Below, piece after piece: positions 1 through 55,105 of a stretch of DNA of 55,105 nucleotides. The translations under genes were made by a program, and so were the position numbers. How positions within the stretch are numbered: the stretch's first letter is position 1; each line of letters opens with the position of its first letter. Below the pieces are notes generated by a model. That model did no database searches, was not told the origin of the DNA, and was given only the letters and a program-made list of their open reading frames with translations. This DNA is from an uncultured virus (IMG/VR IMGVR_UViG_3300037851_001367). Its lineage: Duplodnaviria; Heunggongvirae; Uroviricota; Caudoviricetes. The DNA is taken from the IMG/VR virus record IMGVR_UViG_3300037851_001367, one strand, 5' to 3'.

Positions 1-3000
1 CCACGGAATCTTGTAGAAGACGTCTTCCAGCGTCAGGGTGACGGACAGCGCCGAGCTGGCCTCGGTGTAGAGCTCGGCGTACGTCGTCTCGGCGACGCCG
101 GCTCCGGTCGGCCCTTGCGCTCCCTGCGGTCCGGTGGGGCCGAGCGGCCCGGTGATGCCCGGCCCGGTGGGTCCGAGCGGTCCGACGGGGCCCGTGGGCC
201 CGGTGTCTCCGCGCGGTCCGGTGGGTCCGAGCGGCCCGGTGGGTCCAAGCCCGCCCGTGACGCCCGTGGCTCCCTGGATTCCCTGCGGGCCTTGAGGACC
301 GGTGAAGCCGATCTGTCCCGTGGGGCCCTGGGCTCCGGTGGGGCCGACCGGTCCGACAGGGCCCGCCGATCCGGTGGCTCCCTGAGGCCCGGTGACTCCG
401 ATGCCGCCAGTGACTCCTTGCGGTCCCTGCGGACCGGTGGCTCCGGTCGCCCCCACCGCACCTTGGGCGCCGGTCGGACCGACTGCTCCGGTCGCCCCCA
501 CAGGGCCCGTATCGCCTCGCGGACCGGTGGCTCCGGTCACGCCAGTGGGCCCGGGTGCTCCCTGAGGTCCGGTTGCTCCCGTCGGGCCGACAGGGCCCGT
601 CGCGCCGGTCATGCCCGTAATGCCAGGGACGCCGGTGGCGCCCTGGGGTCCAGTCACGCCGGTCGCGCCCTGCGGCCCCACCGGGCCGGTCGGTCCGCCG
701 AAGATGGCCGGACCCGTGGCGCCAGTCGCACCGTCGGCCCCAGTCGGTCCTTGCGGACCAGTCGGTCCTTCGGGTCCGGTCGGTCCGGTCGGTCCCTGCA
801 CGCCGGTTGCGCCTTGCGGGCCAGTCGTACCCGGACCCGTCGGACCGGTGGGACCCTGCGGACCGGTGACTCCCGGAGGGCCCTCAGGGCCGGTCGGTCC
901 CCCGAAGGTGCTCGGTCCTGTCGCTCCTGTGACGCCGTCAGCTCCCTGAGGTCCGGTTGCGCCGGTATGGCCGGCAGGCCCGGTGAAGCCGATCGGTCCG
1001 GTCACGCCGGTCGATCCGGCGGGCCCTGTGGACCCCGTGACTCCGGGCGCTCCCTGAGGCCCAGTGGGCCCCTGCACGCCCGGCGCGCCGGTCGGCCCCT
1101 GCACGCCGGTTGCTCCCGTTGCGCCGGCAGGGCCGGTGAAGCCGGTCGCGCCGGCAGGGCCCGTGGGTCCCTGAGGTCCGGTGAAGCCGGTGGCTCCCTG
1201 CGGTCCCTGAGGTCCGGTGAAGCCGGTCGGCCCGACAGCGCCCGTGGCGCCCTGCGCTCCCGTCGGCCCCTGGGCGCCTTGCAGACCCGCCGGTCCGGTG
1301 GCTCCTGTCGCTCCGAAGGTCCCGATCGGGCCCGGAGGTCCTGCCGGGCCCGTGGGTCCAGTTCCGCCAAGCTGTCCGGTTGGGCCGATCGCGCCCGTCG
1401 GGCCGATCGGACCCGTGGGTCCGACCGCGCCAGTCGGCCCAGTGGGGCCAGTTGCTCCGCGAGGACCGGTCCAGCCGGTGGGTCCGGCAGGGCCGGTCCA
1501 TCCAGTCACTCCAGTCATGCCGGCAGGGCCAGTCGCACCCTGAGGTCCGGTGGCTCCCGTCCCCGCAGGTCCCGGGGGTCCAGGGGGTCCGCCGGCCGGG
1601 CCGGTCGGACCCATCGGACCGACGGGGCCCGTAGGTCCGCCAAACACTGCGGGACCCGTCGCGCCGACAGGCCCGGTGGGCCCCGTCGCGCCGACAGGGC
1701 CCGGAGGGCCGCCCGCGGGGCCCGTAACTCCCGGAGACCCCTGCTCGCCCTTCGGCCCGGTAGGTCCCGTCGCTCCCTGCGGACCCGTCGATCCCGTGAC
1801 GCCCTGAATGCCCTGGGCTCCGGTCGGGCCAGTTGCACCCGTGACTCCAGGTGATCCCTGAGGACCCGTCGCGCCTGTGACGCCCGTGGGTCCGGGCGAT
1901 CCCGTGACGCCAGTTGCGCCAACCGGGCCGGTTGCACCTGTGACTCCAGGCGATCCCTGAGGACCTGTCGCGCCCGTGACGCCCGGCGTTCCGTGGGGGC
2001 CGATTTGGCCCGTCGGCCCGATCGGACCGGTGGCTCCGAACGGGCCCGTCAGGCCGATGGCACCCGTTGCACCGACGGCGCCCGTAGGCCCGATCCCTCC
2101 GGTCGGACCTGTGGCTCCTGTCGAACCTGGAGGCCCCTGGATTCCCGTGACGCCGATGGCGCCCGTCGGACCCGTCGCTCCAGGGAGACCCGTCGCTCCC
2201 TGCGGTCCGGTAGGTCCGATCTGGCCTACCGGCCCGGTGTCTCCGCGGGGGCCCGTTGCACCCTCGGGGCCCGTTGCACCAGTCCAGCTGAAACCCTGAG
2301 GTCCCGTGGCGCCTGTGGCGCCCGCGGGGCCCGTCGGTCCGGTGGGCCCGGTCGCTCCCGTCGGCCCCGCATTACCTTGCGGTCCAGTCGCGCCGGTGAC
2401 ACCCGGATACCCGGGCGGCCCTCCTCCGGGACCGGTGGCTCCAGTTACGCCCGGCGATCCCTGCGCTCCGGTGAATCCGGGACCGGCAGGCCCCGTCGGA
2501 CCCTCGGGCCCCTGCGGGCCCGTAGCTCCGGTCACGCCCGCAGGTCCGGTCGCGCCCGTCTGTCCGTCGTCGCCCTTCGGGCCAGTCGGGCCTGCAGGTC
2601 CGGTAAAGCCGGTCGGACCCGGCAAACCCTGAGGACCGGTCGCACCCTGCGGGCCGGTGGGTCCGGTCGGACCGGTTGAGCCCGGAGCTCCCGTCCAGCC
2701 CGTCGCACCGGCGACGCCCGTGACTCCCGTGGGGCCGACTGGCCCCTGCGGGCCAGTCGCGCCAGTCGCTCCGACCGGGCCCGTCGCCCCAGTCGCGCCA
2801 GGGGCGCCAGTCGGCCCGGTCGCGCCGGTTCGTCCCTGAGGTCCGGTGAAGCCCGTAAACCCCGGAGACCCCTGGGGTCCGGTGACACCCTGCCCGCCAG
2901 TTGGTCCGGTCGACCCCGTTGCGCCGACAGGGCCCGTTGCACCCGTTGCTCCGCGAGGCCCCGTCGGTCCCGTGACGCCCGGAGCTCCAGTCGCGCCCGT

Positions 3001-3531
3001 AACGCCCGCGTCCCCCTTGACGCCAGTGAATCCGGTCGGGCCGGGCGAACCCTGCGGGCCGATCGGACCCACGGGCCCAGAGCCAATCAGGCGCTCGACC
3101 ATGTAGAGGTACATGTCGAGCTCGGTGGCCGCGCCACGGTGCCCGGACTCGGAACCCTCGGTGTACGCCGGGTGCCTTCGCGGAAGCGTCGCCGTCGAGG
3201 CGGGTAGCCCGTCCCCCGGGTTGCGCGCGTAGAACCAGCTCTCGGCGATCTTGTTGAGGCCGACGCCGTTGTCCGCAATGAAGCGGATCTTGAAGGTGCC
3301 CTTCTTGTCGGGCGTGATCGTGATGACTTGAGTGTTGCCCGGCGGGTCGATCGTCGCGACCGACTCGACGCCGTTCTCGTCCACCGGCCGACTGACTACC
3401 TGCCAGGTGTACGAGCCGTAGATCGTCGGAACCGAGATAATGACGGGCGTCCCGACAAGGATGTCGGAGTTCGGACCGCCGATGGTCTGAGACAGACCTT
3501 GGGTAATCGAAATCTGCGGTGCGGCGGGCAT
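1..3531 (-). CDS. Giant collagen-like (Gly-X-Y) protein, probable virion fibre; runs off the left edge
   Basis: ATG at 3531 ([13 protein letters not shown]...). About 150 non-repetitive aa, then roughly 3 kb of GPT/GAT/GPQ triplets. The same frame reads ...[31 protein letters not shown] at base 1. Absent from the ORF track because the stop is outside the window. Confidence 0.9.
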
Positions 3532-3647
3532 CCTGTCCGTTATCTCCGATTAGGCCCCTAGCGGCGGCGCTCCCAGGCGGTCCCAAAAACGTCCGACCGT
3601 CACGCAAATGGTACCGGTCGGGACGTAGGGCGAGACGTGAGGCAAGA

Positions 3648-4049
3648 ATGAAGGTCATCGGTTACGAGGGGAGTCCGGTGTCCGGACACCCGCTGGTCTG
3701 GGGCGCCGCGGCCGTCCGCGACGAGCGTGGCGTCTTCAACGCAGTGCTACCCGGCAAGTTCCAGCCGAGGCTCGACGAGGACGAACTGCGCGACGCCGCG
3801 GTCACTCTCTGCGAGGTGGAGATCCCTATCGAGAAAGTCGGCCCTTACTTCGTGGCCGACATCGCCAAGGACATGGCCTCTCGGGAGCCGTATCGCGTGG
3901 AGGAAGACGGGATCTGGCCGCAGCTCCAGAAGATCGTCGCCATCGGCCACGGGCCAACGCGCACATACTACGTGTTTGAGAGTCACGAAGCGCTTCAAAG
4001 CTGGATCTATCACATGAACGCCGGCAAGTTCGCGCTCGTGCCAGTATAG
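3648..4049 (+). CDS. Hypothetical protein
   Basis: ATG 3648 (MKVIGYEG...), coding-like composition. Confidence 0.7.
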   Translation: MKVIGYEGSPVSGHPLVWGAAAVRDERGVFNAVLPGKFQPRLDEDELRDAAVTLCEVEIPIEKVGPYFVADIAKDMASREPYRVEEDGIWPQLQKIVAIGHGPTRTYYVFESHEALQSWIYHMNAGKFALVPV

Positions 4050-4055
4050 TCGGGC

Positions 4056-4520
4056 ATGGCCCGCATTCACTCGCCGCGGCAGAGGCAGTCCGACATGCGC
4101 TGGGACTTCACCGTCTCCTCCGACGAGGAGGGCTGGTGCCACGCGGCGGGCTACTGCGTCGGATGGAAGGATCCCGACGAGACGAACGAAGAGCTGCGGA
4201 AGAAGTTCGGCGACAACTACCTCATCCGGCCTGAGGAGGCCGACAAGATGAGGCAGTTCCAGAGCAAGTACCACAAGGACGGCCACGCGACCTCGGAGGA
4301 GGCGTCCGCCTGCCACGATGAGTATGAGCTCGACTTCGAGCTCCGCTTCTCCGAGAACCCCGACGAAATGCTGAAGTGCGTCTCGTGCGGCGACTTCACG
4401 ACGGGAAGGTGCACGCTCGGCGCGTTCGGCCGTTATGTCCTTTGCTCATCACACCAGACGCGCGAGGACGCTCAGAAGGCCAGGGACGTCGAAAGGGCGT
4501 CCCGGCGCCGACCGGTGTAA
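4056..4520 (+). CDS. Hypothetical protein with Cys/His motifs
   Basis: ORF preceded by GTATAGT-N5-ATG; CxxC motif near the C-terminus. Confidence 0.7.
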   Translation: MARIHSPRQRQSDMRWDFTVSSDEEGWCHAAGYCVGWKDPDETNEELRKKFGDNYLIRPEEADKMRQFQSKYHKDGHATSEEASACHDEYELDFELRFSENPDEMLKCVSCGDFTTGRCTLGAFGRYVLCSSHQTREDAQKARDVERASRRRPV

Positions 4521-4528
4521 CGTCGGCA

Positions 4529-5128
4529 ATGCCGGCCAACCCCGAAGTCCTCAAGGTCCTCCGCGAGCTGTCCGTCCTTCACGCCCCTCCCGGCAAGCCC
4601 TTCATCCTCAAGTCAGGCAAGGAGTCGATGCACTACGTCGACGTCCGCCTGGCCGCCCTGAGCCCACACGGGCTCCGAGTCATCGCTGGGGAGCTCTTCT
4701 GGACCGCCATGTCGCTGAAGACCGGAGCCTGCCTGGCCGCCGGAGTGGCGCTCGGCGGATGTCCCCTCGCCACCGGCGTCTCCTCCACCTCCCTCGACCT
4801 GTCCGAGTCGAAGAAGTGGGACGGGAACCCCTGGTTCGACAACCTTCCCGTCTGGGACGCCGTCTATGTGCGCCCGGAGGCGAAGGACCACGGGACGGGC
4901 AAGCTCGTCGAAGGCCACTTCGAGAAGGGCTGGGGCGCCGTCCTGTTCGAGGACGTCGTCACCTCCGGCGGCTCCTCGCTCAAGGCCATCGCCGCCCTGC
5001 GGGACGCCGGCATCGACGTGAAGGCCGTCGTCGCCGTGCTTGACCGCGAGGAAGGAGGCGGCGAGAAGATCTCGGCAGAAGTGCCGTTCCGCGCCCTTTG
5101 CACTCTTCGTGAGCTGCTCGCGACATGA
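4529..5128 (+). CDS. pyrE: Orotate phosphoribosyltransferase
   Basis: FILKSGKESMHYVD, R-x-EAKDHG and the PRPP-binding motif LFEDVVTSGGS. Confidence 0.93.
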   Translation: MPANPEVLKVLRELSVLHAPPGKPFILKSGKESMHYVDVRLAALSPHGLRVIAGELFWTAMSLKTGACLAAGVALGGCPLATGVSSTSLDLSESKKWDGNPWFDNLPVWDAVYVRPEAKDHGTGKLVEGHFEKGWGAVLFEDVVTSGGSSLKAIAALRDAGIDVKAVVAVLDREEGGGEKISAEVPFRALCTLRELLAT

Positions 5129-5340
5129 GCAAGCTCGACGACGCCAAGCGCCGGCTCGGTGCGGCGATGGTGGACGAGATCGGTCAAAGGGTCGCGGAGA
5201 AGAAGGCCCGCGGTCGCCTGGAGGCGGAGGCCATGGCCCGCCTCCTCGCCTGCAAGCGAGAAGGTCACATCAGGAACCCAGACGACAAGTGCGTACGCTG
5301 CCATGACGTCGCACCGGAGCCCGGCTATGAAAGCACATGA
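5125..5340 (+). CDS. Small hypothetical protein
   Basis: ATGA overlap with pyrE; C..H..CxxC motif. Confidence 0.6.
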   Translation: MSKLDDAKRRLGAAMVDEIGQRVAEKKARGRLEAEAMARLLACKREGHIRNPDDKCVRCHDVAPEPGYEST

Positions 5341-5995
5341 GAAGATCGCGTTCGCCATGGACGTCTCGTCGCTCGGCGAGGCCAGCAAGTTCGACACGAT
5401 CCTTCGCGGTCACGTCGGCGCCCTGAAGGTCGGCCTGGAGCTCTTCATCGCCTGTCCCGACTTCAAGCCGGCGATGCCCTTCATCTTGGACCTGAAGCTC
5501 CACGACATACCGGAGACCGTAGCCCGGGCCGTGAAGGCGGGCGGCGACCGCGGTGCGAAGTTCATGACGCTCCACATCCAGCAGCGCAAGGCGCTGGAGA
5601 TGGCGGTCAAGGCCGCGGAGCCCTTCGGAATCACGCTCCTCGGCGTCACCGTCCTGACTTCGATGAACGACGACGACTGCAAGGAGCTCGGGTACGTGCC
5701 CCTGCAGCCGTCGACGCGCGCGCTCTCCCTCGCCCAGTTCGGCCACGACTGCGGACTCCGCGGGTTTGTCTGCTCCCCACATGAGGTCGCCAGGCTAAAG
5801 GGCGCCTTCCCCGACTCTTTCTTCCTCGTTCCCGGCGTCCGTCCCGCGGGCTCGGACGCCGGAGACCAGAAACGCGTCGGCACACCGGCCCAGGCCGTTA
5901 AGGACGGAGCCAGCCTCATCGTCGTCGGCCGTCCCATCCGCGACGCCGCCGATCCGGTCGCGGCGGCAAAGGCTATTGCCGTCGAAATCGGCTAG
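5327..5995 (+). CDS. pyrF: Orotidine-5'-phosphate decarboxylase
   Basis: LKVGLELF, DLKLHDIPETV, VTVLTS, VPGVRP, DQKRV and VGRPI signature motifs. Confidence 0.95.
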   Translation: MKAHEKIAFAMDVSSLGEASKFDTILRGHVGALKVGLELFIACPDFKPAMPFILDLKLHDIPETVARAVKAGGDRGAKFMTLHIQQRKALEMAVKAAEPFGITLLGVTVLTSMNDDDCKELGYVPLQPSTRALSLAQFGHDCGLRGFVCSPHEVARLKGAFPDSFFLVPGVRPAGSDAGDQKRVGTPAQAVKDGASLIVVGRPIRDAADPVAAAKAIAVEIG

Positions 5996-6354
5996 GCTGC
6001 CTTCAGTACTGAGTCGATCTTTCCGGAGAGCAGCATGAGATCGACCGGCTTCGGCACGATCTCATAAGGATATGGCCTCGGCACCATGTCCACGCTCGCC
6101 GAGACGACGATGACCGGAATGCGCGCGATCTTCATGTCGGACCACTTCCTTTCCAGGAAGCTCCATCCGTCCATCACCGGCATTGCTATGTCCGTTATCA
6201 CGATGTTCGGCGTGAACGGCCCTATCTTCTCAAGCGCGTCGCGTCCGTTGATCGCCATCGCCGTCACGAACCCCCGTGACTGAAGGAACATGCTGAGGAT
6301 GTCTCTTGCGTCCTCGTCGTCGTCAACGACGAGCGCTCTATACTGCTTTGCCAT
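5992..6354 (-). CDS. Single-domain response regulator (receiver)
   Basis: LVVDDD, phospho-acceptor TDIAMPVMDG, VSA and KP motifs. Confidence 0.9.
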   Translation of the reverse strand: MAKQYRALVVDDDEDARDILSMFLQSRGFVTAMAINGRDALEKIGPFTPNIVITDIAMPVMDGWSFLERKWSDMKIARIPVIVVSASVDMVPRPYPYEIVPKPVDLMLLSGKIDSVLKAA

Positions 6355-6472
6355 TTCCCACCCCTGCGGTCGCTTACACTTCGGACTCCTGAACTTCCGA
6401 CTCGGGAGCTTACGCCGAAAGTCCATCCACTCTCAGCGTAGCGTATCTCGTTCGTTCTGAACACGCGAGTAC

Positions 6473-6501
6473 TTGACAAACGTTAGCACTTGTGCTAAGA
6501 T
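6473..6501 (+). promoter_or_regulatory. Sigma70-type promoter with an overlapping palindrome (possible operator)
   Basis: TTGACA-17 nt-TAAGAT with extended TG; palindrome TTAGCAC-TT-GTGCTAA at 6483-6498. Confidence 0.8.
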
Positions 6502-6565
6502 GCTCGGAAGCAGGCGTGATCCCTAACCCGGACCGCCCGACAGGCCGACAGGCCCCAGGTTCCCA

Positions 6566-6721
6566 ATGAAACTCACCAGGTCGCATTCCATGACGTTGCA
6601 AGCGGTCGAAACCGCCGCGGCGGCGTGGTGTGTCCTGGGTACGAGCGCCATCGTGGGAAATCTTGGGCTTGCGTATACCTCCGATCGCCAGCCCAAGTTC
6701 GAGCGCCCGGAGGATACGTAA
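6566..6721 (+). CDS. Putative leader peptide (51 aa) of an attenuator
   Basis: MKLTRSHS...PKFERPEDT-stop; the stop codon abuts the antiterminator strand. Confidence 0.55.
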   Translation: MKLTRSHSMTLQAVETAAAAWCVLGTSAIVGNLGLAYTSDRQPKFERPEDT

Positions 6722-6760
6722 AGGCGACCTGTCTCATCCCGATCCCCAAAGGATCCCCGA

Positions 6761-6801
6761 GAAGGTCGCCCGAGGAAACTCCGGCGGCCTTCAGCGTTTT
6801 T
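6761..6801 (+). terminator. Intrinsic terminator / attenuator hairpin
   Basis: GAAGGTCGCCCGAG-GAAA-CTCCGGCGGCCTTC followed by a T-tract; competing helix 6723-6730 with 6763-6770. Confidence 0.7.
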
Positions 6802-6875
6802 GGCATCACGAGCAGACCATGAACCGACCCAACAACATTCGCGAGAGCTATCGACCCGGAGCCGACTCCCACTAC

Positions 6876-6953
6876 GGGGTGGCCGCCGGGACGGAAGTGT
6901 GTCTGTAAAACACGCGCCTTAGTGCTATCTGGGTTCGACTCCCAGACGCCCCA
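6876..6953 (+). tRNA. tRNA-Tyr(GTA), short D-arm
   Basis: anticodon loop CTGTAAA, T-loop TTCGACT. Confidence 0.75.
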
Positions 6954-6959
6954 CCGAAG

Positions 6960-7169
6960 ATGAGCGACACGAAGAAAGCCGACAAGAGAGGATGGAGGAG
7001 GGTCCGAGGTAAGCCCCGCTCTCCAGGACAGGCGGAGACGGTTCGGAGCAGGCACACGTTCGGCAGGACCGAGAAGATCCTCAGGCGCAACCGCAAAACG
7101 TGGACAAGGCTCCACTCCAAAATCGGCAGACAGCTCGACAAGCAGGAAGTTCAGGAACAGACGCCATGA
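6960..7169 (+). CDS. Small basic hypothetical protein
   Basis: K/R-rich 69-aa ORF between tRNA genes. Confidence 0.55.
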   Translation: MSDTKKADKRGWRRVRGKPRSPGQAETVRSRHTFGRTEKILRRNRKTWTRLHSKIGRQLDKQEVQEQTP

Positions 7170-7215
7170 AGCTCAAAAAGATCAAGCCCGGTGACGCCGG
7201 GCCGAAAGCCAAGGA

Positions 7216-7290
7216 GGGACGTTAGCACCAAGGTGGTGCAGGGGCCTTTTAAGCCCACAGAGACGAGTTCGATTCTCGTGCGTCCCACCA
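7216..7290 (+). tRNA. tRNA-Lys(TTT)
   Basis: cloverleaf, loop CTTTTAA, encoded CCA. Confidence 0.88.
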
Positions 7291-7294
7291 ACCC

Positions 7295-7366
7295 GGGAGG
7301 TTGGCATCAAGGTGACGCAACGCCCTCTTAAGGCGATAGAGGCGGGTTCGATTCCCGTGCCTCCCA
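7295..7366 (+). tRNA. tRNA-Lys(CTT)
   Basis: cloverleaf, loop CTCTTAA. Confidence 0.85.
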
Positions 7367-7451
7367 CAAGGACCTCGCGAGAGGAATGGCTGCGCCGTCC
7401 GCGGCGCCACAGGAGACGTGTATACGGTTTGCTAAGTGACAGTTCACACAC

Positions 7452-7522
7452 TGGGGAGTCGTCCAGCGGCAGGACTACAGACTCTGGATCTGTCTACGGG
7501 GGTTCGAATCCCTCCTCCCCAT
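7452..7522 (+). tRNA. tRNA-Gln(CTG)
   Basis: cloverleaf, loop CTCTGGA. Confidence 0.9.
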
Positions 7523-7554
7523 CTGGCCAACCCCGAGCTCATCGGGGCTGTTCC

Positions 7555-7582
7555 TTGACAATTCAACAGGACCTGGTACTCT
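7555..7582 (+). promoter_or_regulatory. Sigma70-type promoter
   Basis: TTGACA-16 nt-TACTCT with extended TG. Confidence 0.6.
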
Positions 7583-7739
7583 GGCTTCGCCGTGCCCCCA
7601 AGGCTCGGAAAAGTCCGGCGCCCGTGATCGACCCCAGATTATACGTGGGGGCTGCAGCGGTCGGACAGAGTCAGTTACCTCTCCTGAGTTTGCGCGCGGG
7701 GTCCGAACAAAGCTTCGGCCGAGGGAGGACTCCGCATTT

Positions 7740-7811
7740 GTCCCCATAGACTACTGGCTAGGTTGCCATCCTTTCAAGATGGAGGACCGGGATCGATACC
7801 CGGTGGGGACG
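7740..7811 (+). tRNA. tRNA-Glu(TTC)
   Basis: cloverleaf, loop CTTTCAA. Confidence 0.85.
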
Positions 7812-7817
7812 CTGTTT

Positions 7818-7891
7818 GCCTCGTGACGCTGCTGGGTGGCGGGCCCCCTGTCTAGGGGTTGGGAGGGGTTCGATTCCCCTACGAGGCGCCA
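7818..7891 (+). tRNA. tRNA-Asp(GTC)
   Basis: cloverleaf, loop CTGTCTA, encoded CCA. Confidence 0.85.
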
Positions 7892-7961
7892 GGCGAAGGA
7901 CAGCGATCGTGCACATCGCGCCGGGAGGGGAGCTCCGCCGGCAGTCTGGAGCCTGACCAAT

Positions 7962-8032
7962 AGGTGGGAGTGCAGGGCACAACACGGATTCCAACACCGT
8001 GGAAGAGGGTTCGATTCCCTCCCCATCTGCCA
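7962..8032 (+). tRNA. tRNA-Trp(CCA), minimal D-arm
   Basis: AGGTGGG/CCCATCT acceptor, loop TTCCAAC, encoded CCA. Confidence 0.75.
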
Positions 8033-8144
8033 GCGAAGGCGCCCGCCCACGAAGCGGGAATGTCGGAGCGCTTAGAGACTCGTGCGGCGTTGGAACCGGA
8101 TCCCATACCAGATTTGGGACGAGGAACGACGACCCTCTCTACAG

Positions 8145-8220
8145 GTCCCCATCGTCTAGAGGCCTAGGACGGTTGGTTCTCAGCCATCAAACCCCGGTTC
8201 GAATCCGGGTGGGGACGCCA
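8145..8220 (+). tRNA. tRNA-Glu(CTC)
   Basis: cloverleaf, loop TTCTCAG, encoded CCA. Confidence 0.9.
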
Positions 8221-8222
8221 CC

Positions 8223-8294
8223 TGGGGTGTAGCTCAACGGGAGAGCGCCGGCCTTGCAAGCCGTGAGATGAGGGTTCGACTCCCTTCACTTCCA
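8223..8294 (+). tRNA. tRNA-Ala(TGC)
   Basis: loop CTTGCAA, G3:U70; 1:72 mismatch. Confidence 0.82.
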
Positions 8295-8299
8295 CCGCG

Positions 8300-8599
8300 T
8301 CAGGGTATCTCCCTGACGGCAAAGCGAGCGACACGGTCGTCGTGGAACTCCGCCACGACGTAGAAGGGCGGCTTACAGACCAGCCCGTTGACGACCCCGA
8401 GGAGGCCCACCGAACAGTAGGAGCCCTTCTCGGGGTCTTCGTTTACCCGGACCTGGACCCGCGGGTGGTCCGCGAGACGGTCGTTGCACTTCGCGTGGAA
8501 GTTCACGAGCCAGTTGATCGCAACCGGGTCGCGCTCCAGCATCTCGTTCAGCCCGTCGACGGTCCTCACAAGCTCGGCCGGCGGCCTTTTCTTTGCCAT
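8300..8599 (-). CDS. Hypothetical protein
   Basis: 99-aa ORF preceded by GTAACGT-N6-ATG. Confidence 0.7.
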   Translation of the reverse strand: MAKKRPPAELVRTVDGLNEMLERDPVAINWLVNFHAKCNDRLADHPRVQVRVNEDPEKGSYCSVGLLGVVNGLVCKPPFYVVAEFHDDRVARFAVREIP

Positions 8600-8616
8600 A
8601 GTCTAACGTTACGAAT

Positions 8617-8692
8617 GCTCCCGTAGCCTAACGGATCAGGCACTTGTCTACGGAACAAGGTCATGCAGGTTCGAGTCCTGCCGGGAGTGCCA
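8617..8692 (+). tRNA. tRNA-Arg(ACG)
   Basis: cloverleaf, loop CTACGGA, encoded CCA. Confidence 0.92.
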
Positions 8693-8705
8693 AGTACGGT
8701 CCTGC

Positions 8706-8936
8706 GTGGCCGGACACGACTGGAAGAAGGTCTCGTTCCAGGGCGAGCTGAAGCCCTTCGTGAAGGCCTTCCTAAAGCACGACTCCGATCTGTCCAAGCT
8801 CCGGGCATGGCACTGCCCGAAGTGCGGGTCGGTGGCCGTGGCCCAAGGCGGGATGAAGCTCAAGGACGCGCGCCGCCACGCGCGGATCTCCTTCAACTGC
8901 GACGAGATGATAGTGGACGCAGTCCACGACTATTGA
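8706..8936 (+). CDS. Small Zn-finger-like protein with VxxVHxx tail
   Basis: HDW...CPKCG...CDEMIVDAVHDY-stop; GTACGGT-N5-GTG. Confidence 0.75.
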   Translation: MAGHDWKKVSFQGELKPFVKAFLKHDSDLSKLRAWHCPKCGSVAVAQGGMKLKDARRHARISFNCDEMIVDAVHDY

Positions 8937-8941
8937 CTTAT

Positions 8942-9012
8942 TCCGGGGTCGTTCAACGGTAGGACGGGTGGCTGTTTACCACTCTATGCGGGTTCGAATC
9001 CTGCCCTCGGAG
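8942..9012 (+). tRNA. tRNA-Asn(GTT)
   Basis: cloverleaf, loop CTGTTTA. Confidence 0.88.
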
Positions 9013-9017
9013 CTTTT

Positions 9018-9089
9018 GACCTACTAGCTGTCTGGTGAAGCGCCCGCCTGTTAAGCGGAAGACGCCAGGTTCGATTCCTGGGTAGGTCG
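9018..9089 (+). tRNA. tRNA-Asn(GTT)
   Basis: cloverleaf, loop CTGTTAA. Confidence 0.85.
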
Positions 9090-9140
9090 CAAAGTTCGTA
9101 TTCCGTCGTAGACTGGCGGGACTCCGCTGTACGCTCGCCC

Positions 9141-9701
9141 GTGATCCACAAGGGCGCCGGGAAGTTCGTCATCCACCACGCCGACGGGCTGGAGGTCCTC
9201 GCCTCCCGCCGCTGGAGCCACATCATCACCGACCCGGACTATGAGAACCAGCCGGGCGTCGACGGATACCTCGCCCAGTGCAGCGGGAATGTCCTCGTCT
9301 TCTGCGACCCGACCAAAAGGCCCTGCGGCCCAAACCCGGACGAGGTGCTCGCCTGGCTGAAGCCGCCGGCCTACAAGAACGTGTCTAGGCGGTGTGCCAA
9401 GATGTTCGAGGAGATCCTCGTCTACCGCGGCAAGGACTCCGTCTTCAACCCGGTCCACTGGTCGTCGATGGTCGGCATTTTCACCGACGGCTTCGTCGAG
9501 AAGCCCCTCCATCCGTACGGCAAACCGCCGTCCCTCATCGAGAAGCTCGTGCTGATGTACACGAAGCCGGGCGACCTCGTCTTCGATCCGTTCTGCGGCT
9601 CCGGCACCGTCGGCGTCGCCTGCCTCAAGCACGGCCGCAAGTTCGTCGGCTGCGAGAACGACCGTAGGTATTTCGAGATGGCCCGTAAGGCGGCGGCATG
9701 A
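9141..9701 (+). CDS. DNA N6-adenine/N4-cytosine methyltransferase (beta-type motif order)
   Basis: TDPDY (variant of DPPY), HPYGKP, FDPFCGSGT. Confidence 0.85.
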   Translation: MIHKGAGKFVIHHADGLEVLASRRWSHIITDPDYENQPGVDGYLAQCSGNVLVFCDPTKRPCGPNPDEVLAWLKPPAYKNVSRRCAKMFEEILVYRGKDSVFNPVHWSSMVGIFTDGFVEKPLHPYGKPPSLIEKLVLMYTKPGDLVFDPFCGSGTVGVACLKHGRKFVGCENDRRYFEMARKAAA

Positions 9702-9886
9702 GCGACGAGAAGGAACCCGAAGAGATCACCGAGGACGACCGGGACCCGGCCAACATCCTCTTCCGCGCGGGCTACCTCCGTAGCCTCGCGAACAAGCTCG
9801 ACGGGGAGGACCGGAAGTTCGTCGTGCGCGCCTCAAGGTCACTCCGGGCGTTCGCGATGACCTTCCGAACCAAGGACGGCCAATGA
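9698..9886 (+). CDS. Hypothetical protein
   Basis: ATGA-coupled to both neighbours. Confidence 0.6.
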   Translation: MSDEKEPEEITEDDRDPANILFRAGYLRSLANKLDGEDRKFVVRASRSLRAFAMTFRTKDGQ

Positions 9887-10281
9887 GCAGCCGCGTCAGC
9901 CCAGTCCAGCAAGAGCTTCACCGGAAGCAGCAGGAGCGCTTCTCCAAGATCGAGGCGGGCCGTCCCTGGTGGACCGGGACCTCGCCGGGCGGCAAGGTCT
10001 ACGAGGTCTTCGGAGCGAAGAAAGGGTTCACCAGCCGCCACTCCGTCGCAGTCGTGAAGGAGAAGCTGACCGAGGTCTGCGGGTGGGCCGAGAAGGAGCT
10101 CGGCCGGTACTACGGCTTCTCGCCCGTCTCGCTGATGGATGACCTGTCGGACGAGGCCATGGCGAAGGACGTCCTGACGGAGATCAGGACCCAGGAGCCT
10201 AAGGAGAGCGAAGAGTTTCTCCTGCTTGTGGCCCAGGCCCTCGTCGACGTCTTCAACGTGATGGTCCTCGACGAGTTTTGA
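9883..10281 (+). CDS. Hypothetical protein
   Basis: ATGA-coupled 132-aa ORF. Confidence 0.65.
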   Translation: MSSRVSPVQQELHRKQQERFSKIEAGRPWWTGTSPGGKVYEVFGAKKGFTSRHSVAVVKEKLTEVCGWAEKELGRYYGFSPVSLMDDLSDEAMAKDVLTEIRTQEPKESEEFLLLVAQALVDVFNVMVLDEF

Positions 10282-10954
10282 GCGCGTCCCATGCCTCGAC
10301 GACGTCGGGCTCGTAGCGCTCCAGCCGGTTGCCGAGAACGGCGAAGTGGTTTATCACCTTCGTCCCGGCGACGTACTTCTGCAGGTCCTTCTGCCGGAAA
10401 GTCGGCATGACGTGCAGGCTGGCGACGCCGGCCGACGCGAGGGCGTCCGAGACCATGCTGCGATGGCAGCGCCACCACTGGGCCTCGGAGCAGACGATGG
10501 CGACGTCCTCCCTGAGGCCGCGCTCGACGAGGTCCTTCAGTCCGCGGACCGCCTCCGGAATGGAGAGGAAGAACTGATAGTCGTACAGGCCGACGTTCGT
10601 CCAGGCGGGCTTCACGCCCGGCAGTCCGAGCTGCGGTTCGTCCGGCGCCTCGAAGTCCTTGCCGATGCGCTGCTTCGGGAACTTCCCCTTGGCGTAAACG
10701 TCGAGGTCAACGCCGCGCGGACCGAACTTTCCCTTGAACTCCAGGTGGCGCTTGGTCCAGCCTCCGAGCTGCGGCCACCACTCGTAGGCGAGCCCGGCCT
10801 TCGGCAGCCACTCCTCCATCTTCTCCTTCCAGAACCACTCCCACTTCGACGTCGGGTGCGACCGGATGTCGAGGATCGTGGAAACCTTCCGGCTCTTCGC
10901 CGCGAAGGAGAACTCGTCCTTGGTGAGCGTGGAATGGCCGAGCGTGTAAATCAC
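10253..10954 (-). CDS. DUF488 family protein
   Basis: IYTLGHS, DIRSHP, LGG and CSE..WWRCHR motifs. Confidence 0.85.
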   Translation of the reverse strand: MIYTLGHSTLTKDEFSFAAKSRKVSTILDIRSHPTSKWEWFWKEKMEEWLPKAGLAYEWWPQLGGWTKRHLEFKGKFGPRGVDLDVYAKGKFPKQRIGKDFEAPDEPQLGLPGVKPAWTNVGLYDYQFFLSIPEAVRGLKDLVERGLREDVAIVCSEAQWWRCHRSMVSDALASAGVASLHVMPTFRQKDLQKYVAGTKVINHFAVLGNRLERYEPDVVEAWDALKTRRGPSR

Positions 10955-10961
10955 GCCGCGG

Positions 10962-11465
10962 TTACTTTTCCTTCTTCTCGACTTTCTCGTCCTTGCCGAG
11001 CGAGTCGTAGTCCGGCATCGACACCGGCTTCAGCGTCGGATGCGGCGCCGGAACGGGGGCGGTCCACTCGTCCGGCTTCACGTCCTTGACCGGCTTGAGC
11101 GCGATGGGGACTGAGACGCTGAACGCTCCGGCAGGCGTCGCCGACGCTCCTGGCTTGACGGGGACGGCGACCGTGATCGCCTTGCCCTGGCCCTCGACAT
11201 AACCCCGCAGGACGGCGATCTCCAGGCTGAGCGCCTGGACCTGTAGCGAGAGCTCCTGTACCGACTTCGACTGTGCCTCGTAGGCGGCGCGCTGCTTGGA
11301 ATCGTCATGAGAGGCGGCGATGACGACGGCGATGACGGAGGCAATGACGGCAAGCGTTGCCATCACCATCGCAAACCATGGCCGAAAGTCAGGACTCCGG
11401 AAGTGCGGAATCTCGATCTCCAGCTGGTCGGTCGGCTTCAGTGACTTCACGCTTGACGAGTCCAT
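10962..11465 (-). CDS. Membrane-anchored coiled-coil protein (resembles 26239-26739)
   Basis: hydrophobic helix, coiled coil ending LRGY, Pro-rich tail. Confidence 0.7.
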   Translation of the reverse strand: MDSSSVKSLKPTDQLEIEIPHFRSPDFRPWFAMVMATLAVIASVIAVVIAASHDDSKQRAAYEAQSKSVQELSLQVQALSLEIAVLRGYVEGQGKAITVAVPVKPGASATPAGAFSVSVPIALKPVKDVKPDEWTAPVPAPHPTLKPVSMPDYDSLGKDEKVEKKEK

Positions 11466-11838
11466 TCTCCACCGTATCGGGTGAGAGCCTCGTCTGAAGC
11501 AGGGATAGAAGCTTCATCCGCTCCGCGTCGGTCCGGTCGCGCAGCTCCATCGCCTCGTCGAACAGGAGGTGGAACTCGTCGTCCTTCGACTCTAGGAGCT
11601 TCATCCTCGCCCGGACCTGGAACTCGTTGAGCTTCGTCCCGAAGGCGGCGTTCATCCGGGCCGCGACGCCCTTCCAGCCCCCGGTCATGACGCAGTTGCC
11701 GCGCCAGTCGTACCGCAGGTCGTCCTTCTCCTCATCCCACTCGTTCGCGTCGAGGACGAACATGTAGAGGTGGACGTCGTGCTCCCTCTGGAAGTAGAAC
11801 CGCTTCTTTCCCCTCTTCCAGTCCGCCTCGGCCTGCAC
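11389..11838 (-). CDS. Hypothetical protein
   Basis: GTAAGAT-N6-GTG start, coding-like composition. Confidence 0.65.
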   Translation of the reverse strand: MQAEADWKRGKKRFYFQREHDVHLYMFVLDANEWDEEKDDLRYDWRGNCVMTGGWKGVAARMNAAFGTKLNEFQVRARMKLLESKDDEFHLLFDEAMELRDRTDAERMKLLSLLQTRLSPDTVENGLVKREVTEADRPAGDRDSALPES

Positions 11839-11905
11839 GGCGCGATCTTACCCTTACCCTTTTGACACTTTCGGATTCGTAACTCTCTTGTCGGGTTACG
11901 ATGAT

Positions 11906-12328
11906 ATGAACAGAACCTGCACGCGGTGCTTGCTTCCGAAGCATGTCGACGAGTTCAGTCCGAAGAGCAAGACCAACCCGGCGCGGAGGCAGTCACGTTG
12001 CAAGCCGTGCATGGTGGAGGTCCAGAAAGAACATCGTCACGCAAATCCTGGAAGTCAACAGGCCCGGAACGCTCGACTCCGACAGCGGCTCCGGGAGTTC
12101 ATCGACGAGGTGAAGAGGGTTCCTTGTAAGGACTGTAAGCGACGTTTCCCTCCGTACGTCATGGACTTCGATCATCTGGATCGGAAACAGAAGATGGCGA
12201 ATGTCGCCTACCTTGTGAAGCACGGCTGTAGCGCCAAGCTTCTCGAAGAGATCAAGAAATGTGACGTCATCTGCGCGAACTGTCATAGGATCAGAACGCA
12301 CGAACGCGGCCATTATTTGCCGGTGTAG
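11906..12328 (+). CDS. HNH endonuclease (possible homing endonuclease)
   Basis: CxxC pairs, DFDHL...CANCHRIRTH; stop codon lies inside tRNA-Thr. Confidence 0.8.
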   Translation: MNRTCTRCLLPKHVDEFSPKSKTNPARRQSRCKPCMVEVQKEHRHANPGSQQARNARLRQRLREFIDEVKRVPCKDCKRRFPPYVMDFDHLDRKQKMANVAYLVKHGCSAKLLEEIKKCDVICANCHRIRTHERGHYLPV

Positions 12329-12395
12329 CCCTCGTGGGAGGGCACCTGTTTCGTAATCAGGTATGAGGGTGGTTCGACTCCACTCACCGGCTCCA
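12319..12395 (+). tRNA. tRNA-Thr(CGT)
   Basis: cloverleaf, loop TTCGTAA, encoded CCA. Confidence 0.88.
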
Positions 12396-12462
12396 TTCTG
12401 CGTTGCTTCCTCCCTCGTGCCCCGGCCAAGGCCGGTAGTGCGGAGAGGGACAGCGTAGGAGT

Positions 12463-12535
12463 GCGGGCGCAGCCCCAACGGTGGGGCGCCACGTTCCCAA
12501 CGTGGACTCGGCGGGTTCGATCCCCGTCGCCCGCT
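12463..12535 (+). tRNA. tRNA-Gly(CCC)
   Basis: cloverleaf, loop TTCCCAA. Confidence 0.88.
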
Positions 12536-12624
12536 CTGCAGTAAATGCCTCTGGAGCCGGATGGTCCGGCGGGGCAAGGAGAGAAGAGACAGAGAAAGAG
12601 GGACTGGCAATCCCGCTCACGCCA

Positions 12625-13788
12625 ATGAAGACGCATGTGAACGTCGGAACCATCGGGCACGTCGACCACGGCAAGACCACCACGACCGCGGCCATCCTCG
12701 CCGTTCAGGCCCAGGACAAGCTCGCCAAGGTCAAGAGCTACGGCGACATCGCCAAGGGCGGCACCGTCCGTGACGAGACCAAGACCGTGACCATCGCCAT
12801 CTCTCACGTCGAGTATGAGTCGGCGACCCGGCACTACGCCCACATCGACTGCCCCGGCCACGCCGACTACATCAAGAACATGATCACCGGAGCCGCCCAG
12901 ATGGACGGCGCGGTGCTTCTGGTGGACGGCTCGCAGGGCCCGCAGCACCAGACCAAGGAGCACATCCTTCTGGCGCGGCAGGTCGGCGTCGAGAAGATCG
13001 TGGTCTTCATCAACAAGGTGGACGTCTCGGACCCCGAGCTGCTCGACCTCGTGGAGATGGAGGCCAGGGAGCGCCTGGAGCTGCACGGCTACAAGGACTC
13101 GCCCTTCGTCAGGGGCTCGGCGCTGAAGGCGCTGCGCAACCCGAAGGAGGACGGGGACTGCATCCGGCAGCTGGTCGCCGCGATGGACGCCCACATCCCC
13201 GACCCGAAGCGCGACTTCGACTCGCCGTTCATGATGCCGATCGAGGGCGTGCACACGATCGAGGGTCGAGGCACGGTCGTCACGGGCCGCATCGAGCGCG
13301 GAGTCCTCCCCGTCAACGCGACGGTGGAGCTCATCGGGCTCGTCGGCGCGGACGAGAAGCCCCGCCAGATCGTCGTCACGGGAATCCAGATGTTCCACAA
13401 GGACCAGAAGGAAGCCCGGGCCGGCGAGAACTGCGGGCTCCTGCTCCGCGGCGTGGCGCGCGACGAGGTCGTCCGCGGCCAGGTGCTCATCGCGCCCGGC
13501 TCGGTCAAGCCGAGGACGAAGGCCAAGGCCAAGATGTTCGTCATCCCGAAGGAGGAGGGCGGCCGTCACACCCCGATCTACAAGGGGTACCGCCCGCAGT
13601 TCTTCTTCGGCACCACGGACGTCACGGGCACGCTGACGGACCTCGGCGGCGAGATGATCCTCCCCGGCGGCAACGCCGAGGTCGACATCGAGCTGACGAA
13701 GCCCGTTGGGATGGAGGCTGGCTCCAGGTTCGCCGTCCGTGAGGGCAGCAAGACCGTCGGCGCCGGCATTGTCCTGAGCGTCGAGTAA
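12625..13788 (+). CDS. tuf: Elongation factor Tu
   Basis: [56 protein letters not shown]; start could be a few codons upstream. Confidence 0.97.
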
Positions 13789-13796
13789 CGTAGACT

Positions 13797-14175
13797 GCGG
13801 GTTCGAATCCCGATACCGTTTCGCGCGTCACCCGCCTGACAAGCGGGCGCTAGGTCGGTACCAGCAGGTAGTCGCAAATACCCTAGGCCGCGATCAGTCA
13901 TGGCGAGACACTTCGCCCGGGTCCGGCCCCTTCGGGGGCCGGACGCCGACAAACCGTAAATCCGACTCCTTCCACTGTAGAGTTCCCGTTCAGGAGGTTG
14001 CCATGTTCTCGACCCTCGCCAGCTGCGTGTGACGTAAGTCACGCGGAGGCTTACCGTCACGCGCTCCCCACGCAGGCCCGTCCGCGGGCTGTCCGGGGAT
14101 TGAGCTGAAGCCGAAGGGCTGAGGTCGCGGGTTTTCTCCCCGGCCGCCCGCGTCCGCGCGTTCCTAACGCGGCGT
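13797..14175 (+). ncRNA. Candidate structured ncRNA containing tRNA-like arms
   Basis: T-arm 13798-13812, anticodon-like arm 13831-13847, several GC hairpins with UUCG or GNRA loops. Confidence 0.45.
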
Positions 14176-14186
14176 TGGTGGTCATC

Positions 14187-14465
14187 ATGGCAAGTACAGG
14201 CAAGGGCGCCCTTTCGAGGCGCCGCAAGCGTCGTCTGTCCGAGAAGCGTGCTCGCAAGGCGGCCGAGAAGGCCAAGTACGAGCTCTGGAAGTCCCTCGGT
14301 CAGAACCAGAAGTCAAAGCGCGCGAAGCTTCGCGCGAAGCAGCTCCACAAGGTGAAGCTTCGCAAGTCGCGTCACGCGGGAGGTCCGTGCGGAAACGTCG
14401 GCTGCAAGCACTGCAACCCGGAGCCGTACAACCTTCTTACTCCCCGCCTGCTGGCGGCGGAATGA
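14187..14465 (+). CDS. Very basic small protein with C-terminal Cys cluster
   Basis: K/R-rich; CGNVGCKHC. Confidence 0.7.
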   Translation: MASTGKGALSRRRKRRLSEKRARKAAEKAKYELWKSLGQNQKSKRAKLRAKQLHKVKLRKSRHAGGPCGNVGCKHCNPEPYNLLTPRLLAAE

Positions 14466-14503
14466 TCGTGCAGGGGCCGCGCCGCGCGCGGCCGGCCCCG
14501 TCT

Positions 14504-14575
14504 GCGGCTGTCTCCTCAAGGTGAGGAATCTCGTTGCCAACGAGAACCCGGCGGGTTCGATTCCCGTCAGCCGCT
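14504..14575 (+). tRNA. tRNA-Gly(GCC)
   Basis: cloverleaf, loop TTGCCAA. Confidence 0.88.
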
Positions 14576-14579
14576 CCGT

Positions 14580-14654
14580 GTCAGAGTGGAGCAGCGGTAG
14601 CTTGTCGGGCTCATAACCCGAAGGTCGCAGGTTCAAATCCTGCCTCTGACCCCA
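14580..14654 (+). tRNA. tRNA-Met(CAT), initiator-like body
   Basis: TGGAGCAG D-arm, GGG/CCC anticodon stem, TTCAAAT T-loop; G1:C72 is paired. Confidence 0.88.
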
Positions 14655-14684
14655 TTTGTACGGTAGAACAAAAGGAGTTCTACC

Positions 14685-15191
14685 ATGCGTCGGTGCGGAA
14701 ACTGCGGAGGCCCTCATCCATATTGGGCCGTCGTCGACGGGAAGAGTAGGAATCTCGGAAATCGCAAAGCGTGCTTGGAGTGCATGCCTTACGGTTCCAA
14801 GTCCCCGCTCCGTCCTCGGCCTGTCCATGAAACGTGTTCTCTCTGCGGGAGGGAAAACGGGTCTTCCAGGAGGAAGCGCTGCGGATCTTGCAATACAAGG
14901 ATCCGCAGATTCAGAACGAAGGCGGCAGCCATCGCTCTGCTCGGAGGGAAATGTCAGAACGCCGAGTGCGGGTGGACGGGGCCACAGGCTGGCTTCTCCT
15001 TTCATCATACTGGGGGTAAGGATTTCACGATCGGGAACGTCTCCAACAAGAGTTGGGACCGCATCAAGAAGGAGCTTCAGAAATGCGTGTTGCTCTGCGT
15101 CCGGTGTCACGCTCTCAAACACTCTTCGAGGGAAGATGCCAAGCTCATCGCAGAGGCAGAGAGATGTCAGGGCCGTGAGCTAGTTCGGTAA
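14685..15191 (+). CDS. HNH-type endonuclease with Zn ribbons
   Basis: multiple CxxC, FSFHH...CVLLCVRCHALKH; 3' end overlaps tRNA-Phe. Confidence 0.78.
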   Translation: MRRCGNCGGPHPYWAVVDGKSRNLGNRKACLECMPYGSKSPLRPRPVHETCSLCGRENGSSRRKRCGSCNTRIRRFRTKAAAIALLGGKCQNAECGWTGPQAGFSFHHTGGKDFTIGNVSNKSWDRIKKELQKCVLLCVRCHALKHSSREDAKLIAEAERCQGRELVR

Positions 15192-15244
15192 TTCAGCGTC
15201 CGCCTGAAGAGCGGAAGAACTCGGTTCGACTCCGAGACGGCCCA
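15170..15244 (+). tRNA. tRNA-Phe(GAA)
   Basis: cloverleaf, loop CTGAAGA. Confidence 0.85.
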
Positions 15245-15245
15245 C

Positions 15246-15321
15246 CGCGGGAAGGGTAGCTTTAGTCCCAACTCGGCCTCATAAGCCAAGCCTTCCGGAT
15301 GCAACACCGGTCCCGCAACCA
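15246..15321 (+). tRNA. Atypical tRNA-Met(CAT) with C1:A72 mismatch
   Basis: CGCGGGA/TCCCGCA-A-CCA, loop CTCATAA, non-canonical T-loop. Confidence 0.7.
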
Positions 15322-15322
15322 A

Positions 15323-15395
15323 GGCGACTTAGCTCAAATGGTAGAGCACTGGCTTGAAACCCCAGGTGTAGCCGGTTCGATTCCGGCAGTCGCCA
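15323..15395 (+). tRNA. tRNA-Phe(GAA)
   Basis: cloverleaf, loop TTGAAAC. Confidence 0.88.
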
Positions 15396-15587
15396 CTACA
15401 GGTCCCGGGAGGACCTTCCGACGTGGAAACCGAGCTCGGTCGCCACGGCCCACGTGGCAGCGCAGAGCAGGACGATCAGGTGGCAGTCGTCCCCATGGGA
15501 CTTCCACCTCCAGGCCCCTGCCGCCAGGAGCAGCGCGACCCCAAAGGCCTGCGTTGCACGAAACTGCCACCTCACACAACACGATAC

Positions 15588-15658
15588 TGCGGGTTCGTCC
15601 AATGGCAGGACAGCGGTCTTTGGAACCGTGAATCAGGGTTCGACCCCCTGACCCGCAA
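15588..15658 (+). tRNA. tRNA-Gln(TTG)
   Basis: cloverleaf, loop CTTTGGA. Confidence 0.88.
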
Positions 15659-15751
15659 CCGGCGATCGCAAGTCGCCTCCGAGCGGCTGTACGCTCGGCC
15701 TCAACCACGCAACTCGCCCGGGCGACCGGGCACCACGCGGAGACGCATACC

Positions 15752-17620
15752 ATGGACGAGCAGAAGAGGATCGAGAACCTCGGCCCGGCCGAGCGCATCA
15801 TCAACGCGCTCCTGGCCTACACCGACCACATGTACCACAACCGCCCGGGCTTCGTCGTTCCGGACGCGCGCCACAACATCGGCGTGCGCTGGGAGTACGC
15901 CGTGCCCGCCGACGAGGAGGGCAAGCGCGTCCTCAACCGCATCGTCGGCAAGGGCCGCAAGGCGACCAAGACGAAGATCGGCGAGATCCGCGCGGACGGC
16001 AAGGTCGTCAGCAACGGCCAGGTCGTCGGCGAGTACCGCGAGGCCGGCATCTTCCCCGAGGTCGCGGCCTGGATGTACCGGCAGGTGGCGGAGGTCTGGA
16101 GGCTCGACAACGAGTTCGCGGCCCGCTGGGCATCGCACGCGTTCAAGCAGGACCACCGTGACCTCAAGGTCGTTCTCGCGGCCTTCATGCTCTGCCAGTC
16201 CCGCAAGGGCGACCCGGTGAAGGAGGGCGACAAGGTCCTCTTCCACGACGAGGACTTCCGCGACGTCGGCGAGGCCATGGCCCTCACCTACGAGGGCAAG
16301 GACTCGAAGAAGGACATGTCGCCGAAGATGCTGCTCCGCATCTACGAGGTGCTCAAGGTCCCGGCCGTCGCCGAGATCAACCGTGAGTTCGGCTTCGGCC
16401 GCTCGGCGCGGAACGCACACCTCGGCCGCTGGGAGAAGGCCGTCCACAAGTGGCTCCAGTTCCGCGAGGAGAACCCCAAGCTCCTGGCGGGCCTGGTGAA
16501 GGCCGGCTTCAAGTCGACCGTCCAGGACCTCGTCCGCATCTCCGGCTACAAGCCGGAGTCGCCGAAGTTCTTCGAAGCCCTGCGCTGGAAGCAGTCGCAG
16601 GCGAAGGACGGCCGTCGCACCATCCTCTCCGTCGAAGTCTCGGCGGCCGAGTCCTGGGGCGACCTGACGGAGGAGCAGATCTGCGAGCGGATCGTGCGCG
16701 ACAAGCCGTCGTGGAAGAAGGCAGCGTCCATGCTGCCCAAGCACCTCGGTGTGACGCGGGCGATCATGACGGCGGCCATCGAGGCGGGCTCGCTCTCCTC
16801 GAAGGACCTCATCATCGCGCTCCCGACCCTCGAAGACCTGGGCTTGCTCAAGGTCCAGGAGGTCAAGGATCGCGTCGACAAGGCGGTCCGCGAGGCGGAG
16901 GACATGCGCGCGGCGAACGTCGCCGCTCGGCTCCGCACGAAGGAGGCCAAGGACAAGGCTCAGGAGGCCGCGGACAACGCGGTGAAGAAGGCAGTCGAGG
17001 AGGTCACCAAGAACCTCCGCGTCTACTTCATGGTCGACATCTCCGGCTCGATGGAGCAGTCCATCGAGGAGGCGAAGCGGCACATCGCGCGGTTCCTCCA
17101 GGCTTTCCCGCCCGATCAGATCCACGTGGCCGTGTTCAACACGTCCGGCCGCGAGGTGAAGATCCCGCACCCGTCCGCCGCCGGGGTCGAAAACGCCTTC
17201 CGCGGCATCCGCGCGGGCGGCGGGACCGACTACGGTTCGGGCGTCCGAGCCCTCCAGCACTTCAAGCCCAAGGAGGACGAGGACGTTCTCTTCTTCTTCG
17301 TGGGTGACGAGGAGGCGAACGGGTTCGATCAGGCAGTTCGGCAGTCGGGACTCAACCCGATGGCGTTCGGCCTCGTGAAGATCCGCAACTCGCCGCACGT
17401 CTGCGTTCAGGGTTCGGCTGCAGCCCTCGGGATTCCGTGCTTCCTGGTCGACGAGGCAACCTTCGCCGACCCGTACGCGATCCCGAGGACGATCCGCAAC
17501 CTCATCGCGGCCACGCCGGTCAACAAGATCCAGGGGCGCGCGCCCGCCGCACCGCGGCTGACGCTCGTCGACACGATCCTCAAGACCGACCTCCTGAAGA
17601 AGCCGGCCTGGGCGACGTGA
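15752..17620 (+). CDS. vWA-domain protein with a long helical N-terminus; Ro60/TROVE-like by architecture
   Basis: C-terminal MIDAS VDISGSM, GGTDY, VGDEE. The vWA call is firm; the TROVE call is inferred from size, domain layout and the nearby RNA array. Confidence 0.75.
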   Translation: MDEQKRIENLGPAERIINALLAYTDHMYHNRPGFVVPDARHNIGVRWEYAVPADEEGKRVLNRIVGKGRKATKTKIGEIRADGKVVSNGQVVGEYREAGIFPEVAAWMYRQVAEVWRLDNEFAARWASHAFKQDHRDLKVVLAAFMLCQSRKGDPVKEGDKVLFHDEDFRDVGEAMALTYEGKDSKKDMSPKMLLRIYEVLKVPAVAEINREFGFGRSARNAHLGRWEKAVHKWLQFREENPKLLAGLVKAGFKSTVQDLVRISGYKPESPKFFEALRWKQSQAKDGRRTILSVEVSAAESWGDLTEEQICERIVRDKPSWKKAASMLPKHLGVTRAIMTAAIEAGSLSSKDLIIALPTLEDLGLLKVQEVKDRVDKAVREAEDMRAANVAARLRTKEAKDKAQEAADNAVKKAVEEVTKNLRVYFMVDISGSMEQSIEEAKRHIARFLQAFPPDQIHVAVFNTSGREVKIPHPSAAGVENAFRGIRAGGGTDYGSGVRALQHFKPKEDEDVLFFFVGDEEANGFDQAVRQSGLNPMAFGLVKIRNSPHVCVQGSAAALGIPCFLVDEATFADPYAIPRTIRNLIAATPVNKIQGRAPAAPRLTLVDTILKTDLLKKPAWAT

Positions 17621-17632
17621 ACAGCTGAGGAC

Positions 17633-17672
17633 CCGTCCGTCCACAGGCCTTCCACAGGCTGTGGACGGACGG
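17633..17672 (+). terminator. Strong hairpin after the vWA gene
   Basis: perfect 14-bp stem CCGTCCGTCCACAG/CTGTGGACGGACGG with no U-tract. Confidence 0.5.
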
Positions 17673-17708
17673 AAGTCCGAGGCCGCCATCCGTAACCGGC
17701 GATCCTCG

Positions 17709-17900
17709 ATGAAGCTGAGCGTCACGATCGGCAAGACCAAGTACGAGCTGGAGGAGACCAGCACTCCCCACTTCCTCAAGCTGACCAAGAGCGGGCCTGG
17801 AGAGCAGACGTTCTTCATCCCGCGCTCCCTGGTCCTCGACTACGTCGCCAAGAAGGGAAGCCCGCGGCTGGCGGACATGGTCGCCAAGGAGCTGGGCTGA
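17709..17900 (+). CDS. Small hypothetical protein
   Basis: MKLSVTIG...; TGATG coupling to the next gene. Confidence 0.65.
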   Translation: MKLSVTIGKTKYELEETSTPHFLKLTKSGPGEQTFFIPRSLVLDYVAKKGSPRLADMVAKELG

Positions 17901-18904
17901 TGGGCTGGAGGGATCATCTGCAGAAGGAGGAAGAGACCGTCGTCCTTCCGTGGTTCGCCGGGCGGGAAATCCGCTCCGCCGACCGCGTCTTCAACATCCA
18001 GGGCAAGCTCCCGCGAGAGCCGGGCTGGAACACCTTCTCCGTCAAGGGAAGGACGGCAAGGCTGCTCGAAGGAGAGGAGGCCAAGCTCCGGGCGGAGCAG
18101 AACGTCCTTCCGCCCGGCTCGCTTCAGTCCGAAGTCTCGGGCTACCTCGTCGGCGACCGGTTTATCCGTGACGACGCGGTGGTCGACCCCGACCCCGCCA
18201 GGATTGCCGAGCAGTCCGAGCAGATCTGGTTTGTCGAGGAGGGCCTCGACAGGTTTACGCGCGTGGAGGCAGGACGCGTGCACGAGGGCGGCCCGCTCAT
18301 CTTCGCCGGCATGGCCTTCCCGCTGGGCCCCGAGGACGAAGTCACCCGGGCCTTTCAGGACCGCAAGCCTTCAGTCTCCGACATCAAGGGGGTCGTTCCA
18401 GCCCTCGACGCCGCCTTCCGCATGGAGTCTTGGCGCCGGTCGGAGACCGAGCGCCTCCGAGCGGAGGCCGAAGAGCGAAGGCGGCGGGAGGAGGAGCAGC
18501 GCCGCAGGGAGGAGCAGCGGCAGGAGCTCGTCCGACAGCTCGGCGACGGTGCCGGCCGGCGGGCCATGGCCGCAGTCGACTTTGACGCCGCCGCCAGGGC
18601 CGCGCTCCAGGTCGGCGGGGCCGAGTTCCTCGACGCGCGGCAGTCCCGCAACCGTAACGAAATGGTCGTCACCTTCCGGTTCCACAACCGAAGGTTCGAG
18701 TGCACTTGCGACCGCTTCACCCTTCAGATCATCGACGCAGGCATCTGCCTCGTCAACCACGCCACCGGCGAGAAGGGTGACGCCTACTTCACTCTGGAGT
18801 CCTTCCCGGCGGTCATCGCCCAGGCGGAGCGCGAGAGAAGGCTCGTCGTCTGGAGGCACGTCGACGGTGTCGACGACCGGGACCGGGAGGACTGGGACGA
18901 TTGA
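17900..18904 (+). CDS. Hypothetical protein with coiled coil and putative divergent E2 (UBC-like) C-terminal domain
   Basis: IIDAGICL...FTLESFPAVI resembles the E2 G-x-ICL...T-L/I active-site region; sits in an operon with JAB, Ubl and E1. Confidence 0.55.
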   Translation: MGWRDHLQKEEETVVLPWFAGREIRSADRVFNIQGKLPREPGWNTFSVKGRTARLLEGEEAKLRAEQNVLPPGSLQSEVSGYLVGDRFIRDDAVVDPDPARIAEQSEQIWFVEEGLDRFTRVEAGRVHEGGPLIFAGMAFPLGPEDEVTRAFQDRKPSVSDIKGVVPALDAAFRMESWRRSETERLRAEAEERRRREEEQRRREEQRQELVRQLGDGAGRRAMAAVDFDAAARAALQVGGAEFLDARQSRNRNEMVVTFRFHNRRFECTCDRFTLQIIDAGICLVNHATGEKGDAYFTLESFPAVIAQAERERRLVVWRHVDGVDDRDREDWDD

Positions 18905-19152
18905 AGCACTCCTGGATCCGGGACCCTCCCGAGGAGTGGAAGGCCCTGAAGGACAAGCAGGCCGAACGGTTCCCGGGATGGGTCGAGATCTTCTTCGAGT
19001 GCTCGGCCTGCGGGTGCGTCGGCCACGTGATGTACAAGGACGGCCCGGTGCCGGACGCTCCGGCGGAGGCACAGAACATCTTGAGCAAGCAGGTGGTCGA
19101 CGTCGACGGCGACTGTAACGAGCAGATCGTGGACAATGTTCATGCCTTCTAA
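18901..19152 (+). CDS. Small Zn-finger-like protein with VxxVHxx tail
   Basis: HSW...CSACG...CNEQIVDNVHAF-stop. Confidence 0.7.
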   Translation: MKHSWIRDPPEEWKALKDKQAERFPGWVEIFFECSACGCVGHVMYKDGPVPDAPAEAQNILSKQVVDVDGDCNEQIVDNVHAF

Positions 19153-19384
19153 GCGACCGAAGAAAGCCTCCGCCGGAAAGCCCCTCACCATGACGGAGGA
19201 GGTTGCGCGCCAGCGCGACGCCGACGCCAGGAGGGGACTCCGCGCCCTGTCCCAGGTTGAGACTGTCAAGCGGATCCTGACCGAGGGCCTCAAATACCAT
19301 GAGCACGACGGCCACAACATGCCGAAGAGGGTCGCCCGTGAGGCGCTGGAGGCCCTCGGTGTAAAGCGTGAGGACCAACCCTAG
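19136..19384 (+). CDS. Hypothetical protein
   Basis: 82-aa ORF in the operon. Confidence 0.6.
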   Translation: MFMPSKRPKKASAGKPLTMTEEVARQRDADARRGLRALSQVETVKRILTEGLKYHEHDGHNMPKRVAREALEALGVKREDQP

Positions 19385-19394
19385 GAGGGGACCC

Positions 19395-19985
19395 GTGGCG
19401 AGACTCAGGAGCAAGGCCCGACGGCAGCAGCGCAAGCGCAAGGACCCCTACGCGGACGACAAGTTCGTCGTGGTGAAGTCCCAGACCGGGCGCCTCAAGC
19501 CCGGCATCTACAAGCGCCGGGTGTCCGTCGACGGCGACATCGCCTTCGTTCATCCGCGCGAGGGGTGCGCCAAGGCGGACATGGTTCCGGCCTCGCACGT
19601 CTTCGACGTCAAGGAGAAGGCCGACGCCTTCTTCACCGCCGAGGGAGAGCTTCAGTGGGTCGTCATGAAGGACGACGATGACGACGAGATGCCCGAGGTC
19701 TTCGAGGCGCGCGTCCGCAGCTACGTCAGCAAGCGGTCCTATGACCGCTGGTCGCGCGAGGTTCAGGTCATCGCCCGCACGGACGGCAAGCCCGTCTCGC
19801 AGCGCTGGGGGACACGGGCTTTCAGCACGGAGCGTGAGGCCCTCCGTTACATGCTCAAGAGGGTGGGCGACGGTATCAAGGAGGCCGACGCCAAGATTGA
19901 ACAACAGCAGGCCCGCAAGAAGGGCTTCCTCAAGATCCAGCGCCGCATCAAGGAGCTCGGAATCAAGCGCGGGCTCGCGGACTGA
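19395..19985 (+). CDS. Hypothetical protein
   Basis: GGAGG Shine-Dalgarno before GTG 19395; basic termini, C-terminal coiled coil. Confidence 0.7.
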   Translation: MARLRSKARRQQRKRKDPYADDKFVVVKSQTGRLKPGIYKRRVSVDGDIAFVHPREGCAKADMVPASHVFDVKEKADAFFTAEGELQWVVMKDDDDDEMPEVFEARVRSYVSKRSYDRWSREVQVIARTDGKPVSQRWGTRAFSTEREALRYMLKRVGDGIKEADAKIEQQQARKKGFLKIQRRIKELGIKRGLAD

Positions 19986-20002
19986 CTGCCCGGAAAGAGA
20001 GC

Positions 20003-20587
20003 GTGGTTATGATGGAGGCTGGAGTCGTCATCGCGGGAGGCAAGCCGGTATTCTGGCACCTCCCTAAGGGTAGGACCTCCGGGTCGCTGCCGGACAGCCG
20101 CGACCTCTGGGACGTGCTGTGGGAGCACCGCGGGACGCTCGACGGCTTCGCGCATTCTCACCCTGGTTCCGGAGTCCCTGGCCCTTCGCACACGGACGTG
20201 ACTACGTTCCTCGCCGTAGAGCGCGCCCTTGGGCGGCGGCTCAGGTGGTGGATCACGAGCCGTGACCGGACGGTGCTCGTTCGCGACGACGGGCACGGAC
20301 GTCCTTTTGAGGGGAAGTACACGGTCTTTGAGGTCAAGCTGGAAAACGAGCCTGACTGGATCTGGAAGCTGCGCGAGCACTCCTACGTGCCCGAGCCCCG
20401 CGTCCCGGACGGGATCGACGAGGTCGACGTGGACGGGAAGGTCGACGCGAAGGGTGTTCGTTTTGTCGGAAAGGCCCGGCGCCAGCCCGACGGGACCTGG
20501 AGAGCGCTCGCCGACGTCGGCGGCGCGCTCTGCCTGGTCGAGTGCACGGTGACCGCTTGGCCCGTGCAGTGTAAATCGTCGTCATAG
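20003..20587 (+). CDS. JAB/MPN (JAMM) metallo-isopeptidase
   Basis: N-terminal E (MEAG) plus HSHP-x6-PS-x2-D (HSHPGSGVPGPSHTD). Confidence 0.88.
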   Translation: MVMMEAGVVIAGGKPVFWHLPKGRTSGSLPDSRDLWDVLWEHRGTLDGFAHSHPGSGVPGPSHTDVTTFLAVERALGRRLRWWITSRDRTVLVRDDGHGRPFEGKYTVFEVKLENEPDWIWKLREHSYVPEPRVPDGIDEVDVDGKVDAKGVRFVGKARRQPDGTWRALADVGGALCLVECTVTAWPVQCKSSS

Positions 20588-20608
20588 AGACGTAGAGAGG
20601 AGACTGAG

Positions 20609-20878
20609 ATGGTCGACATGGTAATTGCCGCGAACCAGGCGCGGGTCAACGTAACCTGGGCGGGGAAGAACGGCGACCTGCCGGATCCGGTCTCCTTCGA
20701 CGCGACGGACGGCGACGTGAAGCAGTGGATCACGGAGGCCGTCCGTGGCGGGAACATTCCGGGCATCGACGCCGATCCGGCGGCGAACTTCGGCGACTTC
20801 GTCGTCGAGCGCTTCAACGCGCACCCGGAGGTCCCGTACAACCGGATCGTCATCCGGCCGAAGACCCCGTTCGGCTGA
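20609..20878 (+). CDS. Putative ubiquitin-like (beta-grasp) protein
   Basis: 89 aa, beta-beta-alpha-like pattern, ends in a beta strand followed by RPKTPFG (terminal Gly); lies between JAB and E1. Confidence 0.65.
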   Translation: MVDMVIAANQARVNVTWAGKNGDLPDPVSFDATDGDVKQWITEAVRGGNIPGIDADPAANFGDFVVERFNAHPEVPYNRIVIRPKTPFG

Positions 20879-21168
20879 TGTCCCGCAACGTCCGTTGGAC
20901 CTTGCAGGCCCTGAACCGGGCCCGCAAGTCCGGCGACCAGGCTGAGGTCGGGCGGCTAAACTCGATACTGGAGGCCGCGCAGGCTCGGTGCTCACACGCC
21001 GCGCCTCGCGGCAGCCAGAGGCTGAAGGAGGACTCCAAGAATGGCAAGTACCAAAAGAACGGCGTCCTCCACTGGTGCCTCCTCTGCGGCAAAACGACGG
21101 GGTACGACCCGCCCGTTGTCGAAGGCGGCGAAGGAGCTGGCCGTGATGATGGACGCAATCAAGCGTGA
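20878..21168 (+). CDS. Hypothetical protein with CxH...CxxC
   Basis: TGATG-coupled to the Ubl gene. Confidence 0.6.
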   Translation: MSRNVRWTLQALNRARKSGDQAEVGRLNSILEAAQARCSHAAPRGSQRLKEDSKNGKYQKNGVLHWCLLCGKTTGYDPPVVEGGEGAGRDDGRNQA

Positions 21169-21358
21169 TCACGAGTCGTTCTTCGGAATGGGCAAGTTCG
21201 CCTGCAAGAGGAAGCTCTCGAACGGCGCGGTCGTACGGGTCTCCATCACGATGCCGAAGCTGCCCGCCAAGAGCGCGCAGGAGCAGGCCGTCGAGGACAT
21301 CAACGCGGGGCGAATCCCGCACAACAAGCACACGTGTCCGGGCTGTCCGATTCACTGA
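21143..21358 (+). CDS. Small hypothetical protein
   Basis: AAGGAG Shine-Dalgarno; C-terminal H..HTCPGC. Confidence 0.55.
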   Translation: MMMDAIKRDHESFFGMGKFACKRKLSNGAVVRVSITMPKLPAKSAQEQAVEDINAGRIPHNKHTCPGCPIH

Positions 21359-21370
21359 AAGGAGGGCGTC

Positions 21371-21943
21371 ATGAAGATTGTCATCATCGGCGTGGGCGCC
21401 CTCGGCTCGCACCTCGTCCCGCTCCTGCGGAACGTGAAGGCGGACGTCAAGGTCGTCGACTTCGACCGCGTCGAGCAGAAGAACGTCATGTCCCAGTTCC
21501 ACGCCAAGGCGTCGGTCGGGACGCTCAAGGTCCAGGGCCTGAAGCAGAACCTCCAGTTCCTCTTCGGCATGAAGATCGAGACGAACTCGAACAAGCTCGT
21601 GGCGGAGAACTGCGACCAGGTGCTCTCGGGCGCCGACCTCGTGGTCGACTGCCTCGACAACGGCGCGGCCCGCAGGCTCGTCCAGGGCTTCGTCCGCAAG
21701 AACGGCGTGGCCTGCGTCCACGGAGCCCTCGCTCCCGACGGCGCGTTCGGCCAGGTCCGCTGGGACGAGGGATTCGTCATCGACGACGAGTCGGCGGACG
21801 CCAAGGCCACGTGCGAGGACGGCGAGCACCTGCCGTTCATCTCGCTGGTCTCCTCGATCCTCGCGAAGTCCGTCCAGGAGTTCGTCGAGGGCGGCAAGAA
21901 GCGCGGGTGGATGGTCCACCCGGGCGGAGTCTCGCAAGTGTAA
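21371..21943 (+). CDS. ThiF/E1-family adenylyltransferase
   Basis: GVGALGS, DFDRVEQKN..SQ, VDCLDN; candidate catalytic Cys in ATCED. Confidence 0.9.
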   Translation: MKIVIIGVGALGSHLVPLLRNVKADVKVVDFDRVEQKNVMSQFHAKASVGTLKVQGLKQNLQFLFGMKIETNSNKLVAENCDQVLSGADLVVDCLDNGAARRLVQGFVRKNGVACVHGALAPDGAFGQVRWDEGFVIDDESADAKATCEDGEHLPFISLVSSILAKSVQEFVEGGKKRGWMVHPGGVSQV

Positions 21944-21994
21944 CCTTGACGAGAGCCGTCGAAAGAGTTACGGTTCGCAAGCCCCGCCGTCGCT

Positions 21995-22001
21995 GTACGG
22001 T
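21995..22001 (+). promoter_or_regulatory. GTANNNT (-10-like) element upstream of the tRNA-mimic array
   Basis: GTACGGT, 8 nt before the first RNA unit; same motif precedes many ORFs. Confidence 0.55.
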
Positions 22002-22009
22002 GGGCATAC

Positions 22010-22144
22010 GAGGGACAGGGGGCTGGGCCCCAACCAGAAGGTAAATCTGGTGCCATAGGCACTAAGGCGTCTTCACTCGGGCCGGCGACGGTCCACCAGA
22101 TGGCTCCCACACGCTCGCCTGGGTTCGAATCCCAGGGTCCCTCA
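22010..22144 (+). ncRNA. tRNA-mimic unit 1 (type A: module inserted in the variable arm)
   Basis: GAGGGAC/GTCCCTC acceptor, T-arm, CACTCG-hairpin-CACCAG...CACACGC. Confidence 0.8.
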
Positions 22145-22146
22145 CC

Positions 22147-22290
22147 GTTCGACGTCCACCAGGTCAGATCTCACAAGCAAATGCGGGTTCGAGTCCCGCC
22201 GTCTCGGCTCCGCCGGGGTGTGGCGTAATTGGCAAACGCACTTTCATAGCAAGAAAGAAAGCAACAAGATCTCCCACTCGGACGTTGAAC
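22147..22290 (+). ncRNA. tRNA-mimic unit 2 (type B: module closes the ends; circularly permuted tRNA inside)
   Basis: terminal stem GTTCGACGTCC/GGACGTTGAAC; internal order T-arm, looped acceptor, D-arm, anticodon arm. Confidence 0.8.
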
Positions 22291-22296
22291 TATTCT

Positions 22297-22427
22297 GCCG
22301 GATCACAGAGGCTCGGCTGCCTCGTTTCCCTATCACGGAAAAGAACACCAGCGTTGCCACTCAGGCCCTCACGGGCCTCCCAGGCGGCTCTCACAAGCTC
22401 GGGGTTCGACTCCCCAATCCGGCGCCA
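22297..22427 (+). ncRNA. tRNA-mimic unit 3 (type A)
   Basis: GCCGGAT/ATCCGGC-G-CCA; CACTCA...CCAGG...CACAAGC. Confidence 0.78.
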
Positions 22428-22520
22428 GAACGGCCCACCAGGTAAGCGCTCACACGCTGGCTAAGCAAGCCGGCAGGCCCGCAGTGGCCTCCGGCAAGCG
22501 CCTCCACTCGGACCGGTCTG
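22426..22520 (+). ncRNA. Unit 4 (type B, short, no tRNA arms)
   Basis: terminal stem, CACCAG...CACACGC...CACTCG, two small hairpins. Confidence 0.7.
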
Positions 22521-22527
22521 AACTTAT

Positions 22528-22655
22528 GGCGGTTTTGGGACTGGCGTCCCACTTTCTCTGAACAAGAAAGCCCAAACCTGCCGCTCCACTCGCTCCGGCA
22601 ACGGAGCACCAGGAACGTCACACAAGCTCCCGGGTTCGATTCCCGGAAACCGCCC
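22528..22655 (+). ncRNA. tRNA-mimic unit 5 (type A)
   Basis: GGCGGTT/AACCGCC acceptor, loop CTGAACA, module, T-arm. Confidence 0.8.
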
Positions 22656-22656
22656 C

Positions 22657-22777
22657 GAGAGGGCCACCAGGCGAACGTCCACACGCATAGCTCATTGGTA
22701 GAGCGCTTCCCTGATAAGGAAGAGGTTGGGACTTCGAAACTCCCTGCACTCAACAGACGCCGTCACTCGGCCCTCTC
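22657..22777 (+). ncRNA. tRNA-mimic unit 6 (type B, tRNA-Ile(GAT)-like arms)
   Basis: GAGAGGGCC/GGCCCTCTC terminal stem; D-arm, CTGATAA loop and T-like arm inside the module. Confidence 0.8.
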
Positions 22778-22814
22778 CAGCTTTTCTCTTAGACTCAGCG
22801 CTTCAACCCATGTG

Positions 22815-22939
22815 GGGGAAATTGGAACGTAGGTTCCAGCGCCGTCGCAAGACGGAGTTCCAGGCCATCCACTCGCCCCGGCAACGGGGCACCAGGCAGG
22901 CCTCACACGCTATTCCGGGTGCGACTCCCGGTTTCCCCT
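22815..22939 (+). ncRNA. tRNA-mimic unit 7 (type A, GCAA tetraloop in place of the anticodon loop)
   Basis: GGGGAAA/TTTCCCC acceptor, module, T-arm. Confidence 0.78.
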
Positions 22940-22952
22940 CATACCTACTCTC

Positions 22953-23091
22953 GCGGGACCACAGAGGCTCGGTGCCTCACCACCCTTCCACGGTGGAGCG
23001 AAAGCTCAACTCAGACAGACCACTCGGGCCGGTGACGGCCCACCAGGCCCGTCTCACAAGCAAACTTCGGGTTCGACTCCCGAGTCCCGCT
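22953..23091 (+). ncRNA. tRNA-mimic unit 8 (type A)
   Basis: GCGGGAC/GTCCCGC acceptor, loop CTTCCAC, module, T-arm. Confidence 0.8.
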
Positions 23092-23092
23092 C

Positions 23093-23216
23093 TGAAAGGA
23101 CCACCAGGTCAGCTCTCACAAGCATTGCCGAATGGATAAGGCATCTGACTGAAGATCAGACGTATGCGGGTTCGAGTCCCGCTGCTACCTACAAGAGCTT
23201 CCACTCGGTCCTTTCA
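23093..23216 (+). ncRNA. tRNA-mimic unit 9 (type B, tRNA-Phe(GAA)-like arms)
   Basis: TGAAAGGACC/GGTCCTTTCA terminal stem; D, anticodon and T arms inside. Confidence 0.8.
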
Positions 23217-23226
23217 AACCTCTCCC

Positions 23227-23406
23227 ATGACCGTAAAGAGCAAGAACGTGGTTACAAAGTTCCCCTGCGGAACCATCTACGTCGTCGGGCCGGCGGTCTT
23301 TGTCGGCAAAATGCCGGCGAAGGCCGTAGGCCTCGACAGCCCTGAGGTCACGGAGATACTTGAGGACCTGCAGGCGGTCCTCAAGGCAGGTAACGATCGT
23401 AACTGA
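23227..23406 (+). CDS. Small hypothetical protein inside the RNA array
   Basis: MTVKSKNVV..., 59 aa. Confidence 0.55.
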   Translation: MTVKSKNVVTKFPCGTIYVVGPAVFVGKMPAKAVGLDSPEVTEILEDLQAVLKAGNDRN

Positions 23407-23416
23407 CACGAATTAT

Positions 23417-23556
23417 GCCGGATCACAGGGGCTCGGTTGCCCCGCCTTCAATGGATGAAGGAGCCTAAACAGCTCACATAGGCTTGACACTCGCCCGGGC
23501 AACCGGGCACCAGTCAGACCTCACACGCTCGGGTTCGACTCCCAAATCCGGCTCCA
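23417..23556 (+). ncRNA. tRNA-mimic unit 10 (type A)
   Basis: GCCGGAT/ATCCGGC-T-CCA, module, T-arm. Confidence 0.8.
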
Positions 23557-23571
23557 ACGTAAGGTGCGGCC

Positions 23572-23712
23572 ATGAAGTATACGGCCAAACACCTAGTCCT
23601 TCAGCTCCTGCACGAGGCCACGCGCGAAGTCGCGTGGTCCAAGTTCACGCCCAACGCGGTGTTCCGGGCGTGGTGCCGCCTCGGCGACGCCGCGTACGGC
23701 GGCCCGCGCTGA
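23572..23712 (+). CDS. Small hypothetical protein (46 aa)
   Basis: GTAAGGT-N6-ATG; MKYTAKHLVLQ... Confidence 0.5.
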   Translation: MKYTAKHLVLQLLHEATREVAWSKFTPNAVFRAWCRLGDAAYGGPR

Positions 23713-23725
23713 GTACCGTAGCGCG

Positions 23726-24322
23726 ATGCTACGCCGCGCCGTCGTCGCCCTCCTCCTGACCTGCTGCAGCGGATGCCCTCCCCACGGGCCCCCGCCGGAG
23801 CGCCAGCGCACGGAGCTCGACGCCGGCATCCCTCCCTACAACCGGGACGAATGGGGCCGGTGGTCGGACGCCGACCGCGACTGCCAGGACACGCGCCAGG
23901 AGGTCCTCATCGCCGAGAGCGAGGCTCCGGTGACCTTCGCGGACCCGGCCAAGCCGTGCCGCGTCGTCTCAGGCCGGTGGACTGACGTCTACTCCGGTCA
24001 GGTCTACACGCTCTCTTCGGACCTCCAGATCGATCACGTCGTCGCCCTGGAGGAGGCTCATAACGCGGGCGGGTGGCGCTGGACGCCGGAGCAGAAGAAG
24101 GCGTACTTCAACGACCTCGACAACCCGGGACACCTCGTCGCCGTCAGCCAGTCGTCGAACGCCTCGAAGGGCTCCCGTCCGCCGTCGCAGTGGATGCCGC
24201 CGAACGCGGCCTACCGCTGCGAGTACATCCGCCAGCGCGTGAGGATTTTCCAGAAGTACGGGCTTTCCTATGACTGCGCGGCCTACGTAGAGCTTGCGGC
24301 AACGCACTGCAGACAGCCATGA
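23726..24322 (+). CDS. Exported HNH nuclease (DUF1524-like)
   Basis: signal or lipobox-like N-terminus; IDHVVAL...LVAVSQSSNASKG...W.P. Confidence 0.8.
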   Translation: MLRRAVVALLLTCCSGCPPHGPPPERQRTELDAGIPPYNRDEWGRWSDADRDCQDTRQEVLIAESEAPVTFADPAKPCRVVSGRWTDVYSGQVYTLSSDLQIDHVVALEEAHNAGGWRWTPEQKKAYFNDLDNPGHLVAVSQSSNASKGSRPPSQWMPPNAAYRCEYIRQRVRIFQKYGLSYDCAAYVELAATHCRQP

Positions 24323-24513
24323 ACTTCAGCGAAGAGCAAAACGACGCCCTCGGGAGGCTTGAGGCAACGATGCGCCGCAGGGCCATCCGCCACATGGCCA
24401 TACCTGCCCCGTCCGGGAAGCTGACCCTCTTCCGGTCCGCCTACGACCTTCCCCTCACCCCTCCGGACCCTCCCACACTGAGGGACCTCGGTGGACCTCT
24501 TGTACAGGACTGA
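24319..24513 (+). CDS. Hypothetical protein
   Basis: ATGA-coupled ORF. Confidence 0.5.
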   Translation: MNFSEEQNDALGRLEATMRRRAIRHMAIPAPSGKLTLFRSAYDLPLTPPDPPTLRDLGGPLVQD

Positions 24514-24517
24514 AGGC

Positions 24518-24952
24518 ATGGACCCGAACCAGGTCTCCACCCATCTTCGCCACATCGCCGCCAAGATCGACCGCTCCGTTCAGCCGGACCGGCGGGCCGT
24601 GATGCGCGAGCTGCGGACCCTGGTGGCGTCGATGGAGCTGGCGTCGCAGAGCATGACGAGCCAGTGCTACACGGTCGGCATCTACGGCCAGCCCGGCTGC
24701 TCGTTCAAGCACGACGACGTCGACATGACCTCGATGATGGAGGCGCCCTTCCGCGAGGCCGGCGCGTCTCACTTCAGCTGGGTCAAGGGCGGCTGCCAGA
24801 TGATGGTCCCGCAGGAGGCCCTTCCGGCGGTCCTCCAGGCGCTGAAGGCGGCCCAGGAGGGCAGCTACGGCGACGACTACAAGAGCTTCTACGACGGCTT
24901 CCAGCACGAGTACACGCTCGACCCGACCGGTGCTCGCGTCATCGATCAGTGA
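24518..24952 (+). CDS. Hypothetical protein
   Basis: MDPNQVSTHLRHIAAKI..., strong GC3 bias. Confidence 0.7.
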   Translation: MDPNQVSTHLRHIAAKIDRSVQPDRRAVMRELRTLVASMELASQSMTSQCYTVGIYGQPGCSFKHDDVDMTSMMEAPFREAGASHFSWVKGGCQMMVPQEALPAVLQALKAAQEGSYGDDYKSFYDGFQHEYTLDPTGARVIDQ

Positions 24953-25218
24953 CGGTGCACGAGGTCCACGACGACCTCGTTACAGGACGGGACGCTCTCC
25001 TCTGACCCGTAGACGCGAAACTCCGCTCCCGGGACGGTGTAGCCCCGCATTGCCGTCTCCGGCCCGAGCGCGCGGTCCCACTCTCTTTTGACCGGCCACT
25101 GGAACTCCGTCCCGCACTTGCGGCACGTCCGGTGGACCCATCCGTTCTCGCCTCTCGGCCTGCGCCTTGGGCCGAAGACGTGTCCCTTCAGTCGATCCGG
25201 GACGTCGTAGACGCTCAC
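24946..25218 (-). CDS. Small Zn-finger-like protein with VxxVHxx tail
   Basis: GTAACCT-N5-GTG; HVF...CRKCG...CNEVVVDLVHRH-stop. Confidence 0.7.
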   Translation of the reverse strand: MSVYDVPDRLKGHVFGPRRRPRGENGWVHRTCRKCGTEFQWPVKREWDRALGPETAMRGYTVPGAEFRVYGSEESVPSCNEVVVDLVHRH

Positions 25219-25252
25219 CGCGAAGGTTACGCCTCCATTGGACTCTCTGGGC

Positions 25253-25498
25253 ATGGGCCAGCGCTACCGTGTGGTGCTTGAGGTCCTCTCGAACTTCGCG
25301 GGGGAGCCTGAGGCTGACGTCGAGCAGAAGACCATAAAGAGCTACCTGGAGAGCGTGGCGGGGGTCGGGGCCATTTCGGTCCTGTCCGTCGAACCGGCCC
25401 CGGAGCCTGCGGTCGTTCCGGAGGCGTTTGCGGCGACCGAGCCTCCGACGAAGACGGTGCGGAAGCCCCGCTTTCCAAAGGGAGTCAAGAAGGTGTAA
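25253..25498 (+). CDS. Hypothetical protein
   Basis: MGQRYRVVLEV... Confidence 0.6.
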   Translation: MGQRYRVVLEVLSNFAGEPEADVEQKTIKSYLESVAGVGAISVLSVEPAPEPAVVPEAFAATEPPTKTVRKPRFPKGVKKV

Positions 25499-25506
25499 CG
25501 TCGGGC

Positions 25507-25881
25507 ATGAACGAAGCCCGCCCCGAAGCCTTCAGCGCCCTCAACGAGCTCGCCGACCACGTCTACGACACGGCGCGGTCCAAGGGCTTCCACGACGAGC
25601 CGGTTCCGCTCTCCATCTCGACGGCGAACCTGCACTCCGAGGTCTCGGAGATGTGGGAGGCGTTCCGCAACAACAGCCTCCACTCGTTTTGCGACAAGTC
25701 CGAGAAGATGAAGGCGATCGGGCTCAACCCGCTCACCAACCTGGAGGAGGAGCTCGCCGACATCGTCATTCGCGCCCTCGACACGGCGCGGGAGAACGGC
25801 ATCGACATCGCGAACGCCGTCCGCGTCAAGGACGCCTACAACAAGTCGCGCCCGCACAAGAACGGTGGCAAGGCCGCGTGA
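25507..25881 (+). CDS. MazG-like NTP pyrophosphohydrolase
   Basis: HSEVSEMWEA...EEELADIVIR..D...K..YN..R all-alpha NTP-PPase motif. Confidence 0.85.
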   Translation: MNEARPEAFSALNELADHVYDTARSKGFHDEPVPLSISTANLHSEVSEMWEAFRNNSLHSFCDKSEKMKAIGLNPLTNLEEELADIVIRALDTARENGIDIANAVRVKDAYNKSRPHKNGGKAA

Positions 25882-26237
25882 GCGAAGAGGACGCCGCGCT
25901 CCTGCGTGAGCGAGTCCGCGCGGCCCTTCAGACTAGCACGGGCAAGACCCTCACCCAGGCCCTCAAGGACGCCGTCCCGTACGGCGATCACGACCTTCAG
26001 CTCACGTCGGTTGACGACCCGGCGACGCTCAAGATTGCCTGCGGGGTCCGCTGCCGAAAGTGCGGCTGGTACTTCCGCATCCACGTCGACTTGCTGGTCG
26101 GCGCCCGGAAGGCCGCCGACTCGGCAGTCCTGGAGGGAACGTTCTACCAGCTTCTCCGCCGGTTCGTGACGGAAGTGGACCAGGACTGCAGGACGGCACG
26201 GCTCATGGCCGTCGTCACGGACGTGCACGACCTCTGA
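25878..26237 (+). CDS. Zn-finger-like protein with VxxVHxx tail
   Basis: GTGA overlap; HDL...CRKCG...VVTDVHDL-stop. Confidence 0.7.
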   Translation: MSEEDAALLRERVRAALQTSTGKTLTQALKDAVPYGDHDLQLTSVDDPATLKIACGVRCRKCGWYFRIHVDLLVGARKAADSAVLEGTFYQLLRRFVTEVDQDCRTARLMAVVTDVHDL

Positions 26238-26238
26238 C

Positions 26239-26739
26239 TCACTTCTTGCTGGCCGCCGCCTTCTGGACCTTCTCGAAGCTCGGCGGCTCGACCCTCCCCG
26301 GCGGGTCGTGAAGCGGCGGAGGGGGCTCCGGAGCCTCGTCTCCGACGGCGAGCGCCACGAAGGTGCCGGCGTCGTGGTGGAAGGACGAGAGGCTGGCCGA
26401 GCTTGCCGGCGCCGGTGGGCGCCGAATCCGGATCACCGTCGTGGGCGCGGGCCCCGCACCGGCGTCGGCCGCGGACGGCATTGGTACTGAGGCGAACTGG
26501 ACGGCGGCCTCGGTGTAGCCGCGCAGGGCAACGAGGTCGTCATGGTTCTTCTGCGTCTGCTCCGAGAGCTGCTTGATCGCCGCGGTGAGCGTCTCGTAGC
26601 TCTCCTTGTTGACCGACTGGTCCTCCGGCTTCGCGAGCGCGCTGATCGCCGTTACGAGGGCGACGGCTGACGCCACCATCGACGCGACGTGCTTGAGGCG
26701 CGACTCGCGCAGGTTCTTCGCTTCAGACTCTTCCGACAT
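26239..26739 (-). CDS. Membrane-anchored coiled-coil protein
   Basis: TM helix, coiled coil ending LRGY, Pro-rich tail. Confidence 0.7.
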   Translation of the reverse strand: MSEESEAKNLRESRLKHVASMVASAVALVTAISALAKPEDQSVNKESYETLTAAIKQLSEQTQKNHDDLVALRGYTEAAVQFASVPMPSAADAGAGPAPTTVIRIRRPPAPASSASLSSFHHDAGTFVALAVGDEAPEPPPPLHDPPGRVEPPSFEKVQKAAASKK

Positions 26740-26779
26740 TGGCCACCTCGGTCAAAGTCGCTACCAACGTTCGAATGAC

Positions 26780-26861
26780 GGGACCGTGGAGGAATGGCAG
26801 ACTCGCCAGCTTGAGGTGCTGGTGCCTAAACAGCGTGAGGGTTCGACTCCCTCCGGTCCCA
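26780..26861 (+). tRNA. tRNA-Leu(GAG)
   Basis: cloverleaf with long variable arm. Confidence 0.9.
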
Positions 26862-26865
26862 CTAT

Positions 26866-26946
26866 GCTCACGTGGCGGAATGGCAGACGCACTCGCTTCA
26901 GGAGCGAGCGCCGCAGGGCGTGAGGGTTCGACTCCCTCCGTGAGCA
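26866..26946 (+). tRNA. tRNA-Leu(CAG)
   Basis: cloverleaf with long variable arm. Confidence 0.9.
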
Positions 26947-26956
26947 CTCATCTTAT

Positions 26957-27030
26957 GCTGCGGTAGCCCAACAGGCAGTGGCGCCGGACTCAGGTTCCGG
27001 ATGTTGTGGGTTCGAATCCCTCCCGCAGTA
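26957..27030 (+). tRNA. tRNA-Leu(CAG), short variable loop
   Basis: loop CTCAGGT, Leu-type D-loop, A73. Confidence 0.8.
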
Positions 27031-27034
27031 CTAC

Positions 27035-27108
27035 GCCGACGTAGCCCAACAGGCAGAGGCAGCCGCTTCAAACCCGGCTAAGTGCGAGTTCGACTCTCGC
27101 CGTCGGTA
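27035..27108 (+). tRNA. tRNA-Leu(CAA), short variable loop
   Basis: loop TTCAAAC, Leu-type D-loop, A73. Confidence 0.8.
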
Positions 27109-27139
27109 CCGGCTGGCCTTTTATGGCATGGTAGATCCT

Positions 27140-27298
27140 ATGCAGATCTACCTCGCTCCCCTCGTGTGCCTGGCCGGCCTCGTCATCTACCTTCTGGTGG
27201 ACAAGCCGAAGCCCTCCCAGCTCGGCTTCGCGATGTTCTGTTGCGGCCTCCTTGCGAGCCTCCTGCAGTTCGCCGGCAAGTCGTTCGGCATCCACTGA
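27140..27298 (+). CDS. Small two-TM membrane protein
   Basis: MQIYLAPLVCLAGLVIYLL... Confidence 0.6.
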   Translation: MQIYLAPLVCLAGLVIYLLVDKPKPSQLGFAMFCCGLLASLLQFAGKSFGIH

Positions 27299-27368
27299 GA
27301 TATCCTTCAAGGACCACCGTCCGGTGTAACCTCACCGTGCAGTTCCAGCACGACACGAGGCCAACACC

Positions 27369-29711
27369 ATGACGACATCCCTGAAGATATCCGACCACCT
27401 GTACCTCGTCACCCAGCCCGTCAGCAAGGCGGCGCCGAAGAAGAAGGTCGAGGTGGCGACGAACCACATCGCCGTCGTCGACTGCTCCGGCAGCATGTAC
27501 GGCGAGATCGGCAACATCCGCGAGCAGCTCAAGAAGAAGCTCCCGAAGCTCATCAATGAGAAGGACACCTTCTCGATGATCTGGTTCTCCGGGCGCGGCG
27601 AGTTCGGCACCCTCATCGAGGGCGAGCCGGTCTCAACGCTCAAGGACCTCTCCGACGTCAACAAGGCCATCGACCGGTGGCTCAAGTGCGTCGGCCTCAC
27701 CGGGTTCAAGGAGCCCCTGGAAGAGGTCAGCAAGGTCGTCGAGCGCATCAAGAAGAAGCGCCCCGACAGCGCCTTCTCGCTCTTCTTCATGTCGGACGGC
27801 TGCGACAACCAGTGGAGCCGCCCGGACATCCTGAAGGCCGTCGAGAAGGCCGCGGAAGGCCTCGCCTCCGCCACCTTCGTCGAGTACGGCTACTACGCCG
27901 ACCGCCCGCTGCTGACGCAGATGGCGGAGAAGTGCGGCGGCCAGCTCATCTTCGCCGAGCAGTTCGACAAGTACGAGGCCTCCTTCGAGGCCGCGATGCA
28001 GAACCGCCCGACGGGCGCGCCCAAGATCCAGGTCGACATCCCGACCGACGCGGTCGAGAAGGTCGTCTGGACCCGCGTCGACGGCGCCCTCACCACCTAC
28101 GCGGTCGAGTCCGGCGCGGCGAACGTGCCGGAGGACACCCCGGCCATCTACTACCTGGCGACCTCCGCGGTCGGCACGGTCTCGGGCGACCTCAACGGCG
28201 CCGCGAGCTCCCGCACGACCGGCGACGACTTCGACTCGGCCTACGCGGCGGTCTCGCTGATGTCGGTCCGCATGAAGCCGAAGGTCGTCCTGCCGATCCT
28301 CAAGGCCCTCGGCGACGTCTCCCTCATCGAGCAGTTCTCCGGGTGCTTCGGCAAGCAGAAGTACTCGGCCTTCATGGACTTCGCGAAGGACCTCTCCTTC
28401 AACCCGAAGGTCCGGTTTTCGAAGGGCTACGACCCGAAGAAGGTGCCGCGCGACGACGCGTTCACCGTGCTGGAGCTCCTGCAACTCCTGTCGGGTGACG
28501 AGGGCAACCGCATGCTGCTCGACCACGAGCAGTTCAAGTACGCCCGCATCGGCCGCGGCCGGGTCGACTCCTCGGAGAACCTGACCGCCGAAGAGCTCGA
28601 CCAGATCCAGCAGCTCACGGCGAAGATCGCCTCCGAGAAGAGCGCGGCGAAGATCAAGGAGATCCAGAAGCAGATCTCGGCGATCACCGACGCGAAGCAG
28701 CCGGCGCTGAAGTTCTCCCAGGACGAGGCGGAGGCCAAGAAGGGCTTCCCGATCTCGTCGCTCACCTGGAACGAGGACAAGCCGAACGTCTCGGTGCTCG
28801 TCAAGAAGCCCGGCACGGTCGACATCTCGCCGCGGCTCCCGAAGGAGTTCAAGGGCAAGGTCCCGGAGCAGTTCCCGACGTTCGTGTACCGCAACTACGC
28901 GATCATCAAGGATGGGCTCATTAACGTCAAGGTGATGCCGGCGGTCCTGTCGAAGGACACGCTCGCGCAGCTGGAGGCGAAGGTCAAGGACGGCTCGGCG
29001 CCCGAGGGACTCGTCACCACGCACACGGACGGCACCACGCTGCTCCACGTCGAAAAGCTCCCCGTCATCAACCAGAACATGGTCAACGACGTGGACCCCG
29101 AGGACTTCTTCAACCGCCAGTGGGCGCTGACGAAGGCCCAGGCGGCGCAGAAGGTCTACAACGCCTTCCACAAGGAGATGCTCCCGCAGGTCAAGGCGAA
29201 GGGCTTCGTCGAGACGTACGGCGGCGAAGCGTCCGACTGGCTCAAGGAGCAGGGCATCACCGAGCACTCGGGCTTCGGCCCCAAGACGGTCCAGGCCGAG
29301 GCCAAGGACGTCTACCTGGCGAAGGAGCTCAAGGTCTCGCTCAAGGGCTACTCGAAGCTGCCGAGCCTCAAGGAGCTCAAGGAGATGATCGCCAAGGGCA
29401 AGGTGAACCCGCCCGGGGCGCTCATGCAGCCCTTCTACGAGGAGGTCGAGGACTTCCTCAAGAGCAAGGCCTACACGGGCGCGTCCGCGAAGGACAAGGT
29501 CCTGGAAGCCTGGCTCGACGGGCAGAAGAAAGCAAAGACCGCCGAGGTCCGCCGCCTGATCTACGAGATCGCCCGCACGACGTTCACGCTCATCGTCGGC
29601 CAGGTCTGGTTCAAGGGCTGGAAGCCCGAGGACAACACCCTCACCGTCAAGGACGGGCCGCTCGCGGTGGTCTGCACCGCCGAGATGCGCGAGGTGGAAA
29701 TCAAGGTCTGA
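27369..29711 (+). CDS. Large protein with N-terminal vWA domain
   Basis: VVDCSGSM MIDAS, T in GLTGF, MSDG; about 550 aa of unknown C-terminal region. Confidence 0.85.
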   Translation: MTTSLKISDHLYLVTQPVSKAAPKKKVEVATNHIAVVDCSGSMYGEIGNIREQLKKKLPKLINEKDTFSMIWFSGRGEFGTLIEGEPVSTLKDLSDVNKAIDRWLKCVGLTGFKEPLEEVSKVVERIKKKRPDSAFSLFFMSDGCDNQWSRPDILKAVEKAAEGLASATFVEYGYYADRPLLTQMAEKCGGQLIFAEQFDKYEASFEAAMQNRPTGAPKIQVDIPTDAVEKVVWTRVDGALTTYAVESGAANVPEDTPAIYYLATSAVGTVSGDLNGAASSRTTGDDFDSAYAAVSLMSVRMKPKVVLPILKALGDVSLIEQFSGCFGKQKYSAFMDFAKDLSFNPKVRFSKGYDPKKVPRDDAFTVLELLQLLSGDEGNRMLLDHEQFKYARIGRGRVDSSENLTAEELDQIQQLTAKIASEKSAAKIKEIQKQISAITDAKQPALKFSQDEAEAKKGFPISSLTWNEDKPNVSVLVKKPGTVDISPRLPKEFKGKVPEQFPTFVYRNYAIIKDGLINVKVMPAVLSKDTLAQLEAKVKDGSAPEGLVTTHTDGTTLLHVEKLPVINQNMVNDVDPEDFFNRQWALTKAQAAQKVYNAFHKEMLPQVKAKGFVETYGGEASDWLKEQGITEHSGFGPKTVQAEAKDVYLAKELKVSLKGYSKLPSLKELKEMIAKGKVNPPGALMQPFYEEVEDFLKSKAYTGASAKDKVLEAWLDGQKKAKTAEVRRLIYEIARTTFTLIVGQVWFKGWKPEDNTLTVKDGPLAVVCTAEMREVEIKV

Positions 29712-29729
29712 CCCGCGTAGGGCCGCCAT

Positions 29730-29868
29730 CATCGGCGGCTCTGTACTGGGGCTGGCGGTCGTCGGGATAACGCCTTCCACCGTGAAAGCGCTTGCGTTGG
29801 CGCAAGTAGCGGAGGAGGCCCGGCGTCGCGGGGTTCGAATCCCCGCCCCTGGTACAGAGCCGCCGATG
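29730..29868 (+). ncRNA. tRNA-like RNA with extended acceptor stem and elongated anticodon arm
   Basis: about 22-bp terminal stem, D-like arm, canonical T-arm, GAAA/AGTA internal loop. Confidence 0.65.
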
Positions 29869-29945
29869 TACTGTCCGGAGTTCCCGGAAGCTCCCGTCCC
29901 GCCGCCGTACAGTGTCGGGGCGGGAGCAGGACGTTGAACAACTTC

Positions 29946-30113
29946 ATGTCGGGCGACGAGCTGGAGAAGTTCGTCCAGAAGGTCGAAAAGCTGAAGGCCG
30001 AGGGGCTTCCGACCTACGCCATCATGGAACGGCTCGGCGTCCCCCGGTCGACCCTCGTCCTGCGCCTCAAGAGGTACCGGGACACCAAGGCGAGAGGCCC
30101 CTCGGGGGCGTAA
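29946..30113 (+). CDS. Small HTH DNA-binding protein
   Basis: GLPTYAIMERLGVPRSTLVLRL helix-turn-helix pattern. Confidence 0.65.
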   Translation: MSGDELEKFVQKVEKLKAEGLPTYAIMERLGVPRSTLVLRLKRYRDTKARGPSGA

Positions 30114-30121
30114 GGTCCAGC

Positions 30122-31561
30122 GTGCCGACCTACCAGATAGAGATGCTGTGGACCTGCCGGGTCTGCCGCTCGGCAGACAACCGGGGCCTCCACAAGCACT
30201 GCACGAACTGCGGCAAGCCGAAGGACGAGCGCGACGTCGAGCGGTTCCCCGACGACCTGTCCGAAAGTAACGCACTCTCCGGCGAGGATCAGCGGAAGGC
30301 GCTTGCCGGCCCCGACTGGAAGTGCAAGTTCTGCGGCACGCTCCAGAACTCCCTCGGCCGCTGCTGCGCCGAGTGCGGCTGCGACAAGGAGACTGGCGAG
30401 AAGCCCTGGCAGTACTCGGGCCCTGGCAAGGTCACCGAGGACCTCGACACCGGCCGCAAGAGCACCACGGGCGTTCCGCCCACCGTCGTCGAGCGCCGGT
30501 TTGCGAAGTCCAAGGCGACCATCGACGTCGACCTGTTCCGGGCTCCGGCGAGGACGGACGACCCCGTCGTCACGCCGTGGGAGCCGACGGACCAGCCGAA
30601 GCCAAAGGCTCGGCCTCCGGAGCCGGAGCGCATTTTCGCTGAGAGCACCGGCGGCTACCGAGACCCGCCCGCGGTGGAGACGGCGCCGCCCGTGGAGCGG
30701 GAGTTCGTCCCGAACACCGGCAGCTACAGGGACCCTCCGAAGATCTTCATTCCCAGGACCCCGCTCCACCGGCGCCCCGGGTTCCTGCGCAACGTCGGCG
30801 TCCTAGCGGCCGTCGTGGGCCTCGCGCTCGTGCTATGGCTCGTCTTCCGCACCAAGGTCGTCGACGCGCGCGTCACCACCGTCTCGTGGCAGCACGACGT
30901 CATCGTCGACCGCTACCAGGTTTACCGGAGGGAGGGCTGGGACTCCGACCCTGGGGCCTTCGAGGTCCACGACGAGGGCCGTCGCGTCCATCACTACGAC
31001 CACGTCCAGGTTGGCTCTCACAGGGAGAGCTACCAGGAGAGCTACACGTGCGGTCAGACCTGCACCACGGTCAAAGGCTCGTGTTACACGACGTCGCGAA
31101 CCTGCACCTCGAACAAGAACGGCACCGCCACCTGCACCGGAGGCGACCGCGTCTGCAGCCCCGACACGAAGTCGTGCGTCGACAAGACCTGCACGCGGAC
31201 GGCGTACCGCACCGTCCCCGACTATGAGGACCAGCCCCGGTACCGGACCTGGTATTCGTGGAAGGTCTGGGACTGGGGCTACAACCGCACGGTGCGCGCT
31301 GCCGGATCGTCGATGGAGACGCGTTGGCCGGCCGACGCCGAGCTCCAGCCCCTGGGCCTCGCGCCCGGCGAGCAGGAGCGTCACCGCCGCCAGGAGCTCT
31401 ACAGCGTCACCCTATCCGACTCGAAGGACTCGTGGACGATCAAGCCCAAGTCCGAGCCGGACTTTCAGCGCTTCCCGCCCGGAAGCCGCTTCAAGCTGAA
31501 GGTCGGCATCGCCAACGGCGTGACGGTCCTCGGGTTGAACGGGAGCTCGGACGAGTACTGA
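30122..31561 (+). CDS. Membrane protein with N-terminal RanBP2-like Zn fingers and a Cys-rich external domain
   Basis: WTCRVC..CTNC, WKCKFC..CAEC, single TM; GTAAGGT-N5-GTG. Confidence 0.8.
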   Translation: MPTYQIEMLWTCRVCRSADNRGLHKHCTNCGKPKDERDVERFPDDLSESNALSGEDQRKALAGPDWKCKFCGTLQNSLGRCCAECGCDKETGEKPWQYSGPGKVTEDLDTGRKSTTGVPPTVVERRFAKSKATIDVDLFRAPARTDDPVVTPWEPTDQPKPKARPPEPERIFAESTGGYRDPPAVETAPPVEREFVPNTGSYRDPPKIFIPRTPLHRRPGFLRNVGVLAAVVGLALVLWLVFRTKVVDARVTTVSWQHDVIVDRYQVYRREGWDSDPGAFEVHDEGRRVHHYDHVQVGSHRESYQESYTCGQTCTTVKGSCYTTSRTCTSNKNGTATCTGGDRVCSPDTKSCVDKTCTRTAYRTVPDYEDQPRYRTWYSWKVWDWGYNRTVRAAGSSMETRWPADAELQPLGLAPGEQERHRRQELYSVTLSDSKDSWTIKPKSEPDFQRFPPGSRFKLKVGIANGVTVLGLNGSSDEY

Positions 31562-31574
31562 GTACGGTGCGGGC

Positions 31575-32081
31575 ATGGGCCACGCCGAGTCGTACGTCAA
31601 CAGGTTCTACCCTGACCAGAGCGTTGCGCTCATTCAGCGCTACTGGGTACACCCGCAGGTCCTCGTCGGCGGCAGCGTCAACGACGCGGAGGACTGGCAG
31701 CACCTTCAGCGCGACTTCGGCATCCAGTCGGTCCTCAACGTCGAGACCGAGCACTCCGACGAGGGGAAGGGCATCGCCCGCCTCTCCGAGTGCCGCGTTC
31801 CCGACGTCGGCGAGCCGATTCCGCGCGGGATTGTCCGCCAGGCTGTCAGCTTCGCCAAGCTCGCCGCCGGGTTCGGCCCCATTTACGTCCACTGTCAGAT
31901 GGGAGGGTCGCGCAGTCCAGCCTTCGCCTACGCCATCCTTCGCTGGGTGCACGAGATGACGCCCCAACAGGCCTTCGACGCCCTCCGCGCTTCGCGCGAC
32001 TGGGCTCCCGGCCTGCCGTACGGGGATCACCACTACCACAAGGTCTACCTGGCCTCGGTCGACGAGGCCCTCAAGTCCTAG
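31575..32081 (+). CDS. Dual-specificity protein phosphatase
   Basis: VHCQMGGSRS (HCx5R) motif. Confidence 0.88.
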   Translation: MGHAESYVNRFYPDQSVALIQRYWVHPQVLVGGSVNDAEDWQHLQRDFGIQSVLNVETEHSDEGKGIARLSECRVPDVGEPIPRGIVRQAVSFAKLAAGFGPIYVHCQMGGSRSPAFAYAILRWVHEMTPQQAFDALRASRDWAPGLPYGDHHYHKVYLASVDEALKS

Positions 32082-32434
32082 ATCCTCATCGACTTCCACG
32101 GCTTGTCGGGCGACGGAATGCCAAACGTCTCGCCTCCGGCGGCCTTCTGGAACGCTTGGTCGGCCTCATAGGCGAGCGCCTGCATCTCCTTCGCCTTCTT
32201 GCGGTCCGCGGCGTCCCTCCACGACTTGGCGGCCTGAATGGCGGCCTTCACGGCCTCCTTGAGCGCCGCGGCGTCGGTTCCCGCCTCCTGGATCGCCTTG
32301 CGGGCTGCCGCCTCCGCGGCCTCCGCCGCGCGGACGACCGCCTTCTTCATCACCTCGTTCGGGACGTAGGGGTCTCCGAACGACTTGTATGTGGGCTTGT
32401 TCGCTACGCGGGCGGCAATCCTGAGGAGGTCCAC
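32078..32434 (-). CDS. Ala-rich helical hypothetical protein
   Basis: MDLLRIAARVA... Confidence 0.7.
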   Translation of the reverse strand: MDLLRIAARVANKPTYKSFGDPYVPNEVMKKAVVRAAEAAEAAARKAIQEAGTDAAALKEAVKAAIQAAKSWRDAADRKKAKEMQALAYEADQAFQKAAGGETFGIPSPDKPWKSMRI

Positions 32435-32459
32435 GCCGTTCCGTGATCATCAAAGACTT

Positions 32460-32534
32460 CGGGGTGTAGCTCAGCTTGGTTAGAGCGCTGCTTTCGGGAA
32501 GCAGAGGTCGGACGTTCGAATCGTCTCACCCCGA
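32460..32534 (+). tRNA. tRNA-Pro(CGG)
   Basis: cloverleaf, loop TTCGGGA. Confidence 0.92.
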
Positions 32535-32540
32535 CTGACC

Positions 32541-32569
32541 TTGACCGCGAGGCCAAGGTGTTGTATATT
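32541..32569 (+). promoter_or_regulatory. Sigma70-type promoter
   Basis: TTGACC-17 nt-TATATT upstream of a tRNA cluster. Confidence 0.7.
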
Positions 32570-32669
32570 GGAAGGAAGCGCGGCAGTTTGACCTGACCGT
32601 GCGGGCTCCCGGAAACGCCGGAAGTTGCGGGCGAGGAAAGCGACGCAGCCGGAACGAGAGGGACCCATC

Positions 32670-32746
32670 GGGCCTGTAGCTCAGCTGGCAGCAGCGGGTG
32701 CCCTACAAGCATCAGGTCGTCGGTTCGATCCCGACCGGGCCCACCA
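32670..32746 (+). tRNA. tRNA-Val(TAC), C at position 33
   Basis: loop CCTACAA, encoded CCA. Confidence 0.85.
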
Positions 32747-32747
32747 T

Positions 32748-32822
32748 TGGCCGGTAGTTCACCGGTAGAACGCTCCCCTGACACGGGAGAGGCAGAGGGT
32801 TCAACTCCCTCCCGGCCAACCA
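32748..32822 (+). tRNA. tRNA-Val(GAC)
   Basis: loop CTGACAC, encoded CCA. Confidence 0.9.
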
Positions 32823-32823
32823 T

Positions 32824-32898
32824 GCGCACGTAGCACAAAGGTAAGTGCACCCGGCTGATAACCGGGCGACGGTGGTTCGAATCCACCCGTGCGCACCA
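32824..32898 (+). tRNA. tRNA-Ile(GAT)
   Basis: loop CTGATAA, encoded CCA. Confidence 0.9.
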
Positions 32899-32899
32899 T

Positions 32900-32971
32900 C
32901 AGGGTGATGGACTAGGGTAGTCCGCTCGGCTTGGGACCGAGAATTAGCAGGTTCGATTCCTGTCGCCCTGA
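32900..32971 (+). tRNA. tRNA-Pro(TGG)
   Basis: loop CTTGGGA. Confidence 0.85.
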
Positions 32972-32989
32972 CCGCTGTACGCTCGCACG

Positions 32990-33436
32990 GTGCCCATCGA
33001 CAAGAACGAGCACAGTGCGATGAAGCTCCCGCCCGGGGCTCCCGTCGAGACCGTCCGGGCGACGATGATGGCAGAGTTCCTCTGCGGAGTCACCGGGACG
33101 ACCGCCGATCTCGACAAGGCGATGGCCATCTTCGAGCGCCTCGTCGAGACCTTCATGCGGCGCTGCGAGAAGGTCGGCGTCACCGTCCACTTTCCGCAGG
33201 GCACCTTTCGCCCGATGAACCGGGAGGAGGCCGTCGCCTTCGTCCCGAGGAAGTTCCACTGGGCCCCTGACGGGGGGAGAGTCTGCAACACCGAGTTCGT
33301 CTCGCGCAAGCAGCTGACAGACGACCCCAAGAAGGTGACGTGCAAGCTCTGCCTCAGGTGGATGGAGAAGAACGATGTCCGAGTGGAAGCAGGGAGCGGC
33401 GAAGCGCAGGGACGAGAGGAACACTCGCGGGCCTAG
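32990..33436 (+). CDS. Hypothetical protein
   Basis: GTACGCT upstream; H..C...VTCKLC motif. Confidence 0.65.
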   Translation: MPIDKNEHSAMKLPPGAPVETVRATMMAEFLCGVTGTTADLDKAMAIFERLVETFMRRCEKVGVTVHFPQGTFRPMNREEAVAFVPRKFHWAPDGGRVCNTEFVSRKQLTDDPKKVTCKLCLRWMEKNDVRVEAGSGEAQGREEHSRA

Positions 33437-33671
33437 CAGGCAGCGCCCTCCGCCGTCGAAGAAGAACACGAAGCGCTGGTGCCGCGGCAAGGTCGGCGTC
33501 GAGCACAAGCCCGAGTGCCGCGTCTACCGGGACGTGAAGATGGCGTACGCCGGACTGAAGGGCGACTTCCTCAAGGGATGGCGAGTCCTCGTCTGCACCG
33601 AGTGCGGCAAGGAGCTCGCGACGTACTACCCATTCGGCAAGAGCGAACCGCCCGCCTGGGTGACCTGCTAG
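33375..33671 (+). CDS. Small basic Zn-binding hypothetical protein
   Basis: WCRGK..H...CTECGK. Confidence 0.65.
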   Translation: MSEWKQGAAKRRDERNTRGPSRQRPPPSKKNTKRWCRGKVGVEHKPECRVYRDVKMAYAGLKGDFLKGWRVLVCTECGKELATYYPFGKSEPPAWVTC

Positions 33672-34150
33672 AGGTCGTGGACGTCCTCGACCGTGTCCAG
33701 ATAGTCGAGGTGCTCCAGGGTGAAGTCGTCGATCTCCATCGACGCCGACATGCCCTCTACGGACACCGGCTTGCGGTCGAAGAGGTCGACCGCGTCCCTC
33801 ACCGTCTGGCCCTTCCTCGCCGTCATGACCACGCTGCCCACGAACGTCCAGACGGCCTTCTCGCCGACCACCTGGTGGAAGGACCGGGCGAAGATGAGCA
33901 CCGTCCCTCCGTGCTCCTGAAGGTTGGCGATGGTCGCGATGGCCCTCGTGATCATCCTCGTCACCGACTCGGCGGTGAACCCGGCGATCTCGATCTCGGG
34001 CAGGACGACGTTCTTGCCGGCCGTCGTCTTCCACGTGTGGCCGTCGTCGTCCACGTAGTACCATTCCTCGTCTCCCGACGGCCGGTACGCCGGCAGCTCG
34101 CCGTCCCGGACCCTGAAGGCGAGCACGTCGACGAGGTACTTCCTGCTCAT
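33668..34150 (-). CDS. Hypothetical protein with VxxVHxx tail
   Basis: GTAAGGT-N5-ATG; ends TVEDVHDL-stop. Confidence 0.75.
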   Translation of the reverse strand: MSRKYLVDVLAFRVRDGELPAYRPSGDEEWYYVDDDGHTWKTTAGKNVVLPEIEIAGFTAESVTRMITRAIATIANLQEHGGTVLIFARSFHQVVGEKAVWTFVGSVVMTARKGQTVRDAVDLFDRKPVSVEGMSASMEIDDFTLEHLDYLDTVEDVHDL

Positions 34151-34166
34151 GTGAAACCTTACGCTC

Positions 34167-34242
34167 GTCCCCGTAGTCTAGCGGATCAGGCAGCGCTTTC
34201 CTAAAGCGCGTTACGCAGGTTCGAGTCCTGCCGGGGACACCA
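34167..34242 (+). tRNA. tRNA-Arg(CCT)
   Basis: loop TTCCTAA, encoded CCA. Confidence 0.9.
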
Positions 34243-34243
34243 T

Positions 34244-34318
34244 GTCGCGGTAGCCAAGTGGAAAGGCATCAGGCTGCAACCCTGACACGCGTCGGTTCAA
34301 TCCCGACCCGCGACTCCA
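34244..34318 (+). tRNA. tRNA-Cys(GCA)
   Basis: loop CTGCAAC, U73, encoded CCA. Confidence 0.92.
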
Positions 34319-34319
34319 G

Positions 34320-35087
34320 TCACCAGCTCAGAACGCCGCGACGGTATATGTTCTCGAAGTAGGCGGCGCTCCGGGCCACGTTCGCAACCCGCCAGTCGCA
34401 CATCATGGCCGCCGGCTCCTGCTTCAGCCCCGCGGCGTCCGCGGCTGCCCCGAAGCACCACGGCCCGTGCGTGCCGTTGTCGATAGCGCCGGTCTGAGCG
34501 GTCGAGCCCGCGAGCATGCCGTTGAGGTAGGCCCTCTGGGTCGTGCCGTCGTACGTCATCCCGACGTGGAACCAGACGCCGGACGGGAGCGGGGAAGGGT
34601 TGGCCGCCACGGTTACCTGCGTCCTCGTCCCTCCGACGGTCACGTCGGTCTTCCACTGGCCGTCGCCGGAGCTCAGGTGCGAGACATTGACCACGACATA
34701 AGGCTCGCTCCAGCTCGTGTCGTTCCGGTACCTCTTGTGGAGGAAGAGGCCGAAGTTGTCCCCTCCGCCGGTCAAGTAGTTGCGGAGCTTGACCCACCCG
34801 GAGACTGATATGGGCGACGAGATGGCGAGGGCGGATAGGCCGCCGGCCGTCAGAAGCCTGTTCCTCGTGGAGCTGGCGCCCGCCGGATACGTCCCCTGAG
34901 CCGGGAAGTATGGACACTTCTCCCCGAAGACGGAGAGCGCGTCGAGCACCACCGTCCCCGTCATGGAGACGAGGTTCGCGTTGGCGCCGTACGAGCTCGG
35001 CGACGTGGACGAGTTCACGAAGGGAAGAGCCCCCTCGTTCATCCTCCAGACAATGACGTCGTTGGCGTCGGGCAAAACTCTCGGCAT
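34320..35087 (-). CDS. LamG / concanavalin A-like domain protein
   Basis: SVSGWVK...WFHVGMTYDG....YLNG...DWRVAN. Confidence 0.85.
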   Translation of the reverse strand: MPRVLPDANDVIVWRMNEGALPFVNSSTSPSSYGANANLVSMTGTVVLDALSVFGEKCPYFPAQGTYPAGASSTRNRLLTAGGLSALAISSPISVSGWVKLRNYLTGGGDNFGLFLHKRYRNDTSWSEPYVVVNVSHLSSGDGQWKTDVTVGGTRTQVTVAANPSPLPSGVWFHVGMTYDGTTQRAYLNGMLAGSTAQTGAIDNGTHGPWCFGAAADAAGLKQEPAAMMCDWRVANVARSAAYFENIYRRGVLSW

Positions 35088-35088
35088 G

Positions 35089-35898
35089 TCAGAGCCCTGC
35101 GACGTTCCCGGTCCAGCTGAGCTGGCCCTGATAGTAGATGTTCTCGAAGTAGCTCTTCGGACGGACGACGTTCGCGACGCGCCAGTCCGCGAGCTTGCAG
35201 TACGGCTCCTCCGGAGCGCCAGACCCGCTCGGGATCGCCCCGATGAACCATGGTCCGGAGGATCCGGACGTGTCGTAGTTGATAGTGCGCGGAGACCCGG
35301 TGAGGGTGCTCGTGGCCCAGACGTCGCCGTTCAGGTAGAAGACGGAGTTATTGCCGTCGAACGTCTGCCCGACATGGCACCATATTCCGAGCGGAATCCT
35401 CCTGGAAATGTCGATGACGACGCCAGTGTTCTCGCCTCCCTGCGGTCCTGTGAAGACCCCAATGTCGACTTGCTCGCTCTGGCCCACGTAAATGCGATTC
35501 TGGAAGAAGACCGTCTGGAACGTGCTCCCGCTCCAAATACCGATAGTGTGCTGCTTCTGAAACCAGTGCTGCGTGAAGCTGGCGTCATAGCGGAACAGGA
35601 GGATCCATCCGGAGATGGTGATCGGCGGCTGCGGCCGGAACGCGTTCGCCCCGGAGATGAAGGCGCGCGGGCTTGCACTCTGGGAGCCGAAAAACTCCAC
35701 GCATTTGGAGCCGGCGAACGGCCCGACCTGCTGGAGCTTCGGCGTGGTGACGCCGTTGACCGTCGCGGATGAGAGCGTGGTCAGGTTCGCGGCCGACCCG
35801 GCGGAGCTCGGCGACGTTGACGAGTTCACGAACGGCGCACCGCTATCGTCGAACTTCCACACCACGATGTCGCTATTGTCGGGCGTGACCCTGGGCAT
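35089..35898 (-). CDS. LamG / concanavalin A-like domain protein
   Basis: TISGWI...WCHVGQTFDG...FYLNG. Confidence 0.85.
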   Translation of the reverse strand: MPRVTPDNSDIVVWKFDDSGAPFVNSSTSPSSAGSAANLTTLSSATVNGVTTPKLQQVGPFAGSKCVEFFGSQSASPRAFISGANAFRPQPPITISGWILLFRYDASFTQHWFQKQHTIGIWSGSTFQTVFFQNRIYVGQSEQVDIGVFTGPQGGENTGVVIDISRRIPLGIWCHVGQTFDGNNSVFYLNGDVWATSTLTGSPRTINYDTSGSSGPWFIGAIPSGSGAPEEPYCKLADWRVANVVRPKSYFENIYYQGQLSWTGNVAGL

Positions 35899-35899
35899 C

Positions 35900-36712
35900 T
35901 CAGGCTCCGAACTGCATCACCGCAGTCTCATAGACGTTCTGGAAGTAGGACAGGGGCCGGACCACGTTCGCAATGCGCACGTCCTGTATGACCCACGACC
36001 CGAGGTCGCCGCTGTTGATGTAGTTGTTGGAAGCGTAGTACGGACCCCGGTTTCCGTAGTCGACAGTCCCAGCGTTCGTCACGCGCCCGACCTCATCCCC
36101 GTCGAGGTACGCGATCATCGTGGTTCCGTCGTACGTCCATCCGGTGTGGTGCCAGACGTTCAGGTTGAGCCGTCGGTTTCCCGAGATGACAACCGAACCC
36201 CCTCCTTTGGTGAACTGCCACTGGCAGTTCAGGCTGTTGGACAGGACCACGATGAGGCAGGTGTTGAACGGGGACGACCAACCCTGGTTGGCGAGCCGGT
36301 ACGCTTTTGAGAACGCCGAGGTGTTCTGCGTCGGCTGAGCCCGCAGGAGGACCCACCCGCTCCACGTCAGCGGGGCCGGCGGCTCCAGGGACGAGCTCAG
36401 CGCGGTGGTGTCGTTCGCGGTGTGGAAGCCGCTGACGGCGGTGGACGAGCAGAACATCGCAGCGCCTTCGGTTATCCCTCCGCCGCGGTTGCTGAAGACT
36501 CCCTGGGCCTGGAGCACCGGGCTTCCGTAGCGGACCGAAAGGTCTCCGACGGAGCCCGTCGAACCCAGGTTCTTGACCACCGATGAGGCGCCAAGCTCCG
36601 CGTCCGAGAACATGTACTGGATGATGTCGCTCCCGTCGGGGTCGGTCTTCCCCGGGAACTGAGGAGTGAACCGCCCGACGCCCTGAAGCGAGGTGACGAC
36701 GGTGATGGGCAT
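35900..36712 (-). CDS. LamG / concanavalin A-like domain protein
   Basis: start MPITVV at 36712; WHHTGWTYDG...YLDG. Confidence 0.85.
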   Translation of the reverse strand: MPITVVTSLQGVGRFTPQFPGKTDPDGSDIIQYMFSDAELGASSVVKNLGSTGSVGDLSVRYGSPVLQAQGVFSNRGGGITEGAAMFCSSTAVSGFHTANDTTALSSSLEPPAPLTWSGWVLLRAQPTQNTSAFSKAYRLANQGWSSPFNTCLIVVLSNSLNCQWQFTKGGGSVVISGNRRLNLNVWHHTGWTYDGTTMIAYLDGDEVGRVTNAGTVDYGNRGPYYASNNYINSGDLGSWVIQDVRIANVVRPLSYFQNVYETAVMQFGA

Positions 36713-36713
36713 G

Positions 36714-38105
36714 TCAGGTGTCCGCCATGAACTTGACCTCGACGACGCCGCGCCACCTGACGGTGGCGCCCCGGCCCGTCGCGACCACGATGAGGTTGTT
36801 GCCCGAGGTCTGGATGGTGAGGTCCATCGAAGAGTCGTCCTCGCGGGTTCCGTTGTTGTCGGGCGTCGACGACCCGACAGCGGTGGCCGCGCCACCGCCG
36901 TCCCTCTTGGCCGTGATCGACCGCTTGTACGACTGGGCGTTCGATCCGTCGGAGGCGAGGGCGACGATCGCGAACTCCACCTCGGTGTTGTCCGCCATCG
37001 CGAAGGTGTAGATGGTCGCCGGGGTCGCGTTCGGAGTCGTCGTGTTGAACGAGTCCGTGAAGACCGTAATTCCGGAGTTCGGAGTCCAGGACGCGGTGCT
37101 CGCGCGGGACACGAAGTTCGAGCCGGGCGTGACGAGGTTCCGGAGGTCGGGAGCATAGAGCCCCTGAACCATCCACGCCGAGCCGGTGCCCTCGATGGTC
37201 ACCGCCATCTCCTCCACCGCCATGACGAAGGTCGCCGACCCGGCGGCCCAGTCGATGAGGTTTGCGCCGCCGTTGAGGGTGATGGTGTTCTCCGCAGGCC
37301 CTCCGACGTGCTTGATGTGAAGCGTCCTTCCGGCGGTCGGCGTCGGGAGCGTGAGGGTGACGGAGCCAGCGGTCGTGTTGACGTAAATGATCGCGTCCGA
37401 CGGATCGACGGACGTCGTCCCCGCGGTGCTGACGGTCCGCGTGTTGAAGACGACGGGGCCCGCGTTGGAGGTGCCGGCAGGACCGGTGGGTCCCGCGACG
37501 CCGACCGGGCCCATGGGCCCGGTCGCGCCACGGACGCCGGTCGCGCCCTGCGGCCCCGTCGGTCCGGTCGGCCCGTGAGGACCGGTGGGACCGGTGGCTC
37601 CCGTGACGCCCGCCGACCCCTGCGCCCCGAACGGGCCGACGGGGCCCTGGGCGCCCGGCGGGCCCTGAGGGCCCGTGGGACCGCCTCCGGCCGGGCCGGT
37701 GGGCCCAGGGGGACCGCGGAGCCCGAGGAAGCCGATGTATCCGAACGGGCCGGACGGCACCGTCGCGACCGACCCCGTGTAGCCGAACACGCCGACGAAG
37801 CCCATGACGCCCGTCGGACCCTGTTGGCCCTGGTACCTGCCGATCTGGGAGACGCGGTTGTCCTGGAACTGGACCGTGAATTGGTAGACGGCGGAACCGT
37901 TCGGGTTCGTGGTCGCCCGAAGGAGGACGAGCTGCACGATGTCGTGCGTCGGCTCGACGTCGAGCTGGGCGTACACGTCCGGAATGAACCGGTTGAACTC
38001 CAGGAGCGGGTTGGAGAGGGTGATGTCCGAGAAAAGCGTGACGCTCGCCTGAATGATGTCCACGCTCGCGGACGGCTGCCGGATGGACTCGACGTGCGTC
38101 GCCAT
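36714..38105 (-). CDS. Collagen-repeat fibre protein
   Basis: central Gly-X-Y run followed by a tail-fibre-like VTLTLP...G....IK domain. Confidence 0.85.
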
Positions 38106-38143
38106 GCCATGCCCAGGGCATAAGGGGTCTGGTAACGTCCGAC

Positions 38144-38395
38144 ATGGGAAAGGTCCACGTCGTCGGAACCCTCTGGGAGCTCTTCCGGTCCCTCAAGGTC
38201 TGCGGATATTCTTCCGTGGACGTCGGGCCCCTCCTCGGAGGGAGCTCAGGCGGGCCTTACGTCGACCGGGCCGCCATGGACGAAGCGCTGTCTCCGGTCA
38301 CCGCGATGATGGTTCTGGTCCGGGAGGCTGGAGCGAACGTCGAAGTCTGCGTTCATGACGGGAGCGAGGTCATCGCGACCCTCCCCACGACTTAG
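38144..38395 (+). CDS. Hypothetical protein
   Basis: GTAACGT-N5-ATG. Confidence 0.6.
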
Positions 38396-38398
38396 TTT

Positions 38399-38481
38399 GG
38401 AAGGTGAAGTCCCGGTGGCGGGACACCGGCTTCGAACACCGGGGGCGGTAAAACGCAGCAGTTCGACTCTGCCACCTTCCT
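38399..38481 (+). tRNA. tRNA-Ser(CGA)
   Basis: loop TTCGAAC, long variable arm. Confidence 0.82.
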
Positions 38482-38673
38482 CTAGCCGACAGCCTCGCCT
38501 CCGAGGCTCTTGGCGAGCTTGTGGACGTCCTGGACCTCGTCCGAGACGGTTACGATGTGCACGACGCTCCCATATCGGAGCGCGTGCATCAGTCCGAGCG
38601 CGGTCCCGCGGGTGATGAACCTGACGGCCTGCTCCTCGGTCGCGAACTCGTAGGTGAGGGAGATCGCAGCCAC
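38482..38673 (-). CDS. Small hypothetical protein
   Basis: GGAGGT upstream, 63 aa. Confidence 0.55.
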   Translation of the reverse strand: MAAISLTYEFATEEQAVRFITRGTALGLMHALRYGSVVHIVTVSDEVQDVHKLAKSLGGEAVG

Positions 38674-38690
38674 ACCTCCGCAGTTCCAAT

Positions 38691-38778
38691 GGAAGACAAA
38701 CTGGACGGGGTCCAGGCCTGTTTGCTAAACAGTGCGGCGTCGAAGGGCGCTGAGGATCGAGACCTCTGTCTTCCGCCA
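38691..38778 (+). tRNA. tRNA-Ser(GCT)
   Basis: loop TTGCTAA, long variable arm, G73, encoded CCA. Confidence 0.85.
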
Positions 38779-38779
38779 T

Positions 38780-38852
38780 GGTGAGTGTAGCCAAGTGGTA
38801 AGGCGCGACGTTGTGGCCGTCGTATGCGCGGGTTCGATCCCCGTCACTCACC
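38780..38852 (+). tRNA. tRNA-His(GTG)
   Basis: G-1:C73 pair, loop TTGTGGC. Confidence 0.9.
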
Positions 38853-38949
38853 CCGTAGACCCTCTTTGCCCTGGCGTAGGGTAGACCATGGACGCTCCCG
38901 ACCGCCCGATCCTTACCGCGCCGCTTGCGGCGGCGCCAGGAGGATCGAG

Positions 38950-39108
38950 ATGGCACACCACAAGAGGAAGCGCGTGAAGTCCCGGCGGGCCGGGTGCCTT
39001 ATGTGCAAGCCGCACAAGGCGCAGTGGGCGAAGGACCGGGAGAAGGACCAGACGATGCAGGAAAGGCGAGCCCGCGCCTCCGAGCGCGAGCAGCGCGAGG
39101 AGAGCTAG
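38950..39108 (+). CDS. Small basic protein
   Basis: AGGAGG Shine-Dalgarno; GCLMCKPHK. Confidence 0.6.
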   Translation: MAHHKRKRVKSRRAGCLMCKPHKAQWAKDREKDQTMQERRARASEREQREES

Positions 39109-39374
39109 CGCTCTATCTCCAGGTCGTCGTCCCCGGAGTCCGGCGCCGGCACGTCGACACCGAGCGCGACGGCCTTAACCCACGGGACCTTGGCGAGGAG
39201 CTGCTGCGTGCGAGCTCCCGCCGAGCCCGTGGGGAAGTATTCCACCACGCACCGCGGCAGGGACATCGAGTCCGCCGCCCGGATCTTCACCGAGCGCACC
39301 GTCTCAAGCATCTGGCCGTCGACGGCCACATGATAGTTGCCCGACTCGTCGACCGACACGTTGAAACTGCTCAT
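39105..39374 (-). CDS. Hypothetical protein
   Basis: MSSFNVSVDESG... Confidence 0.65.
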   Translation of the reverse strand: MSSFNVSVDESGNYHVAVDGQMLETVRSVKIRAADSMSLPRCVVEYFPTGSAGARTQQLLAKVPWVKAVALGVDVPAPDSGDDDLEIER

Positions 39375-39461
39375 ATCCTCGCGAGAGGACAAAAGCCTTC
39401 GTCCGGTAACTTGATCTAGGGAGGCACGGGAGCCGGCCCCGCCCTGCTGTTTGCCGGCCAA

Positions 39462-39536
39462 GGCCCCATGGTCCAGCCTGGAGTGGACGCCGGCCTGTCA
39501 CGCCGGAGATCGCGGGTTCAAATCCCGCTGGGGTCG
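39462..39536 (+). tRNA. tRNA-Asp(GTC)
   Basis: canonical cloverleaf, loop CTGTCAC. Confidence 0.93.
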
Positions 39537-39818
39537 CTATAGGTCATGCACGTCGTCGACGAGCTTTTCCAGCTGCAGCCGTGCGACGTGGCTGCGAATC
39601 CTCCACCATTCCCTGGCGGAATGCAGCAGCTCCCCGAGCATCAAAAGGGACCAAATTCCGCACGCGGCGATAACGGCCGTCGGGAACACCCACCGGGGCA
39701 GCCACCAGACGAGTGCCGCTAGGGCGATCGTCTTCAGCAGGCTCTTCGACGACTGTTCCAACGTCGGGCGCACCGACTTCCAGGCCTGCAGTGAGGGCCT
39801 CTCGTCGGATACGTACAC
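39537..39818 (-). CDS. Small membrane protein with VxxVHxx tail
   Basis: two hydrophobic helices; ends LVDDVHDL-stop; start uncertain. Confidence 0.6.
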   Translation of the reverse strand: MYVSDERPSLQAWKSVRPTLEQSSKSLLKTIALAALVWWLPRWVFPTAVIAACGIWSLLMLGELLHSAREWWRIRSHVARLQLEKLVDDVHDL

Positions 39819-39989
39819 CCGTCGCCTCCGCGCACTTGAACTCACCGCAGGCAAGCTCCTCGTCCTCCATGTGTTCGAGGCACGTCGCACCGCACTCGCA
39901 CACGAGACCGCACCCCACCAGGTTACACCAGTGGTCTCCTCCAATGACGGCCGTGACCGCCAGCGCCTCCCCCGTCTTGTCGCCCATCG

Positions 39990-40235
39990 TCAGCTACCCG
40001 ATGCCTTCCGTTGCTGCGCCCGCCACCTGTTGACGCCGGCCATGATGGCCATAAGCTCGTTGACCGCCTCGGTCTTCTCATCCGGAGTCGGCTGACACGA
40101 AGGCCACGATCCGAAGCGCTGCACGAGCTCCGCGGCCCGCCAGCGGAGCATGAGGCCCTCCATGTCCTTCGCGTCGCGGAGGGCGTCCAGGGCTTCCTTC
40201 GCGCTCTCCGCGAAGTTGATATGTCCTGAGCTCAT
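39990..40235 (-). CDS. Hypothetical protein
   Basis: GGAGGT Shine-Dalgarno; MSSGHINF... Confidence 0.6.
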   Translation of the reverse strand: MSSGHINFAESAKEALDALRDAKDMEGLMLRWRAAELVQRFGSWPSCQPTPDEKTEAVNELMAIMAGVNRWRAQQRKASGS

Positions 40236-40291
40236 GCCGCACCTCCAAAATATCAACTGCATAAAGCCTCTCTTCATGCGTAACGTTTCTC

Positions 40292-41008
40292 ATGGAGGTC
40301 GCAGTACGAGCGTTCGCACCAATTGTAACAGTGTCGGCGCTTATCGTCGCTCACATGTCAGAGGTGGAGCGCAGGATCACGGCCGGGCTTTGCACGTGGG
40401 ACGGCGTTCGCGCCCCGGACCCAGAGCCGGCGCGCAGCGATCAGCAACCGTGCCCTCCGGGAACGGTGCACGTCGAGTCATTCTGCATCGACCGCTACGA
40501 AGCTCCCAACGTCGAGGGCGCACGTCCGTTCGTCATGAAGTCCGCGCTCGACGCCGAGTCTTGGTGTAAGAGCGCGGGCAGGAGGCTCTGCACCGAGCAA
40601 GAGTGGGAGCGGGCCTGCTCCGGCCCGAAGAAGCTCCGCTACCCGTACGGCACCCGCCACGAGCCGGGCAGGTGCAACGACGGAGCCCTCTGGAAGATCG
40701 TCGACGAGCCGGCGCTCAACACGTTCCCATCGCCGCGGGCCGACGCGGAGGCCGAGAGGCTCTGGCAGGGCGAGACCTCGGGAGCCCGCGATGGTTGCGC
40801 CTCGGAGGAGGGCGTGATGGATCTGACGGGCAACGTTGAGGAGTGGGTCCGCCGCGGGCGCGGCCACGTGTTGAAGGGCTGTTACTGGGCTTCCTGTTAC
40901 GGAGGCTCGAAGCCAAGCTGCACCTGGACAAATGCCGCCCACGGACTTACGTTTCGGTTCTACGAGACAGGATTTCGGTGCTGCACGGAGGCCTCGGTCC
41001 GGCGGTAG
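40292..41008 (+). CDS. FGE-sulfatase (SUMF1/PvdO-like) domain protein
   Basis: IDRYE, RLCTEQEWERAC, YPYG, DLTGNVEEW, GFRCC. Confidence 0.88.
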   Translation: MEVAVRAFAPIVTVSALIVAHMSEVERRITAGLCTWDGVRAPDPEPARSDQQPCPPGTVHVESFCIDRYEAPNVEGARPFVMKSALDAESWCKSAGRRLCTEQEWERACSGPKKLRYPYGTRHEPGRCNDGALWKIVDEPALNTFPSPRADAEAERLWQGETSGARDGCASEEGVMDLTGNVEEWVRRGRGHVLKGCYWASCYGGSKPSCTWTNAAHGLTFRFYETGFRCCTEASVRR

Positions 41009-41021
41009 GACGGAGAGAGTC

Positions 41022-41258
41022 ATGGAAGAGAAGAAAAAGCGCGGGTTCGCGGCGATGGACCCCAAGAAGGTCGCGGAAATCGCCAGCAAGGGCGGGAAGG
41101 CGGCGCACGCTGCCGGCACGGCCCACCAGTTCACAAGCGAGGAGGCGCGCACGGCCGGACAGAAGGGCGGAACCGCCCCTCACGTCCGGCGAGGCCGCGG
41201 TCCGCGCTCAGGAACGATTGCCGTCGCGGAGAAGGCCGAAGAGGCGAAGTCCGCATGA
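41022..41258 (+). CDS. KGG-repeat general stress protein
   Basis: RGFAAMD...IASKGG...EEAR.AG.KGG. Confidence 0.88.
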   Translation: MEEKKKRGFAAMDPKKVAEIASKGGKAAHAAGTAHQFTSEEARTAGQKGGTAPHVRRGRGPRSGTIAVAEKAEEAKSA

Positions 41259-41293
41259 CGCGGGGCGGGGCCGAGAGGTCCCGCCGTTTTTAC

Positions 41294-41371
41294 GGGGACG
41301 TAGCTCAGTTTTGGGAGAGCGCCTCGATGGCATCGAGGAGGTCGCGGGTTCGATCCCCGCCGTTTCCACCA
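41294..41371 (+). tRNA. tRNA-Ala(GGC)
   Basis: loop ATGGCAT, G3:U70, encoded CCA. Confidence 0.9.
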
Positions 41372-41372
41372 A

Positions 41373-41445
41373 GGGCTTGTAGCTCAGTCGGGAGAGCGCC
41401 TGGTTCGCAATCAGGAGGTCGCGGGTTCGATTCCCGCCTTGTCCA
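41373..41445 (+). tRNA. tRNA-Ala(CGC)
   Basis: loop TTCGCAA; two acceptor-stem mismatches. Confidence 0.8.
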
Positions 41446-41462
41446 CTGCAGTACGGTCAGAC

Positions 41463-41957
41463 GTGATCCTAGAGGAATACGTCTGCAACAGCTACTACGG
41501 GCACCGCACGGTGCGGTGGCAGGTCCACCCGCTCATCGTCATCGGCGGCCTCATCAACGGTCCGGACGACGCCCGTCACCTCCAGGACAACCTCGGAATC
41601 CGCTCCGTCATCAACGTCGCCACTGACGACACGGACGAGGGCAAGGGCATCAAGCTGCTCTCCGAGCTCCGCGTCCCTGACGACGGGACGCCGCTCCCGC
41701 CGGAGATGGTCAGGCACGCCGTCGCCTTCGCCAAGATGTTCGTGGGGTTCGGGCCCGTCTACGTTCATTGCGCGCTCGGCAACTCGCGGAGCCCGGCCTT
41801 CGCCTACGCCATCCTGCGCTGGGTCTTCCAGCAGTCCCGCGACGAGGCCCTCCGGGCCATTCGCGAAGGGAAGCCCGGAATCACCGAGCAGTACGGCCAG
41901 AACTGGGTCCAGGCGAACTACCTCACGTCGGTGGAGTCCGCGCTCAACCTTCCCTAG
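41463..41957 (+). CDS. Dual-specificity protein phosphatase (paralog of 31575)
   Basis: VHCALGNSRS; shares SPAFAYAILRWV. Confidence 0.88.
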   Translation: MILEEYVCNSYYGHRTVRWQVHPLIVIGGLINGPDDARHLQDNLGIRSVINVATDDTDEGKGIKLLSELRVPDDGTPLPPEMVRHAVAFAKMFVGFGPVYVHCALGNSRSPAFAYAILRWVFQQSRDEALRAIREGKPGITEQYGQNWVQANYLTSVESALNLP

Positions 41958-41960
41958 CCG

Positions 41961-42185
41961 TCAATGGTCCGCGAAGGGACGCCGGAAGTAGTCCGGCTTG
42001 CCGTCGCGCCTCTTGAGCGTCCAGCCGAGCTTGGCGAGCTTTTCCTCGTCGCAGTCCACGACCTCGACCTTCGCCGTCACGCAAGCGACGAGGCTGTCGC
42101 CCTCCAGCGAGATCTGCGAGTCCAGCGTGTAGAACTGGAGGATCTTCATCGCCTCGATGAAGTCCTTCGCCGTGGGGTCGTTCAC
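41961..42185 (-). CDS. Hypothetical protein
   Basis: GTGA-coupled to the nucleotidase gene. Confidence 0.6.
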   Translation of the reverse strand: MNDPTAKDFIEAMKILQFYTLDSQISLEGDSLVACVTAKVEVVDCDEEKLAKLGWTLKRRDGKPDYFRRPFADH

Positions 42186-42778
42186 AGCGCCTCCCGCGGT
42201 TTTCGATCGAACGCCCTCTGGGCGCGCTCGCGCACCTGCGCGAGGTTTGTCCCGTCATAGCGGATCAGGTTGGGATGCTCGATGCCGGCGTTCCAGGGCT
42301 GTGCCACGGCGATGACGAGGCCGCGCGGACGGACCTCCAGCCACGGCAGGAAGTACCTGGGCCAGTCGTCAACGAGGACGCGGGCGTAGTGCCGGAACTT
42401 GTGGTGCGTGATCGTCACCGACGCATACGGCATATGCTCGGCGGCCCATTCGACCTTTTCGGTCCAGGCCGGGAACACCTTCTCCGGCCCTTTCGTCAGG
42501 ACGTTGATCGGAAAGCCGATCTCGCGCAGGACCTCGACCACCTCGAAGCCCCGTTCCAGCCGCGGCAGGTTTCGCCAGAAGCCTGGCATGCTCTTGATGA
42601 GGTGGCGCCTCGCGCTCATGTGCGGAGCGTCGTCGTAGTGAGCCTCTGCCCTGGTCGGAGGCACCCTCTCCTCCGGGGCCATGAGCTTGAACAACTCCTC
42701 TTGCATCCGCCGGTCGTAGTCGGCGACCGTGCCGTCCAGGTCGACGTCGGCGACCCTGTCGTCAGTTTCCATCTCCAT
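42182..42778 (-). CDS. HAD-family 5'(3')-deoxyribonucleotidase (NT5C-like)
   Basis: DLDGTVAD, FW.NLP, EK.EW, LVDD, PWN motifs. Confidence 0.85.
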   Translation of the reverse strand: MEMETDDRVADVDLDGTVADYDRRMQEELFKLMAPEERVPPTRAEAHYDDAPHMSARRHLIKSMPGFWRNLPRLERGFEVVEVLREIGFPINVLTKGPEKVFPAWTEKVEWAAEHMPYASVTITHHKFRHYARVLVDDWPRYFLPWLEVRPRGLVIAVAQPWNAGIEHPNLIRYDGTNLAQVRERAQRAFDRKPREAL

Positions 42779-42811
42779 GCCGTAACGTACATGGATGGAG
42801 CCCTTAGTTCC

Positions 42812-42886
42812 GGGTCCATAGCTCAACGGGAGAGCGCCGGCCTTGCAAGCCGTGAGATGCGGGTTCGAATCCCGCTGGTTCCACCA
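42812..42886 (+). tRNA. tRNA-Ala(TGC)
   Basis: loop CTTGCAA, encoded CCA; core nearly identical to the tRNA at 8223. Confidence 0.9.
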
Positions 42887-42887
42887 C

Positions 42888-42959
42888 GCTGCCGTAGCAC
42901 AGTGGTAGTGCACGTCCTTGGTAAGGACGAGGTCGTGGGTTCAATCCCCACCGGCAGCT
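42888..42959 (+). tRNA. tRNA-Thr(GGT)
   Basis: loop TTGGTAA. Confidence 0.92.
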
Positions 42960-42962
42960 CTA

Positions 42963-43178
42963 ATGACGAAGGAGGACGTGACTCCGCACGACTGGGAGAA
43001 GGTCGAGGTCAACGACGTCCTCGGCCCGCCCGTCATGTTTCAATGGTGGATGTGCAAGCGCTGCGGGGCCGCATCACGCTCGGCCAAGGACGAGCCCCTG
43101 ACCGAAGTCGACGTCCTGATGGGTGGACTGAGCGTCGACTGCGACGAACAGCTAGTCGAGGAAGTCCACCAGCACTGA
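42963..43178 (+). CDS. Small Zn-finger-like protein with VxxVHxx tail
   Basis: HDW...CKRCG...CDEQLVEEVHQH-stop. Confidence 0.72.
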   Translation: MTKEDVTPHDWEKVEVNDVLGPPVMFQWWMCKRCGAASRSAKDEPLTEVDVLMGGLSVDCDEQLVEEVHQH

Positions 43179-43820
43179 CTACTTGTCCTTCTTCGGAGGC
43201 TTCCCGTCACCGCCGCCACCACCGCCGCCGCCAGGTCCAGCCGGCCCGGTGGCTCCCGGCGCGCCGGTCGGCGACGGTCCGGCCGGTCCGGTCGGCCCGG
43301 TAACGCCCGTCATCACGCCAGAGGGCTGCGCGGGGCCTGTCGGACCAGTCGCCATGAACGTCGGGGACGGCAGTTCGACAGGGCTGTCGAACTTCGGCTT
43401 CGGGTCCTTCGGGTCCTTCGGGTCCTTCGGGTCCTTCGGGTCCTTGGAACCGTCGCCCGGAAGCTTCGGGAGTCCGTCGTCCTTCCTCTTCTTCGGGCCG
43501 GTGTGCGGCGCGACACAGCTGACACCCTGGACGAGGCCAAGCAGGCCCTTATACTCCTCAAGGGCTGCCTTTACCGGCTCCGACAGCTGCTTCGCCTGCT
43601 CGTAGGTCAGCCCGTCGACCAGGCGGATTTCGATCTCCGGGGTCGCGGAGGCGTCCGCGGCGATGCGGACGCTGGAAATGAGCCCTATCTGCTTGTCGCC
43701 GACGTACACGAACAGCGTTGGCGCGTACCCCGTAACGTTGCCGAGGCCGTCGGTCGTCTCCTGCATCTTGATGATGAAGGCGAAGTCCCGGCCTTCGAGC
43801 TCTATCGTCCTCTTTCCCAT
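43179..43820 (-). CDS. Hypothetical protein with KDP repeats, short collagen run and poly-Gly
   Basis: (KDP)5, GPTGPA triplets, G8. Confidence 0.7.
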   Translation of the reverse strand: MGKRTIELEGRDFAFIIKMQETTDGLGNVTGYAPTLFVYVGDKQIGLISSVRIAADASATPEIEIRLVDGLTYEQAKQLSEPVKAALEEYKGLLGLVQGVSCVAPHTGPKKRKDDGLPKLPGDGSKDPKDPKDPKDPKDPKPKFDSPVELPSPTFMATGPTGPAQPSGVMTGVTGPTGPAGPSPTGAPGATGPAGPGGGGGGGGDGKPPKKDK

Positions 43821-43844
43821 CGCTTCAAGGCCTCATCAGAAATC

Positions 43845-43919
43845 GCGGGCGTAATTCAGTGGTAGAATGACTGCCTTCCAAGCAGACCGTCGCCGGTTCG
43901 ATCCCGGCCGCCCGCTCCA
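43845..43919 (+). tRNA. tRNA-Gly(TCC)
   Basis: loop CTTCCAA, encoded CCA. Confidence 0.92.
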
Positions 43920-43958
43920 CGGTACCCTAGGCCGCTTGTCCAGAGTAAGGTCCGGCAA

Positions 43959-44216
43959 ATGGTCGAAAAGGTCCAGCTCGTCTCCGACCTGCAGGGGATA
44001 GTCCGTTCAGCCCGCGGGAGCTCCGTCTCCATCGACGTGGCGACCCTTGTCGGCCTCGGATGGGGCTCTGGAGGGACAGTCCTCGTCGGCGCCTTCGAAG
44101 CCGCCCTGGAAGCCGTGCCGGACGCGGACGTCCTGCTCAGGCTGGACGGCACCACCATGAAGTTCCTCGACTCCGCCACCGGGACGGTCGAGTACGCCTC
44201 TGTGGAGGTTCCGTAG
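43959..44216 (+). CDS. Hypothetical protein
   Basis: GTAAGGT-N7-ATG. Confidence 0.6.
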   Translation: MVEKVQLVSDLQGIVRSARGSSVSIDVATLVGLGWGSGGTVLVGAFEAALEAVPDADVLLRLDGTTMKFLDSATGTVEYASVEVP

Positions 44217-44238
44217 CCTCCGGCGTAAGCTTCTCGCG

Positions 44239-44994
44239 ATGAGGAAGCTGGACTTTTCCCGACAGCTCGTTCTTCCACAGGTTGGCGAGGCCGGACAGGC
44301 GCGGCTGGAAGCCTCCAAGGTCCTCGTCGTCGGGGCGGGAGGCACCGGCTCTCCCGCTATCATGTACCTCGCGTCAGCCGGCGTCGGCCGCGTCGACGTC
44401 TGCGACCCGGACGCCGTCGAACCGTCCAACCTCCACCGCCAGATCATCCACGGCAAGGTTGGGGAGATGAAGTCCGTCTCCGCCAAGCAGTGGATTCGCG
44501 ACCGCGGGTCATGGTGCGAGTGGTCGCTTCAGAGGCTCACGGACGTCCAGGCCTTCAAGGCCGCGTCCGAGGTCCCGAGCGTCGATTACGACGTCGTCCT
44601 TGACTGCACGGATCGGTGGAGCGCGCACAACGACATCGTCTCCTCCGGGGTCCGCGCCGGCAAGACGGTCATCCACGGCTCCGTGGGCGGGCTCCTCGGC
44701 CGCGTCGTCGGCTTCGGTCCGGGCACTCCGTGCTGGCTCTGCCTGCATCCGGAAAAGCCTGCGGGCCTCAAGGAGGTCGTCCCGGGGACGTTAGGGCCTG
44801 TTTGTGGCGTCGTAGGATCCGCAATGGCGATGGAGGCGATCCGCGTCCTTCTCGGGCTCCCTCCTGCCATCGCAGGCCACATGCTGACCTTCGACGCGTC
44901 CACGATGTCCTTCGCGAAGTTTGAGCTCTCCAAGCTCGAAGGATGTCCCGGGTGCCGTGACGCCCGCAATGAAGCCCCATCCGGTCCTCAATAG
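44239..44994 (+). CDS. MoeB/ThiF-family adenylyltransferase
   Basis: SRQL.LPQVG..GQ, GAGGTG, SNLHRQ, DCTD and two CxxC Zn motifs. Confidence 0.9.
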   Translation: MRKLDFSRQLVLPQVGEAGQARLEASKVLVVGAGGTGSPAIMYLASAGVGRVDVCDPDAVEPSNLHRQIIHGKVGEMKSVSAKQWIRDRGSWCEWSLQRLTDVQAFKAASEVPSVDYDVVLDCTDRWSAHNDIVSSGVRAGKTVIHGSVGGLLGRVVGFGPGTPCWLCLHPEKPAGLKEVVPGTLGPVCGVVGSAMAMEAIRVLLGLPPAIAGHMLTFDASTMSFAKFELSKLEGCPGCRDARNEAPSGPQ

Positions 44995-45145
44995 CCCCTG
45001 GACGGCCGCGGCGTTTTCCGCCGCCATCTGCGCGGCAGCCTACGTCGAGCGCGACAGGCTCACCCCTCAGCTCAAGTTCTGCCTTGCCCTGATGCTGCTT
45101 GTCAACGTACCGTATGTGTTTGACGGACTGAAGAGGAGGAGATGA
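44969..45145 (+). CDS. Small membrane protein
   Basis: two hydrophobic segments. Confidence 0.5.
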   Translation: MKPHPVLNSPWTAAAFSAAICAAAYVERDRLTPQLKFCLALMLLVNVPYVFDGLKRRR

Positions 45146-45272
45146 TGGGCATCAGCTACGGACACTCGGACCCGTACGGCGGCAGAAGCCGGGCGAGGCC
45201 TTTCTCCGAGTCACCACTCTTCATGGCCTGCGTGCTGCTCTACCTTGGCCTCGGGGTGTACGCTCTTTACCG

Positions 45273-45539
45273 GTGGGCAACGACTCCAACAACTCCGAAG
45301 AATGGGACGACGAGTTCTTCCTCGGCTATTTCAGCCTCCACGCCGAGACCGAGCTCGCCCTGTTCCACCGCAAGCATGTCGAACGGCTTCTGAAGCTCGC
45401 CGGCAAGGACGTCCCACCCCGCATGAGGGAGTGGCTCTCGGTGCACTCTGAAACGGCGGACCCGCTGATCGCGGAAGCCCGGAAGAGGCTCGCCGAAGCT
45501 GAGGCCGAGCGCGCCGTAGATTACGTGCACGACCTATGA
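45273..45539 (+). CDS. Hypothetical protein with VxxVHxx tail
   Basis: ends AVDYVHDL-stop; ATGA-coupled to the next gene. Confidence 0.7.
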   Translation: MGNDSNNSEEWDDEFFLGYFSLHAETELALFHRKHVERLLKLAGKDVPPRMREWLSVHSETADPLIAEARKRLAEAEAERAVDYVHDL

Positions 45540-45865
45540 AGCCGCCGAAGAGAAAAGACCGGGTCCGCACCTTCGACAAAAGCCCGATCTTCAAGGACTG
45601 GCGCGGCGTGGAGGCAGAGGTCCTCGACGTGTTCGAGCACCCGGCCGGGAACCTGAAGGTCGAGCTGAAGAGGGACGACGGCGAAAAGGGCATCGTGGAG
45701 GCCGTCGACGTCGAGGTCATCGTGGAGGCCCCTCCCGAGGAGCCCGCGCCCCTGCCGACGGCCGCGTCGATGTGGATATCGTGGGCCCGGATCAAAATCC
45801 AGGAACATAAGGACGAGATCGCCCGCCTCGAAGAGGGTATTCGTCAATGGGGCGGAAGGCCCTGA
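45536..45865 (+). CDS. Hypothetical protein
   Basis: 109-aa ORF. Confidence 0.65.
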   Translation: MKPPKRKDRVRTFDKSPIFKDWRGVEAEVLDVFEHPAGNLKVELKRDDGEKGIVEAVDVEVIVEAPPEEPAPLPTAASMWISWARIKIQEHKDEIARLEEGIRQWGGRP

Positions 45866-45870
45866 AGTTT

Positions 45871-45946
45871 GTCCTCGTAGCCTAGCGGATTAGGCACCAC
45901 CCTCCGAAGGTGGGTCACGCAGGTTCGAATCCTGCCGAGGACGCCA
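45871..45946 (+). tRNA. tRNA-Arg(CCG)
   Basis: loop CTCCGAA, encoded CCA. Confidence 0.92.
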
Positions 45947-45947
45947 C

Positions 45948-46020
45948 GCCCCCGTCGTCTAGCGGACAAGGCTTCCGTTTTCTAAACGGAGAATCGCAGG
46001 TTCGAATCCTGCCGGGGGTG
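45948..46020 (+). tRNA. tRNA-Arg(TCT)
   Basis: loop TTTCTAA. Confidence 0.88.
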
Positions 46021-46084
46021 CCGCGCTTGAACGGAGGGTTCGATTCCCGTCGCCGCTGGCTGCGGTCCGTTCGAGCGCCTATTG

Positions 46085-46157
46085 CGCGGTGAGCACAGGG
46101 TGCAGACGCCTTTCATATGGGCGGTCTCGCGGGGTTCGACTCCCTCCACCGCGACCA
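46085..46157 (+). tRNA. tRNA(CAT), Met or Ile2; atypical short D-arm
   Basis: CGCGGTG/CACCGCG-A-CCA, loop TTCATAT. Confidence 0.7.
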
Positions 46158-46166
46158 GGAGACACG

Positions 46167-46436
46167 ATGTCGATTAAGCCGCCGAAGAGGCCGAGCCTTC
46201 CGCCCAAGCGGAGGACGTCGTTGCGCATGTCCGTGGTTGAGAACCCGACGCACCCGAGCGCTCCGCAGGAGGGCGTATGCCCGGTCTGCGGCGGCCGGGT
46301 CGCGAACACCTCCGAGTATGAGGAGACGGCGACAGGTCACAAGATGAACCGGACGGGGATCCACTGCATCAACTGCGGGATCAAGTTCCAGTTCATCCCT
46401 CCGGCGAACCTGAAAAAGAAGCTGGGCGGGCCGTAG
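46167..46436 (+). CDS. Small Zn-ribbon protein
   Basis: CPVCGG...CINCG. Confidence 0.65.
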   Translation: MSIKPPKRPSLPPKRRTSLRMSVVENPTHPSAPQEGVCPVCGGRVANTSEYEETATGHKMNRTGIHCINCGIKFQFIPPANLKKKLGGP

Positions 46437-46449
46437 CCCGCCCAACCCC

Positions 46450-46611
46450 TCACTTCTTGTCGGGAACCATGGCTCCCGCGTCCTTCGCCGGTACAACGTC
46501 CGCGGCCGGTGCGGCTGCGTCCGCGGCCGGTGCGGCCCCCTCGGGGGCCTTGGGAGGCTCCGAGTTTCCGCAGGCTGCGACGAGGACGGTGACGAAAAGC
46601 AGTTTCTTCAT
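46450..46611 (-). CDS. Small lipoprotein (53 aa)
   Basis: MKKLLFVTVLVAAC lipobox, Ala/Pro-rich; GGAGGT Shine-Dalgarno; below the ORF-track cutoff. Confidence 0.7.
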   Translation of the reverse strand: MKKLLFVTVLVAACGNSEPPKAPEGAAPAADAAAPAADVVPAKDAGAMVPDKK

Positions 46612-46644
46612 GTGTCACCTCCGAGCCCGGACCATACCGGCGAC

Positions 46645-46911
46645 CTAGCCCTTCGGCGCCTCGCCGAGGACGTCCTTCCAGGCGACGCGGTACTCATCCA
46701 GGGCGGCGAGGTACTCGTCCAGGCCCTCACGGCCGAGGACCCTCACCATCTCCTGGTTCTTCATCTGGACGTGGACGCGGTCCGCCTCGTCCCAGATCCA
46801 GACGCCGTACGGCGTCCTGTCGACGAACACGCGCACGTCGGCACCCGGGCGCTCGGTGGAGAGCTTGGACCGGATGCGGTCCTTGACCAGGTCAAACATA
46901 GAGGTCGACAT
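46645..46911 (-). CDS. Hypothetical protein
   Basis: MSTSMFDLVKDRI... Confidence 0.6.
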   Translation of the reverse strand: MSTSMFDLVKDRIRSKLSTERPGADVRVFVDRTPYGVWIWDEADRVHVQMKNQEMVRVLGREGLDEYLAALDEYRVAWKDVLGEAPKG

Positions 46912-46970
46912 CTTACCTATGCGCTCGGTGCTGGTGGACGCAATCAATTGTTTGTACCAAACGTTGTTTG

Positions 46971-47207
46971 ATGAGGTTGAAGAGTCGCGCCGGTCACAGG
47001 AACGACAACTCAGGCCAGGACGGGAAGCAGGACGGGAAGAAGAAACAGAAATCCAAGGGCTTCCACGAGGCAATATCCGACATGAGGTCGCAGGCCCAGG
47101 AGGCCGAGCTGACGAGGCGCCGCGCGGCAAGCGATGCGGCGGCGAAGGCGGCCGAGGACGAGGTCGCCCGGATGACCTACGGACCGGCGTACAGGGACGG
47201 CGAGTAG
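46971..47207 (+). CDS. Hypothetical protein
   Basis: 78-aa charged ORF. Confidence 0.55.
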   Translation: MRLKSRAGHRNDNSGQDGKQDGKKKQKSKGFHEAISDMRSQAQEAELTRRRAASDAAAKAAEDEVARMTYGPAYRDGE

Positions 47208-47264
47208 ACTTACGCTCTCACGCGCGCGCCCGTAAGTCCCGGGGAGTCCCCGGTACGGCCGTGC

Positions 47265-48206
47265 ATGGGAGCGAACGACAAGGCAGTCCGTCCGAACGGG
47301 TTCGACCAGTACCTCGGCCAGGAGGCTGCAAAGCGCAGCCTCAAGGTCATGGTCCTCGCCGCGAAGTCGCGCGGCGAGTGCATCGACCACGTCCTCTTCT
47401 CCGGCCCGCCCGGGCTCGGCAAGACGTCGCTCGCGGCCGTCGTCGCCCAGGAGATGGGCTCGCGGCTCGTGACCGTCCACGCCCCGGCGCTCCGCAAGAA
47501 GGCGGACCTCGTCACCATCCTCCTCGACATGGAGGAGAACGACGTCCTCTTCATCGACGAGATCCACAGCCTCGACCTCAAGGTCGAGGAGATCCTCTAC
47601 CCCGTGATGGAGGATTCGAAGATCGTCACCGTCACGCCCGACGGAGACCCGGTCTCCATCCCGTTGCCGCGCTTCACCATCATCGCCGCCACGACGCGCT
47701 CGGGCGACCTCTCGCAGCCGCTCCGCGACCGCTTCGCCAAGACCGTCCAGATGCAGTTCTACGCCGTGGGCGAGCTGGCCGAGATCGTGCTGCAGACGGC
47801 CGACAAGATCGACGTCATCTGCACCCGCCAGGCGGCGGTCGAGATCGCGGGCCGTTCGCGCGGGACGCCGCGCGTCGCGAACGCCCTGCTCAAGCTGTCC
47901 CGCGACTACGCCCAGGCTAACCGCTCCTCCGTCGTGGAGCCGGAGACGGTGCGCGCCGCGTGCGAGCTGGACGGCATCGACGCGGCCGGCCTCGACCGGA
48001 CGACCCGCAAGTACCTGGAGCTGCTCTGCGGCAAGTCCAAGCCGGTCGGCATCAACACGCTCGCCTCGTACATCGGCGAGCCGGCGGCGACCCTCGAAGA
48101 GTCCGTCGAGCCGTACCTCATCCGCATCGGCTTCGTCGAGAAGCTGCCGGCGGGCCGGGTGATCACCCGCAAGGGAGCCGATCACGCGTGTAAGATGACG
48201 GCATGA
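47265..48206 (+). CDS. ruvB: Holliday junction branch-migration helicase RuvB
   Basis: RP..F..Y.GQ, GPPGLGKTSLA, LFIDEIH, ATTR.G, PLRDRF, SRGTPR, EPYL. Confidence 0.95.
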   Translation: MGANDKAVRPNGFDQYLGQEAAKRSLKVMVLAAKSRGECIDHVLFSGPPGLGKTSLAAVVAQEMGSRLVTVHAPALRKKADLVTILLDMEENDVLFIDEIHSLDLKVEEILYPVMEDSKIVTVTPDGDPVSIPLPRFTIIAATTRSGDLSQPLRDRFAKTVQMQFYAVGELAEIVLQTADKIDVICTRQAAVEIAGRSRGTPRVANALLKLSRDYAQANRSSVVEPETVRAACELDGIDAAGLDRTTRKYLELLCGKSKPVGINTLASYIGEPAATLEESVEPYLIRIGFVEKLPAGRVITRKGADHACKMTA

Positions 48207-48391
48207 CGCCGACGGACTTCCTCAGGCTCTACGCGCTGGCGTCGCTCCTCGGCGCCGGCTTCACGCTCAGGACGATAGGTGCCAGGGAAGCCCGCAAACA
48301 CCCCCTGGCCGCGGCCTTGACGGCCGCCGTTTGCGGGCTTCTCTGGCCAGTCTTGCTGGTTGCCGACATTAGGCCGGGCCGGCGAGACTGA
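48203..48391 (+). CDS. Small membrane protein
   Basis: ATGA-coupled, two TM-like segments. Confidence 0.55.
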   Translation: MTPTDFLRLYALASLLGAGFTLRTIGAREARKHPLAAALTAAVCGLLWPVLLVADIRPGRRD

Positions 48392-48407
48392 CAGCTGTAC
48401 GGTGGGC

Positions 48408-48668
48408 ATGATAACGCTCATCGCGCGTCAGGACGCGGGTTCAGTCCGGCTCTCGCTCGCTGAAGGGGTCGAGGAGGTGCCAGGGCTTGCTGCCGGAGGC
48501 GCTCCGGAGGTGATTCTCCTCGGAGTCCCTGCGATCTGGAGGGACACGGTCCGGCTCTCGGCCGCAGCGTCCCTGCTCTCTGGCGTCAAACATATGCCTC
48601 TCCGCGAGTCGATACTCGTACTGGATCACGGGACGAGGGAGCGTCTGGCCTTCGTCGAAAAGCTGTGA
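48408..48668 (+). CDS. Hypothetical protein
   Basis: GTACGGT-N4-ATG. Confidence 0.55.
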   Translation: MITLIARQDAGSVRLSLAEGVEEVPGLAAGGAPEVILLGVPAIWRDTVRLSAAASLLSGVKHMPLRESILVLDHGTRERLAFVEKL

Positions 48669-48674
48669 AACCAC

Positions 48675-48761
48675 GGGGGCGTGGCGAAACTGGCAGCCGC
48701 TACCGCCGCTCAGCGACGGGAGGGACTCTGTCCCATGGTGGTTCGAACCCACCCGTTCCCC
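48675..48761 (+). tRNA. tRNA-Leu-like gene with aberrant anticodon arm (CAG- or TCA-centred)
   Basis: Leu-type D-loop, variable arm and T-arm; anticodon region CCGCCGCTCAGCGACGG. Confidence 0.6.
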
Positions 48762-48762
48762 A

Positions 48763-49158
48763 CTACTCGGGAGTGCAGAGCCGGAGCATCAGCTCCAACG
48801 ACTCCTTCTCGACCCCGGCCTTCGCCCGGGCGAGCGTCTCGCCGTCGACGTCCGAGACGTCCTCGCAGTCCATCAGGAAGTCGACGGACTCCATCACGTG
48901 GACGTGGATTCCCGCGGCGGTGAGGTACAACGGCACGGCGTGGCGAAGCTGCTCACGGAGCTCGTTCACCGAGTCCTCGATCAGCCTGTCTTCCACGTCG
49001 AAGAAGGAGTGGCCCTCTTCGCAGTACTGGGCGGCGAGGTGTTTCCTGAAGAGCCTTTCCGCAAGCGTTCCGACTGACCGCTTGTTGACTGAACCCGCGA
49101 TGTGCGGTTTGGGAGGGGGGCGTGCTACGAGCTCGGACCTAGTCGCGAACGCGGTCAT
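48763..49158 (-). CDS. Hypothetical protein
   Basis: 131-aa ORF. Confidence 0.6.
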   Translation of the reverse strand: MTAFATRSELVARPPPKPHIAGSVNKRSVGTLAERLFRKHLAAQYCEEGHSFFDVEDRLIEDSVNELREQLRHAVPLYLTAAGIHVHVMESVDFLMDCEDVSDVDGETLARAKAGVEKESLELMLRLCTPE

Positions 49159-49461
49159 CGTTCACCGTATTCGTTTGGGTTGCGGTATCCCTGGCGTCGC
49201 CAGGCCCGCGCTCCCGTGCAAACGTCGGTCCACTAAAACGCGGCCGTACGTCATAAAAGGTGGAACATACCCCCACAAAGCCCACCGACCGTCGGAGGGG
49301 CAGGCTGCCGCCGTTGCGGCCTGCAACGTCGCATTGTGGCGAGCACATGCCTGCGTGGCAGGCGTGCACTAAACCAGCAGTACTGAACGTCCTCGCGGAA
49401 TACTCCCCGGGGCGAAGACAGGAGACCCCCTATGAGAAAGAAGAGAAAGAGAAGGTGACCC

Positions 49462-50073
49462 ATGGACGCTCGCACTCTCGTCCTGACCAAGTCCTACATG
49501 CCTCACCAGATCGTGCACTGGACCGAGGCGATGACGAAGGTCGTCAACGGTAAAGCCATGGTCTTGGAGGACTACGCCTCGGACGAGCACGTCCTGGCGA
49601 CGATCCCCGAGAAGCGAATCCGCGACTTCGCGCAGGTTGCAAGAGCCTACCCATCGTACTCGGGCGGCGACCTCTGCGTGCGGGTTCCGTCCGTCATGAG
49701 GCTGACCGACTGGGACGGGAGCGTGAAGCGCGGGGTCAAGTTCTCGCGGGTCAACGTCTTCACCCGCGACGGGTTCCGGTGCCAGTACTGCGGCGTGCAG
49801 AAAGGCATGAAGGAGCTCAACTACGACCACGTCCTGCCGAGACACCTCGGCGGGCGCACGGTCTGGGACAACATCGTGACCTCCTGCTACCCCTGCAACT
49901 CGCACAAGGCGAACAGGACCCCGGAGCAGGCGGGCATGAAGCTCCGCAAGCAGCCGTACAAGCCGAAGACACTGCCGATCACGCTGCCGAAGTTCGACCC
50001 GAAGGGCATCATGCCCAGCTGGATCCCCTACTTCGGAAGCGCGCTCTCGGACTACGTGACTGACGCGGCATGA
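49462..50073 (+). CDS. HNH endonuclease (McrA/COG1403-like)
   Basis: FSR.NVFTRD...CQYCG, DHVLPR..GG..WDNIV.SC..CN..K. Confidence 0.92.
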   Translation: MDARTLVLTKSYMPHQIVHWTEAMTKVVNGKAMVLEDYASDEHVLATIPEKRIRDFAQVARAYPSYSGGDLCVRVPSVMRLTDWDGSVKRGVKFSRVNVFTRDGFRCQYCGVQKGMKELNYDHVLPRHLGGRTVWDNIVTSCYPCNSHKANRTPEQAGMKLRKQPYKPKTLPITLPKFDPKGIMPSWIPYFGSALSDYVTDAA

Positions 50074-50116
50074 GGCCGTGGCCCCGTGGCCTAAAACGGG
50101 GCGCTGACTGAAGAAA

Positions 50117-50191
50117 CGGGGCGTGGCTCAGCCTGGTTAGAGCGTCGGTCTGGGGGACCGAAGGTCGGCGGTTCGAATCCGCCCGTCCCGA
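50117..50191 (+). tRNA. tRNA-Pro(GGG)
   Basis: loop CTGGGGG. Confidence 0.92.
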
Positions 50192-50485
50192 CTATATCTC
50201 GTGAACCGCGTTGACGTTATGGACGTCCGCGGCCTCCGCCATCTTCTCAAGCCCCCGGATGAGTTCCCGGGCGTCCTCCGGCCTCATCCGGGCCATATCT
50301 CGCATGATCCGCTCACCGGGCCTGTGCCTATATTGCTCGACGGCAACTTCGCCGTCATCCGCGACCACGCGGACGTTCCACTCCACACCCTCCTCGTCCT
50401 TGACGGTGAAGGGGAGCTTGTATACGGCGTAATCCACGTCGTCGTCACCGTCCATGTGCGTCGGATCCTCGTGCACAGGGTTCAT
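50192..50485 (-). CDS. Hypothetical protein with VxxVHxx tail
   Basis: ATGA-coupled; ends NVNAVHEI-stop. Confidence 0.7.
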   Translation of the reverse strand: MNPVHEDPTHMDGDDDVDYAVYKLPFTVKDEEGVEWNVRVVADDGEVAVEQYRHRPGERIMRDMARMRPEDARELIRGLEKMAEAADVHNVNAVHEI

Positions 50486-51069
50486 CCCGCCCGCCGCAGC
50501 TCCGTCACGTTCGCAATCCGAAGGAACTTCCTCGCGTTCGTCTCCAGCATCAGCTTCACCGCCAGCATCATGTCGGGCTCGGGAATCCACGCGTGTTCCT
50601 TCGGCACAAGGCAGTAACGGGCGACGTCCACGCCGTCAACCACGAGCGTTACATTCGACCCGATCTGGTGCGAAACCCTGTAGAGGCGCCCGTCGGACCC
50701 TGTGACGTGGAACTCCTTCTTCCGGAGGAACTCCCGCCACAACTGCGGCGAAATGTTCTGCCGGAGGAGCTTCCGGGCCACCTTGCGAGCCTTCTCCCGG
50801 TCTTTCTCCTCCCGTGCTTGCATCCTGCGCCATCTGCGGACGTTGTTGGCCACCTGAATGCCCATGGTAGCCATGTTCTCAACGTCGACTTCTTGCCTGG
50901 CGGCAAAGTTCTCCCAGGTGTCCGCGTGGCGGAGCATGTCAAGGGCGTCGCGCACGGAGGAGTCATACTGCCGGAGCTCTGAGAGTGGAACGTTCCACTG
51001 TCGCTCGCCTCCCCCGCAGGTGCAGCAGAATCCGACCTCCCTCGCGTAGGGGTCGTCCGACCTCCGCAC
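50482..51069 (-). CDS. Hypothetical protein (start uncertain)
   Basis: coding-like C-terminal region V.GSDG..Y...YC...P..D.MLA.KL.LE. Confidence 0.65.
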   Translation of the reverse strand: MRRSDDPYAREVGFCCTCGGGERQWNVPLSELRQYDSSVRDALDMLRHADTWENFAARQEVDVENMATMGIQVANNVRRWRRMQAREEKDREKARKVARKLLRQNISPQLWREFLRKKEFHVTGSDGRLYRVSHQIGSNVTLVVDGVDVARYCLVPKEHAWIPEPDMMLAVKLMLETNARKFLRIANVTELRRAG

Positions 51070-51171
51070 CTGCCGACAGTGGAAGTGGAGCGCAAGTGCC
51101 GTGTGAAACCCTGCCGGCCCAGGGCGTCTGACCGTGACACGACGGGCGGGAGTTGGCTGTAGCGTCCTCTG

Positions 51172-51774
51172 TTGAAGCCCCGCCTCCTCTCCCTCAAGGA
51201 CAACGAGCGCGCTGTCGGGAAGATGCGCGGCCCGAACGGCCGGCGCCTCTGCCGCTGGTGCGGGAAGGAGGTCCCCGCGGGCCGAAGGACGTTTTGCTCG
51301 GCGCTTTGCACTCACGAGTGGAGGGTACGCTCCAGCTCCGGCTACTTGCGCGAGAAGGTCTACGAGCGCGACCGCGGCGTGTGCGCAAAGTGCGGGCGCG
51401 ACGCCCGCAAGCTCAAGGCGAAGCTGGAGGACGAGCAGACGGCCGCCATGAGGCGCTGCGGCGTCTTCGACGGGAGGCCCCTGGCGGACTGGCGGAAGGA
51501 CCCGGAGTACCTGGCCTTCCTCAAGAAGCCACCCTGCCCGCTCACGGTCAAGGAGGCGGAGAAGTCTCTCTGGCAGGCAGACCACGTGCTGGAAGTCGCC
51601 GAGGGAGGCGGCCTCTGCGGAATCGAGGGTATTCGGACGCTCTGCCTATGGTGTCACAAGGACGCGACCAAGATCTTCATGCAGATGCGCCGCAAGACGG
51701 TGAAGACGAGCATCGAGCTCAAGCCGCCCCGGATCCCGGGTGCGCCGCGTAGCGTGGACGAGGAGCCTGAATGA
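51172..51774 (+). CDS. HNH endonuclease-like protein
   Basis: CRWCG, RDRGVCAKCG, WQADH....EGGG...RTLC..CH. Confidence 0.82.
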   Translation: MKPRLLSLKDNERAVGKMRGPNGRRLCRWCGKEVPAGRRTFCSALCTHEWRVRSSSGYLREKVYERDRGVCAKCGRDARKLKAKLEDEQTAAMRRCGVFDGRPLADWRKDPEYLAFLKKPPCPLTVKEAEKSLWQADHVLEVAEGGGLCGIEGIRTLCLWCHKDATKIFMQMRRKTVKTSIELKPPRIPGAPRSVDEEPE

Positions 51775-52295
51775 AGTATCCGAAGGACGCCGAGGTCGAG
51801 GAGAGGATCCGCGACGCCAACGTCGACAACGTGGTCAACACGATGCTGTCGGCCGTCGGGCACTATGAGGGCCGCAGGAGGCTCGCCGACTTCGTCATGG
51901 TCCTTCGCCGGCACCTCATGACGCGTGACAACGTCCAGGTCCTTCCGGGCGGGATGGAGGGGCGTTGCGACCGGTGCGGGATGAAGATTCTCGTCCCGGT
52001 GAAGCCAAAGCCCGGCGAGTACCCCATCCACGGGCGCGCGGCCGAGCTCAACTGTCCGGAGGCGCGCAAGGGCCGGCCGGCAGAGGGCTACGCCGACATG
52101 CCGCTGCACATGTACGAGAAGTTCCTCATCGAGTCGAACGTCGAAAAGCCGTGGGAGAGGCCGACGAGCTTCGACCCGGCACCGGACATATCGGAGCGGC
52201 TCGCGCAGATCAAGGCTGACGAGGACCTCGCTCAAAAGCGGTTCCTCGGCCAGTCACGGAACCAGGACCTCGTCCGCAAACTGCGGGGAGGCTGA
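51771..52295 (+). CDS. Hypothetical protein
   Basis: ATGA-coupled; CDRCG. Confidence 0.65.
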   Translation: MKYPKDAEVEERIRDANVDNVVNTMLSAVGHYEGRRRLADFVMVLRRHLMTRDNVQVLPGGMEGRCDRCGMKILVPVKPKPGEYPIHGRAAELNCPEARKGRPAEGYADMPLHMYEKFLIESNVEKPWERPTSFDPAPDISERLAQIKADEDLAQKRFLGQSRNQDLVRKLRGG

Positions 52296-52299
52296 CATT

Positions 52300-52386
52300 G
52301 GAAGGTGAGCCCACGAGGAGTGGGGGCCCGTTGGAAGCGGGTTCGGGCGGCGAAAGCTGCCAGGGGTTCGAGTCCTCCTCCTTCCG
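52300..52386 (+). tRNA. tRNA-Ser(GGA)
   Basis: loop TTGGAAG, long variable arm, G73. Confidence 0.82.
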
Positions 52387-52390
52387 CTAC

Positions 52391-52477
52391 GGAGGGTTAG
52401 CCTAACGGTAAGGCACCGGCTTTGAACACCGGCGTGACGTGATGAGCGTCTTGGGGGTTCGAGTCCCTCACCCTCCG
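52391..52477 (+). tRNA. tRNA-Ser(TGA)
   Basis: loop TTTGAAC, long variable arm, G73. Confidence 0.88.
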
Positions 52478-52509
52478 CAAGTCCGAGTTGCCTGAGCGTA
52501 GTGTTCTCC

Positions 52510-53148
52510 GTGAACAAGGCGCTGAAGGCGGCGAAAAAGGTCCTCCCGGTCTACCGCCAGACCGTCGACGGATGGGCCCAGGGCATCAGGGAGGCCGACG
52601 AGCAGCAGAAGATCTCCTGCAAGCGCGGCTGCCATCACTGCTGCTACAACCTCGTGAAGGCCACCCTGGCCGAGGGCGCGGCCATCGCCGTACACCTCGT
52701 CGAGAGGGGCGAGTTCGAGAAGTATCGACCGCAGCTGGAGAAGACCGCCAAGCTCGCCGACTCGTTCGTCGACGCGGAGGGCGAGGACGGCTCCTTCCGC
52801 TATCTCGCGACGAAGACGCCGTGCGCGTTCCTCAAGGACGGCGAGTGCTCCATTTACGACCTGCGGCCGATGTCCTGCCGGACGTACTACGTCGCGACGA
52901 GCCCGGACAACTGCTCGCCGGACCGCCCGGGCGCTGAGGTCGGCGTCGTGGACGCCCGCGCCGCAGCGGGTATCTTCATCAACAACCTCATCCAGGCTAC
53001 GCACCCGGCCATCCCCGCCTTCATCGGGCCGTTCCCGTCCGTCGTCCTCGCCGGCAAGGAGATCATCGAGCGGAGCCCCGGCGCGTTCAAGCGCTGGGCG
53101 CAGAAGTCCGAGCTCTTCACAGCCAACGTGGACGTCGTCGCGCCGTGA
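52510..53148 (+). CDS. YkgJ-family cysteine-cluster (Fe-S/Zn) protein
   Basis: CKRGCHHCC ... CAFL...CSIY..RP..CR. Confidence 0.88.
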   Translation: MNKALKAAKKVLPVYRQTVDGWAQGIREADEQQKISCKRGCHHCCYNLVKATLAEGAAIAVHLVERGEFEKYRPQLEKTAKLADSFVDAEGEDGSFRYLATKTPCAFLKDGECSIYDLRPMSCRTYYVATSPDNCSPDRPGAEVGVVDARAAAGIFINNLIQATHPAIPAFIGPFPSVVLAGKEIIERSPGAFKRWAQKSELFTANVDVVAP

Positions 53149-53390
53149 CCCTCGCGGTCGGCTCCACCGCCGACAACGGCCCCGTCGTCATCAGGTTCCA
53201 ACTGTCGCCCGTCGAGCCAGGGTGGTTGCGGAGAGGGCCTAGCGTGCGCTCCACGGGAGCGCTCTTTTATGCAGACTATCTGGCGGACCCGGCCTCGACC
53301 CACTCCGAGCGGCGGGGAGGCAGCCGTCGCGACAAGCGGAAGGCCAAGGCGGCCCGTCGCGCTCGTAAAAAGCAACGGTCACGCCCCTGA
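53145..53390 (+). CDS. Small basic hypothetical protein
   Basis: GTGA-coupled; stop codon overlaps tRNA-Thr. Confidence 0.45.
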   Translation: MTLAVGSTADNGPVVIRFQLSPVEPGWLRRGPSVRSTGALFYADYLADPASTHSERRGGSRRDKRKAKAARRARKKQRSRP

Positions 53391-53454
53391 AGCATTGACG
53401 GCGATGCACCCGGTTTGTACCCGGGCGAAGCGGGTCCGACTCCCGCCGGGGGCT
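53383..53454 (+). tRNA. tRNA-Thr(TGT)
   Basis: loop TTTGTAC; variant T-loop TCCGACT. Confidence 0.82.
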
Positions 53455-53481
53455 CCGCGACTTCCGTACGTAGCGTTCAGG

Positions 53482-54372
53482 ATGCAGTCCGTAACGCCAC
53501 CCCGCGCGCCCGGCTCAGCCGCCGGCCTTCACTTCACAGATAGCCTCCCCATGTCCCTCGGCCAGGCTCGCGAGGACGTCATCGTCCGGGAGCTCCTGCG
53601 CGGGAACGTGCCGGACTTCATGCGCCAGCTCGTGGAGGTGGACGCCTCAGGGAAGGACGCGACCGGCAACGAGCGCAAGCTCAAGCTCTACGTCTCGCCC
53701 GACTATCTGTCCGTCGGCGACGACGAGGACTTCGTCCGCGTGCCCCTCAACCCGCTCTCGGCCCAGCTCGTCGCCGACGAGTTCGGGTGCGTGCTGCCGA
53801 CCAGGAAGATCGTCGACCTCGTCTGGAAGGCCTCCACGCTGCGGCTGAGCCCGGACCCCATCCCGCCGGACGCCCAGATGTCGACGACCAAGCGGTTCGT
53901 CGAGCACAACCGAAAGGTGGAGGCAGTTCGCCGCAAGAAGTTCGAAGAGCTCGACCTCGTCCTGGGCGCCCTCGTCGGCGGCCACAAGAAGGACGTCGTC
54001 ATCACGAACAAGCTGCTTGACCAGCTCGGCAAGATCCTCAAGAAGGTCGCCATCTACGGCTGGCACAGGCCGAACGGCGAGGCCATCCAGGGCCTCAACA
54101 CGTCGAGCCACGACGACCAGTACGCCGACTATAGCCACGGAATCCGCCTCGTCGCCGAGCGCTGCGAGCTCGAAGGGTCGCTCATCGACATTCGCCTCGT
54201 CATGGCCGATCCGGTCCTATGGCCGCTCCTGTCAGACGAGGGCCAGATGAAGATCGTCGCGTACCCCAAGCGGGTCTTCTGCGACCGGTGCGAACGAACG
54301 TACCTCTCGACCGACGGCCACCCCGAAGAGAAGTGCAAGCTCAACACGGTCTCGGACGTCCACGACCTGTGA
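53482..54372 (+). CDS. Hypothetical protein with appended Zn-motif/VxxVHxx tail
   Basis: GTAGCGT-N5-ATG; GHKKDVV, AIYGWH, DYSHGIRLV; tail CDRC..H...CKLNTVSDVHDL-stop. Confidence 0.8.
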   Translation: MQSVTPPRAPGSAAGLHFTDSLPMSLGQAREDVIVRELLRGNVPDFMRQLVEVDASGKDATGNERKLKLYVSPDYLSVGDDEDFVRVPLNPLSAQLVADEFGCVLPTRKIVDLVWKASTLRLSPDPIPPDAQMSTTKRFVEHNRKVEAVRRKKFEELDLVLGALVGGHKKDVVITNKLLDQLGKILKKVAIYGWHRPNGEAIQGLNTSSHDDQYADYSHGIRLVAERCELEGSLIDIRLVMADPVLWPLLSDEGQMKIVAYPKRVFCDRCERTYLSTDGHPEEKCKLNTVSDVHDL

Positions 54373-54388
54373 GCGTAAGCTCTCGGCG

Positions 54389-54460
54389 ATGATCGCCATC
54401 TTCTGCGGGAGCCGCGAGTGGACGGACGTGGAGGCCGTTCGGAGGGTGATGAGGGAGAGA
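54389..54460 (+). pseudogene. Truncated SLOG/DUF2493-like gene (5' fragment)
   Basis: MIAIFCGSREWTD..AV matches the SLOG N-terminal GSR motif; similarity and codon bias are lost after about 23 codons. Confidence 0.55.
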
Positions 54461-54873
54461 GGGTTTGGGGTGGTCGAGCGCAAATCGTGGGGCGATTCCC
54501 GAGAGGAGGCACTCGGTTTCGGGCACCGGGCCCTGTTGCCGCGTTTGCGCCTGACGGCCGAAAGCGTGGGCGCGCCCGATGGCCACCTCGTCGCTGCGCT
54601 CCATGGCAGCTGCGGGGGAAACTGAGAGTGGTCCGTCGCCACTCCCTGCTGCCCTCACTCCCTTCCTCCCGTACTCCCGAAATTCCTCATTCCCTCAACC
54701 TGGAAGACGCAGTTGCGCCACTGATCTTCACGGATGACCACGGAGCCGGAGGAGATGGCTCCTCTTCACGCTTTCTCCTGCGCGGTGAGGCGGAAAACCC
54801 ACCTTCGGCCCGCCTGAGCCGACCCCGCTGCCCGATGGGTGGGCCCGGCGGTTCGTCGCCGTCCGCACTGAGA

Positions 54874-55105
54874 TCAGAACTTCAAATTCATGTTCAGGTT
54901 CAACGTGCGCGGTTCGACATAGATGTAGTTGTTGCGATAGGTCATACTCCCGACCGTGGCGACGTTGCGATAGATGGGATCCTTGTGGTCGAGCACGTTG
55001 TTCAGCGTGAGTTGCGCCGAGATCGGCAGGCGGCCGAGTTTGAAGGCATAGCCCACCTTTACCATGAACAGCTCGTAAGCATCGGTGTAGATGTAATCAA
55101 AGCCA
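54874..55105 (-). CDS. TonB-dependent receptor, C-terminal part (gene enters from the right edge)
   Basis: amphipathic beta strands, L.LNNVLD, PRT....., terminal Phe. Confidence 0.8.
   Translation of the reverse strand, partial: GFDYIYTDAYELFMVKVGYAFKLGRLPISAQLTLNNVLDHKDPIYRNVATVGSMTYRNNYIYVEPRTLNLNMNLKF

Follow-up and report, generated by a model that had tools for sequence, protein, structure and literature searches.

The window, the whole 55,105-nucleotide stretch of DNA from an uncultured tailed virus that was analysed here, holds ten genes whose products end in V-x-x-V-H-x-x-stop. Three of them, at 8706..8936 (plus strand; 76 aa; tail VDAVHDY at 8913-8936), 18901..19152 (plus; 83 aa; VDNVHAF at 19129-19152; the syntenic orthologue in the related genome G007 ends in IRQVNET) and 42963..43178 (plus; 71 aa; VEEVHQH at 43155-43178), encode members of one small H-x-W...CxxC...C zinc-finger family (8706 versus 42963, E 6e-5). 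The cysteine pattern of this family recurs in the CxxC proteins encoded at 24946..25218 (minus; 90 aa, or 102 aa from 25254; VDLVHRH at 24946-24969) and 25878..26237 (plus; 119 aa; VTDVHDL at 26214-26237), such that an earlier description of the carriers as otherwise dissimilar fails for the three zinc-finger proteins and needs qualifying for these two. The remaining carriers are a 160-aa protein (33668..34150, minus; VEDVHDL at 33668-33691), a membrane protein of ~93 aa (39537..39818, minus; VDDVHDL at 39537-39560) whose tail lies beyond a hydrophobic stretch with adjoining basic residues, an 88-aa protein (45273..45539, plus; VDYVHDL at 45516-45539), a 97-aa protein (50192..50485, minus; VNAVHEI at 50192-50215) that is the weakest match to the family profile at 3.2 bits, and a 296-aa member of a widespread cellular family (53482..54372, plus; 273 aa from 53551), which ends in a zinc knuckle and the tail VSDVHDL (54349-54372). 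None of the ten was named above cut-off by Pfam or PHROGs, and a homologue search with 42963 as sole query matched only itself.

The tail is strikingly over-represented and anchored to the stop codon. It occurs on 10 of the 82 genes called in the window by a simple codon-based caller of our own, which retained all ten carriers, as against 0.016 expected (binomial p ~1e-25), and six-frame translation yields exactly ten stop-terminated segments ending in V..VH.., with heptapeptides identical to those of the earlier note, whose coordinates are gene starts on the plus strand and stop ends on the minus strand. Internally, V..VH is found only twice in 12,942 residues of window proteins; the best three-residue pattern in random internal 10-mers reached 2-4 occurrences in 200 trials, compared with 10 for the tail; and when the hits in all six frames are sorted by how far they lie from the stop, the tallies run 1, 0, 10, 0, 1, 1, 0, 1. 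The carriers lie on both strands and use three stop codons, and the valine and histidine codons vary synonymously and match genome usage. Constraint thus acts on the peptide and not on the DNA, as had been proposed.

The start of the gene at 53482 is backed by orthologues of 288-296 aa, although both our caller and the database began it at 53551, and the unit that has been appended is a zinc knuckle plus helix of ~35 aa rather than the heptapeptide alone, which upholds the suggestion of an appended tail while enlarging it. As anticipated for cellular homologues, the tail is carried by 0 of the 106 listed homologues from outside the phage clade described below, and within the clade the strict motif is kept in 8 of 14 members, degenerate in 4 and truncated in 2. 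In a structure model of the 53551 form the tail is unpacked (pLDDT 64 and 49 versus 93.9 overall), and a fold search with this model gave no match at E<=0.001.

Judged by its proteins, the window, which comes from a 117-kb contig, belongs to a clade of tailed phages with genomes of ~0.4 Mb: 19, 17, 12 and 5 of its 82 proteins match genomes G004, G007, G006 and G005, respectively, at E<1e-10, and its gene order matches that of G007. A profile finds the tag on 126/662, 171/648, 105/573, 90/572 and 35/313 genes of G004 to G008 (11-26% of genes), with a rate of 0.0005 at internal positions, and on none in three more distant relatives (0/351, 0/699 and 0/235; 0/1,285 together, leaving out the fragments G001, 0/103, and G002, 0/83). 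The V..VH tail first noted is real, but the motif is wider, V..VH being one dialect of [VI]xx[VI][MH]xS, here termed VMES. The window tails follow the family pattern of [VI] at both -7 and -4, His (in other genomes also Met) at -3 and acidic residues upstream, in register with the stop, and they fit the VMES family at non-defining positions too (p 8e-4); Glu at -2 is missing in 9 of 10, and the last residue is a large one (L, H, Y, F or I). Proline makes up 0-0.7% of residues across -10 to -1 and hydrophobic residues 93, 97 and 80% at -7, -4 and -3, from which the tag is predicted to be a proline-free amphipathic helix. Among small proteins, 536 copies are terminal and 12 internal (~98% in terminal register), and a BRCT protein has, close to its N-terminus, an internal copy conserved in 4/4 genomes. 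Farther afield, VxDVHDL patterns in viral contigs came to 13 and 0 stretches, none credible as a carrier, and in metagenome contigs to 18, of which 12 read on into Trp; metagenome loci L033 and L036 are phage-like carriers and L034 is a probable one. The phage EF-Tu singles out no host, since at least 80 listed bacterial loci, drawn from many phyla, share 52-60% identity with it. A literature search, covering few subscription papers and no supplements, found no description of the motif.

Carriers are overwhelmingly accessory. The tag is found on 439 of 1,464 genome-specific genes versus 6 of 528 core genes, and carriers cluster apart from structural genes. Pfam gave only 9 hits on 193 of the 198 carriers of at least 95 aa, 4 of them ankyrin proteins, and for one conserved carrier and one core candidate the first hit in the ESM Atlas belongs to no named family. 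A ligase BRCT copy is also tagged, as are some plain enzymes (RuvC-like, DHH and the 53482 protein), among which the tag is gained or lost between genomes. One class, enriched at least five-fold among carriers, consists of small capsid-fragment proteins, detected, with tails removed, by a profile of five full-length capsid proteins (identified as capsid by phrog_2522, E 2e-46): 14 of 19 are tagged versus 512 of 2,218 other small proteins (p 5e-6), and the controls gave 0 hits on reversed sequences and 1/956 in tag-free genomes. Even so, the class contributes just 14 of the 526 small carriers, and 5 of the 19 have no tag. In the window, the 33668 protein shows over residues ~12-83 a weak resemblance to residues 55-129 of the major capsid protein of the clade (HMM E 0.01 among 2,237 small proteins with 0 reversed hits; hhalign probability 23%, E 9e-4).

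The tag also appears to exist in heritable, lineage-specific dialects, although few lineages are sampled and the labels are common to kin. All 25 tails of the window and the 274-kb genome G019 have His and none ends in Ser, versus 36 His and 239 Ser-ended tails among the 391 of G004-G008 (p 9e-24); His tails within these Met genomes are still Ser-ended in 20 of 36 cases (p 1e-6). Spelling follows the genome even between orthologues: the 45273 protein ends in VDYVHDL and its G005 orthologue in VRAIMEI, and a DHH phosphoesterase ends in VEEVHAL in G019 and ILDVMKE in G007, with the tag missing in five others. Co-evolution between a single reader and its ligands would be expected to produce such switching. 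A GC artefact was rejected as the cause, since VMES is the spelling both in G010, where GC content near the locus is 68%, and in L052, where it is 63%.

How might so many proteins use one short helix? The earlier idea of an address or docking tag is supported, with docking on a shared partner appearing to fit best and with capsid packaging and a degron read through the carboxylate seemingly weakened. The reading preferred here, held tentatively and at somewhat less than an even chance, is that an amphipathic docking helix plugs bait or adaptor proteins into one shared cytoplasmic machine, most likely a remodelling or degrading one. The hydrophobic residues at -7 and -4 and the His or Met at -3 would dock in one pocket of a single partner on the cytoplasmic side; the carrier bodies, mostly small lineage-specific binding modules such as zinc fingers, ankyrin repeats, capsid pieces and the ligase BRCT copy, would bind targets, plausibly host sensors or other host proteins, which the helix would deliver to the partner; and pocket and tags would drift together into VMES and VHDL dialects. 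As a guess, this machine may be an unfoldase or protease, either the AAA+ ATPase that the clade itself encodes or a Clp-type one supplied by the host. The clade-specific AAA+ ATPase, a candidate reader, occurs in 4/4 complete tagged genomes, G019 and G031 versus 0/3 tag-free genomes, a distribution shared by 70 clade-specific core genes; its orthologues are 53-61% identical across the four complete tagged genomes, with generic hits only in W01 and W02 and none in Rctr197k. Its pore-loop region is short and, compared with the canonical loop, many members have no aromatic residue there. The sites that it shares within the His lineage are not in excess (7 versus 1, 5 and 4), covariation of its sites with dialect gave no signal, and the base of the AAA tree was not resolved. 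A ubiquitin-like conjugation operon was rejected as reader, being missing from tagged G005 and present in tag-free Rctr197k.

Degradation could also be the fate of the carriers themselves, if a host or phage protease reads the tail directly or through an adaptor, early accessory proteins are short-lived and dialects track the host protease. The strict terminal register, the accessory bias and the gain of the tag by ordinary enzymes all suit such a degron, and membrane carriers are compatible with it. Tails of the ssrA type, however, differ from a specificity that lies on a helix face at -7, -4 and -3, the last residue varies widely where degrons of the ssrA/ClpX, Tsp and FtsH types call for a free C-terminus ending in set residues, the conserved internal copy in the BRCT protein weakens a carboxylate-read version, and a decoy that is soon degraded would serve little purpose, which together leave the degron unlikely. 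Alternatively, the helix may only localise proteins, docking them without degradation on a phage scaffold such as the actin-like volactin, a clamp-like protein or another core protein. The core gene set includes volactin (PF25216) and clamp-loader subunits, the 70 clade-specific core genes supply further candidates, and the clamp-binding tails of T4 are a precedent; yet volactin is also present in tag-free W02 (53%) and the replication core proteins are not tagged, and this explanation is considered quite unlikely.

Loading of tagged proteins into the prohead for injection, in the manner of the T4 capsid targeting sequence or of encapsulin cargo peptides, is decidedly improbable. One account of the T4 internal proteins presents them as diverse, defence-related and sharing only their targeting sequence (PMC3012670), cellular members of the 53482 family are often exported (signal-like N-termini, peptidoglycan-binding or T9SS domains), and the AAA+ gene sits between tail sheath-like and tube-like genes. 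Against packaging stand the 90-171 different cargoes per complete genome, the 12 of 536 carriers with predicted membrane segments (39537 among them), the clustering of carriers away from structural genes, and a separate N-terminal motif on 52 other proteins, never together with the tag (0/52, p 4e-5), which may be the better packaging candidate. Least probable by far is the absence of any shared reader, the tail being either the structural end of one recombining zinc-finger module or a DNA-level signal such as the next gene's ribosome-binding site or a mobile cassette. Cysteine does occur at -13 to -10 in 18% of carriers versus 7%, the tag reached 53482 together with its zinc knuckle, and the Ser codon shows a TCA excess, but CxxC is missing from 69% of the small carriers and a genome-wide His/Met switch requires three base changes per gene. 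A ribosome-binding-site or cassette origin was rejected because codons vary, the DNA after the stop is not conserved and the motif stays the same ahead of a nearby, a distant or a convergent gene; an RNA element was likewise rejected, the Rfam matches being tRNAs only.

Several known systems resemble parts of the docking proposal. Short peptides on unrelated proteins dock in one pocket in the case of the T4 sliding-clamp-binding C-terminal tails (gp43, gp55 and gp33) and the SspB/ClpX docking tails, but these have other consensus sequences, few clients and core functions, whereas the present tag marks accessory proteins in lineage dialects. The T4 capsid targeting sequence is N-terminal, is cleaved by the prohead protease and marks a handful of proteins. 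As with the tag, diverse T4 internal proteins are reported to share one short terminal signal and one partner (PMC3012670), whereas the tag is C-terminal, predicted to be helical and borne by far more proteins, membrane proteins included. Poxvirus ANK/F-box (PRANC) adaptors, as one source outlines them, combine a variable body, including ankyrin repeats, with a constant C-terminal element that docks on a degradation machine (PMC9414399), the layout suggested above for the tagged proteins. Their partner is a eukaryotic SCF ligase bound through an F-box domain, whereas here a two-turn helix would meet a putative partner in a bacterial setting; no F-box or PRANC domain was hit by Pfam in 193 of the 198 longer carriers or in the ten window proteins. 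Finally, the host-takeover protein Gp53 of phage SPO1 is described as docking on the AAA+ ClpCP and altering its degradation targets (PMC6873191), but it is one protein, as opposed to a genome-wide library with a common short tag.

A more far-reaching form of the docking reading, regarded as doubtful, envisages a degradation or sequestration platform of the phage's own, in which at least 100 fast-evolving baits, including tiled capsid copies that catch host capsid sensors, would plug through one helix into a phage-encoded machine, lineage-private dialects matching each library to its own reader. Host sensors of capsid protein are described in one report (PMC13581612). Nearly all tagged genes encode no known domain, and a single partner would offer a common entry to hundreds of proteins; the dialects would provide a built-in specificity control, in that a true G019 reader should prefer VHDL and a G004 reader VMES. 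If the bait-adaptor reading is true, short orthogonal tags for docking or degradation could be derived from these tails, and the phages would possess their own equivalent of the F-box adaptor libraries of other viruses and, with it, a new counter-defence strategy.

Six-frame translation of the window recovers the same ten carriers of V-x-x-V-H-x-x-stop that the earlier note had named and no others, exactly ten stop-terminated segments, and our own codon-based gene caller retained every one (10 of 82 genes). Chance would yield 0.016 tagged ends and a look-elsewhere control reached at most 4, while the five-residue pattern V-x-x-V-H occurs inside proteins only twice in 12,942 residues. The claim that selection acts on the peptide is also borne out: codon choice at the fixed residues matches that of the genome at large, the carriers use three different stop codons, and no conserved DNA was found 3' of their stops. 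The signal sits on the peptide.

The tag is a real, clade-wide feature. With a profile built on the final 12 residues, tagged genes number 126/662 in G004, 171/648 in G005, 105/573 in G006, 90/572 in G007 and 35/313 in G008, the megaphage genomes compared as whole records (four complete, with terminal repeats), and none in the distant relatives Tunturi_5 (0/351), LR745208 (0/699) and Rctr197k (0/235). The same profile marks 9/82 window genes, the tenth tail scoring 3.2 bits, and a Met-only profile that ignores positions -7, -4, -3, -2 and -1 scores the ten window tails higher than the window's remaining genes (p 8e-4). A Met version of the pattern, first met beside His versions at locus L036, matched 43 IMG/VR loci, many on phage contigs of 0.2-0.44 Mb. 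The tails have virtually no proline between -10 and -1, and the hydrophobic residues at -7, -4 and -3 fall on one helix face. Searching 1.84 billion proteins with a profile built from the small zinc-finger carriers gave 291 matches; 139 of the 150 listed are small proteins, and a strict tag closes 104 of the 139 (35 His, 69 Met), a proportion that is partly circular because the profile contains the tail. No description of the motif was found in the accessible literature that was searched, and to this extent the tag is undescribed; the earlier note had not recognised it as a described signal either.

Tails are spelled in dialects that follow the genome. Among the 28 loci of the AAA+ ATPase search, two records are His-only by pattern count, G019 (0 Met, 13 His) and G031 (0 Met, 18 His), with controls at 0 in both. 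The tails of G019 (274 kb, 66% GC), such as VDEVHDL, VDAVHAL and VDAVHDL, share the window's spelling; the two together are His in 25/25 and Ser-ended in 0/25, as against 36/391 and 239/391 in G004-G008, where even His tails are Ser-ended in 20/36. GC content does not account for the difference, because G010 (68%) and L052 (63%) spell VMES. Orthologues differ accordingly: window 45273 ends VDYVHDL and its G005 counterpart VRAIMEI, window 18901 ends VDNVHAF and its G007 counterpart IRQVNET, and the DHH phosphoesterase ends VEEVHAL in G019, ILDVMKE in G007 and is tagless in five others. One pocket evolving together with its tails would be expected to leave just such a change, coupled at two positions across a whole genome; the comparison covers a small number of independent lineages, and the AAA tree, built from 25 of the 28 loci (three omitted as near-duplicates or a fragment), gives no firm order at its base. 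Further local spellings combine [IM] at -7 with His (G031) or place Thr at -3, as in a family of repeat proteins whose ends read A-[FY]-x-V-T-[NE]-S (G008:160844-170011).

Carriers are mostly small and genome-specific. The tag is present on 439 of 1,464 genes for which none of the other three complete genomes has a homologue, versus 6 of 528 core genes; median carrier length is about 90 aa, and only 9 of 193 carriers of at least 95 aa match Pfam (four ankyrin proteins, RuvC, DHHA1, two zinc modules and collagen). Membrane segments are predicted in 12/536 tagged versus 98/1,862 untagged proteins, and in 9 of the 12 basic residues are commoner on the side that bears the tail. Low-complexity repeats aside, the capsid protein is the core family, among 138 examined, whose pieces recur in small proteins, and these are tagged in 14/19 cases versus 512/2,218 others (p 5e-6; clean profile, tails removed), with reversed controls giving 0 and tag-free genomes 1/956. 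Window carrier 33668 is a weak match of this kind (E 0.01; hhalign 23%). Tagless capsid-protein fragments occur at W01:122430 (cultured phage Tunturi_5), G005:73397 and G005:77462.

The tail of the 53482 protein had been thought appended, and it is, in a unit that includes a zinc knuckle: among 120 listed of 6,555 homologues (searched from the alternative start, 53551), 14 have knuckle and tail and 0/106 of the others do. The tag is strict in 8 of the 14, degenerate in 4 and cut short in 2, and is thus not indispensable in this family. The model's pLDDT is 93.9 overall, falling to 64 and 49 in the last blocks; its fold search gave no clear match and none in the PDB, and the family matches neither Pfam nor NCBIfam. 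It is otherwise a large cellular family (53482-54372) with invariant HKKD, IYGWH and DYSHG motifs, whose members often carry fused peptidoglycan-binding or T9SS domains. In four genomes the stand-alone BRCT copy of a split NAD ligase has the motif near its N-terminus (G004:33018, G006:223096, G007:350787, G008:150338), and strong internal matches in small proteins number 12 in 167,949 positions versus 0 in 78,960 in tag-free genomes; because such copies exist, a free carboxyl end seems to be preferred and not required. A second shared motif, L-R-I-A-x-R-V-A and variants, lies in the first 30 residues of 52 proteins, none of them tagged (p 4e-5). By genome, G004-G008 have 4-15 genes apiece with this motif, G019 has 4 and G001 has 5, and in the window it lies at 32078-32434 (minus strand). 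It is a candidate capsid-targeting signal.

The window (65% GC) shares 19/82 proteins with G004, 17/82 with G007, whose gene order is similar, 12/82 with G006 and 5/82 with G005. The clade has 128 core genes and a major head protein matching phrog_2522 (E 2e-46); volactin, actin-like (PF25216, E 7e-72), is also core (G007:189792 and orthologues), and G007:275201 is a 379-aa protein, beta-clamp-like by eye, near clamp-loader genes. The window's 44 tRNA genes (6876-53456, all plus strand) include tRNA-Sec at 48675, and further, partial tRNAs at 22685 and 23121 come from Rfam; three minus-strand tagged genes run into, or begin within, tRNA genes. Its EF-Tu (12625-13788, plus) shares 61-84% identity with the copies of three relatives and only 52-60% with bacterial EF-Tu among the matches listed; EF-Tu is part of the Avs7 capsid-sensing complex, according to PMC13581612. 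A plus-strand operon (15752-21943) encodes a vWA-like protein, a 334-aa unknown, JAB-like and ubiquitin-like proteins (each assigned by eye) and a ThiF/E1 enzyme. It is conserved in G004, G006, G007 and Rctr197k and absent from G005, a distribution that does not track the tag, and was rejected as the reader. A second MoeB-like copy lies at 44239, and a paralogue pair (31575-32081 and 41463-41957) is 52% identical and phosphatase-like by eye.

The earlier note had proposed an address or docking tag, naming packaging and degradation among its roles. The docking part is favoured: the tag is probably a ligand that a single protein partner reads, and that no reader exists at all is highly improbable. 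A candidate is the clade-specific AAA+ ATPase, which has the classic clade fold and 68 homologues and is present in tagged genomes with no orthologue in the three tag-free ones, a pattern common to 70 genes; its pore loop is atypical, its N-terminus resembles the L-R-I-A-x-R-V-A motif, and no dialect-linked sites were found in it. Among known signals, clamp-binding tails, ssrA-type degrons and the N-terminal T4 signal serve for comparison. That the tag is a degron, marking its carriers for destruction, is unlikely; that it localises them to a scaffold is slightly less likely still; and that it packages them into capsids ranks lower again. The closest working likenesses are viral substrate-adaptor libraries, such as those of poxviruses, and the T4 targeting sequence, but in the tests that define each, so far as run, the tag fails (literature consulted: PMC3012670, PMC13581612, PMC11702601, PMC6873191).

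A tag read by one partner may tentatively be given a more specific form, that of a bait or adaptor, which we consider plausible and the likeliest of the specific forms, though short of probable. The carrier body would bring something to the partner by way of its tag, and the partner would then remodel, degrade or sequester what the body delivers.
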